DNA of 64,000 nucleotides, from assembly GCA_963707635.1 (NCBI GenBank), contig OY970173.1, positions 736,001 through 800,000 of the forward strand, read 5' to 3'. A model generated the notes under the pieces. It was not told where the DNA came from, made no database searches, and saw nothing but the letters and a program-made list of their open reading frames with translations. Shown here one piece after another: positions 1 to 64,000 of the stretch. This DNA comes from Candidatus Latescibacterota bacterium. Its GTDB lineage: Bacteria > Krumholzibacteriota > Krumholzibacteriia > WVZY01 > JAKEHA01. How positions within the stretch are numbered: the first letter of the stretch is position 1; the number at the start of each line of letters is the position of its first letter. Both the position numbers and the translations under genes were made by a program.

Positions 1-776
1 ACGTCACCATCGAGTCGCGGCGGATCCCGTTGCTCAATCTCGACGCGCTGGTTCCCGACGCGCCGGGCGGGAAGTCCCACCTGGCGGTGGTGGGCCTGCT
101 GGAAAAGCGCGTCGCGTTCTACGTGCCGGGAGAAGGCGTCTGCAAGGCGGGCGTCATCCTCGGGGACTCGATGCCGACCTGGAAGGGGATTCCGCACGAC
201 GTGGCCCGCGTCGACGGGCGGCGCGTGCCGTTGATGGACGCCGGCGACATCCTGCGAAGCTACTTGTCGATCACCGGAGCGATCAGCCCGGACGCGTCCC
301 CGGACGTCACCGACGACGCCATGGAATCGTACCTGATGACGCCCCCGCCGGACGTGAGCGCCCTGGCCGAATCGAAACCGGCGGACCCGATTCCGTCCGC
401 GCACGACGACGTCGTCGAAGTGCTCGTGATCGAGCAGAGCGAATCGACGCGAACCGCGCTCACGGACATCCTCACGCGCCAGCACGTGCGCGCGTCGTTT
501 GCGGGCGACGTCGAAGAGGCAATCAGCCTGATTGGGACGCGCCATCCGCGCGTGATCATCAGCGAGTTTCGGATTCCGACCATGGCCGCCAAAAAGATCG
601 TCGACCGCCTGCGCGCAGAGGGTCGCGACATTCCCGTGCTGGTGACGACGTCGCAGTCGGGCAAGACCGCCGACCTGCTGGTGGAGAAGCTGGGCGCGTC
701 GGGATACCTGAGCAAGCCGCTCTCGGCGGCGCAGGTCGCGTCGCAGTTGTCGGGCTTCCTGGGCGCCGTGCGCTGA
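1..776 (+). CDS. CheW-like domain plus C-terminal response-regulator receiver protein (5' partial)
   Basis: Frame open from window start; CheW-like segments (RIPLLNLDAL, GRRVPLMDAG); C-terminal REC fold VLVIEQ...VIISEFRIP...GASGYLSKP. Confidence 0.6.
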   Translation, partial: VTIESRRIPLLNLDALVPDAPGGKSHLAVVGLLEKRVAFYVPGEGVCKAGVILGDSMPTWKGIPHDVARVDGRRVPLMDAGDILRSYLSITGAISPDASPDVTDDAMESYLMTPPPDVSALAESKPADPIPSAHDDVVEVLVIEQSESTRTALTDILTRQHVRASFAGDVEEAISLIGTRHPRVIISEFRIPTMAAKKIVDRLRAEGRDIPVLVTTSQSGKTADLLVEKLGASGYLSKPLSAAQVASQLSGFLGAVR

Positions 777-982
777 CATCGCGTCGCGTCGCGCGTCGCC
801 CTGCGGTTGCGTTTGACGGCTGGCCACGGTGCAAACTGCCCGCACGGCCGCCGAAAATGACGCGCAGGAATCGTCTAACCCGTTGAAAATAGACGGGGAT
901 GTGTTTGGTACGCTTCGTGCTCTATTAGCCCGGCCCGGGGTGGGAACGCAGGCAGCACTGTCAACGAGAAGGATGGCGCAAG

Positions 983-1207
983 ATGAGCAAATGGAGAGAC
1001 ACCGACTACTCGAGCATCGTGATCGGTGGCGCCGAAGACCAGGACGTCGTGATGACATCGGTCGAGGCCGCCGAGTATCTGAAGATGCACGTAAAGACGG
1101 TTTGCCGACTCGCCAAGGAACGGAAGATTCCGGCGAAGAAGGTCGGTAGCGAGTGGAGGTTCCTGAAGAGCGTCCTCGACAAGTGGTTGGCACAAGAGGT
1201 CGTCTAA
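983..1207 (+). CDS. Small helix-turn-helix DNA-binding protein (HTH_17/excisionase-like)
   Basis: MTSVEAAEYLKMHVKTVCRLAKERKIPAKKVGSEWRF is the typical HTH_17 pattern. Confidence 0.85.
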   Translation: MSKWRDTDYSSIVIGGAEDQDVVMTSVEAAEYLKMHVKTVCRLAKERKIPAKKVGSEWRFLKSVLDKWLAQEVV

Positions 1208-1273
1208 CGACCACATCGTTCGTCTTCGACGTCAGGTGTGACGTGCTGCTTGCGATGTGTGCCGGGAGTCCTC

Positions 1274-3019
1274 ATGCCGCCGAAAACCACGATCGAGAAA
1301 CTATCGTCGCCCTCCCCGGACGTCACAGTATTCAAGATCACGGGGACTCTTGGCTTCCACGAGAAAACCGTTCTCGAAAGAATCTTCAACGAGTGTAACC
1401 GACGCGGGATGTCCCGCGTTCTATTCGAGGTCTCCGAGCTCGAATCGCTCGGGGGCGGTTGCGCGCGTATCCTTCGCGAAGAAGCGGCTCGCGGTCGCGT
1501 CGCGATCGGGCTGGTGGGCGCCAGCCGCACCGTACTCAAGTTTCTCAAGAACGAAGACGCGCCGCGCATCGTGGTGGTGGACACGATGGAGGACGCCATC
1601 CCCGCCGTTCTCGCCAAGATGCTCGCGTCGGCACCGGCCGGGGATCACCCGGTGGACACCGACGACTCGCTGCTGAGCACCGAATCCCTCAACGAGATCC
1701 TCGAACTCGGCGACGGACCGGCCGACCAGGAAGACGAGGACGCAACGGACGAAGAGGAAGCGGACGAGGCGGGCCGCCGGGACCGGCGCGCGCCGGCGGC
1801 ACCCCCGCGGCCGGCGGCGCCCTCGTATCGGACGGAGCGCGCCGCTCCGTCGAAGCCCGCGACGGCGTCGAAGGCGCCCGAGCGCGAACCGACTGCGACA
1901 CCCGCGCCCGACTCGAAGCTCCTCCAGAAGCGGATCGTCCAGTACAACACGCTCTTTTCGATCAACTCCGACTTCTACCGGTTTCACGACCGCAAGAGTC
2001 TGCTCGACGCGTTTCTGTTGACGACCATCGCCCAGGTCGGCGTGGAAAGCGCGGTGTTTCTGGAACACACCAAGGGCTATTTCGTGCCGGTGGCGATGAA
2101 GGGCATCGAGCCGGGGGAGTTGCGCGGCTTCGCGCTCTCCAACGAACAGCTGTGCCTCTCCAAGTGGGACACGGGCTTGGACGTGCTGGGAGTCGAGAAG
2201 TCCCCCTTCGGCGACGACGTCAAGGCGCCGCTGCTGGCGCTGGGGTGCACCTACGTCGCCCGTTTCATCGTCCACGGCGAGGTGCGCGGCGTGATTCTGC
2301 TGGGGCGTCCGATCAAACACGACCTCGACGCCAATACCACCGAGTTTCTCAAGATCCTGATCAACCAGGCCGCGATCGCCTACGAGAGCATGGCTCGCTT
2401 CGAGGAGGAGGACGAGCGAACGCTGGGATTGGTGCAGACGCTGATCTCGCTCATCGAGGAGAACACGCTGGCGCGGGGCAACACGAACCTCATCACCAAC
2501 TACGTGTTCGCCGTCGCGCAGCGCATGCACTACCCGGCGGAGCACGTGCGCGACCTCTTGTACGGGACGGTGCTGCGGGACATCGGCATGATCAAGGTGA
2601 GCGACCTCATCGTCCGCAGCCCGCGCGAACTCATGCCGGAAGAATGGGAAATCATCAAGCGCCACCCGAGCGACGGCGCCAAGATGCTTCGCGACATGAA
2701 ATTCTCCGACCACGCCGTGAGCATCGTGCTCCACCACCACGAGCGGTTCAACGGCGAGGGCTATCCGAACGGCACCCAGGGCCAGGAGCTACCGCTGGGG
2801 GCGCGCATCGTGTCGGTGGTCGAAAGCTACGCCGCGATGCTGCAGGAGCGCCCCACGCGGCCCGCGCTGACGCGCGAGGAAGCGGTCAATACGCTGAAAG
2901 AGAACTGGGGAATGCGCTACGACCCCGACGTCATCGGGTGTTTCGTGGAAGTGATCGAAGACGAGATCCGCTCGGGCGGTGCAATCAACGACAAGCGGTT
3001 TGCGCTCTTCAGCATGTAG
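1274..3019 (+). CDS. STAS + GAF + HD-GYP-like signalling protein (HD motif reads RD)
   Basis: N-terminal STAS-like region, acidic/Pro linker, GAF-like region, LRDIG...HHHERFNGEGYP; start taken at ATG 1274 after GGGAG. Confidence 0.8.
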   Translation: MPPKTTIEKLSSPSPDVTVFKITGTLGFHEKTVLERIFNECNRRGMSRVLFEVSELESLGGGCARILREEAARGRVAIGLVGASRTVLKFLKNEDAPRIVVVDTMEDAIPAVLAKMLASAPAGDHPVDTDDSLLSTESLNEILELGDGPADQEDEDATDEEEADEAGRRDRRAPAAPPRPAAPSYRTERAAPSKPATASKAPEREPTATPAPDSKLLQKRIVQYNTLFSINSDFYRFHDRKSLLDAFLLTTIAQVGVESAVFLEHTKGYFVPVAMKGIEPGELRGFALSNEQLCLSKWDTGLDVLGVEKSPFGDDVKAPLLALGCTYVARFIVHGEVRGVILLGRPIKHDLDANTTEFLKILINQAAIAYESMARFEEEDERTLGLVQTLISLIEENTLARGNTNLITNYVFAVAQRMHYPAEHVRDLLYGTVLRDIGMIKVSDLIVRSPRELMPEEWEIIKRHPSDGAKMLRDMKFSDHAVSIVLHHHERFNGEGYPNGTQGQELPLGARIVSVVESYAAMLQERPTRPALTREEAVNTLKENWGMRYDPDVIGCFVEVIEDEIRSGGAINDKRFALFSM

Positions 3020-3037
3020 CACCACCCGGGGAGAAGC

Positions 3038-4612
3038 ATGAGCGCCGACATTCTGCTGGTAGACGACGATCCCAAGGTCCTCGAGATCGTCGGGGTCTCG
3101 CTGGGCCGGCGCGGGTTCACGGTGCGCACGGCGTCCAACGGCGACGAGGCGCTCGCGCGCGTGTCGAGCGAGGCGCCCGCGCTCGTCATCCTCGACCTGG
3201 GCCTGCCCGACATGACCGGCATCGAGGTCCTCTCCCGCCTCCGCGGCGAAGACGGCCCCGTCGTGCCGGTTCTGTTCCTCTCCGCCGAATCCGACATCGA
3301 GGCTCGCGTGAAGGCCCTCGACCAGGGCGCGGACGACTTTCTGGTCAAGCCGGTTTCGCTGCGCGAACTCCACGCCAAGGTCGACGGGGCGCTCCGGCGC
3401 GCGTCGCGCGTGCGCGCGCACGGCAAGCACGCCGCCGCGCTGAAAGCGGAGCTCGAGCGCGGGCGCGAGCTAGCCGCCCGCTCGACCCGCGAGTTCAAAC
3501 GCCACCTGCTGTCGATGCGCACGTTATTGACGGTGTCGCACGACCTCAACCGTTCGCTCCAGTCCGAGGACCTGGTCAAGGTGGCCTCGCTGACGCTGGT
3601 CGGCGAGTTGCGCGTTTCCAGCATGGCCGTGTTCGGGGTCGAGCGCGAGAACGCGGTCCGATTCGACCTCCTCGGCGTGCGCGGGTTCTCTCCGGAACGG
3701 TTCGAAGGCCTCGTGATCGACCGCGCGTCCCCGCTGGCGTCCATGTTCGGCGAAGAGGGCCGGCCGCAGAAGATCGCCCGCAACCAGGACCAGAACTGGT
3801 CGCGCAGCCTGCCGGACCTTCGCCTGGCCGTGTTCGAGTACGCGGTGCCGATCGCGGTCAAAAACGAGCTGAAGGGGATCATCTTCACCGGACCCAAGCT
3901 CTCGGGGGAGGACTACAGCGAGTACGACCTCGACATCATGACCTTCATCGCCAACTCGGTCGGCATCGGCATGGAGAACTCGCGCCTGCTTTCCCAGCTC
4001 AAACTCACCTATCTGCAGACGCTGCGTTCGCTGATTTCGATCGTCGAGGCCAAGGACCCCTACACCAAGGGGCACACCGAGCGGGTGGCGTCGTACGCCA
4101 TGGCGCTGGCGAACCGTCTCGACATGCCTGAGGAGGATCTGCGCCGCATCATGTTCGCCGCGCTGCTCCACGACATCGGCAAGATGGGCGTGCTGGACGC
4201 GATCATCAACAAGCCGGGGCCGCTCAGCGAGGACGAATGGGAGCTCATGCGCGCGCACCCCGTGGTCGGGGCGGCCATCGTCGAGAAGATGGAGTTCCTG
4301 AAAGGGACGGTCGAAATCGTGCGTCACCACCACGAAAGCTGGAACGGCCGCGGGTATCCCGACGGGCTCGAAGGCGAGGACATTCCGTTCGGCGCGCGCA
4401 TCGTCACCGTCGCCGACAGTTTCGACGCCATGACGACCGATCGCCCGTACCGTAAGGCGTTGTCGATCGACGAAGCCGTCCGGCGGCTCGAGGAGGGCGC
4501 CGGCGTGCAGTTCGACGCTAGGCTCGTCAAGGTCTTCGTCGCCTACGTGCGGGAAAAAGGCAAGGACCTCGCGATTCCTCTCTCGCTCACCAACGGGCGC
4601 GTGCGCGTGTAA
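3038..4612 (+). CDS. Response regulator with GAF and HD-GYP phosphodiesterase domain
   Basis: ILLVDDD...LDLGLPD...FLVKP receiver; LLHDIGK and HHHESWNGRGYP motifs. Confidence 0.92.
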   Translation: MSADILLVDDDPKVLEIVGVSLGRRGFTVRTASNGDEALARVSSEAPALVILDLGLPDMTGIEVLSRLRGEDGPVVPVLFLSAESDIEARVKALDQGADDFLVKPVSLRELHAKVDGALRRASRVRAHGKHAAALKAELERGRELAARSTREFKRHLLSMRTLLTVSHDLNRSLQSEDLVKVASLTLVGELRVSSMAVFGVERENAVRFDLLGVRGFSPERFEGLVIDRASPLASMFGEEGRPQKIARNQDQNWSRSLPDLRLAVFEYAVPIAVKNELKGIIFTGPKLSGEDYSEYDLDIMTFIANSVGIGMENSRLLSQLKLTYLQTLRSLISIVEAKDPYTKGHTERVASYAMALANRLDMPEEDLRRIMFAALLHDIGKMGVLDAIINKPGPLSEDEWELMRAHPVVGAAIVEKMEFLKGTVEIVRHHHESWNGRGYPDGLEGEDIPFGARIVTVADSFDAMTTDRPYRKALSIDEAVRRLEEGAGVQFDARLVKVFVAYVREKGKDLAIPLSLTNGRVRV

Positions 4613-4988
4613 ACGCGGTGACTCGCGCGCGCAGCGAGCGCCGAACCGCTCGACTACGTGCGACCACGTCACTTACGCTCCACGGAACGCTCCCTCGGAT
4701 CCGCTCTCCCTGACAACCCGCGCAACATCGTGCCGAAGCGATTCCCTCCGCGTCGACCCATTGATCGTCCGCGTCCAATCCCGCCATCTGCAAGCACGAC
4801 AATGGTTCGCCGCCGATCGACCGCGCGTGGTGGTCCAGTCGCGGCGGGTTGGCACCGGCCTTGCCTAGGGGAACGTTGACTCGCGGTGGGCCGGGGCACA
4901 CGATGCGCGGCGACGGGCGGCGGTTGTGGTGGTGCGGGGGAAGACGTCGCCGGCGCGAACTCGTTCCGAAATCACTGCGTGACAGAAT

Positions 4989-5197
4989 AGAAGAGGGAGC
5001 AGGGACGGGGGTGGAAGGGAGGAGCCGCCTTCGGACCGCGGGTGCGATCGACGAAAGCGCCGGAGCCGGGTGGAAATTCCCGCTTCGAGCGTGCGCAGTC
5101 AGCCGGTCGAGGTGGGTGTGCTCGCTGAATCCCAACTCGCAGGCTGCCACCCGGATGAGGGCGCGGCCGTCGATCGTGGTCCGCTGCTCCCTCTTCT
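4989..5197. ncRNA. Candidate structured RNA: long multi-bulged hairpin
   Basis: Nested inverted repeats 4989-5002/5184-5197 (14 bp perfect), 5033-37/5178-82, 5045-53/5168-76, 5057-61/5160-64, 5066-73/5147-54 in an ~800-bp intergenic gap; family not recognised. Confidence 0.4.
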
Positions 5198-5406
5198 TTC
5201 TCTTTCTCCCCGCGCCCGCCCCTGGCACTCGATCCAGCTTGTCGCCGTCCGGCAACCTTCCTTATATTCGAACATCTTCGCGCCGGCGCGAAACGCGCAA
5301 GCGGGTGGCGCCGATACGGGGCCCCCGCGGCGGATGCCGCGGGGTGGATCGGCGACAGGACCCGCGTCGCCGCTACGAGAACGATTCGAACCATCGCGAG
5401 GACATC

Positions 5407-8058
5407 ATGACAACGCAACGCACACAAGACGCGGGCGCGGTGAGAAAGAAACTCCCCAACGGACTGACCGTCATCCTCAAGGAGGACCACTCGTCTCCGA
5501 TCGTGGCCGTCAACGTCTGGTTCGGTGTGGGGTCGGTCCACGAGACCGAGGCAATGAACGGGCTCGCGCATTTCCAGGAGCACATGGTGTTCAAGGGAAC
5601 GCGGAAGTACGGAGTCGGCGATATCGCGCGCATCGTCAAGTCGGCCGGCGGGAATCTGAACGCCGGCACCAGCTATTCCTACACCATGTACTACGTCGTG
5701 CTCCCGTCGCGCTCGTTCGCGACTGCGCTGGAAGTGCAGGCGGACGCGATGATGAATTCCACCTTCGACCCCGACGAATTCAAGAAGGAACGCCTGGTCG
5801 TGATCGACGAGGCGCGCATGTACGACGATCGCCCGGAGTCGTTCACGTTCTACCGCACGATGGAGCTGGGGTTCGAGAAGCACACGTACCGTCGCCCGAT
5901 CGCGGGCTACCAGCACATCGTCGAGAAGATCACGCGCGACCAGCTGGTGGAGTTCTATCGCAACTACTATCGCCCCTCGAACGCGGTGCTGGTGGTGGTG
6001 GGGGACGTGGAACCCGACGACGCGATGGCGCGGATCGAATCCGTGTACGGCGGGTGGCCGAACGCCCGCGTGGTGGTCAGCGAGCCCCCGGCCGAGCCGG
6101 CGCAGCAGGCGCTGCGGCTCAAGGCGTTCGAGGGCACGACGGACCACGCCTATCTGGGCGCCGGCTTCCACGTCCCGAGCGTCCTCGACGAAGACTACCC
6201 GGCGCTCCAGATGCTCGCGGAGCTGCTCAGCGCCGGGAAGAGTTCGCGTCTCTACCGGCACGTGCGCGAAGACAAGCGCCTGGTCACCTCCGTCGGCGCC
6301 GAGCTCCTGGCCGAGAAATGGCCCGGGTTCTTTCTGGTGGCGGCGTCGATGCCCCCGTCGAAGTGGGAAGACGCCTGCCAGGCGATTTTCCACGAGGTCG
6401 AACGTTTCAAGCACGAGCGCGTGGCGGACGACGAGCTGGAGAAGGCGCGGCGGCAGGTGGAACGCTCGATGTACCTCGAGCTCGAAACCATGGAGGGGCA
6501 GGCCTCGAACCTCGGCTACTACGAGTTGCTCGGCGACTACCGGCTGGCCGACCGGCACCGCGAGGCAGTCAAGCGCGTCGTCGCGGATCGGGTCGCGGAG
6601 GTCGCGCGGCGCTACTTCCACCCCGACAATCTTTCGCTGGTTGGCTACCTCCCGAAGGCGAACGGGCACGGCGCGCTGGATGAAGCCCGGGTCCGTCAGA
6701 CGGTCGCCTCGACTTTGAGCGCGGACGGCGCCGTCCACGACGTGGCGGGCGCGTCGAAGACCGCTTCGCACGCACCTGTCTCCGAGGCGCGCCGCGCACC
6801 CCGGACGAGCGCCGATGCGTCCGACGATCGCGTCAGCCGCTTTCGTCTGGACAATGGCGTGCGCGTGCTGCTGAAACCGCGTCCCGACGTGCCGCTGGTA
6901 TCCGTGCTCGCGGTATTTCCCGGCGGAGGCCGATTCGAGCCCGCCGGGAAATCGGGGCTCGCGATGCTGACCCACCGTTCCCTCACCAAGGGAAGCGCGC
7001 GATTCGGCGCCGAAGAAATCGCGACGCGCATCGAGGGACTCGGCGGGGGCCTCGAGAGCTTCTCGTCGTTCGATACCGGCCGCGTCTCCATGGGCGTGCT
7101 GTCCGAGCACGCGGAAGAGGCGGCGGAAATCTTCCGCGACGTGCTGCGCGCGCCGACGTTCGACGGGGCGCGCGTCGAACAGGAAAAGGCGCGTCTCATC
7201 GAAGAGCTGGCGCGGCGTCACGACAACCCGATCCAGTTCGCGCTGGACCACCTGTTCCGCTCGGTCTTCGGCGACCACCCGTACGCGTACCCGTTCCTCG
7301 GGGATGCCAGGGAGGTCGCCGGGCTCTTCGACCGCGATTGCCGGGAGTGGTTCACGAGCCTGCTCGCGCCCGATGCGCTGGTGCTGTCGATCGTGGGAGA
7401 CATGGGCATGGATCGCGCGCGCGCGCTGGCCGGGCGCGTGCTGGGCGACCTGGGCCCCGGCCGCCAGCCGGCGCCGAGGCCGGATCCGCCGGCTGTGCCC
7501 GTGCGCCCAGGCGAACAGGTGCTGCGCCGGGCGGGTATCAAGCAGGCGGTGACGTTCGTCGGCTTCACCGCACCGCGCCTGATGTCGGACGAAGCGAAGG
7601 CGCTGGAGGTCTTGAACGGAGTGCTCACGGGGCTGGGTGGCCGTCTCTTCGTCGAGTTGCGCGACAAGCGCTCGCTGGGTTACATGACGGGCTCCGCGTT
7701 CAACCCGTTTTTCCAGGGCGGGATTTTCTTCGGCTACGCGAACCCGACCGCCGACGGCGTCGAGGAAGCGGTCCGCGTCATCCTGCACGAGCTGGAGCGG
7801 GTGACGAAGGAGTCGGTGGGCGCCGAAGAGCTCTCGCGCGCGAAGGAATGGATTGCCGGCTCGCACGTGATGGAACTGCAGCGCAACGCCGCCCAGGCGG
7901 CGGAGTACGGGGCGTTCGAGGCGCTCGGCTTCGGCTTCGAAACCGTCGAGCGGATCCCGGAATGGATCCGCTCGGTCACCAGCGAGGACGTGATGGCGGT
8001 GGCACGGCGGGTCTTCGTCCCGGCCAACGCGGTAATCGTGCGGATGCTGCCGGAGTAA
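5407..8058 (+). CDS. M16 family (pitrilysin-like) zinc metallopeptidase, two-module fusion
   Basis: KLPNGLTVIL...GLAHFQEHMVFKGT (inverted HxxEH); second module RLDNGVRVLL; ATG 5407 after GAGGAC. Confidence 0.92.
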   Translation: MTTQRTQDAGAVRKKLPNGLTVILKEDHSSPIVAVNVWFGVGSVHETEAMNGLAHFQEHMVFKGTRKYGVGDIARIVKSAGGNLNAGTSYSYTMYYVVLPSRSFATALEVQADAMMNSTFDPDEFKKERLVVIDEARMYDDRPESFTFYRTMELGFEKHTYRRPIAGYQHIVEKITRDQLVEFYRNYYRPSNAVLVVVGDVEPDDAMARIESVYGGWPNARVVVSEPPAEPAQQALRLKAFEGTTDHAYLGAGFHVPSVLDEDYPALQMLAELLSAGKSSRLYRHVREDKRLVTSVGAELLAEKWPGFFLVAASMPPSKWEDACQAIFHEVERFKHERVADDELEKARRQVERSMYLELETMEGQASNLGYYELLGDYRLADRHREAVKRVVADRVAEVARRYFHPDNLSLVGYLPKANGHGALDEARVRQTVASTLSADGAVHDVAGASKTASHAPVSEARRAPRTSADASDDRVSRFRLDNGVRVLLKPRPDVPLVSVLAVFPGGGRFEPAGKSGLAMLTHRSLTKGSARFGAEEIATRIEGLGGGLESFSSFDTGRVSMGVLSEHAEEAAEIFRDVLRAPTFDGARVEQEKARLIEELARRHDNPIQFALDHLFRSVFGDHPYAYPFLGDAREVAGLFDRDCREWFTSLLAPDALVLSIVGDMGMDRARALAGRVLGDLGPGRQPAPRPDPPAVPVRPGEQVLRRAGIKQAVTFVGFTAPRLMSDEAKALEVLNGVLTGLGGRLFVELRDKRSLGYMTGSAFNPFFQGGIFFGYANPTADGVEEAVRVILHELERVTKESVGAEELSRAKEWIAGSHVMELQRNAAQAAEYGAFEALGFGFETVERIPEWIRSVTSEDVMAVARRVFVPANAVIVRMLPE

Positions 8059-8079
8059 TGAGCGCTGGCGCGTGCGGTG

Positions 8080-8874
8080 CTACAGGTGGGGATGGGGGGC
8101 AGTCTGCCAGCGCTCGTCGCGCATGATGCCGAAGCTCCGCAGCAGTTCGGCGCGCAACGTGGTGAGATCGACCTTGCGGTAGAGTTTCCCTCCGTCGGCG
8201 TACGCGATGGCTCCGGTCTCCTCCGAGACGACGATCACCAGCGCGTCGGTCTCCTCAGAAAGCCCGAGCGCGGCCCGGTGGCGGGTGCCCAGCGCTCCCG
8301 CGAGGCGCTCGTCCTGCGACAGGGGCAGGATGCAGCCGGCCGCGGTCACGCGGTCGTTCTGGATGATCACGGCGCCGTCGTGCAGCGGCCCCGGCGGCGT
8401 GAAGATGGTGCCGATGAGCTCGGTCGTCACGCGCGCGTCGACCGGGGTCCCGGTCTCTGCGTAGTTCTTCAGCCCCATGTCTTTCTCGAGCACGATCAGC
8501 GCCCCCGTCCGTTTCTCCGACAGGTCCTGCACACTCTTCACGATCTCGGGGATCACGCCGCTCTCGCGCACGTGCACGAAGCGCGACACCATCCGGTTCT
8601 GCCCGAGCAGCGCGAGCGCGCGCCGCAGCTCGGGCTGGAAGATGATGACGAACGCGATCACCCACACCGTGCGCAGGCTCGAAATCAGCCAGTTCACCGC
8701 GATCAGATTGAGCCACTGCGCCACGACCGAGAGGATGAAGAGCGCAATGAGTCCGAAGAACATGTGCACGGCGCGCGTGCCCCGCATCAGGGAAAACAGG
8801 CGGTAGAGCAACAGCGACACGATCAGCACGTCGACGGCGTCGACCACGAGCTCCATGGGAACGGGGGGCATCAT
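8080..8874 (-). CDS. cdaA: Diadenylate cyclase CdaA/DacA
   Basis: Three N-terminal TM helices, IFQPELRRAL, LHDGA and GTRHRAA motifs; follows folP. Confidence 0.93.
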   Translation of the reverse strand: MMPPVPMELVVDAVDVLIVSLLLYRLFSLMRGTRAVHMFFGLIALFILSVVAQWLNLIAVNWLISSLRTVWVIAFVIIFQPELRRALALLGQNRMVSRFVHVRESGVIPEIVKSVQDLSEKRTGALIVLEKDMGLKNYAETGTPVDARVTTELIGTIFTPPGPLHDGAVIIQNDRVTAAGCILPLSQDERLAGALGTRHRAALGLSEETDALVIVVSEETGAIAYADGGKLYRKVDLTTLRAELLRSFGIMRDERWQTAPHPHL

Positions 8875-9734
8875 CGGGCTCCGGGGGGTTGTGCTTCCGG
8901 GTGCTCCACCGCGTCGAGCACGCGGAAGAGGTCGACGGTTTCGCGTACGTCGTGGACGCGCACGAGGCGAACGCCATGCGCGCGGCAGTGGGCGGCGACG
9001 GCCAGGCTGCCCGCGAGGCGCGCGCCCGTCGGGGCACCGCGGAGCAGCGTGCCGATGAACGACTTGCGCGACGCGCCCACCAGCACGGGATATCCCAGCG
9101 CCACCAGGTCGTCAATGCCTTTCAGGATCTCCAGATTATCCTGTACGCGCTTGCCGAAGCCGATCCCGGGATCGAGCACGATGCGTTCGCGGGCGATCCC
9201 CGCGGTCTCGAGCGCGGCGGCGCGCAGGGCCAGGAACGCCGCGACTTCGCCCGCGGCGTCGTCGTAGGCCGGCTCGACCTGCATCGTCTTCGGCTCCCCG
9301 AGCATGTGCATGAGGATCACGGGGACGTCGGCGTGGGCGCGCAGGACGTCGGCCATCGCGCCGGCCTGCGCGGCGGTGATGTCGTTTACGATCGTGCAGC
9401 CCGCCGCGAGCGCCGCCTCGGCCACCTCCGGCTTGCGGGTGTCGATCGCGAGCGGCACCGATGGGCGCGGCCGCGACAGCGCCTCGATCACCGGCAGCAC
9501 GCGGTCCATTTCCTCGCGGGCGGACACCGCGTCCGCGCCGGGCCGGGTGGACTCGCCGCCGATGTCGATCATGTCCGCCCCCTCGGCCACCATCCGCAGC
9601 GCGTGTTCCACCGCCGCCTCGCGGCGCACGAACTTCCCGCCGTCGGAGAAGGAATCCGGCGTCACGTTGAGCACACCCATGACCAGCGGAGAACGGCGAA
9701 AAAGAATGGTGCGATCGCCGCAGCGGAGAAACAT
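8871..9734 (-). CDS. folP: Dihydropteroate synthase
   Basis: MGVLNVTPDSFSDGG, IDIGGESTRPG, DPGIGFGK, GASRKSF, VRVHDV. Confidence 0.96.
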   Translation of the reverse strand: MFLRCGDRTILFRRSPLVMGVLNVTPDSFSDGGKFVRREAAVEHALRMVAEGADMIDIGGESTRPGADAVSAREEMDRVLPVIEALSRPRPSVPLAIDTRKPEVAEAALAAGCTIVNDITAAQAGAMADVLRAHADVPVILMHMLGEPKTMQVEPAYDDAAGEVAAFLALRAAALETAGIARERIVLDPGIGFGKRVQDNLEILKGIDDLVALGYPVLVGASRKSFIGTLLRGAPTGARLAGSLAVAAHCRAHGVRLVRVHDVRETVDLFRVLDAVEHPEAQPPGAR

Positions 9735-9747
9735 GCGCGGGGTCGAG

Positions 9748-11805
<2,058 letters not shown>

Positions 11806-11826
11806 AACGGGTTATCTCAATACCAC

Positions 11827-12375
11827 CTAGCGGGCCGACTCCGGGTCGAGCGCTGCCACGAACGGAAGATGGCGAAAATTTTCGCGGTAGTCCAGACCAT
11901 AGCCCACCACGTACTCGTCGGGGATATCGTAACCGAGGTAGCGGATGGGGATCCCGGCCTGGTTGGGCACGCGTTTGCGCAGAAGGGCGCAGATCTCGAG
12001 GCTCCCGGGATTCCGTAACCTCAACATGTCCACAATATAAGCCAGAGTCGTGCCAGTGTCTATGACATCCTCGACAAGCAGGACGTCCCGTCCGACCAGG
12101 TCGATCTCGAGGTCCCCGACGATCCGGACGACCCCGCTGGTGCGGATCGCGCCGTCGTACGACGACACCCGGAGAAACTCGATGTGGTGCGGGATCGTGA
12201 TCTGGCGGATCAGGTCCGCCAGGAACACCACGCCCCCTTTCAAGAGACTGATGAGCACGGGGTGCCGCCCCGCGTAGTCATTCGTAATCTCGCGGCCCAG
12301 GCGCGCCACGATGGCGGCGATATCGGGTGCCGAGAGGAGGACGCGGCCCGGGACGGGATGATCGGGGTGGGTCAT
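11827..12375 (-). CDS. hpt: Hypoxanthine phosphoribosyltransferase
   Basis: VLLVEDVIDTGTTL PRPP motif, VVGYGLDY; tilS-hpt-ftsH synteny. Confidence 0.95.
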   Translation of the reverse strand: MTHPDHPVPGRVLLSAPDIAAIVARLGREITNDYAGRHPVLISLLKGGVVFLADLIRQITIPHHIEFLRVSSYDGAIRTSGVVRIVGDLEIDLVGRDVLLVEDVIDTGTTLAYIVDMLRLRNPGSLEICALLRKRVPNQAGIPIRYLGYDIPDEYVVGYGLDYRENFRHLPFVAALDPESAR

Positions 12376-13835
12376 GCCGCATCCCCCTGACCGTCGAACC
12401 GGTCCGCGCAATGGGCGACCAAGCAGACGGCGCCCTCGGTGTCCGGGCCGACCCGGGCCGATTCGCCCGTGACGACCCCGGGAACCCACACGATCTCACC
12501 GTTTCGTTCCACGACCGGGCTGGCGGCGCGTCTGCGAAACGGAATCCGCGCGTCGATGAACACGTCGCTCAACTTTCGATGCCCGCGCATGCCGAGCGGG
12601 CGCACGCGATCACCGGCGTGTGGCGCGCGTACGCGGAATTCATCACCCTCGGCCGTTGCCACGAAGGCGACGTGTGAGAACGGCGTCCCGCCGTCGCCGC
12701 GCGACGTCGTCAGGCGGGCGCGCGCATCCGCACCCGTGGTGCGATCGCCACGGATCGACCACCCCGCGATGTGGACCTCTCCCGGAATCTCCATTGGCTG
12801 CTCCACGATTGCCGGGCCGTCCGGCGCCGCGCCGGTTCGAACCGTGAACACCAGCGCGTCGTGCTCGCGCCGCACGCGCACGCGCGGCAAGTCGATCGAG
12901 GCGCCGACTTTGATCGACGCCAGGGCCTCGTAGTGGACCCGCGCCACGTCGTCGCGGCGATCGACGCGCTCGAGCACGTCGCCGATCATTGTTACGGTTG
13001 CTTCAGGGTCCAAGTCCGCCAGCGCCCACGCGCGCAGCGCCCACGATCCGGAAGCCTCGCGCTCCAGGGCCGCGTCGATTCGCGGCGTCGTGACGCGTCG
13101 AATCGCATCCAACTCCTGCGCTGCGGAATCCGCCAGGCGCACCAAGACGTTGTCTATAGATGGAAACACGCGACGCAGCGCCGGCAGGGTGTCGTGTCGA
13201 ATGGCGTTGCGCGAGAAACGGCGGTCGTCGTTGGATGGGTCGTGCACCCACGCGACACCGCGCACGGCACAATAGTCGGTCGTGTCCCAGCGCGTGACGC
13301 CGAGCAGCGGGCGCACGATGGCGCCGCGACACGCGGCAATCCCCACCAGCCCGCGGGTGCCGGCGCCGCGGAGGATGCGCATCAATACCGTCTCCGCCTG
13401 ATCCGACCTCGTGTGCGCGGTCGCAATCCAGTCGGTGGATTCGCGCCGCGCCGTTTGGAGCAGGAAATCGTAGCGCGCGCGGCGCGCGACCGCCTCGATC
13501 GACTCCCCGGTCCGGAGCGCCTCGGCGGCTACGTCGCCGGACCCGCAGACCGAGCGGATGCCGAGCCGCTCCGCGTGGGACGCCACCGCGTCGAAGTCAC
13601 GACCGCTGTCCGCGCGCAGGCGGTGGTCGAAGTGCGCCGCAATCACGCGCAGGCCCGGGCGCGCGCGTGACAGTGCACCCAGCGCATCCAGCATGGCCAT
13701 GGAGTCGACGCCGCCGGACACCGCCGCCAGCACGACGTCGCCTGCGCCAAACCACGGCGCGGCGAGCAGCGCGTGCTCGACCGGGTGCGTGGCGCTGGAG
13801 AGATCGCGTGCGGAAATCGTGCGGGAATCCGGCAT
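12372..13835 (-). CDS. tilS: tRNA(Ile)-lysidine synthetase
   Basis: AVSGGVDSM PP-loop, AHFDHRLR, TAHTRSDQAETVL, DPSN, C-terminal RKLSDVFID; start uncertain. Confidence 0.95.
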   Translation of the reverse strand: MPDSRTISARDLSSATHPVEHALLAAPWFGAGDVVLAAVSGGVDSMAMLDALGALSRARPGLRVIAAHFDHRLRADSGRDFDAVASHAERLGIRSVCGSGDVAAEALRTGESIEAVARRARYDFLLQTARRESTDWIATAHTRSDQAETVLMRILRGAGTRGLVGIAACRGAIVRPLLGVTRWDTTDYCAVRGVAWVHDPSNDDRRFSRNAIRHDTLPALRRVFPSIDNVLVRLADSAAQELDAIRRVTTPRIDAALEREASGSWALRAWALADLDPEATVTMIGDVLERVDRRDDVARVHYEALASIKVGASIDLPRVRVRREHDALVFTVRTGAAPDGPAIVEQPMEIPGEVHIAGWSIRGDRTTGADARARLTTSRGDGGTPFSHVAFVATAEGDEFRVRAPHAGDRVRPLGMRGHRKLSDVFIDARIPFRRRAASPVVERNGEIVWVPGVVTGESARVGPDTEGAVCLVAHCADRFDGQGDAA

Positions 13836-13874
13836 GAACGTCACTATACCACGCGTGCGAACTGGGAAAGGAAA

Positions 13875-13951
13875 TGGTGGCGGAGCAGGGATTCGAACCC
13901 CGGACACGCGGATTATGATTCCGCTGCTCTAACCAACTGAGCTACTCCGCC
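13875..13951 (-). tRNA. tRNA-Met (CAT)
   Basis: GGCGGAGTAGCTCAGTTGGTTAGAGCAGCGGAATCATAATCCGCGTGTCCGGGGTTCGAATCCCTGCTCCGCCACCA; cloverleaf with encoded CCA. Confidence 0.95.
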
Positions 13952-14007
13952 ACCGAATGTCGAGTGAACGTGACCGCAGGACGTGATGCGGGTACGAAGC
14001 GGCCTAG

Positions 14008-14036
14008 AATCTAGCGGACGGGCTCGACACTGTCAA
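14008..14036 (-). promoter_or_regulatory. Sigma70-type promoter for tRNA-Met/tilS operon
   Basis: TTGACA-17 bp-TAGATT on minus strand. Confidence 0.7.
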
Positions 14037-14076
14037 CCGGGCTAGATTCGTGCGAAGATAACGGTTCGGAGAAAGT

Positions 14077-16059
14077 TTGAAAAACCGGCCAAACATACTC
14101 CTGCTCTCGATTCTGACCCTTGCGGCGGGGTTGCGAATTTATGGCCTCGACTGGTCACTACCGCATACCTACGAGGAGGCGACACCGCTCCGCGTCGCGA
14201 TCGGCATGTGGGGCTGGCAGGCCAACGGACCAACGACACTCAACCCGCAGTTCTTCAACTATCCCAGCCTGACTTTCTATATCCACTTCCTGGCTCAGGG
14301 TGTCGTCTTTCTCTGCCTCCGCCTCGCAGGCGAGATCAAGTCGGTCAGCGACTGGGCTGTCCTGTATCTCACAAACCCTACGTCCCAGTACATTGGTTCG
14401 CGGCTGGTTGGTGTTTGTTTCGGCGTTGCGACAGTCTTCTTCCTCTACAAGCTCGCGAGGTCCGTGACAACAACTCACGGCGCGCTCCTTGGCGCGCTGC
14501 TGTTGGCGACAAGTCCGTTCCACATCGCGCGCTCGCAGATGATCGAAGTTGACATTCCGCTGACATTCTTTGTCGTTTTGGCTCTCTATGGCGTCATGAA
14601 CATCATCGAGCAGGGTCGATGGCGCGACTATGTTCTGACCGGTATCGCGATCGGGCTCGCCACATCGGCCAAATACACAGGCTTTTTTCTCGCCATACCT
14701 TTCATTGCTGCTCAGACTCTGACGTTCAAGTCAGAAGACGTTAAGCCTTCAGATAGGTGGAAGCGCATTGTTGGAGCGGTGTTTCTCGCGTTTGCGACGT
14801 TCGCCGCCACGTCGGCCTATGTGCTTGTGGATTTGCGGCAATCGTGGGCCGGGCTGTCGGTCGAGCGAGAACATATGGAGCTGGGTCACTTTGGCGTCAC
14901 GCAGTCTGCGTGGCGATTCTACGGCCATGCGCTCACGCACAGTTTGCTCGGCCTGTTGGGACTGGCGATGGGGATGGTAGGCACGACCTACACATGCATC
15001 AAACGATCGTCAAAGCCGGCCCTAGTCCTGGTGATCTTTTGCGTCATATATGTTTGCGTGATCGCGACCTGGTCGACAAAGGCCGACAGGTACCTTCTTC
15101 CCGTTTTTCCACCTCTGCTTGCCTTGGCCGCCAGCGGTGTACTAGTCACGACGGAATCCATCATGCGCGCTCTCGGTCGTCCTCAGGCAGCGACTATCGC
15201 GGCCGTTCTTCTCGTGCTGGGCTTGCTGACCTGGAATCTTGGAGGAATCAAACAGTACCGGGCAGAGATCCAGCACGATACGCGGACTGATGCTCAGAAC
15301 TGGATTGAGTCCAACCTTCCGAGCGGAGCTTTCATTGTTACGGAGGGCTACGGTCCCGACCTCTTGGACCCGTCAACAGTTTTGCAGCTTGATCCCCAGA
15401 TTCGGAAGCGCGTCCTTGAACGTTGGCGAGAACGACCCATTTTCGCAGTTAGCGCACTTCCCATGTACCAAACGCATCCGGAGCGGTCTGCTCCTTTCTA
15501 CACACTGTCGCTGTATCCCGACGCTGACTACTTCATAACGAGCAGTTCGATTCAAGGCCGATATGTGAGCGAGCCTAAACGATTTCGTGAGCAGACAGAC
15601 TTCTACGCGCAGCTCCAGAAGAGTTACAACTTGGTGCGTGAGTTTTCTCCGCGGCAGCCGGGCGGGATCCATTTGGCAGTGTATGAAACCAGTGAACACG
15701 ACCGCCCGTTCGGAGCGCGCGACTCTGTGACTGCTCCGACGCAACTTCAGCGCACGCCCGAGAACGCTACCGGTCGAGAAGCAGGCTTCTATTTCACGAT
15801 GGGTACGAATTACGAGTACTTCCATCACCCTGCAGAAGCAGCGGCCGCCTACAAGCTTGCACTCGAGTATCGTACTTCCAATCCACAGTTATTCTTGCAG
15901 TGCGTCTTGGGATACACACGTTGCCTAGTCAGGTCGGGACATGCCGACGAGGCTCTTCAGGTTCTCGACCAAATGAGCAGAGAGATCGACGACAAGCGCC
16001 TCAAGGGAGTACTCGCGCAGCTACGGGGCCAGATTAAAAGCGCGATTCAGAGGCGCTAA
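14077..16059 (+). CDS. Membrane glycosyltransferase (GT39/PMT/ArnT-like) with C-terminal TPR-like region
   Basis: LRIYGLDWSLP..YEE, FFNYPSL, multiple TM helices, GLATSAKY, RYLLP; TTG start. Confidence 0.8.
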   Translation: MKNRPNILLLSILTLAAGLRIYGLDWSLPHTYEEATPLRVAIGMWGWQANGPTTLNPQFFNYPSLTFYIHFLAQGVVFLCLRLAGEIKSVSDWAVLYLTNPTSQYIGSRLVGVCFGVATVFFLYKLARSVTTTHGALLGALLLATSPFHIARSQMIEVDIPLTFFVVLALYGVMNIIEQGRWRDYVLTGIAIGLATSAKYTGFFLAIPFIAAQTLTFKSEDVKPSDRWKRIVGAVFLAFATFAATSAYVLVDLRQSWAGLSVEREHMELGHFGVTQSAWRFYGHALTHSLLGLLGLAMGMVGTTYTCIKRSSKPALVLVIFCVIYVCVIATWSTKADRYLLPVFPPLLALAASGVLVTTESIMRALGRPQAATIAAVLLVLGLLTWNLGGIKQYRAEIQHDTRTDAQNWIESNLPSGAFIVTEGYGPDLLDPSTVLQLDPQIRKRVLERWRERPIFAVSALPMYQTHPERSAPFYTLSLYPDADYFITSSSIQGRYVSEPKRFREQTDFYAQLQKSYNLVREFSPRQPGGIHLAVYETSEHDRPFGARDSVTAPTQLQRTPENATGREAGFYFTMGTNYEYFHHPAEAAAAYKLALEYRTSNPQLFLQCVLGYTRCLVRSGHADEALQVLDQMSREIDDKRLKGVLAQLRGQIKSAIQRR

Positions 16060-16194
16060 TCCCAGCACGAGAGACTAGTATCAACACCCTCTGTACCGCT
16101 CAGAAGCCCTCGTCATCCGCAGTTCGCAAAACGGTTCGCGGTCGAGGGCGCTGCGTAGGTTATGTGATGTTGAGAAGTTAGCAGCGTTGAAAGG

Positions 16195-16239
16195 GGATTA
16201 TGATTCCGCTGCTCTAACCAACTGAGCTACTCCGCCACC
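16195..16239 (-). repeat. Displaced 5' half of tRNA-Met (att-like repeat)
   Basis: Exact copy of the tRNA 5' end through the anticodon arm plus 3 nt of leader. Confidence 0.9.
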
Positions 16240-16296
16240 CCTAGGAATTCATCAGGCAGCTCGTGTACTTCGACAAGCCCTGTCGTGCGGGACACC

Positions 16297-16325
16297 ACTG
16301 TAAAGGGCCTCATGGTTGCGGTCAA
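16297..16325 (-). promoter_or_regulatory. Sigma70-type promoter upstream of the tRNA half-copy
   Basis: TTGACC-17 bp-TACAGT on minus strand, at a similar distance from the half-copy as the promoter at 14008-14036 is from the intact tRNA. Confidence 0.55.
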
Positions 16326-16457
16326 TAAGCATACGAAGTCCTACAAGGTGCAGTGGCGACCGCCGGGGGTCTGGCCAGATTCGATCACTGGCACCCCAAT
16401 CCTGCGTTACCAGCGTGAGCGATGGGGTATACTAGGCGCCGAACCAGGAGGTTGGAC

Positions 16458-17018
16458 ATGAAACTTCGAAACCGAATCGTGGCCGCCGGTTGGGTCGCTC
16501 TGACCCTGTCGACAGCCGTCTGCGCGCACGCGCAAGAAGTCGTGGACCAGGAGAATCTTCCCAACGGGACGTTGCAGTACGTGAGCTGCGGGGTCGGTCC
16601 CGGCAGCATCTCGCAGGGATTCACGCCCGCCCTCTCGCCGCTCACGGCGGTCGAGATCATGTTGTATCTGGCGCCGCCGCAGGTGGGCTCACGGACGGTC
16701 CGCATCCGATCGGGCGCAGTCGACGGTCCCATCGTCGGCGAGACCAGCGCGGAGAACCAGGCGGGGTGGACGCGCTACGACTTCGCGGGTGGTGTCGTCG
16801 TCGTGCCGGGGCAGCTCTACGTCATCGAGGCGGTGTACGCCGGGACCGGCGTATACACTGCCTGGAACAGCGCGGGCACGTACCCGGGTGGACACGCCTA
16901 CGGGTGCACGAACAACTCAAATCTCAACGGCGACGTGGTCTTCCGGACGTACGCCAACACGACGTTGCCGACGCGAGAGGTGACGTGGGGGACGGTGAAG
17001 ACGCTGTACACAGACTAG
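16458..17018 (+). CDS. Secreted protein with C-terminal TWGxxKxLY motif
   Basis: AGGAGG RBS, signal peptide ending AHA, C-terminus REVTWGTVKTLYTD. Confidence 0.8.
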   Translation: MKLRNRIVAAGWVALTLSTAVCAHAQEVVDQENLPNGTLQYVSCGVGPGSISQGFTPALSPLTAVEIMLYLAPPQVGSRTVRIRSGAVDGPIVGETSAENQAGWTRYDFAGGVVVVPGQLYVIEAVYAGTGVYTAWNSAGTYPGGHAYGCTNNSNLNGDVVFRTYANTTLPTREVTWGTVKTLYTD

Positions 17019-17881
17019 AAACTCGAGCGTGCCCGTCGTTGGTTCACTCGCGTCCTTGCAATGCGAATTCCCATCGGAAGCATCAGGACGCCCGGAATCA
17101 CCCAAATCAGCACGTACACCACCCTCTCACCAATCCACTTCCGGTAATGGTACCATCTCGATCCATTTCGACTGATTACCAGGGTCTCTCCCTTTCCATA
17201 GATCCTCATGAGGTTGCTGACCGTCGGCTCGTCGTATCCGGCTTTCGAGTAAGAGTCCGCCACCAATTCCGGATTCTTTTCGATAGTGGATATATCGAAG
17301 GGGATCGTCACGCCGTAGTCGGGATCCGCCACCCACCATGTGCCGCTCTGCTCATCGCTGACCTCGGCTTGCAGAACCACGTGCTCGCCGGACAAGAGAA
17401 TGACTCTCGACTGGAGTCCTTTGCGCCTGAGTACCGCGCCTTCTATGATCACACTCTGAGAACATAGACCGACCCCGCGTTCGATCGCCCGCTTGTAGTT
17501 TGCAAATTCGTACTTCCGGAATCGGCCGGGGAAGACAAAACTCGCGAAGTACAACAGGTAGTTCTCGTGAAACGGGACTCGCAGATGGTACTTGTCGATG
17601 CCTGCGTCCTCCCAGTAATGCGCGATACCCTTGCCCACCGCGTCGGTCAGGTTCTCCACGTAGAGCGGCTTGCGGCCGTCATACGAATTGATCACTTCGT
17701 AGAGCTGCTCTTCTGTCAGCGTGAGATCGGCAGGACTTCGCAGCGTCTCATGGTAGATGGCGGGGTTGCGAAGATTCGTGAATAGACCCACGACGCTCGC
17801 CGCGAGCAAGGCGGCCCCGATGAAAAACGCGGGCACCACGAGTCGTTGGCAGAGAGCGTGAACTCTGGCTGATTTCGTCAA
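17015..17881 (-). CDS. Membrane-anchored hypothetical protein, possible transglutaminase-like fold
   Basis: N- and C-terminal TM helices; GLCSQ...HVV...VADPD resembles a Cys-His-Asp triad. Confidence 0.55.
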   Translation of the reverse strand: MTKSARVHALCQRLVVPAFFIGAALLAASVVGLFTNLRNPAIYHETLRSPADLTLTEEQLYEVINSYDGRKPLYVENLTDAVGKGIAHYWEDAGIDKYHLRVPFHENYLLYFASFVFPGRFRKYEFANYKRAIERGVGLCSQSVIIEGAVLRRKGLQSRVILLSGEHVVLQAEVSDEQSGTWWVADPDYGVTIPFDISTIEKNPELVADSYSKAGYDEPTVSNLMRIYGKGETLVISRNGSRWYHYRKWIGERVVYVLIWVIPGVLMLPMGIRIARTRVNQRRARSSF

Positions 17882-18278
17882 CGCTGCCCCCTTTCGGGAG
17901 TTGCAACATCCAGCTAACGAATCCTATCCGCCCCTCGAACTCTTGCCCAAGTCGGGTGACCCTGGGGATTGGCTCCAGAAGGTTAGCAGGCGAGGAAGAA
18001 GAGGGCAAGATTGCCGGCGGTCTGAGTAAAAAATGTTCTGTTGCTCGCGTTCGTTCTGCAATCGTGTACCCGGGCCATCGACATATCGCTCGATGACCCC
18101 GAGTTCTTCGATTTGACCGACGCACCCGGCGGTGTCAACCGGCACGAATGCCGAGCGCGCGTCGTCTGCTCTGGTGTATACTGACCGGCACGCCGTCTGG
18201 GCAGAGGACGCGCATCGGCGCATACCGGTGCGCGTCGGCATTTTGGGTTCGCCCCGGTTGTGGCGCACAGGGACCGCC

Positions 18279-19289
18279 ATGAATTTTTACACGCCCGCCG
18301 ATCTCACTCGCAACCTGCTCGACGGCGCGACCATTGCCGTGCTCGGTTTCGGCAACCAGGGCCACGCGCACGCGCTGAATCTGCGCGACCGAAAGGCGCG
18401 CGTGGTGGTGGGCGCGCGCCGCGCCGGGGCGGGGTGGAACGCGGCCGTGCGCGAGGGATTCGAGACGCGCGAGGTTGCGCAGGCGGTGGCGGAGGCGGAC
18501 GCGGTCGTGGTCCTCCTGCCGGACGAGGTGCAGGGGGAAATTTTCGCGCGCGAAATCGAGCCCGAGCTTAAAGATGGCGCCGTGATCGTGTTCGCGCACG
18601 GTTTTACGATTGCCTTCGGCGTGCTCGCACCGCCGCATGGCCACGACGTCGTGCTGGTGGCGCCCAAAGGGCAGGGGCATTTTCTGCGCCGGGCTTTTCT
18701 CGAAGGCACCGGGTTGCCGTGCCTGATCGCGGTCGCGTCCGACGCGTCGGGTTCGGCGCAGGCGAAGGCGCTCTCGTACGCGCACCTGATCGGCTGCCTC
18801 GACGCTGGCGCGATCGAGACCACGTTTCGCGAAGAAGCCGTCACGGATCTCTTCGGCGAGCAGGCCGTGCTGTGCGGCGGCGTCCCGGAGTTGGTCAAGG
18901 CGGCGTTCGAGACGCTCGTGCAACGCGGCTACGCGCCCGAGGTCGCGTACCTCGAGTGCATGCACGAGCTCAAGATCATTTCCGACCTCATGTACGAGGG
19001 TGGGCTGCACCACATGCGCGAGCGCATCAGCGCGACCGCCGCGTGGGGGAGTTTCGAGAGTGGACCGCGCATCGTGACCGACGAAACACGCCGCGCCCTG
19101 GGGGCGATTCTGGACGACATAGAGTCCGGGAGCTTCGCGCGGGCATGGGCCGAGGAGGCGCGCTCCGGCGGTAAGCGGCTCTCGGCGCGACTTCGCGCCG
19201 AAGCCGACGACCCGATCGAGCACGCCGGGCGCGAGGTGCGTTCGCTCATGCACCGCGCCCATCAACCGCGCAAAGGAAGGCGATCATGA
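18279..19289 (+). CDS. ilvC: Ketol-acid reductoisomerase
   Basis: LGFGNQGHAHALNLRD, FAHGF, VAPKGQGH, DLFGEQAVLCGG, ECMHELK. Confidence 0.96.
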   Translation: MNFYTPADLTRNLLDGATIAVLGFGNQGHAHALNLRDRKARVVVGARRAGAGWNAAVREGFETREVAQAVAEADAVVVLLPDEVQGEIFAREIEPELKDGAVIVFAHGFTIAFGVLAPPHGHDVVLVAPKGQGHFLRRAFLEGTGLPCLIAVASDASGSAQAKALSYAHLIGCLDAGAIETTFREEAVTDLFGEQAVLCGGVPELVKAAFETLVQRGYAPEVAYLECMHELKIISDLMYEGGLHHMRERISATAAWGSFESGPRIVTDETRRALGAILDDIESGSFARAWAEEARSGGKRLSARLRAEADDPIEHAGREVRSLMHRAHQPRKGRRS

Positions 19290-20191
19290 CGAGAAGCAGA
19301 CCGGTTATGTGGGCAGCGGTGATGGCCGTGACACTGGCCGTCGCGTTCGCGGTGGGGGGGTGCGGCGAGAAGAAGGAGCCCGCGAAGCGGGTCACCTACG
19401 TGCCACCACGTTCGCTCGACCGCAACCTGAATCCGATCGAGCTCGACAGCTTGATCCAGATGAAAGTCTCGTACAAGGTCACGCGCGACGAATACTGGGA
19501 CGCCTACGGCGGGGTGCTGGCCAACGACGCCATCGAGGTCTGGTACCCGAAGGGCCGGGTGAACGCCTTCCAGGGCATCAGCGTTCTGAAGCAGATGGAA
19601 CTGGCCCGCCGCAACACGGAGAAGCTCTTCGGCCGGGCGCCGTCGACCCGGCTCACGGTGGTGTGCTCGGGTGATCTCGATATGTTCCGCGCCGCCACCG
19701 GACGCGACTGGTGGAACTACTCACTGATCAAGGGCGACACTCTGAATTTGCAATCGCCGATGGATCTCTTCGCCCGCGGGCTGCTCACGATCGCGGCCCC
19801 GCACGAGTACTACGAGTGGGCGATCAACAACCTTGCCAACCATCGGGCTCCCCGCTGGCTGGATGAGGGGCTGGCGTCGCTGCTCGCGAAAGAAGCGGCC
19901 GTGCTCGAGGGCCAAACCACCGAGTTTGGCGAGCAAGGGACGAACATGTCGTTTCACGACATGGAGAATGCGCTGCGCAGCGAGAAGGACCGCATTCCGG
20001 CCCGCCGTGCGTACTACAACGCGTATCGCATGGTGGAAAAGCTCACGCTGACGCGGGGCCAGTCGGCGGTGCTGGCGTTCGTGCTCGACTGCGGAGAGGA
20101 GAAGAACCTCGACGCCGCGTCGAAGCGCGCCTTCGGGGTGGACTACGACGCCCTTGTCGAGGAAGCGCGCAGCTGGGCGGCGGCGCCGTAG
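19286..20191 (+). CDS. Lipoprotein with peptidase MA-like region
   Basis: Lipobox VGGC; APHEYYE...PRWLDEGLA (second His of HExxH missing). Confidence 0.6.
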   Translation: MTRSRPVMWAAVMAVTLAVAFAVGGCGEKKEPAKRVTYVPPRSLDRNLNPIELDSLIQMKVSYKVTRDEYWDAYGGVLANDAIEVWYPKGRVNAFQGISVLKQMELARRNTEKLFGRAPSTRLTVVCSGDLDMFRAATGRDWWNYSLIKGDTLNLQSPMDLFARGLLTIAAPHEYYEWAINNLANHRAPRWLDEGLASLLAKEAAVLEGQTTEFGEQGTNMSFHDMENALRSEKDRIPARRAYYNAYRMVEKLTLTRGQSAVLAFVLDCGEEKNLDAASKRAFGVDYDALVEEARSWAAAP

Positions 20192-20299
20192 CCCGATGAG
20201 GGGGGACTATGCGCGAATTCTCCGCTCATGCACTTCGCGCGCGATAGTTGAAAGCGCGCCGCGTGAATTCGCCTCGAACTCGCGAGTAGTCCCCGGACT

Positions 20300-21523
20300 C
20301 TACCTGACGACGCGCATCGCCGACTCGAGCTGCGCCAGGCGCTGCTCCAGCGAGCCCGTGATCCCTACCGACAGACGCACCAGACCCGGGGAAATCCCGG
20401 CCCGCCCTAGGTCCACGGTCGACATCTCGCTCGAAGTCGAGCTCGCGGACGCGGACATGAGCGTGTCCGTGAAGCCCAGGCTTACCGCGATGAATCCGAA
20501 CTTCTCCCGGTGCTGCAGGTGCTCCATGAACCGGTTCGCGCGCTCGCTGGTTCCGAGGTCGACGGCGACGATACCGCCCCAGCCGTAACCCTCGTTCATG
20601 AGGCGCGCGAGGCGCTGGTGGTGCGGATGACTGGCCAGGCCGGGGTAGCGCACGTCGAGTCCCGCGCGCGCCAGCACCTCGGCCATCGCCAGCGCGCGGC
20701 GCCCGTGTTCGGCCATGCGTACTCCCAGGTGGGGCAGGCGCGTGCTCAATTCGAAGGCCACGCGCGGGTCCATGGTCGGGCCGACCAGCATCAGGGCCCC
20801 GCTGTTCACGTCCATCATCCTCGACACGAGTTCCTTCGACCCGCACACGACGCCCGCGATGATGTCGGAAGATCCGCTGACGAACTTGGTCAGGCTGTGC
20901 ACGACGACGTCGGCACCGTGGCGGGCGGGGGTGACGATGAGCGGGGCGAAGGTGTTGTCGACGACGAGCGCCGCTCCGCGGCGGTGCGCCGTTTCCGCCA
21001 GCCGCGGCAGGTCGGCGACCACGAGGGTCGGGTTTGCCATCGTCTCCACGTAGAGGATGCGCGTGCGTTCGCTGAACGCCTGCTCGACGGCGGCAGGGTT
21101 CTCGACGTCGACGAAGGTCGTATGCACGTTGCATCGTTCGGGCAGGAAGTTCTTCATGAGTGCGTAGGTGCCGCCGTAGAGCGTGTCGCTCGCGACGATG
21201 TGGTCGCCGTGCCGGCACGTCTGCAGGAGGGCGGCGGCGATCGCGCTGATCCCGCTCGCCGTGGCGTACGCGGTCTCGGTGGCTTCCATGGCCGCGAGCT
21301 GCCGCGCGAGCGCGTAGACGGTGGGGTTGTAATGGCGACCGTACAGGTAGCAGCCGCCTCCGCGGGCTTCCGGGCCCAGCAGGCCGTGGAAGATGTCGGG
21401 CATGGTGGCCGCGTGCATCACCGTGAAGGTGGTGCTCGCCTCGATCGACATGTTCACGCCGCCGTGTTCCCCGAACTCGTGACGCGTGGCCGCCATGGCT
21501 TCCATCGGATCGAACGGTTTCAT
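20300..21523 (-). CDS. PLP-dependent trans-sulfuration enzyme (methionine gamma-lyase/cystathionine gamma-synthase family)
   Basis: YGRHYNPT, SGISAI, ETMANPT, VVDNTFA, HSLTKF, LVRLSVG. Confidence 0.9.
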   Translation of the reverse strand: MKPFDPMEAMAATRHEFGEHGGVNMSIEASTTFTVMHAATMPDIFHGLLGPEARGGGCYLYGRHYNPTVYALARQLAAMEATETAYATASGISAIAAALLQTCRHGDHIVASDTLYGGTYALMKNFLPERCNVHTTFVDVENPAAVEQAFSERTRILYVETMANPTLVVADLPRLAETAHRRGAALVVDNTFAPLIVTPARHGADVVVHSLTKFVSGSSDIIAGVVCGSKELVSRMMDVNSGALMLVGPTMDPRVAFELSTRLPHLGVRMAEHGRRALAMAEVLARAGLDVRYPGLASHPHHQRLARLMNEGYGWGGIVAVDLGTSERANRFMEHLQHREKFGFIAVSLGFTDTLMSASASSTSSEMSTVDLGRAGISPGLVRLSVGITGSLEQRLAQLESAMRVVR

Positions 21524-22869
21524 TTTCGGCTCCTCGCCGCGGCCATGAACTTCATCCAGGAACGGCGCGGGACAATGAAGCGCGCCAGCAAGAGTCCGGT
21601 CACCAGCGCGACGCCGGTCAGCACCATCGTGAACGCCGTCTGCAACCCCGAAACCGGGTCGCGCGCGATCATGTCGGTAATGCTGCGGAAGCCGACGCTG
21701 CCTGGGACCAGCATCAGGATGCCGGGAGTCGAGGTGACGACGGCGGGTCGATTGAACAGGCGCGAGTGCAGGCCGCTCGCGACGCCCACCAGCATCGCGC
21801 CGATGAAGGCGCCGGTCTCGATGCCGAGCGCCCACGCGCCCGCGCGCGCGCCCGCGAAGGCGAGCGCGCACACCGCGAGAATCCAGCCCACGTCGCGCGG
21901 GTTGGCTTGGAACTGCACGGTCAGCGCGAGCGGCGCGAAAACCAGCGCCAGCGCCAGCGTCCACCCCGGCAGCCCGATCGGCTCGGCGACCACCGCAGGC
22001 GCGCCGAACATCGCACCTCCCGCCTTCAGCCCGAGCACGAGGCCAAACCCGATCGACATGAACAGGATCGCGGCCGCCATCAGGCGCGCGGTGCCGGAGG
22101 CGAGGTGGCTCGTGGCCAGCTCGCCGATCGCGGTGGTGAGGGTCAGCCCCGGGATGAGAACGATGAGGCCGCCGCACATCGCCACGTAGAGCGAGGTCGG
22201 AGGCAGCAGCACCACCGCGGCGGACGCGCACACGCCGGCCACGAACGCGGCGATCGGTTCGAACAGACGGAAACGCGAATCGCGCCGCGCGATCAGCGCG
22301 AGCAACCCGGTCACGAAGCCGATCGCGCCGCACACGACGATCTCGCGCCACCCGCCGCCGAAGAAGCGCGCCGCCGCGGCCGACGCGAACACCGAGGCGA
22401 CGACCCTCGTCTTGCCCTTGTAGCGCGGCGGCGTCGCGCGAATCTCGTCGATCGCGCGTGACGCGTCGGCCGGCGACACCTCGCCCCTGGCCACGGCGTG
22501 CGCGAGCGCGTCGAGGCGCGAGAGCTTGTCGAGGTTGACCGACCCCGGCTCCACACGGATCAGCATGGTCTCGTCGACGTCCTCCGACTCGAGGGACGCG
22601 AAGATCGCGGTCGGGGTCGCGAAGAACTCGCCGCGAAGTCCGAGCCGCCGGGCCACCAGCGTGAGCGCATCCTCGACGTTGGGCGCGGCGTAGCCGTAGC
22701 GGTGCAGCGCCCGCGCGAGCTTGTCGACGAATGCGACCGCCTCGCGGCCCTCCCGCGTGGTCGCACTCGCCCGTCGCGCCGGCGCGGCCGGCATGGCCGG
22801 CTCTGCGAGCGCGCGCGGATCCGGGCGCGGATCGGATCGCCAGAAGAATTCGAGCAGGCGGTTGGGCAT
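21520..22869 (-). CDS. Threonine/serine exporter (ThrE family)
   Basis: ALHRYG...VEDAL, IVLIPGLTLTTAIGEL, ILMLVPGS; about 10 TM helices. Confidence 0.85.
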   Translation of the reverse strand: MPNRLLEFFWRSDPRPDPRALAEPAMPAAPARRASATTREGREAVAFVDKLARALHRYGYAAPNVEDALTLVARRLGLRGEFFATPTAIFASLESEDVDETMLIRVEPGSVNLDKLSRLDALAHAVARGEVSPADASRAIDEIRATPPRYKGKTRVVASVFASAAAARFFGGGWREIVVCGAIGFVTGLLALIARRDSRFRLFEPIAAFVAGVCASAAVVLLPPTSLYVAMCGGLIVLIPGLTLTTAIGELATSHLASGTARLMAAAILFMSIGFGLVLGLKAGGAMFGAPAVVAEPIGLPGWTLALALVFAPLALTVQFQANPRDVGWILAVCALAFAGARAGAWALGIETGAFIGAMLVGVASGLHSRLFNRPAVVTSTPGILMLVPGSVGFRSITDMIARDPVSGLQTAFTMVLTGVALVTGLLLARFIVPRRSWMKFMAAARSRK

Positions 22870-22958
22870 GAGGCGCGCGGCCCTTGATCAAAGCCCGCGT
22901 TGCTGCTACGTTATAGCACCTTTGACGAATTGGGAATCGGCCACGAGCGAATTCCGGT

Positions 22959-23032
22959 TGGGGGGTCGTCTAGTGGCAGGACAACTGACTCTGGATCAGT
23001 TTGCGGGGGTTCGAATCCTCCCCCCCCAACCA
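22959..23032 (+). tRNA. tRNA-Gln (CTG)
   Basis: TGGGGGGTCGTCTAGTGGCAGGACAACTGACTCTGGATCAGTTTGCGGGGGTTCGAATCCTCCCCCCCCAACCA. Confidence 0.95.
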
Positions 23033-23043
23033 ATCTCCACTCG

Positions 23044-23736
23044 CTACGCGCTCGCCGTCTTCCTTCTGGTGACGGCGAGTACTGCCAGCATCGTTGCCAG
23101 CGCCACCGCTGCGACGAGCAGAATCAGCGGACGATAGTGCCGGACCAGCGACGCATCCGCGGCCGCGCGTTCCAGCGCGGCGCGAATCTCCTTCTGCTCG
23201 AAGAACACGCCGTGGACGTAACCCGATACCGCCAGCGCGGGGGAGAGCACCGCGACCGTGTTCGCGTGGGCGAAGCCACCCTCGGGAAGCGGCGCGTAGT
23301 GAAAGTCGATTGTCTCGAGCAGGCGCGTGAGGTCTTCAGGCGTCGCCGCCGCCGCGAGCCGCCATCCCCGGGGGAGCGCCAGGCGTTCGCGGTACGCGCG
23401 TAGCGCAGCCGGTCCGTCGGCGGGGTCGAACGACACGGTCAGCACCTGGTAGCCGACGCCGGGCTCGCCGATCGCGGCGAGCGCGTCGCGCAGGCTGCCG
23501 GTGATCTCCGAACACGTGGACGGGCAGGTCGTGAAGATCGGGCTCACGAGGATGGGTTTGCCCGCGAGCGTCGAGAGCCGGAACGTGGTGCTGTCCTCAG
23601 AGAGCAGTGCCACGTCGGGCACTACGTTCCCGCGCGTCCTCTTCTCGTCGGGTCGTGGAATCGTCTGGGCGCCCGCGCTCGCGACGAACGCGAACGCTAC
23701 AGAAAGAAGTGCCCATGCCGGCCGGGAGCGGCTCAT
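23044..23736 (-). CDS. SCO family copper chaperone
   Basis: Signal peptide, FTTCPSTC (CxxxC), VSFDPAD, FAH, C-terminal TM helix. Confidence 0.88.
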   Translation of the reverse strand: MSRSRPAWALLSVAFAFVASAGAQTIPRPDEKRTRGNVVPDVALLSEDSTTFRLSTLAGKPILVSPIFTTCPSTCSEITGSLRDALAAIGEPGVGYQVLTVSFDPADGPAALRAYRERLALPRGWRLAAAATPEDLTRLLETIDFHYAPLPEGGFAHANTVAVLSPALAVSGYVHGVFFEQKEIRAALERAAADASLVRHYRPLILLVAAVALATMLAVLAVTRRKTASA

Positions 23737-23737
23737 C

Positions 23738-24178
23738 CTACCTGGACGCTTCCCCCGTGGCCTCGCGCTTGCGCCGCGACGCGTCGGCCATGTCCGCCAG
23801 CGAGGTGTGCTGGAGGTACTGCCGGATACGCTCGCGGATCGGCTTCCAGCGGTCGTGGAGCGGGCAGGGAACTTCGTCCGAGCATTTCGCGAGGCCGACA
23901 GCGCACGCGTCGAGGTACGTCGAGCCGTCGATCGCGGTATAGATGTCGAAGAGCGAAATGTCCCGTGGGTGCTTCGCCAGCGCGAATCCGCCGCCGGGGC
24001 CCTTGCTCGACTTGAGCAGACCGGCGCGTACCAGGGTCTGAAAGATCTTGCCGAGAAACGGACCCGGGATCCGTTCGTGCGCCGACACGTCGCGCGCGAG
24101 CAAGCGTTGTCCCGGCTCGAAGCCCGCGACATAAGTCATGGCGCGGATGGCGTACTCGCAGGCGCTGGAATGAATCAT
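23738..24178 (-). CDS. Rrf2 family transcriptional regulator
   Basis: EYAIRAM, LVRAGLLKSSKGPGGGFALA, C-x5-C-x5-CPLH. Confidence 0.92.
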   Translation of the reverse strand: MIHSSACEYAIRAMTYVAGFEPGQRLLARDVSAHERIPGPFLGKIFQTLVRAGLLKSSKGPGGGFALAKHPRDISLFDIYTAIDGSTYLDACAVGLAKCSDEVPCPLHDRWKPIRERIRQYLQHTSLADMADASRRKREATGEASR

Positions 24179-24216
24179 CGACGACCTCGCGGGATTTTGG
24201 GACCTGAATCTCTCAC

Positions 24217-24287
24217 AATCTAGCATGCGAGGTCATGTCGTGTCAACGCAACGGCTTCTTGACACACCGATCCGCGACGAGTATTCT
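24217..24287. promoter_or_regulatory. Back-to-back sigma70-type promoters for rrf2-sco and tRNA-Glu
   Basis: Minus: TTGACA(24246-41)-18-TAGATT; plus: TTGACA(24259-64)-17-TATTCT. Confidence 0.65.
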
Positions 24288-24301
24288 CCTCGGCGCCGTT
24301 T

Positions 24302-24376
24302 GGCCCCTTCGTCTAGCGGCTAGGACGTATGGTTCTCAGCCATAAAACAGGGGTTCGATTCCCCTAGGGGCTACCA
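24302..24376 (+). tRNA. tRNA-Glu (CTC)
   Basis: GGCCCCTTCGTCTAGCGGCTAGGACGTATGGTTCTCAGCCATAAAACAGGGGTTCGATTCCCCTAGGGGCTACCA. Confidence 0.95.
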
Positions 24377-24447
24377 GCTTTTTCGAGACCCGCGTCGAGC
24401 GGGTCTCTTCGTTTTCCATCCCGCGTCGAAGAAAGGACGCCTGGTTC

Positions 24448-25302
24448 ATGTCCACTCGTTCCGGCGGACGGCGAGTCCGCGCTCGCCCCGCAGCCGCGGC
24501 CGGGCGCCGCGGTCCGAAGTCGCGCGACCCGCACTGGCTCTACGAGCAATCGGTGCAGAGCCCGGAGGTCCACTTTCATTTCTTCGACCGCGTGTACCGG
24601 GAGCGGAACGGCCGCATGCCCGCGAGTCTCAAGGAAGACTTTTGCGGCACTGCGCTGCTGGCGGCGAAATGGGTGCAGTACCGTCGCCGCAACACCGCGC
24701 TCGGCGTCGACCTCGACGCGCCGACGCTGCGCTGGGGCCGGGCGCACAACCTCTCCGCCCTCTCTGCGGACGAACAGGCCCGCGTCGAGTTGCGCCGCGC
24801 CGACGTGCTCCATCCGACCCGGCCGCGAGTGGACCTGGTGGTGGCGTTCAACTTCTCGTTCTACACCTTTCGCACCCGCGAGACGCTGCTGGCGTACTTT
24901 CGCTCCGCGCGCCGCTCGCTCGCTCCCGGGGGTGTGTTCATCGGCGACATGTTCGGCGGGTGGGAAGCGCAGAAGCCCTTGATCGAGCGCACGCGTCACC
25001 GCGGGTTCACCTACTTCTGGGAACTGGAGCGATTCGATCCGTTGGCCAACTTCGGCCGCTTCCACATCCACTTCAAGTTCCACGATGGCGGTGGCATCCG
25101 GCGCGCGTTCACCTATGAGTGGAGAGTGTGGTCGATCGCGGAGGTTCGGGAACTCCTGCGCGAGGCGGGGTTCGGTAACGTCGAGATCTACTGGGAAGGA
25201 TTCGATCCGCGTACCGGCATTGGTAACAGCGTCTTCCGCCGCGTCACCTCCACCCAGAATTCGGCCGGCTGGATCGGGTTCTTCGCCGCGTCCGTCGTCT
25301 AG
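24448..25302 (+). CDS. Class I SAM-dependent methyltransferase
   Basis: LKEDFCGTA, GVDLD, DLVVAFNFS, LAPGGVFIGD. Confidence 0.85.
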   Translation: MSTRSGGRRVRARPAAAAGRRGPKSRDPHWLYEQSVQSPEVHFHFFDRVYRERNGRMPASLKEDFCGTALLAAKWVQYRRRNTALGVDLDAPTLRWGRAHNLSALSADEQARVELRRADVLHPTRPRVDLVVAFNFSFYTFRTRETLLAYFRSARRSLAPGGVFIGDMFGGWEAQKPLIERTRHRGFTYFWELERFDPLANFGRFHIHFKFHDGGGIRRAFTYEWRVWSIAEVRELLREAGFGNVEIYWEGFDPRTGIGNSVFRRVTSTQNSAGWIGFFAASVV

Positions 25303-25385
25303 AAAGGGCATGACAGCGGCCCCCGGTTGAGGGATGATCGATGCGTTCGACCGTCCCGCGCCGGGGAGGCGCGAGGTGAGCCCCC

Positions 25386-26813
25386 ATGTTTTTCCGACAG
25401 ATTTTTGACCGCAAGCTGGCCCAGTACGCGTACGTGATCGGGTGCCAGGCCACGGGCGAAGCCATCGTGATCGACCCGATGCGCGACGTCGACGTCTACC
25501 TCGAGATCGCGCGCGCCGAGGGTCTCGAGCTGGTCGCCGTCGCCGAGACCCACATCCACGCCGATTTCCTCTCCGGAGCTCGCGAGCTGGCCGAACGCAC
25601 CGGCGCCGTCGTCCACGTGTCCGCCGAGGGCGGCGCGGACTGGCAGTCCGAATGGCTCAAGGGCGGCGACTATCGCCACCGCCTGCTGCGCGACGGCGAC
25701 CACTTCATGATCGGCAATATTCGCTTCGACGTGATGTTCACGCCGGGGCACACGCCCGAACACGTCTGTTATCTCGTGACCGACACGCCGGCGAGGGCGC
25801 CGATCCCGCTCGGATTTCTCTCCGGTGACTTCGTATTCGTCGGCGACGTGGGGCGCCCCGATTTGCTGGAGACGGCGGCGGGCCAGGCAGGCTCGATGGA
25901 ACCGGGCGCGCGCGACCTCTTTGCGTCCATCAGGCGTTTTCGTGAGCTCAACCCGTCGGTCCAGATCTGGCCCGCGCACGGGGCGGGCAGCGCGTGCGGA
26001 AAATCACTCGGCGCGATGCCGATGTCGACCGTCGGCTACGAACTGATGGCGAACCGGTCGATCCTGGCCGCGAGCGATCCCGACGCTTTCGTGGCCTACA
26101 TCCTGGAAGGCCAGCCCGAGCCGCCGCTCTATTTCGCGCGCATGAAGCGCGACAACCGCGTCGGACCCGCCGTGCTGGGCGGGATTCCGGAGGCCAAGCG
26201 GATTCCGCCGAACAAGCTCGCCGACCTCTCGGGCGCGACCGGGGTCGCCGTGCTCGACACGCGCTCGTGGGACGAGTATCGCCACGCGCACCTGCCGGGG
26301 TCGCTGTTCGCGCCGCTGAACACCGCGTTCAACACCGTCGCCGGATCGTACGTGCCGGAGAAGATGCCGGTGATCCTCATCGTCCCGGAGACCCGCGTGC
26401 GCGAGGCGGTGGTCGACTTGATCCACGTCGGGCTCGACCACATCGTGGGCTACGCGACGCCGGACATGTTCGCCGAGTACGCGCGCAAGGGCAAGACCGC
26501 GGCCATCGCCCAGGTCGAGGCATCGGAGATCGAACACGAAGTAAACGGCGGCGCGTTTCTGCTCGATGTGCGGCGGGCGGCCGAGCTGGCCGACGTCGGC
26601 CGCATCCCCGGTTCCCACAACATCGCGCACACCAGGCTGCTCGCGCGCATCCACGAGGTGCCGAAGGATCGGCCAATCGTCGTCCACTGCGGCACCGGCA
26701 GCCGGTCGGCGTACGCGGCGGGGCTGCTCGACCGCCTCGGCTACCGGGTGACCAACGTCTCCGGCGGGTTCGGGGCCTGGAAGGCGAGGGGTGGCGCCGC
26801 GGTGACCGCGTGA
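25386..26813 (+). CDS. MBL-fold persulfide dioxygenase fused to rhodanese domains (CstB-like)
   Basis: ETHIHADFLSG, TPGHTPEH, GDVGRPDL, PAHGAGSACG, C-terminal HCGTGSRS rhodanese. Confidence 0.9.
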   Translation: MFFRQIFDRKLAQYAYVIGCQATGEAIVIDPMRDVDVYLEIARAEGLELVAVAETHIHADFLSGARELAERTGAVVHVSAEGGADWQSEWLKGGDYRHRLLRDGDHFMIGNIRFDVMFTPGHTPEHVCYLVTDTPARAPIPLGFLSGDFVFVGDVGRPDLLETAAGQAGSMEPGARDLFASIRRFRELNPSVQIWPAHGAGSACGKSLGAMPMSTVGYELMANRSILAASDPDAFVAYILEGQPEPPLYFARMKRDNRVGPAVLGGIPEAKRIPPNKLADLSGATGVAVLDTRSWDEYRHAHLPGSLFAPLNTAFNTVAGSYVPEKMPVILIVPETRVREAVVDLIHVGLDHIVGYATPDMFAEYARKGKTAAIAQVEASEIEHEVNGGAFLLDVRRAAELADVGRIPGSHNIAHTRLLARIHEVPKDRPIVVHCGTGSRSAYAAGLLDRLGYRVTNVSGGFGAWKARGGAAVTA

Positions 26814-26844
26814 GCGCGCCCGCACCACCGGGGGAGGAGCAGCG

Positions 26845-27846
26845 TTGAATTTTGTCGTGTATGGCGCGGGTGCGGTGGGGAGCGTGCTCGGCGGCATGCT
26901 GTCGCTGCAGCACTCCGACGTGCTCCTGGTCGCGCGCCAGCCGCTGGTCGACGCCGTGCTCGGCGAAGGCCTGCGGCTCAAATCCGCCACCGGCGAACAC
27001 CTCGCGCACCCGCGGGCCGCGGTTTCTCTCTCTCGCGCGGACGTAGGCGAGGACGCGTGCGTCCTGCTGGCGGTCAAGGCCCACGACGTTTCCGGCGCCG
27101 TCGAATCGCTGACCGCCGCCATCGCTCCCGACACGCCCGTTGTCTGCCTCCAGAATGGGGTCGCCGCCGAGGAGGTGGCCGCCCGGCGTTTCAGCCGCGT
27201 CTACGGCGGCGTGGTGCGCATGACCTGCTCGATGGTCAAGCCGGGCCATGCGTCGTTTCGCACGCTCGGCCGGGTGGTGGTAGGGCTCCACCCGAGCGGT
27301 CCCGACGCCGTGGCGCGCTCGCTTGCGAAGACCTTCGCCGAGGCCGGATTCGACGCGGTCGCCTCGCGCTCCATCGCCTCCGACAAGTGGCTCAAGATGG
27401 CGGTCAACTCCAACAGCGCATTCCACGCGGTGATCGATGCCCGCGACCACGACGCGAACGAGTTCTTCGAGCTCAACGTGGCGATCCTGGAAGAGACGCG
27501 GCGAGTCCTCAAGGCGGCGAAGCTCCGAGCCGCCTCGTGCGACGGCAAGGACCCGTCGATCGAGGAAATGATCGCCGACCTGCGCCGGCCGAAGGCGCGC
27601 CGCGTCGAGCACGGAGTCAAAGTGCACAACTCGCTCTGGCAGGATCTCTACCTCAAACGCCCGCGCATCGAGTCCGAGTTCATCCACGGCCCCCTGATCG
27701 CGCTCGGGAAGTCGCACCGGGTCGCGACCCCCTACAACCTCACCGCCCTGGACGTGGCGCGGCGCTGCCACCAGGACGGCGCCGGTCCGGAGAAGCTCCG
27801 GCTGGCGGACGTGCTGGCGGTCGTCGAGCATTACCGCACGGCATGA
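26845..27846 (+). CDS. Ketopantoate reductase (PanE/ApbA family)
   Basis: VYGAGAVG, LLAVKA, CLQNGV, KWLKMAVN, SLWQDL...ESEFIHG. Confidence 0.85.
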   Translation: MNFVVYGAGAVGSVLGGMLSLQHSDVLLVARQPLVDAVLGEGLRLKSATGEHLAHPRAAVSLSRADVGEDACVLLAVKAHDVSGAVESLTAAIAPDTPVVCLQNGVAAEEVAARRFSRVYGGVVRMTCSMVKPGHASFRTLGRVVVGLHPSGPDAVARSLAKTFAEAGFDAVASRSIASDKWLKMAVNSNSAFHAVIDARDHDANEFFELNVAILEETRRVLKAAKLRAASCDGKDPSIEEMIADLRRPKARRVEHGVKVHNSLWQDLYLKRPRIESEFIHGPLIALGKSHRVATPYNLTALDVARRCHQDGAGPEKLRLADVLAVVEHYRTA

Positions 27847-29519
27847 AGACGATCGCGTACGGCGTCTTTCTGGTTCTACTGCTGGTGGCCAGCGTGGTCC
27901 TGCTGCGCTCGATCGAGCCCGCGACCGACGAAAACTCCATGCCGCGGCGCCTGGCCACGCTGGTCGGCGAGGGCAGCACGACTCTCGACCTCGGCAAGCT
28001 GGAAGATGCGAGCGCGGAGGAGCTGTTCGCGCTCGGCGTCGACTACCTGCAGTTCTGGCGGGTGCGCGACGCGACCGTGCTGTTCGAGCACGTGGTCGCG
28101 GCCGACTCCACCCACCACGGGGCGTGGCTCAAGCTCGTCGAATGCTACGCCAACCCGCTGGTGGCGAACGAGGAGGCCGAGCGGCACGCGCTCGAGCGCG
28201 CGGCGGCGACGTCGCCCACCCCCGCCGATACCGCGGTCGTTACCGCGCTGCGCCTGCTCTACCAGGAGTGCGACTACGCCGGTGCGATCGCCGCACTCTC
28301 GGCGATCGTGCGGGGCAAGGACGCGCCGGCCGACGCGCGCTACCACCTGGCGATCGCGTATTTCCTCACCGGCCGGCTCGGCGATGCATCGAAGCAGCTC
28401 GACCCGCTGATGAAAGCCGACGCAACCGTCGGGCCGGTGGCCGAGCTGGCGATTCGGCGCGACGCGGCGGCTCGCGACTACGCCGCCGCCGGCGACGGCG
28501 CCCGCGAGCTCGCGCGCCTCTACGCCGAGGAGCCGTTCCCCTACGTGCTGCTCGCGCAGGTCGAGCTCGCCGCCGGGCGCCGTGAATCCGCGGCCGAGTT
28601 CTGCGGCAACGCGCTCTCGCTCGACCCGCGCTGCGTGCCCGCAATCATCACGCGCGCGTTTCTGTACGCGGAAGCCGGCGAGCTGGAGACGGCTCGCGTG
28701 ACCTTCGAAAAGCTCATGGTGTTCGAGGACACGATGCTCCGCTCCATCGGCCACGAGGGCATCGGGTTCGTCGACTTTCTGGGCGGGGATTTCGAGGCGG
28801 GCGCCGAGGAAATGGACGAGTCGATTCGCCACGCGATGATGGCGGGGTCGACGCGCCGCGGCTTGGCACTCGCGGTCCGGCTGGTGGAATACCTCTGCCA
28901 GCTCGGACAGGCGGACCGGGCGGAGGCGGTTGCGGAACGCTGGGTCACCGGATTCGGGGAGATCCCGATGCGCCTGGCGCGCGCGCGGATTCAGATTCTG
29001 CGCGGCGACTTCGAATCGGCCGGCGACGTGCTCGAGCACTTGCAGGCCGACAAGGACTGGTTGCTGTGGGCGCGGCGGCTCGGGATCGACCCGGTCGAGC
29101 TGGCCGCCCAGGTCGACGTGGGCCGTCAGCGATCCGTGCAGGCGATTGCCGAGCTGGGAGCGGACAGCAAGGTGGTCACACCCGTGGCCGCCGGAGCGTT
29201 CGCACGCCGCGCGTTTCTCACCGGTTTTGCCGCCTTCGAAAACGGCGACGCGGAGGCGGCGGCCAAGTCCTTCACCATCGCCCGCCAGCGGATGTACGGA
29301 CTCGAGTTTCCGGGTCACGGCGACCCGGTGTTGTACGTCCAGTCGGTGTTTTTCCTGGCGGAGTCCGATTTGGCTCGCGGGGGACACGCGGCTGCGCGTG
29401 CGAGCTACGAGGCGTTTCTCGCCTACTGGGGCGAGGCGGCGTGGGACCTGGAAGCGGTGAGTCGTGCCCGCAAAAAAATCGAAGCCCTGGGGGAGACGGC
29501 CGTCCCGCCCCAGGGCTGA
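27843..29519 (+). CDS. Tetratricopeptide-repeat protein with N-terminal membrane anchor
   Basis: ATG overlaps upstream stop; hydrophobic N-terminus; repeated helical TPR-like units. Confidence 0.7.
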   Translation: MKTIAYGVFLVLLLVASVVLLRSIEPATDENSMPRRLATLVGEGSTTLDLGKLEDASAEELFALGVDYLQFWRVRDATVLFEHVVAADSTHHGAWLKLVECYANPLVANEEAERHALERAAATSPTPADTAVVTALRLLYQECDYAGAIAALSAIVRGKDAPADARYHLAIAYFLTGRLGDASKQLDPLMKADATVGPVAELAIRRDAAARDYAAAGDGARELARLYAEEPFPYVLLAQVELAAGRRESAAEFCGNALSLDPRCVPAIITRAFLYAEAGELETARVTFEKLMVFEDTMLRSIGHEGIGFVDFLGGDFEAGAEEMDESIRHAMMAGSTRRGLALAVRLVEYLCQLGQADRAEAVAERWVTGFGEIPMRLARARIQILRGDFESAGDVLEHLQADKDWLLWARRLGIDPVELAAQVDVGRQRSVQAIAELGADSKVVTPVAAGAFARRAFLTGFAAFENGDAEAAAKSFTIARQRMYGLEFPGHGDPVLYVQSVFFLAESDLARGGHAAARASYEAFLAYWGEAAWDLEAVSRARKKIEALGETAVPPQG

Positions 29520-29646
29520 TATGGCCGCGCATGGAAAACGAGCGGCGGGATGCGCTCCCTCCGCCGCCGTCCTCCCGCGCACATGTTGACATGCGCGACT
29601 GCGGATTGGCGCCCGAGGGAGCGCGTCCCACCGCTCACCCCGTCGA

Positions 29647-30909
29647 TCAGGGGAAGATCCCGCGCTCCTTGTAGGCCTCTTCGACGCGCGTGAGCGCCAG
29701 CGCCATCGCGGCGGTGCGCGCATCGCACTTGCGCTCGGTCATCTCTTCGATGACCGCCGTGCTGGCCCGCCTCATCATGCGGCCCAGTTCGTCGTCGACC
29801 GTTTCCAGATCCCAGGTCGCGCTGTTCTTGTTCTGCACCCACTCGAAATAGCTCACGGTGACGCCGCCGGAGTTGGCGAGAATGTCGGGGATGACGACGA
29901 CGCCGCGGTCGAGCAGGCGCTTCTCGGCGTCCAGCGTCGTCGGGCCGTTGGCGCCCTCGATCACGTACTTGGCCTTGATGTACCCTTCGGTCTCGACGTT
30001 GACCGTGCACTCGAGGGCGGCGGGAATGAAGACGTCCGCCTTGGTCCCGTAGAACGCCGGCAGCGAGATCTCTTTGGCGCCGGGGTAGCCCTTGACCCCG
30101 CCGGTCTTCGTGACGTGCGCCGCCAGGTCGTCGGCGTCGATCTGGCCCGCGTCGCCGATCGCACCGGTGTGGTCGCAGGCCGAGAGCAGCTTCGCTCCGC
30201 GGCTTTGCATGATCCGCGCGGCGAACGACCCCACGTTGCCGTAGCCCTGCACGAAGAAGGTCGACCCTTTGATCTCGAAGCCGAGGTGCTTGGCCCACAC
30301 GTCCAGACAGTAGACCACTCCCTGGCCGGTGGCCTTGTCGCGCCCGAGGCTGCCGCCGTTCAAGACGCTCTTGCCGGTGACCACGCGGCGCGTCGCATTG
30401 CGGTCCGACGCGTTGAACATGGTCATGTAGGTGTCCATCATCCAGACCATCTCGCGCGAGCCCGTCCCGACGTCGGGCGCGGGGATGTCGTACTCGGGTC
30501 CGATGTTGTTGCCGAGCGCGTACGTGAAGCGGCGCGTGACGCGGCGCAGCTCCGATGCCGACATCTCGCGCGGGTTGAGGGTGACCCCTCCCTTGGCCCC
30601 GCCGAAGGGGATCTGCATCAGCGCCGATTTCCACGTCATCCAGGCGGCCAGGGCCTTGACCTCGGCCAGATTCACGGACTCGTGGTAGCGGATGCCCCCC
30701 TTGTACGGCCCCATGGTGTTGTTGTGCTGGATGCGGTACCCCTTCAGCAGCCGGTAGGCCCCGTTGTCCATCATGACGGGGAAGTTCACGATGATCTCGT
30801 TCTGCGGTTCGGACAGAACCGTCCGCACCATCGGGTCCAGGTTGATCATGTCGGCGGCCTTGCTGAACTGGGCGGTCGCCATCTCGAACAGGTTCATTCG
30901 ATCGCTCAT
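29647..30909 (-). CDS. gdhA: Glu/Leu/Phe/Val dehydrogenase (glutamate dehydrogenase)
   Basis: GPYKGGIRYH, PFGGAKGG, DIPAPDVGT, QGYGNVG, EGANGP, GGVTVSYFEWVQN. Confidence 0.93.
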   Translation of the reverse strand: MSDRMNLFEMATAQFSKAADMINLDPMVRTVLSEPQNEIIVNFPVMMDNGAYRLLKGYRIQHNNTMGPYKGGIRYHESVNLAEVKALAAWMTWKSALMQIPFGGAKGGVTLNPREMSASELRRVTRRFTYALGNNIGPEYDIPAPDVGTGSREMVWMMDTYMTMFNASDRNATRRVVTGKSVLNGGSLGRDKATGQGVVYCLDVWAKHLGFEIKGSTFFVQGYGNVGSFAARIMQSRGAKLLSACDHTGAIGDAGQIDADDLAAHVTKTGGVKGYPGAKEISLPAFYGTKADVFIPAALECTVNVETEGYIKAKYVIEGANGPTTLDAEKRLLDRGVVVIPDILANSGGVTVSYFEWVQNKNSATWDLETVDDELGRMMRRASTAVIEEMTERKCDARTAAMALALTRVEEAYKERGIFP

Positions 30910-31657
30910 AGTGTGTTCTTGGATGCTTTCGGCGTGAGTGGTTGATGACGGTCGACCGAAGGGCACGCGGGTTGGGCGCGCGCATTCGATCGGCGGCAAA
31001 AAAACCGTGGCCGGTTACTCTAACAGAAACGAGCGCCGGCCCGCAAGCGGCGGGGACCGGCCCGGGCCCGGGGGCCGGTCCGTATCCTGTTGCCCGGGAA
31101 TGGGTTGAATGCCGGCGGTGGGGCCGCGGCGATCCCTCTGTCTATATATAGGAGCGCGGCCCGGACGCTCCGCGGCCCCGGCCGCGACCAGGCGTTGGCG
31201 CGATAGTGCCGTCGCCGTTTCGATCCGTCTCCTCATTCACCACCAGCACACGATCGATTCACTCCGCGCGCGAAGCGCTCGTGACCGAATCGTCACGTCG
31301 GATGTTCGACGCGCGCGACGCACGCGAACTCGATTGATGCGCGCAATCGTCGCGACGATGCGTGCGCGTCGACGCGCGTGCGTGTCGCGGTGTCGGCGTC
31401 GCGCGATGTCGCGCGTGATCGCATCACGCGATGCTCGGCGCACGCACATGACGCTCGTTCGGGAACCGCTATGGGTGCGAAACGGAAAAAATTCAGCTAC
31501 AACCGAAAATTTCTTGTTGACACCCCTGTTTGGTATGCAAAAATCCCCGCAACGGTGAAGTGGCGACCGTGCTGCGACACTCGTTGAACGTTGGTTGGTC
31601 AACCCTGAATGTGGCGACGGAAGGAAACTTCCCTCGTCGAAAAGGAAGGAAACCGTA

Positions 31658-31741
31658 ATGGCAGCTAAGAGGAAGGCGAAAGCCAAAGGCAAGGCCAAGG
31701 GCAAAGCCAAGCGCAAAGCCAAGCGCAAAGCCAAGAAGTAA
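31658..31741 (+). CDS. 27-aa Lys-rich basic peptide (histone H1/protamine-like)
   Basis: AAGGAAGGA RBS; MAAKRKAKAKGKAKGKAKRKAKRKAKK; followed by terminator; paralogous start to 36373. Confidence 0.7.
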   Translation: MAAKRKAKAKGKAKGKAKRKAKRKAKK

Positions 31742-31780
31742 GTAACTTGGCTCGCGGCCAAGCCAGGCTGCGAATCACGG

Positions 31781-31814
31781 GAAGGGAGACGCCATGTCTC
31801 CCTTCTCTTTTTTT
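31781..31814 (+). terminator. Rho-independent terminator
   Basis: GAAGGGAGAC-gccat-GTCTCCCTTC followed by T-run. Confidence 0.85.
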
Positions 31815-31951
31815 GCCCGGCGCCCGCGCGCCGGCCGCCGCGAGCGGTATTGACACCCCCGGGCGATTCTCCTATATGTTGCGCGGTCTCGAGAATCACC
31901 TCACCCATTTCCAGCCGCCGGAGCGCGGCGTTCCAGACCGAGGAGACGCGA

Positions 31952-32500
31952 ATGGACCTGGTACCCAAGGCGATGTTTCTGACCAAAGGCATGGGACGGC
32001 ACCGGGAGCAACTCACCAGCTTCGAGCTGGCGCTCCGCGACGCGGGCATCGCCCATGTCAACCTGGTGTCGGTATCGAGCATTTTCCCGCCCGAGTGCAA
32101 ACTCGTGTCCAGGCAGCGCGGTGGTGCCATGCTCTACCCGGGGCAGGTCGTGTTCAGCGTCATGGCCCGGGTGGCCACCGACGAGGCGTTCCGGATGACG
32201 GCGTGCTCCATCGGCGTGGCCATTCCCGGCGACCCGAACAAGTATGGGTACCTCTCCGAACACCACGCCTACGGACAGAACGAAAAGACCGCCGGCGACT
32301 ACGCGGAGGACCTCGCCGCCAGCATGCTGGCCACCACGCTGGGAATCGAGCTCGACACCGACAAGGCGTGGGACGAGCGCAAAGAACAGTGGAAGATCGG
32401 ACGGCAGATCGTCCGCACCAGCAACATCACTCAGACGGCGATCGGCAAGGACGGCGTGTGGACCACCGTGATCGCGGCCGGCGTCTTCTGCGCGTACTAG
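31952..32500 (+). CDS. pdaD: Pyruvoyl-dependent arginine decarboxylase
   Basis: LTSFELALRDAGIAHVNLVSVSSIFPP (SS self-cleavage site), GYLSEHH; adjacent to agmatinase. Confidence 0.92.
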   Translation: MDLVPKAMFLTKGMGRHREQLTSFELALRDAGIAHVNLVSVSSIFPPECKLVSRQRGGAMLYPGQVVFSVMARVATDEAFRMTACSIGVAIPGDPNKYGYLSEHHAYGQNEKTAGDYAEDLAASMLATTLGIELDTDKAWDERKEQWKIGRQIVRTSNITQTAIGKDGVWTTVIAAGVFCAY

Positions 32501-32521
32501 TGGCACCAACCTCTATCTGAT

Positions 32522-33526
32522 ATGAGTCTCGGGTTCCTCGAGGACAAGGCCGACCCGGGCGAGATCGTCCGGGAGAAGAACCGTTACGTTCTGGCGCTCT
32601 TGCCGTACGAAGAGACGACGACCTACGGCAAGGGCGTGGGCCGCGCGCCGGAAGCGATCGTCGAGGCGTCGAGCCACGTCGAGCTCTTCGACGAAGTGCT
32701 CAAGGTCGACGCTTCGCGCCACGGCATCCTCACCGTCCGCCCCCCCGTCACCGACCTCGCTTCCATCACGCGCGCCGCGCGGCGGCTGCGCGACGAGCAC
32801 CCGGACGCGCTGCTGGGGTTTCTCGGCGGCGAGCACTCGGTGACCCCGGCCCTGGTCGAAGCCTTCGCGCGGCCGAACCTGGGGGTCGTCTGGATCGACG
32901 CCCACGCCGACCTGCGCGAGCAATTCCACGGGCGCGGTGACAACCATGCCTGCGCCGGCCGCAACACGATGCGCTTCGGTCCGATCGTGCAGGTGGGAGT
33001 CCGCACCCTGGCCGAGGAGGAATGGGCGGTGCTCAACTCCACCGACCGGGTGCGCGCGCACCGCACCTGGACGAAGAAGACCCGCGCGGACGTGCTTGCG
33101 CTGCCGGACGACGTGTACCTCACCGTCGACTTCGACGGCTTCTCGCCCGAGGTGATTCGAGCCGTCGGCACGCCGGAGCCCGGCGGGCTGTACTGGGAAG
33201 AAGTGATGGATATCCTCGACACCGTGTTCCGCCACAAGCACGTGGTGGCGTTCGACGCGGTGGAGCTGTGCCCGAACGACGCCGACATCGCATCGTCGTT
33301 CACCGCCGCCCGCCTGGTCTACAAGGTGATGAACTACGACGCCTACTACGAGGTGGAGGAGCGCGGCGGCCGGAGGGGGTCGAAGAAGCGGAAACGAAAA
33401 CGAAAGACGCGAACCGGGCCCAGCCGGCCCGCGCGGCCGGTCCGGGCCAGCCGGGAGGCACGCCGGCGGCGGGAGCGGAAGGCGCGTTCGACCGGAGTGC
33501 GCCGGGCTACTTCGCGCGAACGATGA
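32522..33526 (+). CDS. speB: Agmatinase with Arg/Lys-rich C-terminal tail
   Basis: GGEHSVT, IDAHADLR, TVDFDGF, GTPEPGGL, DAVELCP. Confidence 0.9.
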   Translation: MSLGFLEDKADPGEIVREKNRYVLALLPYEETTTYGKGVGRAPEAIVEASSHVELFDEVLKVDASRHGILTVRPPVTDLASITRAARRLRDEHPDALLGFLGGEHSVTPALVEAFARPNLGVVWIDAHADLREQFHGRGDNHACAGRNTMRFGPIVQVGVRTLAEEEWAVLNSTDRVRAHRTWTKKTRADVLALPDDVYLTVDFDGFSPEVIRAVGTPEPGGLYWEEVMDILDTVFRHKHVVAFDAVELCPNDADIASSFTAARLVYKVMNYDAYYEVEERGGRRGSKKRKRKRKTRTGPSRPARPVRASREARRRRERKARSTGVRRATSRER

Positions 33527-33821
33527 AGTAGACGCCGAGGACGATGAGGAGGATCGGGAACACCGGCTGCTGGAGGATCCCCAGCGAATGCAGCAGCCAG
33601 ACGATCCCCAGACCGACCAGCGCGAGCCCGAGCCGCGGGGAGCCTTTCGAGGCCGGCGCGGCGCCCGTACCCGGGACCGACGGCGCCGGACCCAGTTCGT
33701 CCTTCAGCGTGCCCTTGCCCTTGTCAAACGCGTCTTCCAGGACGTGAACCCCCTGGCTAACGGCCCCCGAGACGCGTTCCGCGGCGCGATCCAGACGCTG
33801 TTCCCACTGTTTCTGATCCAT
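33507..33821 (-). CDS. Small membrane protein (LiaF/DUF5668-like C-terminus)
   Basis: GLALVGLGIVWLLHSLGIL...FPILLIVLGVYFI. Confidence 0.6.
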   Translation of the reverse strand: MDQKQWEQRLDRAAERVSGAVSQGVHVLEDAFDKGKGTLKDELGPAPSVPGTGAAPASKGSPRLGLALVGLGIVWLLHSLGILQQPVFPILLIVLGVYFIVRAK

Positions 33822-33859
33822 GCAGAAATCCTAGCACAGCCCTCGCGGAGCGACTCCAG

Positions 33860-35098
33860 CTAATTCCGGATGGCGGGGATGCGTCGCGACGCAATCATCA
33901 GGACCACCACGCTGGCCACGAGCAGGAACACCAGGCCGGCCAGGAACACGTAGACCATTTCGAGCGAGTACGCGGTCTTGATCGGCCCCACCAGCTGCAC
34001 CGCGCTCGCCCCCACGCCGAAATTGAGCACGAACTTCACCGCGAAGCTCGTGCTGCGCCAGCGCACCGGCGTGATGGCCGCGATCAGGCTGTTCTCGATG
34101 GGCTGCATGCCGAAGCTGAAGAAGCCGTAGGCGGCGGCGCACGCCACCAGCGCGACCTCGCTGGTGAACGCCATCGCGAGCAGAAAGGGGAGGCTCGCCG
34201 CGTGGAACGCGAGGTAGGCCCGGCGCAGCTCCATCCGGTCCGCGAGCCGCCCGCCCGCCAGCTGCCCGAAGAGACCCGCGAACATCACCACCGACGCGAG
34301 GATCGACGCCGCCAGCGTCGCGGTGCGGTGGCGCTCGGGGAGCGGGAGGCGCGCGATGAAATCGGTAAGAAACGTGGTGTGGAGCTCCATGTAGGCGGGC
34401 AGCAGCAGCATGTTGCCGCGATACACGATCCCACCCAGCACCAGCGCCACGCATAGGATCATGAAATACGGCGCCATCGCGCGGCCGTCCGGCTCCGCGC
34501 GGGTCGTGGTCGGGCGAATCGTTTCGTCCACATGGACGCGCGTCAACGCGCCCGCCGTGACCAGCCCGGCGCCGCCGAGCACCACCAGCGCGACCTGCCA
34601 CCCGAATGCCCACGCGAGCAACCCCGTGACCAGCGGCGCCAACGCGATGCCCAGGCTGCCGAACACGCCGTTGACGCCCAGCGCGAGACCACGCAGCCGG
34701 ACCGTGTGGGAAATGAGAGCGATCCCCGCGGGGTGATAGACGCTCGCGCCGACGCCCACCACCGCCAGCGCCACGGCCATGACGAGCGGACCCGGAAATG
34801 CCCCCGCCACGATGAGCCCCGCCCCCATCAGAAAGACGCCGCCCACCAGCAGCGGCTTGGCGCGGTAGCGGTCGGCGAGGAGACCCACCGGGAGCGCCAG
34901 CACTCCGTAGAGGAGGTACATGAAGAAGCTCAACTTCACCACGTCTTCGAGCGGCATGCCGAACGCGGCCGTGAGCGGCATCGTGATCGCCGGAAACGCG
35001 AGGGTGAGGAAGTGGGTGAAGAAGTGCCCGGGCGAGGTGACGAGGAGGATGCGGTGTTCCTCGTCGCTGAACTCGTGCATGCGACGGAATAGATTCAT
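33860..35098 (-). CDS. MFS transporter
   Basis: About 12 TM helices, GLLADRYRAK and GGRLADR motif-A-like loops, SVYHPAG. Confidence 0.9.
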   Translation of the reverse strand: MNLFRRMHEFSDEEHRILLVTSPGHFFTHFLTLAFPAITMPLTAAFGMPLEDVVKLSFFMYLLYGVLALPVGLLADRYRAKPLLVGGVFLMGAGLIVAGAFPGPLVMAVALAVVGVGASVYHPAGIALISHTVRLRGLALGVNGVFGSLGIALAPLVTGLLAWAFGWQVALVVLGGAGLVTAGALTRVHVDETIRPTTTRAEPDGRAMAPYFMILCVALVLGGIVYRGNMLLLPAYMELHTTFLTDFIARLPLPERHRTATLAASILASVVMFAGLFGQLAGGRLADRMELRRAYLAFHAASLPFLLAMAFTSEVALVACAAAYGFFSFGMQPIENSLIAAITPVRWRSTSFAVKFVLNFGVGASAVQLVGPIKTAYSLEMVYVFLAGLVFLLVASVVVLMIASRRIPAIRN

Positions 35099-35206
35099 GG
35101 GGTGTGGTAACGAGGGCGCGCGGGTGTCCGCGCGGCGGATTCTATGGTAGCATCGCGACGCCTGCCAACGCCTTTCCTCCCGTCTTTCCACCGCGCGGGC
35201 CCAACC

Positions 35207-36256
35207 ATGAGGCGTTTCCTTTCCATCGTCTTCCTCGCATTGTGTTGCCTCGGCCTGCAACCGTTGTATGCCGCCGAGGCCCGTGTGGTCGAGAACTCCG
35301 ACCATGGGCTCTGGGACGACGAGCCCCGCAAGAACGTGCACCTGCTCGAAGCGCTCATCCTGGGATCCGAAGCCGGGGATGACGCCTTCGGGCGGATCGC
35401 CGACGTGGCGGTGGACTCGCGCGGGCGGTGGCTCGTCCTGGACGCGGAGTCCTCGTGCGTGAAGGTCTATCACCCGGACAGCCTTACCATTAAGACCATC
35501 GGGCGAAAGGGTGAACTGCCCGGCGAATTCGACCGGCCGACCGCGCTCGCCATCGACGCCGGCGACCGCATCTACGTGGCCAGCGGGGACGGGCGCATCG
35601 CCGTGTTTGGCCCGCACGGGAAGCTGCTCGACGAGTTTCGGCACATGTTCCACAGCGCCGTCATTCGCGGATTGAAGGTCACGCCGGAGGGAACCTACAT
35701 CGCGAGCTTCGACACCGTGGATGACAAGCTCGTGCACCGCTACGACGCCACGCACCGATTCCTGTCCTCGTTTGCGGACTCGTGGAGCGCGGGCGAGTCC
35801 ATGCCCCTCGACGAAGCGCTGGCCTGGAACGGCGGGACGATCGACGTGGACGCCGATGGGTTCGTCTACTGCACGCAGCTGACGCCGTATGAGATCCGCA
35901 AGTTCACGCCTGAGGGCGAGCTGCTGCTCACGATCCACCGCCAAAACGCCTTCAAACCGCCGCGGATCGAGCGGAGGACCGACGGTGCCACGTTCTACCC
36001 CTACAGCGCGTCGATCGGCATCCTCGCATTGCCCGACGGCAAGATCATGAACGTTGCGACCTACCTGCCGTCGGACCAGAACATCGCAAGCGCCGTGACC
36101 ATCATCGACGTGTTCGATGCCGACGGGCGGCTCCTGAAGTCGCGAAGGCTTTCGCGCTCGACTTCAATACGATACCGCGACGCACGCGGCTTTCTGTACG
36201 CGATCGAGCAGCGCGAGGTGCCGCAGGTGGTCAAGTACCGACTGGTGTTCCAATGA
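35207..36256 (+). CDS. Secreted NHL/6-bladed beta-propeller protein
   Basis: Signal peptide; IGRKGELPGEFDRPTALAID NHL repeat. Confidence 0.8.
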   Translation: MRRFLSIVFLALCCLGLQPLYAAEARVVENSDHGLWDDEPRKNVHLLEALILGSEAGDDAFGRIADVAVDSRGRWLVLDAESSCVKVYHPDSLTIKTIGRKGELPGEFDRPTALAIDAGDRIYVASGDGRIAVFGPHGKLLDEFRHMFHSAVIRGLKVTPEGTYIASFDTVDDKLVHRYDATHRFLSSFADSWSAGESMPLDEALAWNGGTIDVDADGFVYCTQLTPYEIRKFTPEGELLLTIHRQNAFKPPRIERRTDGATFYPYSASIGILALPDGKIMNVATYLPSDQNIASAVTIIDVFDADGRLLKSRRLSRSTSIRYRDARGFLYAIEQREVPQVVKYRLVFQ

Positions 36257-36372
36257 ATCCCGGTGTCATTTTTGTTGACACGCCCCTGCCGGTGGGATCA
36301 ACCTTCAGCGTTGGTTGGTTTGACGAGGTGTTCGGGCATGTCTCGAACGCCCAAGAAAGGAAGGGAACCACA

Positions 36373-36573
36373 ATGGCAGCCAAGAGGAAAGCCAAGAGAA
36401 AAGTCAGAAGGACGAAGCGCAAAGTCAGGCGCGTTGTCCGCAAGGTGAGACGCAAGGTTCGCCGGGCCAAGCGCAAGGTGCGCCGGGTCAAGCGCAAAGT
36501 GACTCGCGCCAAGCGCAAAGTGCGCCGGCGCCGGGTCAAGCGCGCTGTTGCCGCCGCTGCGCCCGAGATGTAG
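36373..36573 (+). CDS. 66-aa Arg/Lys-rich basic protein (protamine/histone-like)
   Basis: AAGGAAGGGA RBS; MAAKRKAKRKVRRTKRKVRRVVRKVRR... with KRKVRRx heptads; followed by terminator. Confidence 0.75.
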   Translation: MAAKRKAKRKVRRTKRKVRRVVRKVRRKVRRAKRKVRRVKRKVTRAKRKVRRRRVKRAVAAAAPEM

Positions 36574-36606
36574 TCTGACGTCGCGGCCCTGACGGGTCGT
36601 GGCGTG

Positions 36607-36645
36607 GGGAAGGGAAGCCTCGATGGCTTCCCTTCCCTTTTTTTT
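36607..36645 (+). terminator. Rho-independent terminator
   Basis: GGGAAGGGAAGCC-tcgat-GGCTTCCCTTCCC followed by T8. Confidence 0.9.
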
Positions 36646-36776
36646 GGACCCTCGTCCGTGATAGAATTCGCCACAGGCAACGCCCTCTCCTCCGTCATTC
36701 TCCTCCCTCTATAGATGGTCGCGGTACCCGCAGCGTGTATGCGCCTGCGGGCGGGTTCGGGCTGGGAGGTCGGGTC

Positions 36777-38376
36777 ATGCATACCACCGTATTCTCCGGC
36801 GCTATCGTCGGAATCCAAGGCCTCGTCGTCGAAGTCGAAGTGGACATCTCGCGGGGCATTCCCGCGTTCTCGGTAGTGGGATTGCCCAACGCGGCCGTCC
36901 GCGAGAGCCGCGAACGGGTGACCGCCGCCATCAAGAACACGGGCCACCACTTTCCACTAGAACGCATCACCGTCAACCTCGCCCCTGCCGACGTCAAGAA
37001 AGAGGGATCCGCGTACGATCTGGCCATCGCGGTCGGGATCCTGCTGGCGTCGGGGCAGGCGGAAGCGACGACGGAGCGCACGCTGTTCATCGGCGAGCTC
37101 GCGCTGGATGGATCGCTCCGGCGGGTGCCGGGTGTGCTGCCGATCCTCCTCCACGGGCGTGCCGCCGGCTTTCGACGCGCCGTGGTGCCGCTCGCGAACC
37201 TCGATGAAGCCCGCGTCGTCGAAGGTGTCGAAGTGATTGCTTGCGAGAACCTGCGGGTAGCGGTGGCCATGGCGCTGGCCCCCGCACCCGCGTCGGCCGG
37301 ATCCCGCCGCAACCGCGCCGCCGGCGATCCGACGGAGGCGAACTTCGACGCTACCGTCGACGGGCGAGTGATCGTGAAGCGGGCCGACGACCCCGTACCC
37401 ACTCCGCCCGCCCCGAACTCGTTCGCGCTCGACATGGCCGACGTGGTCGGGCAGGAGGCGGCCAAGCGGGCGCTTCTCATTGCCGCGGCCGGCGGCCACC
37501 ACGTGCTCATGACCGGTCCTCCGGGGGCAGGCAAGACCATGCTCGCGCGGCGATTCGCGACCATTCTGCCGCCGCTATCGTCCGCGCGATCGATGGAAAC
37601 CACGATGATCTACTCCATCGTCGGGCTTCTTCCGGGCGGGGGGCTCATGACCCTGGCCCCGTTTCGATCGCCGCACCACAGTGCCAGCGACGCGGGCCTG
37701 ATCGGCGGCGGCGGCGTGCCGCGCCCCGGCGAAGTCACCCTCGCGCACAACGGCATCCTCTTTCTCGACGAGCTGCCCGAGTTTCGCCGGCACGTGCTGG
37801 AGACGTTACGCGAGCCGCTGGAGGAGGGGCAGATCACCATTTCCCGGGCTCGCAGCGCCGTCACATTTCCGGCCCGGTTTCAACTGGTGGCGGCGATGAA
37901 CCCCTGCAACTGTGGCAGCCATGGGAGCAAGGTGAACCAATGCAGCTGTTCTCCCTCGACAAATCGAAGCGTATCTCGCAAAAATATCAGGTCCACTGCT
38001 CGATCGAATCGCGATTCACGTGGCTGTGCAACCCGTTGAGCTCGACGCGTGGGGCTCATCGTCGGTCCGGATGACAAGCGCCGCCATGCGAGAGATTGTC
38101 ATTCACGCACGCGAGATCCAGGCGACGTCGATTCGCAGAAGTGGATGGCACGGACTGTAACGCGAGGCTCCCCGAAGGCATGTTCTCGACTTCTTGTTCG
38201 ATGGAGCCGGCGGCCGAGACGCTGTTTGTGCGCGCACAGAAAGTACTCTGGTGAGCGCACGGTCGCGGGGACACATCATTCGCGTGGCGCGGACGGTCGC
38301 GGATTTGGAAGGGAGCGAACGGATCGGAGAGCGGCACGTCGCGGAAGCAGTGGGGTATCGGAGAAGACGTGCGTGA
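36777..38376 (+). pseudogene. comM: ComM / YifB-family Mg-chelatase-like AAA+ ATPase; 3' part has three 1-nt indels (real or sequencing error)
   Basis: VGLPNAAVRESRERV, TVNLAPADVKKEG, GPPGAGKT, PFRSPHHS, LFLDELPEF, FPARFQLVAAMNPC; frameshifts near 37955, 38125 and 38248 relative to the downstream copies; ends HVAEAVGYR. Confidence 0.9.
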
Positions 38377-38919
38377 CCAAGAGCTTGCGCCGCGACATCG
38401 CTTTCCGAGACACGCGTCCAAACGGCGGCGGGAAAAAAAGCAATTCGGATCAAGAAAACACTAGACAGTTTAGTCCGTTGTTGGCAAACTGGTAATTAAG
38501 AAGGGCCGCGCGCAGTCGTCGCTACAAGGGGGGATTCGGTTGCTGACCGGAGAGCCGATGGGGTTGTCGCTGGTTCACGGCGTCATTTGCGCCGCGTGAA
38601 CCGATCCTATCTTTCTCTAGACGTTTCTCTATCTCCGATTCGCGCGTCGCCTGCCCGCGATCTCGACTCCTGAACCTACACAAGTCCCTGGTTACCCGTG
38701 GCACATCAGGTCGTCGGGGAGATCACGAAGGGGGATGGGTCAACTAGCCGCGTCTCCGGAAAACCCAGCGCGGACCACACGGGAGGTCAAGGAGTCGATA
38801 ACAAGAGATGTCGTGGATACTTTCCTTGCCTTTTTCGGTCCCGATCTTGCCGATGCAGATGAAGCTGTCACTGCGGATGGATCAAGGTTGAGGAGCAAGT
38901 CAATAGGAGGGGACTGCTG

Positions 38920-39522
38920 ATGGCTACGACCCGACGCCTTCTACCTGCCGCCATGGGGTTTGTGCTGTGTCTGCTGTGGGTAGGAAAGCAACCCTTCGCC
39001 ACAACAATTGAACTGTCCGCTACGAAAGTTTACTACTTCTGTCAGGGGTCAGATGACCCTGGGAAGGTCATTGTCTACGCGCGCATGTCGTTCAATTTGG
39101 GAAGCACGGCCGTGCGGTTCAAGGTCCAGGCGAATCCCGAACTGACGTGGACCTACCTCACCGAAACACCTTTGTTCCCCACATTCGTGGGGAACACACA
39201 GACCGGGATCGAGATCTGTTTTGAACAGTGCAACATGGACGCTCAGGCTCCGCTGGTTAGGATCGAATACATGGCGTACGGCACGAGCGCGATCTGCAGC
39301 GGACGACTGTTCGTCGTTCCGCATCCAAGCGCTGAAACAGTAGACGTGATTAACTGCAACGGCGTGCCGAGCGCAGCGATTACTCTACCGCTTGTGGTGG
39401 GCGGCATATGTGCTTGTCCCTCGGCGCGTAGCTACCCGGGGACGCCTCATGTGTTCGATTGCATGGCTGTGTTGACAAGGACGAGCACGTGGGGTGCAAT
39501 TAAGGCGCTCTACAGCAACTGA
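38920..39522 (+). CDS. Cys-rich secreted protein with C-terminal TWGxxKALY motif
   Basis: GGAGG RBS, signal peptide, ends TRTSTWGAIKALYSN. Confidence 0.8.
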   Translation: MATTRRLLPAAMGFVLCLLWVGKQPFATTIELSATKVYYFCQGSDDPGKVIVYARMSFNLGSTAVRFKVQANPELTWTYLTETPLFPTFVGNTQTGIEICFEQCNMDAQAPLVRIEYMAYGTSAICSGRLFVVPHPSAETVDVINCNGVPSAAITLPLVVGGICACPSARSYPGTPHVFDCMAVLTRTSTWGAIKALYSN

Positions 39523-39616
39523 CAATTGGAGGGGCTTATTGCTGATCGTCTGATCTGAATGTGTTTTTCAGTGGTCCATTAATGGGGCGGCCGCAACCTT
39601 TGGGGAGGAGAGAAAA

Positions 39617-42600
39617 ATGGAGTTGCGAGTCCGTCTTATTTGGTCACTTGTTTTCGTTTACCTTCTTACCTCGGCGCCGGGTCAGGCAGAGGAGATCGAC
39701 CCGGTCTACTGCGCGCTACTCCCGGATTCCGTCACACTGTCACTTGGTGGCATCGCTGAGTTGGTTCATCCATTCGGGTCGGATACTACAACCTACCCGA
39801 ACGAGTTTGACCCCGACTCAACGAGCCTGTCCAAAGCATTCTCGCAGGTCTTCAGACTTTACTTGACGGACAGCGTGTCGAATCGATGGTCGCGAAGCGA
39901 ATGGGAGGGAATAGTCACCACGATCATGAACAATGACACCACCACGACTGATGATGATGTCTTTGGTCGGGTGTGGGGCTACTTTGTCCGTGATGGGAGG
40001 GACTTGAATCCTTACTACGCGGGCGTGCGGTACACCGCCGTGGAGGAGGGCGACACGTTCACTACCATCGACTTGTACCTGTACGATGCATCGGATATTC
40101 CCTGCCCGTGCACGAGTGAATATGGCCAGACCTGCAACGGGTATTCGCAGTATTTGGGCGACAATAAACTTGTGATCAATGCCAACGATTCCCAGTGTCC
40201 TCCGGACTCAGGATGTGCAAATTGCGCGCCTATTACCCTCGAGGATATGCTGGGCATGGGCATCGCACACGAGCTTCAGCACCTCTGCTTCGCGATCAAC
40301 GATCAAAACGGCTACGCAGGCATTAACGAGACGTTGTCGACGCTCGCTGAGTACTTTATGGACGTTTGGCGTCCGCTTGCTTTTGATATTCCCTATGATG
40401 CGTCTTTCATGGACATCGAGCACTGTGATGTCCCGTCTTGCGAGTTTTGCGGACAGCCGCCGAAATACCAGGTGTACAAGCCGTGGATGATCCACCTCTA
40501 TGAAGTGTTCAAGGGAAACACGGCGGATCCTACGGACGACCTACTATACCGCTGGATTCGCAATGATGATCCTAGCGTTTTTCGACTTTACCTAAGTCAG
40601 CTGGCCGATGTGCTTTGGGACGATGACTTCGATTGGATGGGGGGCGCGGATGCCGTGGACCGTTTTACGAAAGCATACGGGGATTACCTCGTAGCGAAAT
40701 TCTGCAATGCGCCGAGTTTCAGCGCGCACGGTGAGTTTGGACATGGACCCGTTAATACCGTTGAGAAGTTCGGTTACTTCCTGGATAACTGTGACACGGA
40801 GGGGATAGGGGTTCCTGAAGAGCCAGTGGACTGCCCCCCGTACGAAAACTCCAACAACTGGGGTTGCTGGAACGTGCGCGTGCTTGCACCGTCGTACGAA
40901 TTGACTGACGACAACGAGAACGTGCTGGCGAGCGCGTTGGGTGTTTATCAGAACGGCGACGACACGCCTGCCGTCACTGAATGGGATACGTCGAGGGACT
41001 ATATTGATGTGTACGTGTGGGGAACCGATTACATCGTATTTCGCGCTGGCGCGTACTTTGAGGATGGAGGCGAGCATGAACTGCGGATCCGTGTGGGCGG
41101 AACGGACATAGAGCATAACCTGGCGATTCGACCGATTGGTCGAATCATGGCGTACGGAGCTGATCAAGACACACTCCAGATGCACCCGGATGACCTATTG
41201 TTCGTCGAACCGATGACGTTCTCGCCCGCCACGACGTCCGGGGACACGGTGCTTGCCGAAACAGTGACCGTCACGGACTTCGGGCGGTCCGTGAAGGTTG
41301 TTGTGCTCGCCATCGGTGCCGCGGGCACGAGTATCGACAGAGATTACCCGTATAACGGCTTCGTTTATGAGTACGAATATGGCGTTTTCACGCCCGGTCC
41401 ATCAACGCGTACGTGGCAAGGCGATGTCTTCGCGCTGGGCGACGTCACAGTTCTTCCGGGTGGAACGCTAGACGTCGGAGCAGGCACCCGTGTCAAGGTC
41501 TGGCCATTTGATCTTGCGCAGGGAGGCGCAGATGAGGACCGCATCGAGTTGAACGTGGAGGGTCAGCTGGTTGTTGACGGCACCTCAGCAGACCCGATTG
41601 TCTTCGATTCCTGGGACGCCGCAACGACGTGGGATTGGGTTGGCTTCTATTTCGATAGCCAGAGTGCCGGCGGGACCTTTGACCACTGTGTCATTGGCCA
41701 TGCGCTGTACGGCATTGAGTCCTACGCGCCCGTCACGGTAGCGAACACGACCATCGAGTCCTGTATCATCGGCGTGCTCGCTCGCAACGGAGGCAGCGCG
41801 CTGGTGCAGAACTGTACCCTCTCCGACATCGACTATATGGGAATCATAGTCGAGAACAACTCCACGGTCGTTCGCAATAGCACGGTGCAGCGCGTAGGCG
41901 CAAATGCGCTGGATGTCCGGTACCCAGCGGGCGTCGTGGTCCGCAACTCGACGTTCAAGGACTCGGATCAGGGCGTCTACCTGAGGTCCACGGCCTGGGA
42001 GAGCGTGGACATCGATTCCTCGTGCATCTTCTCAAACAACGACATTGGCATTAACGGGTTCGGCACAGGGACGAGCTGCGTCATCAAGAACTCTACCTTC
42101 GATGGAAACACGAGCAACGCCATCCTGTGTGATGGGGGAAGCAGCCCCGTCATTGACGGGAACGGGTTTAACTACAACGCTGTGGCTGTGTACTGCAGGC
42201 AAAGTTCTTCCCCGACAATCACGAATAATTCAATGGTGCACTTCACCGAGGGAGTTGTCGTGACGACGAGCTCTAATCCGGACATCGGCCACTACAGCAG
42301 CACGGGCAACAACCAGATCGCGTATCCCGATGACGAGAATGGAAAGTACGTCCATAATTACACGGCGTCGACGATATACGCGCAGAACAACTGTTGGAAC
42401 GTTGGTCTCTCGCCGTGTGCGCCGGCAGCCAGTTGGTTTTCGGGCTCCGTGGATCGGACACATCCAATCTGTTGCATGGTCGAAGAGCCGCAACAGGGGT
42501 TTCAGATTCCAGCCGAGCCGGGAACCGCGACACCGGTGGTGACCGCCTTGAAGGGAATCGTGCCCAATCCCTTCAATCCCACGACGACAATCCACTATGA

Positions 42601-42814
42601 CCTTGCTACGCAGGCAAAGGTTGACTTGAAAGTGTATGACGTGGCGGGCCGGCTGGTGCGCGCCCTGGTGGGCGAGACGAGGCCGGCCGGCAGTCATCAG
42701 GTGGTGTGGGATGGTCGGGACGGGCGAGGGAACCCGACCGCCAGCGGCGTCTACTTCGTCCGCATGATCGCGGACAGCCAGGTGTTCACCAAGAAGATGG
42801 TTCTGTTGAAGTAG
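39617..42814 (+). CDS. Large secreted protein: HExxH metallopeptidase-like region, right-handed beta-helix, C-terminal FlgD-Ig-type domain
   Basis: Signal peptide; IAHELQH...INETLS; repeated NSTF/SSPTI beta-helix turns; PNPFNPTTTIHYDL...WDGRD...SGVYFVRM...KKMVLLK. Confidence 0.8.
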   Translation: MELRVRLIWSLVFVYLLTSAPGQAEEIDPVYCALLPDSVTLSLGGIAELVHPFGSDTTTYPNEFDPDSTSLSKAFSQVFRLYLTDSVSNRWSRSEWEGIVTTIMNNDTTTTDDDVFGRVWGYFVRDGRDLNPYYAGVRYTAVEEGDTFTTIDLYLYDASDIPCPCTSEYGQTCNGYSQYLGDNKLVINANDSQCPPDSGCANCAPITLEDMLGMGIAHELQHLCFAINDQNGYAGINETLSTLAEYFMDVWRPLAFDIPYDASFMDIEHCDVPSCEFCGQPPKYQVYKPWMIHLYEVFKGNTADPTDDLLYRWIRNDDPSVFRLYLSQLADVLWDDDFDWMGGADAVDRFTKAYGDYLVAKFCNAPSFSAHGEFGHGPVNTVEKFGYFLDNCDTEGIGVPEEPVDCPPYENSNNWGCWNVRVLAPSYELTDDNENVLASALGVYQNGDDTPAVTEWDTSRDYIDVYVWGTDYIVFRAGAYFEDGGEHELRIRVGGTDIEHNLAIRPIGRIMAYGADQDTLQMHPDDLLFVEPMTFSPATTSGDTVLAETVTVTDFGRSVKVVVLAIGAAGTSIDRDYPYNGFVYEYEYGVFTPGPSTRTWQGDVFALGDVTVLPGGTLDVGAGTRVKVWPFDLAQGGADEDRIELNVEGQLVVDGTSADPIVFDSWDAATTWDWVGFYFDSQSAGGTFDHCVIGHALYGIESYAPVTVANTTIESCIIGVLARNGGSALVQNCTLSDIDYMGIIVENNSTVVRNSTVQRVGANALDVRYPAGVVVRNSTFKDSDQGVYLRSTAWESVDIDSSCIFSNNDIGINGFGTGTSCVIKNSTFDGNTSNAILCDGGSSPVIDGNGFNYNAVAVYCRQSSSPTITNNSMVHFTEGVVVTTSSNPDIGHYSSTGNNQIAYPDDENGKYVHNYTASTIYAQNNCWNVGLSPCAPAASWFSGSVDRTHPICCMVEEPQQGFQIPAEPGTATPVVTALKGIVPNPFNPTTTIHYDLATQAKVDLKVYDVAGRLVRALVGETRPAGSHQVVWDGRDGRGNPTASGVYFVRMIADSQVFTKKMVLLK

Positions 42815-42828
42815 TGGGAGGGATTCAC

Positions 42829-43401
42829 ATGCGCAAACTCACTGAAGTTGGATCGCTTGTTGTCGTGGCGATTGGGGTTCTTGTTGCACAGGCGCTCGCC
42901 GAGAGCACGATCGTCACAATCCCGATAGGAAACGTCACAGCTCGAGATTCCGCGCGCGGCTCGTTCTATGCCGTCACTCTTGACCTTCCAAAGGAAGTGA
43001 CGACGAACAATCTGGACCGCGTTCAGGTTGAATTCGCCGCCGACGTTGACCGCTCAAGCGCGGGCGAGACGGTGGCAACCGCGATGGTTGGCCTGTTTCC
43101 GCTCACAGAGACCCTCGGCGACGCGCGACTGGGTCTCGCGGCTGCGCAATATGACAGTGCTGCTGCATCGGTTCGGCCTGTGAAGATGGGGCAGAATCGG
43201 CTGGTGAAACTGGACGTTACGGAGACCGTCAGGGGCTGGCTGGCCGAGCCATCCAGCAATCACGGCATTGTCATCGGCACTCTGACGGGTCCAGCGGTGG
43301 GCACCGTGTCGCTGCGTGATTCATCACTTGCTCCGAGCACCGCCTTGCGAGTGACGTATTACTACAAGACGCGTTTCGGCGGGCGCGTCTCAGGCAAGTA
43401 G
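42829..43401 (+). CDS. Secreted protein (DNRLRE/CBM96-like C-terminal motif)
   Basis: GGAGG RBS, signal peptide ending ALA, LDVTETVRGWLAEPSSNHGIVI. Confidence 0.6.
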   Translation: MRKLTEVGSLVVVAIGVLVAQALAESTIVTIPIGNVTARDSARGSFYAVTLDLPKEVTTNNLDRVQVEFAADVDRSSAGETVATAMVGLFPLTETLGDARLGLAAAQYDSAAASVRPVKMGQNRLVKLDVTETVRGWLAEPSSNHGIVIGTLTGPAVGTVSLRDSSLAPSTALRVTYYYKTRFGGRVSGK

Positions 43402-43784
43402 GCAGCGGGTCGGCAATCGACACGCTCGATATGAGCGGGCGGGGCCCTCGACCATATCGAGAGGGAGCTGCCACGGCTCCAGGGCGAGGCCGACTTCATG
43501 CGCATCCAGTCCGGGACCCGGGAGGCCGTTCTTGGCGGGGCGAGGGATCGCTTCTCCCATTAGCCCGATCTTGTGCCCGTGGGCGAAGCGGGAATCGTTT
43601 AGGCCATCGTGGTTATCGGCAAGAATGATGTTGTGATAGATCTGTGCTATTCCCCGGCGCTTCCGGAAGTTCGGTCCCGCTGATCAGAGGCCGGTTCGTT
43701 GCCCTGGAGGTATAAGCTCCCAAAGGAGTAAGTGATTGAATTGAAAAGGCTAAAGGCCGTCCCCGCTGCCCCTTCCTCTCCCTC

Positions 43785-43816
43785 CTCTAAAGAAGCAGCA
43801 AAATGGCAACGAACCC
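43785..43816 (+). repeat. Conserved attachment-arm repeat 1
   Basis: CTCTAAAGAAGCAGCAAAATGGCAAC|GAACCC. Confidence 0.88.
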
Positions 43817-44285
43817 CTGCAACTGTGGAATGCACGGGAGCACGATCAAGCAGTGCACGTGTTCGCCGCAGCAGATTGAGAAGTATCTTGCGAAAATCTC
43901 GGGGCCGCTTCTCGATCGGATCGCGATCCATGTGAGCGTGCGGCCGGTTGACATCGACGCTTGGAAGTCGCCGTCGAAGGCGTCGCTGACGAGTGCCACG
44001 ATGCGCGAGATGGTCGTGCGAGCACGGGAGATTCAGGCGCGACGCTTCGCCGAAATCGACGGCATCGACTGCAATGCGCGGATTCCGGAAGGAATGTTTG
44101 CATCTGACTGCGCCATGGAACCGAAGGCGGAAGCGCTGTTCGTGCGCGCGCAGAAGTCACTGCTGGTGAGCGCACGGGCGCGCGGTCACATCGTCCGCAT
44201 CGCGCGCACGATTGCGGACTTGGAGAGAAGCGAGCGAATAGCGGAGCGACACGTCGCAGAAGCAGTGGGATATCGGGGGAGGTAA
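43803..44285 (+). CDS. ComM C-terminal fragment, copy 2
   Basis: MATNPCNCG...ISGPLLDRIAIH...IVRIARTIADL...HVAEAVGYR; open frame. Confidence 0.85.
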   Translation: MATNPCNCGMHGSTIKQCTCSPQQIEKYLAKISGPLLDRIAIHVSVRPVDIDAWKSPSKASLTSATMREMVVRAREIQARRFAEIDGIDCNARIPEGMFASDCAMEPKAEALFVRAQKSLLVSARARGHIVRIARTIADLERSERIAERHVAEAVGYRGR

Positions 44286-44336
44286 CCCTTGTCCTTGGCG
44301 CTTGAGATTAGGCCGCAGCATCGATAGAATCCTCTC

Positions 44337-45653
44337 ATGTTACTTCGCGATGAGCACCAGGTGATTCGCGCCGGTGTTGGCAAGTCTTACGCGTGCTCTC
44401 CGGGGCAGTGTGACTTTGGCGTGCTCCTGCCACCATTCTCGCAGTTCCACTGCGTCCGTCGGCGACTAATAATTCTGGCTTCAGTCATTGTGCTCACCGT
44501 TACTTCGTCGCCAGCAACAAGCGGTCCCCCGGCTCCGATGGACATTCGCGTGCCCCTCGGGGGCATCGTCCTCCGTACAGAAACGCGTTGGGTGGCGCCG
44601 TTTGTCGAGTACACGGAGGTTCACGGCAAGAGGTGGGAGAGCCATAAGGTTCGGTGGTTTTCGGACAGTGGCAAGGTCCTGGCCGAGACCGATTCGCTTT
44701 TTTCCAACCGGGGGTTTCCATTTTGTGGCTATTTCGTCTCAGGTCCATGGAGTGGCCTGGCGTTCCACGGCATGTACAATGACTGGGAGCTGTCTGCCCC
44801 AGGTGCTGATAACGACGGTGAAGCCTCCCGGGACGGGCGGGTCTTTCTCATATGGGTACGCGGCGGCCCGACCGGTCAGGCCATCGGTGCAAACGTATAT
44901 GCGGCAGGCAAGCACGGTGCAAAACTCGGACCTTTTGCCGGCAAGACGCTTACGACGGCGCAGCTGGGGGACGACGGCAGTGTGGCGGCGCTCTTCTCGA
45001 CAGCCGCGAGCCCGGAGCGAGGGCGAGTGCTGGTCACGAACGCGAATGCGCGGATCACCATGACGTTGTCCACGACGGGAACGGAATCCGCATACGCAGC
45101 TCCCGACGGCCGCGGCGTTCTGCTAGGGCAGACGGACGGAACGATGTTCTACGTGGCGGCGGATGATAGTGCCAGACGGATTCAGATGGACCGCGAACTG
45201 CCGCCACATGCCCAGGCGATGCAGTGGGCTCCGGGGTCGGCACTTGTGTTCCTCGCCGGCTCAAAGACACGCCAACTCATACTCCTCGACTGTGATCGCG
45301 GTCGCGTGGTGTGGCGGGCGCCGAGCCTCGGGACCTACCACGTGGTGGCGTTCGATCGCTATGTGTTCGAGACCGGGCTCGCGCCTGCGTTGGGCGACTC
45401 AACATTGAGCGTCCGCGCGATCAATGTGCTCGACATCAAGACCGGCAATCTGGTCGCAACGTGGCGCTCGACCCCGCCTGCGCGCTACACGTTCAGGGAT
45501 ATCGGAAGGCTCATGGTGCGCGATCATCACCTCTACTATGTGACCGACGAGATCTTCGGCGAGATTCGACCCGAACAGGTGGTCGAAGGCGAGTCGTGCT
45601 GCACCGGGTGGGAGAGAGTGCCCGGCCTTCACCCTTCTCTCCGGAAGAAGTGA
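44337..45653 (+). CDS. Hypothetical exported protein, beta-strand-rich (propeller-like)
   Basis: Only long ORF in the unit; RRRLIILASVIVLTV signal-like segment; true start uncertain. Confidence 0.55.
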   Translation: MLLRDEHQVIRAGVGKSYACSPGQCDFGVLLPPFSQFHCVRRRLIILASVIVLTVTSSPATSGPPAPMDIRVPLGGIVLRTETRWVAPFVEYTEVHGKRWESHKVRWFSDSGKVLAETDSLFSNRGFPFCGYFVSGPWSGLAFHGMYNDWELSAPGADNDGEASRDGRVFLIWVRGGPTGQAIGANVYAAGKHGAKLGPFAGKTLTTAQLGDDGSVAALFSTAASPERGRVLVTNANARITMTLSTTGTESAYAAPDGRGVLLGQTDGTMFYVAADDSARRIQMDRELPPHAQAMQWAPGSALVFLAGSKTRQLILLDCDRGRVVWRAPSLGTYHVVAFDRYVFETGLAPALGDSTLSVRAINVLDIKTGNLVATWRSTPPARYTFRDIGRLMVRDHHLYYVTDEIFGEIRPEQVVEGESCCTGWERVPGLHPSLRKK

Positions 45654-45754
45654 CCTAGACGCTAGGGTTTCGGGGGGTGGCTAGACGTCCGGGGGAGTAA
45701 GCCACTGATGATGAAGAAGATGAAGCTCGCCTTCACCCGCCACGCCTCCCTCTC

Positions 45755-45786
45755 CCCTAAAGAAGTGGCAAAAGGGCAACGAACCC
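45755..45786 (+). repeat. Conserved attachment-arm repeat 2
   Basis: CCCTAAAGAAGTGGCAAAAGGGCAAC|GAACCC. Confidence 0.88.
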
Positions 45787-46255
45787 CTGTTTGTGCGGGT
45801 TCCATGGGTCGACAGTTCGGCAATGTCGTTGCTCACCGCTTCAGATCGAAAACTATCTCGGGAAGATCTCAGGGCCGTTGCTGGATCGGATCGCGATTCA
45901 CGTCGCTGTCCGGCCAGTCGACATCGACGCGTGGAAGTCGCCGTCGTCGTCGGCAATGACGAGTGCAGCGATGCGCGAGATGGTCGCGCGAGCGCGGGAG
46001 ATTCAGACACGGCGCTTCGCCGAAACAAACGGCGTCGACTGCAACGCGCGCATCCCGGAAGGCTTGTTCGCGTCACTCTGCGCGATGGAGCCGAAGGCGG
46101 AGGCGCTGTTCGCGCGGGCGCAGAAGTCGTTGCTGGTTTCCGTGCGGGCGCGCGGCCACATCGTCCGCGTCGCGCGAACAATTGCGGACTTGGAAGGCAG
46201 CGAGCGGATCGCCGAGCGTCACGTCGCGGAGGCCGTGGGGTATCGTGGGAGGTGA
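45773..46255 (+). pseudogene. ComM C-terminal fragment, copy 3 (arm ATG is AGG here)
   Basis: NPCLCGFHGS...ISGPLLDRIAIH...HVAEAVGYRGR; frame open but no ATG at the conserved position. Confidence 0.85.
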
Positions 46256-46428
46256 AACTCACATCAGGGTGCGGGTTCAGCAAGAGACGTGGGGCGAGGT
46301 GAAGGCACCGTATAGAGATTAGAGATGAGCCGAGCGTTGGATCGGACCGACCCACGCCCCTTTGTTTTGGCGGCTACTTGACGAAGCGAATCTGGTACAT
46401 TACTGTCATATTCGCCCCCGAAACCCCC

Positions 46429-48171
46429 ATGCACCGGCCCGCTAGCATGTTCGCCGTTCTTGTTCCCCTCTCACTGGCCGTGGCGTGCGACCAGCAAACG
46501 TTCGATGTCGCACCCGTCACATCCCCGTGGACGACGATCGAGGAGTTCGCGGAAAGGATGGACCCTACGACGGTGTGGGGAAGCGGCGCCGACGATGTCT
46601 TCATCGGCTACTACTCGTACGATGCCCGTGAGCCGCTGCGTCATTACGACGGGAGGACGTGGAGAGGGATCCCGCTGGGTGGCGATGTGCGGTACGTGGG
46701 CGAAATCTGGGGTTCGGGACCGGAGGACGTCTACGCGACGACTAATCGAGACCTCTGGCACTTCGACGGGAAGGATTGGTCATCCACCGGGATCCAAGCG
46801 AACGGCGTATCGGGAGCCGCGGCAAACAATGTCGTGGTGTCGAGCGGCCAGACGCTACTTCATTTCAACGGCACCGGGTGGGATACGCTTCTCGCGCCAC
46901 AGAGCAGCGCGCAGCTAGGCGCGTTGTGGGTCGGTGACGGTCCAAGCGCCGTGGTCGGACTGCACTTTTCGTACAACACCCCCGATTCCATCATTCGCCT
47001 GAACGAAGGTACCTGGTCGGTGCGTGAGCCGGCCCCGGGTTGGATCGCGGCCATGGTGGGATGGTCGATCGGCGACCTCATTGCCGTTGGGCGAGATGCG
47101 AACGGGGGCATGGCCTGGCACGGCGACGGAGTGGGTTGGACTCCCACCATGCCGTCGGACGTGCGGCCGACAATCCAGGACGTCTGGGCTGCCGGGACGA
47201 ACGATGTGTATGCAGCCGCGTGTCAGGAGATTCTGCATTTCGACGGAAACACCTGGCAGTTGTCCGATTCCACCGCTAGCTCGTGTTTGAGCCACATATG
47301 GGGATCCGGCGCGACCGATATCTACGCAGTCGGTACCGACGTCGTGCATTACGACGGCGTGACGTGGCAACCAGCCTTCGAGGTCCGGCCGGTGCAGCCG
47401 CGTTGCCTGTGGGCGGAGACACGCGACCGCATCGTGGTTGGCGGTGACGGGGTGGTGTACCGCTTGTTGAACGGCGCTTGGAGCGAGGAGGGCTTCGGTA
47501 CGATTAACGGCGCGGTCAATACGATTGCGGGCAATGGATCGGATGACCTTTACGCGGCTACCGACTATGGTGTGTTCCGTTCCGACGGCATCTCTTGGAC
47601 GCCGATGCCCGACTCGCCCGGCTATCTCGATAAGTTGAGCGTTCTTTCCCCTGATGACATCTTCGCCACCGACGGATTCCGCGTGTACCACTTCGACGGG
47701 CTGGCGTGGTCCATCATTCAGCAAGTCGACGTGCTCGGAAGCAGCGCGCTGTGGGCGTTTGCGACCGATGACGTGCTTTTCGCCTACCCCGACGGCGTCC
47801 TTCGCTGGAACGGCCACACCTGGACACGCATCTCGCGCGCGAGGATCGACGACTTATGGGCGAGCACTCCTCATGATATCTACGGAATCAGCGGGTCGTG
47901 GATTTTTCACAGCGACGGCGCTGAGTTCAGTCATGTGGGTCCGGTCGCTCCGCAGTATCTCCAATTCATTACGGGTGCTTCCGGGCATCGCGTTATCGCG
48001 GTCGGTCCCGGCGGCCATGTGCTGTGGGAGAACGGGCAGTGGGTTGCGGGGATCGATGATGAGGCGATGTACGCGCTCGGTCTCACAAGCTGCCGCGATG
48101 GATCCATCATTCAACTGAGCACGACACAGGGTGGGCGCTATCGCCTGTCCCTCTTCCGGGACAAGCCGTGA
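46429..48171 (+). CDS. Lipoprotein with WGSGxxDVYA / HFDGxxW repeats (beta-propeller)
   Basis: Lipobox-like LAVAC; many W(G/A)xxxxD(V/I)Y...H(F/Y)DGxxW repeats. Confidence 0.8.
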   Translation: MHRPASMFAVLVPLSLAVACDQQTFDVAPVTSPWTTIEEFAERMDPTTVWGSGADDVFIGYYSYDAREPLRHYDGRTWRGIPLGGDVRYVGEIWGSGPEDVYATTNRDLWHFDGKDWSSTGIQANGVSGAAANNVVVSSGQTLLHFNGTGWDTLLAPQSSAQLGALWVGDGPSAVVGLHFSYNTPDSIIRLNEGTWSVREPAPGWIAAMVGWSIGDLIAVGRDANGGMAWHGDGVGWTPTMPSDVRPTIQDVWAAGTNDVYAAACQEILHFDGNTWQLSDSTASSCLSHIWGSGATDIYAVGTDVVHYDGVTWQPAFEVRPVQPRCLWAETRDRIVVGGDGVVYRLLNGAWSEEGFGTINGAVNTIAGNGSDDLYAATDYGVFRSDGISWTPMPDSPGYLDKLSVLSPDDIFATDGFRVYHFDGLAWSIIQQVDVLGSSALWAFATDDVLFAYPDGVLRWNGHTWTRISRARIDDLWASTPHDIYGISGSWIFHSDGAEFSHVGPVAPQYLQFITGASGHRVIAVGPGGHVLWENGQWVAGIDDEAMYALGLTSCRDGSIIQLSTTQGGRYRLSLFRDKP

Positions 48172-48848
48172 GCAAACGCATCGCATCGATGGCGCGTGTC
48201 CTTCTTCTCGCGACCATGTCACTCGCCCCCAGGCTTACCTGGGCGCAGATCATCGCGCCGCCGCTCGAACACCGGGCGCTCGAGGCCGGGTATACGTACA
48301 AGTGGTTCCACCGCGTCATCGAGTCGGGGAGCAACGAGATCAAGTGGCAGGCGGGATCGTTGTACGCCCGCTATGGTGGTTTTCAGCGCCTCACGGTGTA
48401 CGCCGAGGGCGGAATCTGGGACGTCGATTCCTACTCGCGGTGGGTGGTCGGCGGAGGTCTGACGGGTTTGCTCTACACGCGGGGCTGGTGGTCGCTGGAT
48501 GTGGACGCGAGCTACAACGAGATCTACGACCTGGACGAAACCACGGCACGCACGGACCATCGAACCTACGGCTGGAACGCCGCGCTTGTGGCGCGCGGGT
48601 CATTTGCCGTGAGCGGGCAGCGCGTGGACCTCTACGCTGGTCCCGCGTACGTTAACGATGTGGCGGAGACATACCCGTTCAGCAGCAACGATCCGGTCCG
48701 GACCGAACCCGATCAGCACTGGGGGGCATGCGCGGGTCTCTATGCTACTGCTCTAGACTATGTGAGCGGCTTTGCATATTTACTCTACCTGGACCAACCG
48801 CAGCTTCGCCTGGGAGTGTCACTACGTTCGCGCGGGGAGACTCCATGA
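48168..48848 (+). CDS. Putative outer-membrane beta-barrel protein
   Basis: GTG overlaps upstream stop; signal peptide; alternating aromatic beta-strands. Confidence 0.6.
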   Translation: MSKRIASMARVLLLATMSLAPRLTWAQIIAPPLEHRALEAGYTYKWFHRVIESGSNEIKWQAGSLYARYGGFQRLTVYAEGGIWDVDSYSRWVVGGGLTGLLYTRGWWSLDVDASYNEIYDLDETTARTDHRTYGWNAALVARGSFAVSGQRVDLYAGPAYVNDVAETYPFSSNDPVRTEPDQHWGACAGLYATALDYVSGFAYLLYLDQPQLRLGVSLRSRGETP

Positions 48849-49516
48849 TGCACCGTGGTCTGGTGTCGACACTCGTGCTCGCAACCATCCTCGCCGACGG
48901 AAACGCCGTGCGGGCGCAGGTGACCGGCGGCATTCTGCCAGGGGGCACCTGCGAAGCCGGGCTGATGTACCACGACATCAACCGGGCCATCGAGTTCCAA
49001 AACGTGATGAAGGACGTCACGTACAGCACCTCGACGATCGTGTTTCGCTTCGGGATCACGGACGCGGCGACAGTGTCCATGGAACTCGGTGGTGGGATGG
49101 GCAGCGTCGACATAGACGACTTCAGTTACGTGGTGGGCGGGTCGGTGCAGACGCGGATGTGGTCCCGCGAACCAACCCGGGTGACCACCACGATCGCTTT
49201 CACTCGCATCCTTTCCCTGTACCGCGAGACCGGGTCGCCGGGTGGGCAGCTCACGCAGAGCGCGGATTGGAACGTACTGCTGGAGCGGGACGTTCGCCTC
49301 CGCGAACAGGCCGTGACGGTCTGGGGTGGTCCCGCGGTCTCCTTCCTGACGGCCACGCCGCAAGCACCGAATGTCGAGAACACCTGGGAGTCGAGTCAGG
49401 TCCTCGGAGGAATGGTGGGCATACGCGTGCTGGTTGCGAAGCACGTCTCGCTGTCCGGGCAGGCGTTGTGGATTAGTGCATTCGAGCCCGGCGTGGCTCT
49501 GGCCTACCGTTTTTGA
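48845..49516 (+). CDS. Putative outer-membrane beta-barrel protein
   Basis: Signal peptide ending VRA; C-terminal GVALAYRF beta-signal. Confidence 0.65.
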   Translation: MMHRGLVSTLVLATILADGNAVRAQVTGGILPGGTCEAGLMYHDINRAIEFQNVMKDVTYSTSTIVFRFGITDAATVSMELGGGMGSVDIDDFSYVVGGSVQTRMWSREPTRVTTTIAFTRILSLYRETGSPGGQLTQSADWNVLLERDVRLREQAVTVWGGPAVSFLTATPQAPNVENTWESSQVLGGMVGIRVLVAKHVSLSGQALWISAFEPGVALAYRF

Positions 49517-49572
49517 GAAGCGTGGCATGCTATTGACCTCGATGGCGAGTTGACGCCCAGGGATGCGGTTGG

Positions 49573-49995
49573 ATGAGACGATCACTCGCCCTCGCCACTA
49601 TGGCCGCACTGATGGCCTGCTCGCAACGCGGCGCTCGCGAGCAGAGCTCGGTGCCGGCGACGAGTACGGGTTTTGTCGACAAGGTTTGGACCGTCGTCGA
49701 CCCCGCGGGCGGTCCGGGTGATCTCTATGTCTTCCTCTCCGACGGCACCTTCGTCAAGACGGCGAAGGAAGCGGTGCCCACCGTCGGAAAGTGGAGTTGG
49801 GATGGGAAGCACCTCACAGTCATCGAAACTGCCCTTCCTTACCAGGCGGATATCGATTCTCTTACCAGTGCGTACCTTGGAATCACCATTCATTTCATGG
49901 AGCGGGAATACCATGTGGGACTGGTTCCGGCCACCGGGACCGAAAGAAGTGACCCAAAAGCAGTTCTTTTCATGTCGCTTCGCAACGGGGAATAG
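49573..49995 (+). CDS. Hypothetical lipoprotein
   Basis: MRRSLALATMAALMAC lipobox. Confidence 0.65.
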   Translation: MRRSLALATMAALMACSQRGAREQSSVPATSTGFVDKVWTVVDPAGGPGDLYVFLSDGTFVKTAKEAVPTVGKWSWDGKHLTVIETALPYQADIDSLTSAYLGITIHFMEREYHVGLVPATGTERSDPKAVLFMSLRNGE

Positions 49996-50022
49996 AACAA
50001 ACTAGCTGTATCACACGCGAGC

Positions 50023-50529
50023 ATGTCCATTCTGTTTACAGTATTTATTGCGGTCGGGTTGCTTCTCGGCTGGAGTCGCGATCTTTCGTTGCAGGTTTTT
50101 GCCCGACAGTTCCTGGTTTGGAGTTGCGTCCTGACCAGTCTGGTCTTTGGTCTTTTCGCCGAATTTTTGGTTGCGCATTGGAGGTTCGACGGACCCCGTA
50201 AGCGTCGATGGAGGAGCTTGCTCGGGCACATTGTGACCAACTGGCTGTTAGCTCTCGGCGTGAGTGCACTTGCACTGGCCACGCTAGCCATGCCGGTATT
50301 CGACTCGATGCGTGTTGTTGGACTCCTTGTATCGGTGATCGTGCTTGAGTTCGTGGTGGTCTGTTCAGTCGCGTCAGTCATCAATGCTCGAAGGCAGGGT
50401 CAGCCCAGGACTCGAGCCGCGTTTCTCCGGGGCTTTGGGAACTACGCTCTGCTGAACACTGTTTCCATGGTGGGCGGCGTAGCTGCTGGTCGGCTGTATT
50501 TGAACCTGTTCTATCCGGGGGTCGGCTAG
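50023..50529 (+). CDS. Hypothetical integral membrane protein
   Basis: About 5 hydrophobic segments. Confidence 0.55.
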   Translation: MSILFTVFIAVGLLLGWSRDLSLQVFARQFLVWSCVLTSLVFGLFAEFLVAHWRFDGPRKRRWRSLLGHIVTNWLLALGVSALALATLAMPVFDSMRVVGLLVSVIVLEFVVVCSVASVINARRQGQPRTRAAFLRGFGNYALLNTVSMVGGVAAGRLYLNLFYPGVG

Positions 50530-50714
50530 GGGGCGAGGGTCCGGCTAACTAGCCGTTCTGCCGACGGACCGGCGAGAGCGTAGCTAGAGTGAGTTTGGCC
50601 AAAGCCCTCGGCATAGGGACTTTCGCCGCGCTCAAGCCGTGTCCGACAGCCTCCCGAAAGGAAGCGATTGATGGCAAAGAAGATGAACGCAGCCCCGACA
50701 CGCCCTCCCCTCTC

Positions 50715-50746
50715 CCCTAAATCAGTGGCAAAATGGCAACGAACCC
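50715..50746 (+). repeat. Conserved attachment-arm repeat 3
   Basis: CCCTAAATCAGTGGCAAAATGGCAAC|GAACCC. Confidence 0.88.
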
Positions 50747-51215
50747 CTGCAACTGTGGAATGCACGGGAGCACGATCAAGCAGTGCACGTGTTCGCCGCA
50801 GCAGATTGAGAAGTATCTTGCGAAAATCTCGGGGCCGCTTCTCGATCGGATCGCGATCCATGTGAGCGTGCGGCCGGTTGACATCGACGCTTGGAAGTCG
50901 CCGTCGAAGGCGTCGCTGACGAGTGCCACGATGCGCGAGATGGTCGTGCGAGCACGGGAGATTCAGGCGCGACGCTTCGCCGAAATCGACGGCATCGACT
51001 GCAATGCGCGGATTCCGGAAGGAATGTTTGCATCTGACTGCGCCATGGAACCGAAGGCGGAAGCGCTGTTCGTGCGCGCGCAGAAGTCACTGCTGGTGAG
51101 CGCACGGGCGCGCGGACACATCGTGCGCGTTGCGCGAACGATCGCGGACCTCGAGGGAAGCGAGCGAATAGCGGAGCGGCATGTGGCAGAGGCGGTGGGG
51201 TATCGGGGACGATAG
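50733..51215 (+). CDS. ComM C-terminal fragment, copy 4
   Basis: MATNPCNCG...; 50728-51115 appears identical to 43798-44185. Confidence 0.85.
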   Translation: MATNPCNCGMHGSTIKQCTCSPQQIEKYLAKISGPLLDRIAIHVSVRPVDIDAWKSPSKASLTSATMREMVVRAREIQARRFAEIDGIDCNARIPEGMFASDCAMEPKAEALFVRAQKSLLVSARARGHIVRVARTIADLEGSERIAERHVAEAVGYRGR

Positions 51216-51309
51216 AGAGCCCGCGTCCTGTCACAGGCGACGGTTCACGCGAAGTTCATATTGTGATGTTTGGGAACTCCGACATGCGGGCGGGAAAGGC
51301 TCACTCGCC

Positions 51310-52791
51310 CTATTCCGCGGGAAGGGTGAGGACCGGCAGGTTCACGATTCCTGCTTCTTCGATGCGATCGGCCATAAGCCGATACTCGCGTGCCTGCTCG
51401 TCGAGGTTCTCCGACGCAACGCCGGTGCTTCTGGCGATTCTGCTCCGATCGAATCCGCGGCCGGTCAGGTAAGACGCTTCAAGACCGAACTCGATGAGCT
51501 TGCAGAACGATCTCCCTTCTTGATCGTCGAGGAGGCCCGATGTGTTCGAATCCGCAAAGGGCCGAAGTTGTTTGGCAATTCGCGCTACCTCACCGGAGTC
51601 TGGGGCGGCCGGCAATGCCGAACGACGAGCAGCAAGCATCGCTGCACGATCGACTTTCCACTGCCCGTACTGATCGGCCTGCATCTTTTCTTTCCAGTAT
51701 TTCTCAAGATTAGTACGTTCATAGAGCACGTTCACGGAAGGGTTTCTCAAGAATTGCTCTTCCTTAGGAATGAGCACGTCAAGCTTCTTGCCGACAAGGA
51801 GTTCGTTGCAGAAGCGAGACAGGCCTTCGCTATCCGAGGTTACCATGCGTGCCTCCAGGCCACCGGCAAATACAAAAACGACCTCGTCGCCTGCCGCATA
51901 CGAGTTCTGGAGTGCCTGAGGACTTTGAAAGAACGGTTCGACTTCTTGATACTGCTTGCGACGCTCAGCGTTGCGAGCGTCTAACTGCCGCAATTCGACG
52001 GCCGACTTTGCCATATGAAAGCCTGCGAAGAGAATGGGAATGGCCGAGACGGCTACGGCAGCGACCCCGAGTGTTCGGTGAGGTCGACTCTTGAGAAGGC
52101 GTAGGCCTTGCGCAAGGCCCGCGATCGCTAGGAGCACGAGCAGTCCCATCCCGGCGACCATCACGAAAGCGGCCAGGATACCTTCAAGCCCCAAATTGGC
52201 GCTTCTGCACCACGCAAGAAAAGCAAGAAGGAGCGCCGCAACGACCACCTCGGCAACCACGATGCACCCCGTTATGACGGGGTTTGGGCTCGAGTTTGCT
52301 ACTCTACTCACACGTGGGCTGCTGGTCGCGGGTACGCGACGCGGGCTCCTTGTCAACAGAAGCCCCACGACACACACGCCCGCGCCGAACCACGCGATCA
52401 TGACATCCAAGCCGGCGGATACCGAGGCTGTCATACCCTGCCCCATGAGTTCTCGCTGGGTGAGCCCCGAGGACATGAGGGAAGATGGGACTCTATGCTT
52501 ATAGATCGAGCAGGAAACAATCGTCACTAACCATTCAATCGCCCCAAGTCTACAGCCGTTGAAAACCAATCGTCGCCAGGAAACTGCATCGCGAAGCACC
52601 CACCAGGCGCCAATGGGGCCACCGACAAACAAGAGGACAACATTGACGGGCATCTGAACCGACATCCGGCCGTCGACACTCCCGAACAACTTACCTACAA
52701 TGCCGATGACGATGTAGGCAGAGAATAGACCAATCGCAATGGCGGCGAGTTTCTTCACAGGGCAACTCCTGATTATCAGGGTGAGTACCAA
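51310..52791 (-). CDS. Hypothetical multi-pass membrane protein with soluble C-terminal domain
   Basis: About 7 hydrophobic segments in the N-terminal half; start uncertain. Confidence 0.55.
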   Translation of the reverse strand: MVLTLIIRSCPVKKLAAIAIGLFSAYIVIGIVGKLFGSVDGRMSVQMPVNVVLLFVGGPIGAWWVLRDAVSWRRLVFNGCRLGAIEWLVTIVSCSIYKHRVPSSLMSSGLTQRELMGQGMTASVSAGLDVMIAWFGAGVCVVGLLLTRSPRRVPATSSPRVSRVANSSPNPVITGCIVVAEVVVAALLLAFLAWCRSANLGLEGILAAFVMVAGMGLLVLLAIAGLAQGLRLLKSRPHRTLGVAAVAVSAIPILFAGFHMAKSAVELRQLDARNAERRKQYQEVEPFFQSPQALQNSYAAGDEVVFVFAGGLEARMVTSDSEGLSRFCNELLVGKKLDVLIPKEEQFLRNPSVNVLYERTNLEKYWKEKMQADQYGQWKVDRAAMLAARRSALPAAPDSGEVARIAKQLRPFADSNTSGLLDDQEGRSFCKLIEFGLEASYLTGRGFDRSRIARSTGVASENLDEQAREYRLMADRIEEAGIVNLPVLTLPAE

Positions 52792-52902
52792 GAACCGAGC
52801 AAGAAGTCTGCCGCTTCGACGCGGGCGGGACCGCGGCTTTCATGAAGGAAAGTGATGGCCTATCAACAGGTTAACATCGCGTACCCACGGGGCGACACCT
52901 TT

Positions 52903-52934
52903 CCCTAAAGAAACAGCAAAATGGCAACGAACCC
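52903..52934 (+). repeat. Conserved attachment-arm repeat 4
   Basis: CCCTAAAGAAACAGCAAAATGGCAAC|GAACCC; perfect WATCAANNNNTTR at 52861-52873. Confidence 0.88.
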
Positions 52935-53409
52935 ATGTTTGTGTGGGTTCCATGGGTCGATGTTGCGGCAATGTCGTTGCTCGCCGCTTCAGATAGAGAA
53001 CTATCTCGGGAAGATCTCGGGGCCGCTATTGGATCGGATCGCGATTCATGTGGCGGTGAGACCGGTGGATGTCGAGGCGTGGTCTGGCTCGAGCGACACG
53101 ACGCGTCTCACGAGCGCCGCGATGCGGGAGATGGTGGCGCGGGCGCGAGAGATTCAGGCGCGACGCTTCGCCGACACGAACGGTGTCGATTGCAATGCGC
53201 GCATCACGGAAGGAATGTTCGCCACCTTCTGCGCGATGGAGCCGTCGGCGGAAACGTTGTTTGTGCGTGCGCAGAAGTCGCTCCTCGTGAGCGCGCGGGC
53301 GAGAGGTCACATCGTCCGGGTCGCGCGCACGATTGCGGACTTGGAGAGAAGCGAGCGAATAGCCGAGCGACACATCGCGGAGGCGGTTGGGTATCGTGGA
53401 AGGGCGTAA
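52921..53409 (+). CDS. ComM C-terminal fragment, copy 5
   Basis: MATNPCLCGFHGS...HIAEAVGYRGRA; open frame. Confidence 0.85.
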   Translation: MATNPCLCGFHGSMLRQCRCSPLQIENYLGKISGPLLDRIAIHVAVRPVDVEAWSGSSDTTRLTSAAMREMVARAREIQARRFADTNGVDCNARITEGMFATFCAMEPSAETLFVRAQKSLLVSARARGHIVRVARTIADLERSERIAERHIAEAVGYRGRA

Positions 53410-53485
53410 GTATATCGGGGGAAAGATCGACGAGGCGTCCTCCTCCGGCACGCACGACCCGTTCACTGTGGAAAGCCCTGCGCAG

Positions 53486-55882
53486 CTACTTAAGCAACAG
53501 CATTTTCCGCGACAACGTTGTCTTGCCTGTACTCAGTCGGTAGAAATAGATGCCAGATGCAACGGGCCTTCCCGAATCATTCTGGCCATCCCAGATCGCC
53601 TCATGCGTGCCGGCTTGAGTCATTCGATTCACGAGTGTCCGCACCAGCGATCCGTCAGTAGAATAAACACGAAGTTTGACCAACGATGCTGCGGGCACAA
53701 TGTACCGGATACTCGTGAGGGGATTGAATGGATTTGGACGGTTCTGCAGCAGTTCCGCTGCGAGCGGTGGCATCGATACTTCAACCGGGACCGACAAGGA
53801 GGAACCGGAGTCGATCAGTGCTTCCAGGGTGTAAGTGTACGTGAAGCCAGGTCTCGCAGTCTCGTCAATGTAACTTCTCGCTTGCGGATCAAGGAGGTTC
53901 GGTTCGAACTCCAGGCCTTCAGATTGCAGGCGATGCACCCTGAACCCATTCACACGCTCATCCGCCTGCACTGACCACGTCAGCCGGACGCCGGTTGACG
54001 TCGCGCGCGCATCGAAAGAGGTGATCAAAACGGCGACGGGGTACTCCGGTTCGCGGCGCAGAATCGCGCCACCACTTCCAACCATTGTTCCGGCATCAGC
54101 GCCGGTCATGCAGATGCCGAAAATGTCGCCAAGATAGCTCCCCGCCATGCCGCTGCGTTGCCATTTCCAGGTCAGGCCGCCGTCGGTCGTAAACCTCACG
54201 TCGCCCCATTCGCCCACTGCGGTGCCGTTCAATAAGTCGCCGAACCAGACGTCGTTGAGGTTCCGATGGGTTCCGGTTTGGACACGCGTCCACGTATTGC
54301 ACCCATCCGTCGTGCGAACAATGGTTCCGTTGTCGCCGACGACCACGCCCGTATTCGCATCGAGGAAGAAAACCGCGTTGTACGACTGACGCCATGGAAT
54401 GAGTGACTGGACCCAGGTCGCCCCTCCGTCGGTCGTTCGTATCAGGTTTTGAATCCATCCAACAACAATGGCAACTCCGTCCACGGCACAGACATCGGTG
54501 TAAAGGGAGAGCGGCGTATTTGTCTGCGGCGTCCAGGTTACGCCTCCATCGGATGTCTTGTAGACTTCGTTCCAACCAGCGATGTACCCGGTCTGTGCGT
54601 CATCGAACGACACGGAATAGAGGGGAGATGTCGTGTCGCGGGTCCGACGCGTCCAGGTGTTACCGCCGTCGTTCGTGCGAATAATGTAGCCGTCGTCTCC
54701 GACGGCGTGACCATGATCGGGATCCGTAAAGTGGACGCCACGCAGCCTCGAGGCAATGCCGCTCGTCTGCGGCGTCCATGACACGCCGCCATCCTCGGTG
54801 CGATAGATAGCGCCGTTGTCGCCAACAACAGTTCCCTGCAGACCGTCCAGAAAATGGACCCCATGGATGCCGCTATATGTGAAGCTCCTGGACATCTGCT
54901 CCCAGCTTGCACCGTCATCTACGGAACGAAGGATGATCCCGTTGTCACCCACGGCCAGCGACACCGAGCCGTTCGACGCGATGCCGTGCAGGGCGCGTTC
55001 GGTATTGCTGATGCTGGTGATCCAGCTGGTGCCGCCGTTCGAGGTACGAATGATCCGCCCGCCGTAGCCGACGGCGATGGCGCGGGTGGAATCGATTTGG
55101 ACTACGGATCCCAGGATCTGTTGGGTCGTTACGGGCTGGGAAGACCATGTCAGCCCGCCGTCGGTCGTGCGCACCACCATTCCTGGCCCCCCGGTTGCCG
55201 TGCCGTTCGCGGCATCGGAGAAGGAAACGGAACGCAGGTCGGTCTGATACGATCCAACGTACTGGTTTGACCACGTCAGCCCACCGTCGGCGGAGAGATA
55301 GACAGCGGCTGTCATGAAGCCCGTATCCCAATCGGTGATGCCGCCGGCGGCGATGATCTGATTGATCCCCAAGACCCAGAAGTCAACGACCGTGAATTCG
55401 GGAGGGAGAACGCGCGTCTGCCACGTTGCGCCTCCATCGTCGGTCCGGATCAGGTTGTTGTAGTAGTCCGACACGAAACCGGTCACGCCATCCAGAAGGA
55501 ACACAGCCTCCAACTGGGTCGGCGCCGGACTTGGCGCGAAGTCCCAATGTGCGCCGCCGTCGAAAGTCCGTAGCACGACATTGCCGCTTCCCACGGCAAG
55601 GCCGATGCTGGTTGTCCCGAAGGAAACGTCGCGAACATACATGGTGGTACGTGTGTCGATATCCGTCCACGTCAGTCCAGCATCGCTGGATCGAATCAGC
55701 GTACCGCCGTCACCGACAACGATTACAGTGTGGTTGTCCAGAAACGTGGCGGCTCGCAGGGTACTTCCGGTGGGTTGGGGATTCTGCCAGCCCCAGGGGG
55801 GCTCAGCGGCATGAAGCGGAAAAGAGACAAACGATGCGATACAGAGGGTGAGACTCAAAGCGGGCAATGAAAAGCATCGCAT
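53486..55882 (-). CDS. YCF48/BNR-repeat secreted protein with C-terminal FlgD-Ig-type domain
   Basis: Signal peptide; many VGxxGxIxRTxDGGxTW repeats; QNRPNPFNP...WDGQND...SGIYFYRL...RKMLLLK. Confidence 0.88.
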   Translation of the reverse strand: MRCFSLPALSLTLCIASFVSFPLHAAEPPWGWQNPQPTGSTLRAATFLDNHTVIVVGDGGTLIRSSDAGLTWTDIDTRTTMYVRDVSFGTTSIGLAVGSGNVVLRTFDGGAHWDFAPSPAPTQLEAVFLLDGVTGFVSDYYNNLIRTDDGGATWQTRVLPPEFTVVDFWVLGINQIIAAGGITDWDTGFMTAAVYLSADGGLTWSNQYVGSYQTDLRSVSFSDAANGTATGGPGMVVRTTDGGLTWSSQPVTTQQILGSVVQIDSTRAIAVGYGGRIIRTSNGGTSWITSISNTERALHGIASNGSVSLAVGDNGIILRSVDDGASWEQMSRSFTYSGIHGVHFLDGLQGTVVGDNGAIYRTEDGGVSWTPQTSGIASRLRGVHFTDPDHGHAVGDDGYIIRTNDGGNTWTRRTRDTTSPLYSVSFDDAQTGYIAGWNEVYKTSDGGVTWTPQTNTPLSLYTDVCAVDGVAIVVGWIQNLIRTTDGGATWVQSLIPWRQSYNAVFFLDANTGVVVGDNGTIVRTTDGCNTWTRVQTGTHRNLNDVWFGDLLNGTAVGEWGDVRFTTDGGLTWKWQRSGMAGSYLGDIFGICMTGADAGTMVGSGGAILRREPEYPVAVLITSFDARATSTGVRLTWSVQADERVNGFRVHRLQSEGLEFEPNLLDPQARSYIDETARPGFTYTYTLEALIDSGSSLSVPVEVSMPPLAAELLQNRPNPFNPLTSIRYIVPAASLVKLRVYSTDGSLVRTLVNRMTQAGTHEAIWDGQNDSGRPVASGIYFYRLSTGKTTLSRKMLLLK

Positions 55883-56033
55883 CGAAGCGGCCCCATCTGC
55901 GGCTTAATGCAGCGAAATTGTACCACTCCAAGAGGGAACCTGCAACCTTCCGATTCTATCCCGCGCCTGAACCGTTTGTGAAGGGATTGGAAATGAAGAA
56001 GCTAGGGGGCAACCTGCCCCGCCCGACAATCTC

Positions 56034-56065
56034 CCCTAAAGAAGCAGCAAAATGGCAACGAACCC
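56034..56065 (+). repeat. Conserved attachment-arm repeat 5
   Basis: CCCTAAAGAAGCAGCAAAATGGCAAC|GAACCC. Confidence 0.88.
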
Positions 56066-56546
56066 CTGTTTGTGCGGATTCCATGGGTCGACGATTCGGC
56101 AGTGCCGTTGCTCGCCGCTTCAGATTGAGAACTACTTGGGGAAGATCTCGGGGCCGTTGCTGGATCGGATTGCGATTCACGTGAGCGTGCGGCCGGTGGA
56201 CGTGGAAGCGTGGTCGGGTGTCGATGGTGTGACGCGCATGACGAGTGCCGCGATGCGGGAGATGGTGGCGCGTGCGCGCGAGATTCAAACGCAGCGCTTC
56301 GCCGACACGAACGGCGTCGACTGCAACGCGCGCATTCCCGAAGGAATGTTTGCAGCGCACTGCGCAATGGAAGCTACCGCTGAGGCGTTGTTCGTGCGGG
56401 CGCAGAAATCGCTCCTTGTGAGTGCGCGGGCGCGCGGTCACATCGTGCGAGTCGCACGGACGATTGCAGACCTCGAGGGAACGGAGAAGATTGCGGAGCG
56501 TCACATCGCGGAGGCGATCGGGTATCGGGGGAGGGATTCACGGTAG
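56052..56546 (+). CDS. ComM C-terminal fragment, copy 6
   Basis: MATNPCLCGFHGS...HIAEAIGYRGRDSR; open frame. Confidence 0.85.
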   Translation: MATNPCLCGFHGSTIRQCRCSPLQIENYLGKISGPLLDRIAIHVSVRPVDVEAWSGVDGVTRMTSAAMREMVARAREIQTQRFADTNGVDCNARIPEGMFAAHCAMEATAEALFVRAQKSLLVSARARGHIVRVARTIADLEGTEKIAERHIAEAIGYRGRDSR

Positions 56547-56665
56547 TGATCGAGCTTTCTGTCGCCGCCGCGGTCGTTCCGGGCGGTTGACGTGCATCTT
56601 CCTCAAGCCTTCAACTACGCGCGGGGCAACCTCAGCTTCACCATCAACGGAAGGGAGCACTCACC

Positions 56666-57073
56666 ATGTGGGCTCAAGCAACCCAGAAAGCACATGGATT
56701 GCGTCGTATCGGGTGCCATCGTCCTGACCCTTGGGGAGGCCTATGGCTTCCGGAGGCCCATGCGAACCCCGGCACAACGCTCGATCCGCAGAACCCGAAC
56801 GCGACGTTCACGCAGGAAGGCAGTCAAACGTTCACACTGGGGCCGGTGTTGTTGCTCACAGACCAGTCGTTGTCCGACTTCGTCGCGTTCTTCGCGCCCG
56901 ATGCGGATGCGGCTCCGGGCACGTTCTCGTCGGTCGAGTTTGGTTGCCGCAGCGTCGAGGCGCAGTCCAGCGTGGAGTACGCAGCCTTCCGTTCGAGCCT
57001 CGTCGCACCGCTGGCGGTAGAGACGACAACATGGGGTCGAATGAAAGCATTGTATAGAACGGACCGACCGTGA
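56666..57073 (+). CDS. Small protein with C-terminal TWGxxKALY motif (N-terminus possibly frameshifted)
   Basis: GGGAG RBS; ends AVETTTWGRMKALYRTDRP; hydrophobic VVSGAIVLTLG lies in another frame. Confidence 0.6.
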   Translation: MWAQATQKAHGLRRIGCHRPDPWGGLWLPEAHANPGTTLDPQNPNATFTQEGSQTFTLGPVLLLTDQSLSDFVAFFAPDADAAPGTFSSVEFGCRSVEAQSSVEYAAFRSSLVAPLAVETTTWGRMKALYRTDRP

Positions 57074-57137
57074 CGGAATCTGGAGGACATCATTTGTCGG
57101 TACGGGTTGCGACGGCGTAAGCATCGGCGGGCGTTAC

Positions 57138-57283
57138 CGGATGCGGTTCACGTCGCGGTGCGACCTGTGGATGTGGAGGCGTGGGCGGGTACCGACGGTG
57201 CGGCGCGAATGACGAGTGCCGTGATGCGCGAGATGGTCGTGCGGGCACAGAAGACGTTGCTCGTGAGCGCACGGGCGCGTGGC
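57138..57283 (+). pseudogene. Decayed, internally deleted ComM C-terminal fragment, copy 7
   Basis: HVAVRPVDVEAWAG...MTSAVMREMVVRA|QKTLLVSARARG; middle missing, no arm. Confidence 0.8.
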
Positions 57284-57315
57284 GCTGGCCGCGGGGGCTG
57301 TCGGTCATGGTCTTA

Positions 57316-59802
57316 TCACCTCCCAACGAGAACGAAGGATGCCCAGTAGTAAGGATGTTCGTATGGCCGTTCACCGCTGCGGTCGCGCCACTGGCGGAGC
57401 CACATTCTGGCGTCGCGCAGCGCGTCGGCCTTGGTCAAGCGGGTGGCGCTGTTTGCGCCCAGCCAGTTGGAGTAGAAGCGGCCCATGAGAAGCGCGGTCG
57501 CCTCATCGTTCACCGGCCAGCGGCTCGCCAGCAGACAGTGCGATCCGGCGCGCAGGAGTGGATACGCGAAGCCAACAGTCCCCTCGCCGAACACGTTGCG
57601 CCCCAGGGCGGTCTCGCATGCGCTCAGCGTGACAAGCTCCGCATTGAGCCGCCAGTGACCGATCTCCTCGGCCGTCACGACTCCGATGTCCGGTGTCTTC
57701 GCAGCCTTCGCAGCGTGAACCTGCGCGAGCACGAGCGCAGAACGTTCCGGCTTGATGTCGTCGACCAGCGCATGGGTGGCGAAGTGAATGATGTCAAAGT
57801 GCCCGAGGTCGCCGCCGGCAGCGAGCTTCGTCAGCGCCTGGCGCGAGGCGTCGGCCCCGACGAGAGTGGTCGACTCCGGGAGCAACGCTGCAATCGTCTC
57901 GATCTCGCCACGGGACCACGGCAGGCGGGGAAGTGCCGCGAGTGCGGCCGGGTCGCGTTTGACTGCGCCGCGCAGCGTGGACGAGTCGACGCGCGAGCGT
58001 GAGGCGGTTTCCGTCGCCGGTGGCGTCCACACTGCCAGGTGTTCTGCCCGGAAGGGAGGATCGCCGACCAGCAGACCGGATCGCGGCGTTTTCTCGACGC
58101 CGCGCGATTGCTCGCAGAGCCATGCGTAGATGGACGCCGACGGTGCCTGCCGAATCGCGAAGCGCTCGCCAGCGAACTTTCCCGACTCGTCCACCAGCGC
58201 GTCGAGCGGGAGCGACGACATAGCATCGGAAGGGATCACGATCAATCCACGCACGCCTTCCAGTTGTCGCGCGAGAGGGGCAAGGCGGTCGTTCCAGATC
58301 TGTTGGGCGTCGCCGCGCGGGAAGTCGTCGCCGCCAAACGCCGAATAGCCGGCGTCCACAATCGCGTCGCGGAAGCGTGCATAGCGCTGCGCGCGTGTGA
58401 ACACACGCTCGGCGGGCGTCACGGGCAAGCGCACCCATTGCACGAGCCCGGTCGAGCGAATCACGTATGCATACGCGCGCGGTGTCCCTTCGGGCAGTTC
58501 GTGGTCGAGCCAACCCACAATCGCTTCGTCGGCGCGCAACGACTTGCGTACACGCGCGAGCGCGAAGGGCACCGTATCGCCAAGGAGCGAGTCGCTCAGA
58601 AGACGCCCGCGTGCGCTCTCGATGTCCTCCCATGCTTCTTCGGGGCGATTCAGTTGCACACGGCAGATGGTCCGTGACTCGTACGGAGTATTCACGAAGG
58701 TTGCCGGTCGCGTGCCCGGTCCGGTCCGGAGGCGCGCCGCTTCGAAACCCGCGACCGCGCTGTCGAAGTAGGCCTCCGCGCCCCGAAAGTCTCCGCGGCC
58801 AGCCGGTGAATCGCCAAGTTGCGTGTAGCAGCGGATGACCTGCTCGTGGCCGCGCGGGTAATTCATGGCCAGAAGACGCTCCAATGCACCCTGAAGATAT
58901 CTCTCCCCTTCGTCGTAGCGGCCGTTCCAGTTGGCGATGCGCCCGCGGTAGTGGCCGATGATGTGCTGCGTCTGCTTCACGTTCCCGCCCTTGCTCCGCA
59001 GCGCCTCGGCGCGCGCGGTGGCCTGGTCGAGCAGGCTGTCGGCGCTCTCCAGCCTGCGCAACAGGCCATACGTGAGCGCCAGATTGTCGGTTGCCTCCAG
59101 CGATTGCACCGAGTCGTCCGGATAGAGCACTCGACAGTCACGCACGTTGCTGCGAAACAGGCGTGCGGCTTCCTCGTGGCGCAGGAGCTCGTTGTAGACC
59201 AGCGCGAGCATGTTGCGATACCCGATCAGCTCCATGGAGACGCCGGGCTGGCGCTCGAGCGTCACGAGGCCCTCATTGAGCAGATCGATCGCATCCTGCT
59301 TCTCCCCCTGAAAGCGCAGGAGCTTGGCCAGGTTGAACAGACCGTAGAGAACGCGCGGGTCGGCGGAGTCGGGGAGTTTCCTGACGATGACGACGGCGTC
59401 GCGCGCGGCTCGTTCGGCGGCCTCGAAGTCGCCCATCCTCTGGTAAACGCTCGAAAGCGCAAACATGGGTTCCACCAGCAGCTCGTGATCGGGACCCAGA
59501 CGAGCCCGGCGGAGGGCGATCGACTCCTCCAGGCATGCGAGCGCACTCTCGTTCCGGGAATCGTCGGCCAGGTACGTGCCAAGATCGTGGAGCGCGGTGG
59601 CGAGTTCGAGCGAATCGGCTTCCGACCGCCGCCGCGCGACTTCCTTCCCGGCGTGGTCGATGGCGAGGACCAATTCACCGCGCTCGTATTGCGCGCGGTG
59701 CGTGGTGCGAAGTGTGTCCGCCTCGGTGCTCGCACGGGCCGGTGCGGCGATTGCGCCGATGGCGAGCAGCACCAGCGCCGGGATGATCCGAGTGGAACTC
59801 AT
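57316..59802 (-). CDS. TPR + CHAT (caspase-like) domain protein with signal peptide
   Basis: TPR repeats; LIVIPSD..LP.DAL, IIHFATHA, VTLSACETALG, SRWPVND, HPYYWASF. Confidence 0.92.
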   Translation of the reverse strand: MSSTRIIPALVLLAIGAIAAPARASTEADTLRTTHRAQYERGELVLAIDHAGKEVARRRSEADSLELATALHDLGTYLADDSRNESALACLEESIALRRARLGPDHELLVEPMFALSSVYQRMGDFEAAERAARDAVVIVRKLPDSADPRVLYGLFNLAKLLRFQGEKQDAIDLLNEGLVTLERQPGVSMELIGYRNMLALVYNELLRHEEAARLFRSNVRDCRVLYPDDSVQSLEATDNLALTYGLLRRLESADSLLDQATARAEALRSKGGNVKQTQHIIGHYRGRIANWNGRYDEGERYLQGALERLLAMNYPRGHEQVIRCYTQLGDSPAGRGDFRGAEAYFDSAVAGFEAARLRTGPGTRPATFVNTPYESRTICRVQLNRPEEAWEDIESARGRLLSDSLLGDTVPFALARVRKSLRADEAIVGWLDHELPEGTPRAYAYVIRSTGLVQWVRLPVTPAERVFTRAQRYARFRDAIVDAGYSAFGGDDFPRGDAQQIWNDRLAPLARQLEGVRGLIVIPSDAMSSLPLDALVDESGKFAGERFAIRQAPSASIYAWLCEQSRGVEKTPRSGLLVGDPPFRAEHLAVWTPPATETASRSRVDSSTLRGAVKRDPAALAALPRLPWSRGEIETIAALLPESTTLVGADASRQALTKLAAGGDLGHFDIIHFATHALVDDIKPERSALVLAQVHAAKAAKTPDIGVVTAEEIGHWRLNAELVTLSACETALGRNVFGEGTVGFAYPLLRAGSHCLLASRWPVNDEATALLMGRFYSNWLGANSATRLTKADALRDARMWLRQWRDRSGERPYEHPYYWASFVLVGR

Positions 59803-60671
59803 TTCTCGATGTTCCCGAGCAGTTCACGTGCGTGGTCAGCGCGCCCGCGATCCAGCTCGACGACGTCGACCAGTGCGAGCTTCGCGGCCGGAATATCGTT
59901 CAGCGCGAGCCTGGCATTCGCGAGCTGCCAGAGAGCCTCCTCACGCAGTGCCGGCGCATCCGCGGTGGCCACGGCGGCTTCCAGGTGCGTGGCGGCATGC
60001 GCGAAGTTGCCAGCCAGCGATTCGGATGATCCCAGGTAGAGGAGCATCTCTGCGTCACCGGGCTTGAGGCCGAGCGCTTCCTCGAGCGCGGCACGCGCGC
60101 CGGCGTAATCGCCGTCGCGGTAGAGCTCGAGCCCGCGCAGTCGCGCTGCCTCGAACGTGCCCGGCTCGACAGCGCTGCGACTGATGCGAACGGGAAGCGG
60201 TTCGATGCTCGCAAGCGCCGTGTAGTCGACTGGGTCGCGCGAACCCCTCGGCAGGAAGATCACCGTTGCGATCACGGCCGCGGCTGCCACGGTGACCGCG
60301 GGCCACCATCTTCTCGCGAAGGACAGCACTGCCCGCCGTCTACTGTTTTCGTCCACGTCCTCGCCGCCTGGCATCTCGTCTTCCTCTCCCGCCGACGCCC
60401 ATTCCAGTTCGCGGCGACAACTCTCGCACGTGTCGAGGTGCTGCTGTTCCGCCGGTGTGGCCGTGTCGCGGTTCCCCGACAGTGCGATGATGCGGTCGGG
60501 GCGGATGTGGGCCAGTCCCTGTGCCAGCGCTTCCGCCTGCAACTTCATCGCGAACGCGAGAGCAGCCCCGCATTCACTGCACCGGTCACGATGCATCTCG
60601 ACCTCGCGGCGCTGCTCCGGCGTCAGCCGGTTCTCGAGATAGTCGGCCATCTGCTCGAGGATGTGGTTCAT
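59799..60671 (-). CDS. Anti-sigma factor: tandem zf-HC2, TM helix, TPR
   Basis: HRDRCSEC and HLDTCESC; TM segment; TPR-like C-terminus; overlaps sigma stop and CHAT start. Confidence 0.82.
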   Translation of the reverse strand: MNHILEQMADYLENRLTPEQRREVEMHRDRCSECGAALAFAMKLQAEALAQGLAHIRPDRIIALSGNRDTATPAEQQHLDTCESCRRELEWASAGEEDEMPGGEDVDENSRRRAVLSFARRWWPAVTVAAAAVIATVIFLPRGSRDPVDYTALASIEPLPVRISRSAVEPGTFEAARLRGLELYRDGDYAGARAALEEALGLKPGDAEMLLYLGSSESLAGNFAHAATHLEAAVATADAPALREEALWQLANARLALNDIPAAKLALVDVVELDRGRADHARELLGNIEK

Positions 60672-61186
60672 TCCGGTTTCCCCCCGGCGATGTCCATCGC
60701 CTTGCGAAGGCAGCGGGTGACCTTGACTCGCACCGACGACTCGAGCATATCGAGCTCGGCGGCAATTTCGGAGTAGGGCACACCGTGCAGGTACACCTGC
60801 TCGAGCAAACGAGCGCACTCGGGGGGCAATTTTTCGAGCAGGTTACGGACGTCGATTGCGTGTCCGGGATTGTGCGGCACGAGGTCCTCGCGGGCGAGAG
60901 ATTGCTCGCGGTTGCGGCGCCTCGTCGCCCGGCGCACCGCCTGGAGGACGGTGCTTCGGACGATGGCGAAGAGGTATCCCTCTTCGGAACCCGTCCCGCT
61001 GAACTGGTGGAGACCGACCGAGAAGAAGCGCGCGCTGGCTTCCTGGGCGACGTCCTCCCAGTCCACCTCGGCGCCGCCCGGACCTCCGCGACGGCAGACC
61101 GCGCGGGCGATCCGGCGGATGGTCTGGTCGATCTCCGCCTGGGCGGCGCGGTCGCCGAGCCGTGCTTGCTGGAACAGGGGGCGCAT
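60668..61186 (-). CDS. ECF RNA polymerase sigma factor
   Basis: GDRAA, WEDVAQEA, YLFAIVRS, LEKLPPEC...YSEIAAELDMLESSVRVKVTRC. Confidence 0.88.
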   Translation of the reverse strand: MRPLFQQARLGDRAAQAEIDQTIRRIARAVCRRGGPGGAEVDWEDVAQEASARFFSVGLHQFSGTGSEEGYLFAIVRSTVLQAVRRATRRRNREQSLAREDLVPHNPGHAIDVRNLLEKLPPECARLLEQVYLHGVPYSEIAAELDMLESSVRVKVTRCLRKAMDIAGGKPE

Positions 61187-61505
61187 TCATCGCTCCGCAG
61201 CAGGGGACGTGAACGGCTAATCGGAGGAGCAATGCAGTAAACCATACCCCAATCCATCCTCGCAAGAACAAACACGACAGAGAGTTAACGCGCCAGTACC
61301 GGACCCGCCGACCCGGCTTTCCGTCTTCGATCATTCAATGGGTAGACGCCGCCGCATGTGCGTTCGCTGCGGGAAATCGAAGCGGTCGGTGTGAAAGAGC
61401 GGCTCTTCGTGAAGCGAAATCCCGATGCGTGACATCTCCACTCATGTGCGCACCGATCCAGAAGGCTCGACCTACGCACACCCAACCCGAACCCTGGAGG
61501 TTGTC

Positions 61506-62117
61506 ATGCTTCGAATGAAAAGAGTGTTGCCCATGATGCGCCGTCCTCTCCAGATGGCGTGCATCCTCGTGGTCGCGATCGCGACGTCGAGTGCCGCTGC
61601 AACCAATTTTCTCGTGAACGGAACCTTTGACACGGCGGTGCCCGACAATGGCACGGGTGGCGGATGGACATCCGCTACCATATCGACTAGTTACGGCTGG
61701 AATGCTGGCTGGGGAAATCCGGCGCCCGCCTACGTACTCAATCACACCGGGCAGGTCGGAAGCGACCCGAAGATATTTCAGACCGTCGCCGGGCTCGCTC
61801 CGGGCTCGAAGTACGTCATCTACGGGGATTACGATCTTCTTGGCGACACGGGAACTCCGAACAATTCGTTCGAGGTTCGTGTCGATGGCACCGCCATTCT
61901 CTCGATTGGACCGCACCCCGCTGACGTGCCGGGCTATACCGGGCAATTCGCGCAATTCAGCATCGAGTTCACGGCCACGGCGACGTCGCACCAGATCATG
62001 TTCGCGGCGGAGTGCAACGGTAGCGACCATCACTACCTCGTGGACAACCTGGTCATGGAGACGACCGTCGCGGTCGAATCATCGACCTGGGGCAAAGTGA
62101 AGGCCTTGTACCGCTAG
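61506..62117 (+). CDS. Secreted carbohydrate-binding-like (DUF642-like) protein with C-terminal TWGxxKALY motif
   Basis: GGAGG RBS; signal peptide; NFLVNGTFD...EFTATATS...VDNL; ends VESSTWGKVKALYR. Confidence 0.75.
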   Translation: MLRMKRVLPMMRRPLQMACILVVAIATSSAAATNFLVNGTFDTAVPDNGTGGGWTSATISTSYGWNAGWGNPAPAYVLNHTGQVGSDPKIFQTVAGLAPGSKYVIYGDYDLLGDTGTPNNSFEVRVDGTAILSIGPHPADVPGYTGQFAQFSIEFTATATSHQIMFAAECNGSDHHYLVDNLVMETTVAVESSTWGKVKALYR

Positions 62118-62220
62118 TTTTCCGAACCACCGGGAGGACGGCGGCGCGTGCAGTGTTCGCCCCTGCGCGCCGCCGTCCAAATGGTGTCTGCAGAGCGCTT
62201 CGTCAGGCTCACTCGATAAC

Positions 62221-62328
62221 ATTCGGGCAGTCTCCCCGGGCACGTATCAGGAATCGAGTTGGCGTGATGATCTACACCCACGTCCTGAACAAGGGCGGGC
62301 TTGGGTGAAGAGCCCCCTGGATCGGTGA
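62221..62328 (+). pseudogene. intI: C-terminal remnant of an integron integrase (IntI-like tyrosine recombinase)
   Basis: IRAV..LPGH..MIYTHVLNKGGLG/VKSPLDR* with a 1-nt deletion near 62305; matches the IntI ending IYTHVLNRGGxGVxSPLD including the catalytic Tyr. Confidence 0.75.
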
Positions 62329-62334
62329 CGTCGA

Positions 62335-62488
62335 ATGCCACGCAGCGTTTCTCTTGTTAGGTTGCGGGTTACGCAGTACTATCTGCAGGCTGCGAGCCGA
62401 ATCGACGGCCCGGTCAGACATTATGATGCAGCCTATGTAGTTAGGCTGCGGGCAGACAGCCGTGCAAGATCGATAGAAGACTCGTTAG
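62335..62488 (+). repeat. 154-bp attI-like element, copy 1
   Basis: Ungapped imperfect repeat of 63659-63812; ends GATAGAAGACTCGTTAG; directly follows the intI remnant. Confidence 0.75.
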
Positions 62489-62692
62489 TCACATTGACAA
62501 TAAGGAAGACGAGAATAATTCGGTTTCTCGCGATCACGGTCTGTTCGCGAGTTCTTGCCGGCAAAGCGTTCAGTCGCTAGAGTTGGATGCGGTGTCCACC
62601 CTGACGAACAAGATCGTGATTGCGCGATAGGCGCTCGTTCAGCAAGCGGTGAGCTATCGCGGGGGCCACTCGACGATTGCGGGCGCCGATGT

Positions 62693-63545
62693 CTATCTCA
62701 CCGTCACCACACAACGAAATCCGAGGTTGAACTCGCGAATGCCGGGCGGTTTGGGGGCGCGGTAGGACGACACCAGTCGGCCGGGAGCACCTTGGTTGAA
62801 CGACGCACCCCGTATAACGCGCGTTTCTCGCTCGGCGTTATACCAATCGCTGCACCACTCCCAGACATTTCCTCCCAGGTCATGGATTCCGAGCCGATTG
62901 ACGGTGTAGCCGCCCACCCTGGCCGTGAACATGACGCCGTCGGTATAGCCGTTGATCGTCCCAGACCAACCATCCCCTTCGCCTGAATAGTTTCCGCTTC
63001 CTTTTGGTGGCGGATACCCGGATCCCCAGGGATAAACATCTTCTATCTTCCTGTCTTTGTCCTCGGGGGTTGCTCCTGATTCGGCTGACAAACCCACCGC
63101 CCGGCTCCATTCTGCATCCGTGGGCAAGCGGAACTCTTGTCTCGCCGACAGCTTTCCCGCCGCTCGCTCTTTCTCCGTCAGCCACCGGCAGAATGCCTCG
63201 GCATCGTTCCAGTTCACGTGGGTAACCGGATGCAACGGCGTCTGCGAAAATACAGCGTCTGGGTCGGGGTTGAAGCCGCGCGAGGCAACCCCGGGGGCGC
63301 TCCAACCATCGCCCGCGTTGTAGCCTGTCGCCTTCACGAAGGCTTCGAAATCCTGCACCCGCGTCTCCCAGATGCAGAAGAGGACGTTCGTCCCGGGCAC
63401 CAGCACGAACTTCATGCCGAGGGAATTTTCCCACGGCTCACCGGGGCGGAGTGGCAGGCGCCGCATTTTCTTTCCGCGAACCGCCGGCGCATGCGAGAAC
63501 GGCGGCGAAAACAAGCAACGCTGAGCAAACGCGGGGAGCTTTCAT
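62693..63545 (-). CDS. Formylglycine-generating enzyme (SUMF1/EgtB/PvdO) domain protein, apparent frameshift near 63445
   Basis: NSLGMKFV, HPVTHVNWNDAEAFCRWL, RLPTDAEW, DLGGNVWEWC, LGFRC; lipoprotein-like leader MKAPRVCSALLVFAAVLAC in the adjacent frame. Confidence 0.8.
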
Positions 63546-63658
63546 GGGAGAATCAGGTTCCACAGACTTGCCCTTGTCGTAGCCATCAAGCGCGTCGGCC
63601 CCTTTATAGTCCAAGCCCGAATCCTCTTCAACCTTGTTTGCGATGAGCCCGCTCGGGC

Positions 63659-63812
63659 ATGCCACGCAGCGTTCATCTTGTTAGGCAGCAGGTTACGCAC
63701 TACTATCTGCAGACTGCGGGCCGAATCGACGACCCGGTCGAATTTTGTGAAGCAGCCTACGCGGTTGGATTGTGGGCGGGCAGCCGTACAAGCTCGATAG
63801 AAGACTAGTTAG
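63659..63812 (+). repeat. 154-bp attI-like element, copy 2
   Basis: Repeat of 62335-62488; preceded by AGC CCG CTC (SPL); ends GACTAGTTAG(CC) 19 nt before the next ATG. Confidence 0.75.
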
Positions 63813-63831
63813 CCCGCTTCAGGAGCACGTA

Positions 63832-64000
63832 ATGCGACCCCTTCGGTATTCCATCAACGTCACATTGGACGGATGCTGCGATCATCGTGAAGGGGTCGTG
63901 GACGAAGACTTGCATCGTCACGCGGCCGAGAACATCGCGCAGGCCGATGCCCTCCTCTTTGGCCGCGTGACTTACGAAATGATGGAGGCGGCGTGGCGGC
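63832..64000 (+). CDS. Dihydrofolate reductase/RibD C-terminal family protein (3' partial)
   Basis: AGGAG RBS; MRPLRYSINVTLDGCCDH...ADALLFGRVTYEMM. Confidence 0.85.
   Translation, partial: MRPLRYSINVTLDGCCDHREGVVDEDLHRHAAENIAQADALLFGRVTYEMMEAAWR

Follow-up and report, generated by a model that had tools for sequence, protein, structure and literature searches.

Recombinase-less units, each ending in a spare comM 3' end, stacked behind comM in a Candidatus Latescibacterota genome

The conflict between mobile elements and natural transformation is commonly illustrated by elements that disrupt comM (PMC12378983). Elements with a large serine recombinase (LSR) that integrate in comM/yifB have been described for phage WO (sr1WO; PMC9203015) and for alphaproteobacterial pipolins (PMC11551731), and as described there they encode their own recombinase and either interrupt the gene or lie next to it. 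Tsy and Tn6022 also target comM, but with a tyrosine recombinase/TnsF or Tn7 machinery at a site near Walker B, and the gene is split (PMC10293859). At ssrA of Dehalococcoides, islands are reported to lie in tandem, some with a serine-recombinase module and some lacking it; the recombinase is CcrB-like, the newest island lies beside the target, the 3' end of the target is duplicated and 15 islands have no integration module; the target is a tmRNA with a 20-bp repeat (PMC3146451). The SCC composites at rlmH/orfX are described as tandem cassettes made by LSRs in a protein gene, with older cassettes pushed downstream and some att-bounded units free of recombinase; the site is at the extreme 3' end, the att repeats are short and the Ccr enzymes are usually resident (PMC13739063). 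Streptococcal CIMEs are recombinase-less units accreted at one target (PMC5704250), and additive islands are found at tRNA genes in Alteromonas (PMC4119200). Integrons have small recombinase-free cassettes, a single entry site and a variable cassette order. The serine integrases studied so far recombine attP with attB only, attL and attR being blocked without a directionality factor, and the orientation is fixed by a 2-bp core (PMC3783163).

The array behind comM described here is a variant of the tandem LSR islands and recombinase-less CIMEs, not an integron, and what is new relative to those islands and CIMEs is the protein-gene target, which would be self-restoring. It consists of att-bounded tandem units at one target without integrase or transfer genes. 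An initial annotation of this DNA knew of no description of the arrangement; stacks of units that lack a recombinase and share one target gene have been described as CIMEs. A serine recombinase and the comM target are shared with the WO and pipolin elements, and two family members cut comM at the same TG as here (L095, L114; see below); the units here, however, have no enzyme, and comM reads on through a 480-bp replacement tail. The Dehalococcoides islands have in common with this array the tandem arrangement at one target, a serine recombinase, the duplicated 3' end and perhaps the newest-first order, and the units resemble the 15 islands without integration module. The target here is an internal codon of a protein gene, and the tail of 160 codons is still constrained as coding sequence and also offers homology for recombination. 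The tandem LSR-made cassettes of SCC are likewise similar, with comM as the target here. Compared with Tsy and Tn6022, the site lies about 45 codons downstream of Walker B, and no extra tyrosine recombinase was found in the genome. The units differ from integron cassettes in having no resident integrase, in being bounded by arm, TG and tail, and in a chemistry of serine type. Listings of the open-access literature showed no paper on LSR units with a long comM replacement tail. The published version of one LSR survey reportedly names Mg chelatase as a target. The word 'chelatase' is absent from the main text of the preprint of that survey (10.1101/2021.11.05.467528).

The window, i.e. the whole stretch of DNA that was analysed, comprises 64,000 nucleotides (positions 736001-800000 of contig OY970173.1) of a 3.2-Mb single-contig genome, in which ComEC and DprA family genes are also present. 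Alignment within the window gave comM, five intact copies of its 3' part (tails) and one decayed copy in tandem. The five copies listed in the initial annotation (43803, 45773, 50733, 52921 and 56052) were all recovered, as was the decayed one, and the same arm was seen ahead of each of the five, as claimed. A profile search of the genome returned six matches to Mg_chelatase_C, every one inside the array, and comM scored 445 bits against TIGR00368 (cut-off 362). The features are as follows, in window coordinates.

36777..38376, plus strand: comM/yifB, Mg-chelatase-like AAA helicase (TIGR00368, alignment)
37905..37906, plus strand: TG core of the target site, opening dinucleotide of the Cys codon in AAMNP/C
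38920..43401, plus strand: cargo of unit 1, a TWG-tail protein, a beta-helix/FlgD protein and a DNRLRE-like protein, all three secreted-type
43447..43683, plus strand: decayed 3' end of an LSR gene with two TAG stops, P0037/P0122 subgroup of the comM-targeting family
43730..43817, plus strand: arm 1, recombinase-side half of the attachment site of the element
43818..44285, plus strand: TG core and comM tail copy 1
44337..45653, plus strand: cargo of unit 2, a single secreted-type ORF, no family match
45700..46255, plus strand: arm 2, TG at 45788 and comM tail copy 2
46378..50529, plus strand: cargo of unit 3, five ORFs, lipoprotein, secreted or membrane
50663..51215, plus strand: arm 3, TG at 50748 and comM tail copy 3
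51310..52791, minus strand: cargo of unit 4, a multi-pass membrane ORF
52851..53409, plus strand: arm 4, TG at 52936 and comM tail copy 4
53486..55882, minus strand: cargo of unit 5, a BNR/FlgD secreted protein
55982..56546, plus strand: arm 5, TG at 56067 and comM tail copy 5
57143..57283, plus strand: decayed comM tail with internal deletion, no arm
62266..62488, plus strand: 3' relic of an integron-type integrase and 154-bp attI-like segment
63659..63812, plus strand: 154-bp attI-like segment, second copy

The ORF frame of the tail copy at 45773 begins at 45791. Scanning the genome for arms, a check suggested with the initial annotation, added two beyond the window end, at genome positions 800899 and 803750, and the tail behind the former has 13 bases only. 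The cargo has a GC content of 57-62% against 66% for the genome. It is unrelated from unit to unit and lies in both orientations, as stated in the initial annotation. Its secreted, lipoprotein or membrane character was borne out for 11 of 11 clear ORFs in units 1-5, each with a hydrophobic N-terminus, a lipobox-like cysteine or several hydrophobic segments; protein types were assigned by eye and by hydropathy, with no signal-peptide tool.

The stack 3' of comM is genuine and almost certainly no product of assembly. A chaining of strain variants into a false tandem could be suspected, as public contigs never join one unit of this array to another and the indels in the comM tail look suspicious. 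However, two or three tails per contig are found in independent assemblies (L002, L004, L006, L041, L042, L043 and L046), which excludes an artefact as the general cause, and the tails are too divergent to be confused; we hold such an error to be extremely improbable. Short stretches with 100% identity were present in two public runs; they cover the 5' part of comM and units 1, 2 (tail), 3 and 5, and none of them spans from one unit to the next. One joint between arm regions, from 45655 to 50641 at a depth of 2.6, was also seen and may derive from a similar arm. comM is not intact in this assembly: its 3' part has three 1-base indels within 0.3 kb (at about 37958, 38125 and 38247), whereas the background over 55 orthologs elsewhere, 57.6 kb in all, is 3 frame changes. 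These indels may be decay or mis-polishing.

The tail copies are 75-81% identical among themselves, except for copies 1 and 3 (43818 and 50748), which are identical across 368 bases. Mismatches are mostly at third codon positions, which indicates that the tails diverged as working comM ends in separate lineages. An ATG within the arm is not conserved (TGG, GGG or AGG instead), and thus the tails are not independently translated genes. Neighbouring tails have 73-80% identity with longest common runs of 15-26 bases and are therefore poor substrates for homology-driven insertion.

The point of joining is the TG that opens the Cys codon. It stands in register behind all 25 arms and at none of seven chance pattern matches; in the window it lies at 37905 in comM and, behind the arms, at 43818, 45788, 50748, 52936 and 56067. 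The search patterns stopped seven bases short of the junction, and the TG was therefore outside the pattern. Seven loci having neither upstream arm nor tail were set aside as the chance matches, and five loci that duplicate DNA of others were each counted once. The initial annotation had placed the junction at GAACCC, but the seven bases ahead of the TG are variable arm sequence; its 32-bp arm is in fact about 85 bp long, from the AAGTGATTGA motif to the TG, with the final 30 bp most conserved. At three junctions away from comM (L008, L031 and L049) the arm is joined via TG to an inverted half-site resembling the comM 5' side, which in L031 is the native end of thiD. The L008 cargo has a tail fragment at its far end. 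Inverted half-sites of this kind are expected if a 2-bp core sets the orientation, which is the behaviour of serine recombinases (PMC3783163). No inverted repeats at arms were present among the 25 longest listed, and no attP-type motif was seen on inspection in the tail half of the junction. L008 was considered as a free circle because of a 127-base terminal overlap and was rejected, because the overlap is a ccmC-ccmD repeat that occurs a second time in that genome.

An LSR relic was found in unit 1 (43447-43683). It matches a family profile, built from an alignment of 27 family members, with E 5e-12, contains two TAG stops and ends 135 bases before the TG at 43818; the Pfam LSR searches of the genome missed it, and the family alignment alone detected it. 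The relic is 72% identical to P0037 (E 5.5e-29) and about 70% identical to P0122. P0037 and P0122 belong to a six-cluster subgroup whose genes terminate at the same point as the relic, ahead of the arm. It follows that the arm is the recombinase-side half-site and that unit 1 is a deleted LSR element. The claim that no unit holds a recombinase thus fails for unit 1 and stands in so far as none holds a whole one, and one of the five units (unit 1) is a deleted integrase-bearing island, the case named beforehand as evidence against cassettes. An alternative in which the arm would be the XRE-tail half of attP (minus-strand LPFC) was abandoned, as the relic fixes the orientation; the two halves do resemble one another.

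The same TG is cut in comM by intact relatives. In G047 (L095) a whole LSR gene abuts the cut comM and runs into the junction, and on a prophage contig (L114) an LSR gene abuts comM at the same cut; among 20 LSR or two-copy loci examined from the class, L095 was the only one abutting cut comM. The family is large, with 5468 members at E 1e-100 among 8000 scored candidates. The best 120 homologs were put into orientation classes by motif: 103 run into the comM 5' half on its reverse strand, 4 share the orientation of the array and run co-directionally into the 3' half, 3 continue across an intact attP into the XRE tail and 10 were unclassified. The orientation of the array thus appears to be the minority one (4 of the best 120 homologs). 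Against CcrB, P0037 scores 130 bits (cut-off 900), far under the Ccr cut-offs. In viral sequences the family alignment gave three loci, one of them at comM, with 0 matches each for the arm pattern, the comM tail and P0001; plasmid sequences gave no close LSR relative. No whole LSR or resolvase was found in the genome by Pfam and family-alignment searches, nor was this LSR family found in 16 other genomes of the genus, many of them fragmented, and the searches yielded no intact tail-cargo-LSR-arm element.

The decayed LSR end in unit 1 could mean that every unit was once an autonomous, tail-carrying LSR element that lost its LSR in place, i.e. classical CIME formation, a route described before (PMC5704250). 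The stronger decay of the far units (the relic at 57143 and the 13-base tail at genome position 800899) would agree with this. Yet only 1 of 25 arms examined has an LSR relic upstream, and one LSR-free unit with a near-identical end recurs in different arrays, and we consider this account quite improbable.

The recurring unit is seen in L042, L044 and L046, which share one cassette end with 95-100% identity over the 200 bases left of the TG. After the TG, identity falls to 70-80% in the first 40 bases, and the three have different tails, diverging from +1 or +7 (L044 from base +1). L042 and L046 contain the whole shared unit, with no LSR. Conversely, identical tails stand behind different arms (43818 and 50748; L042 and L050). 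A shared end with new tails, together with identical tails with new arms, fits exchange at the core. Cargo is shuffled as well: a 2.5-kb segment of unit 5, 89% identical, occupies position 1 behind comM in G012, the unit 3 lipoprotein at 49573 also precedes an arm in L049, and the same cargo takes differing array positions in different genomes.

A second process is visible inside the tails. The unit shared with G012 has 65-77% identity beside the TG and 82-92% toward the tail end and in the cargo, so this tail and its cargo did not move together in one piece; the tail resembles window tail 4 (52936) only toward the tail end, and the 5' half-site in G012 is degenerate (AAQNP). Shifts of identity within tails (G012 against 52936, 43818 against 50748, L042 against L044) indicate that homologous recombination also acts. 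From these comparisons, the cassettes appear to move as units while tails additionally swap by homology.

Homology could be given the larger part: LSR elements would have split comM, transformation would have replaced the left end and left the right junction as a passive scar, and units would later have spread as linear DNA via tail homology. The mosaic tails just listed and the ComEC and DprA family genes speak for this, and it requires no unusual recombinase chemistry. Also in line with it, the tail distances among six comM genes do not follow the distances of the 5' halves (Spearman -0.14, p 0.62), a weak comparison of non-independent pairs. It gives no account, however, of one arm re-joined to different tails at +1 or of TG-precise junctions off comM, although breakpoints at the core could also result from short-homology recombination within the 20-30 conserved bases of the arm. 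Neighbouring tails are 20-27% divergent, and neither the nine genus genomes nor the arm scan showed a split comM or a second-arm relic. We rate this explanation as unlikely.

With moderate confidence, we instead interpret the stack as recombinase-less derivatives of a comM-targeting LSR element, which would have been inserted at the TG in trans, each with a spare comM tail. The site, the enzyme family, the relic, the continuity of comM through the site and the shuffled cargo are directly in evidence. The mobile form would be a circle with the site arm-TG-tail; a cross between this site and the 5' half-TG-tail of comM would restore the gene with the incoming tail, displace the old tail behind the cargo and regenerate the target for the next round, leaving the newest unit first. 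A trans-acting recombinase had been proposed in the initial annotation, but none is whole in this genome, and we infer that it would come from visiting intact elements of the P0037/P0122 type. By a second route, homologous recombination within the 480-bp tails, units may be exchanged, converted and lost. The stack in this genome is likely to be inactive at present. The proposed recombination of an attR-like circle site with attB is non-canonical chemistry and the weak point of the mechanism; if it truly takes place, the usual directionality rule of serine integrases is broken. Of the earlier cassette model, the recombination-site bounds and the replacement tail were retained, and the differing order among relatives and the re-joining at the core speak for it; the crossover had been misplaced, and tails also swap without cargo. 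The polarity, with the newest unit next to comM, is loosely supported: the far units are the most decayed here, but not so in L046 or G013.

Similar arrays occur in the genus and in metagenomes, with differing cargo order, as the initial annotation had suggested checking. Among 208 genomes of the class, at least three tail matches were found in the genus of the window only (six in this genome, four in G002 and three in G013); two matches each were found in G009, G012 and G014 within the genus and in six genomes outside it. Of 201 genomes, 6 contained the arm pattern, and each of these belongs to the genus. In metagenomes the arm scan gave 18 matches, 14 with a real arm, 13 of which are followed by a comM tail; the relatives with the same arm are labelled Ca. 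Krumholzibacteriia or Latescibacteria. comM is continuous through the TG into the tail in all nine genus genomes with the junction covered. A lineage of a comM-splitting LSR family appears to have switched to leaving comM whole, which would let the site take up surface-protein genes again and again. If the attR-like circle site does recombine with attB, it offers a self-regenerating landing site for iterative DNA insertion. Candidate enzymes with exact sites can be named (P0037 and P0122-P0126). That the system is a serine-recombinase counterpart of the integron, in which LSR-free circles of arm and comM tail recombine reversibly without directionality factor at a self-regenerating target, so that the genus gathers surface-protein and mini-integron cassettes newest-first while the transformation helicase is kept, is possible but doubtful.

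XerC and XerD are the only whole tyrosine recombinases in this genome, beside one intI 3' fragment, and the recombinase listing suggested earlier thus produced no further whole enzyme. That XerCD or an integron integrase of the host moves the units could be argued from this, and from intI relics and attI-like segments being common beside tails. But the 2-bp core, the cut site in common with LSR elements and the LSR relic indicate a serine enzyme, and by inspection the arm has no attC hairpin or dif-like layout; we regard this as very improbable. A tyrosine integrase acting in trans was also considered, and none of 20 family loci (non-Xer or weak Phage_integrase) had an arm or a comM piece. The module of intI relic and attI-like segment at 62266..62488 also lies directly behind comM tails in L010, L052, L046 and L013, and a whole integron integrase is present in G009. 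Genuine integron relics are nested within some units.

A decayed integron-like region extends over positions 62266-64000 of the window and over 2266-10600 of L001, the segment of the same genome that runs past the window end (genome 798266-806600). Here, each 3' relic of the integron integrase gene intI is followed by the attI-like 154-bp segment with its GTTAG/GTTGG end, and cassette-like ORFs with attC-like sites lie downstream of these two elements. The intI relic module was also found directly 3' of comM tails at four loci (L010, L013, L046 and L052), so that mini-integron platforms are carried as passengers inside the comM units.

Two additional arms, i.e. recombinase-side half-sites, are located outside the window, at L001 4900 and 7751 (genome 800899 and 803750), with a frameshifted Ser/Thr kinase-TolB gene between them. 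The first is followed by just 13 comM-like bases, and in the second the junction dinucleotide TG joins the arm to the final part of the 154-bp segment.

Arms and units were also placed in related genomes. In G011 (L031 2578, contig C261) the arm sits immediately past the thiD stop codon, and the cargo, a beta-helix/FlgD protein and a DNRLRE-like protein, is similar to that of window unit 1. In G002 (L008, contig C54) an inverted comM unit is flanked by a second, internally deleted ccmC-ccmD copy of 97% identity. The comM of G012 (L004 3310) reads AAQNPC and its 5' half-site is thus degenerate; despite this, position 1 is occupied by a cassette.

Within the comM-targeting large serine recombinase family, P0004, P0094 and P0098 have an XRE HTH domain fused across the attachment site, and therefore integration would sever the tail of the enzyme. 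Recombinases of the P0037 subgroup end ahead of the attachment site, without this fusion.

A TWGxxKALY-type C-terminal tail is present on cargo proteins at window positions 38920-39522, 61554-62117 and 56666-57073, the last of which looks degraded. Two short, repetitive, histone-like ORFs rich in Lys/Arg/Ala are found at 31660-31743 and 36310-36573; one of them immediately precedes comM and shows conservation across the genus. A separate low-GC island comes after tilS (14077-17839), and G002 has a tyrosine integrase of 410 aa at the matching place (L059).
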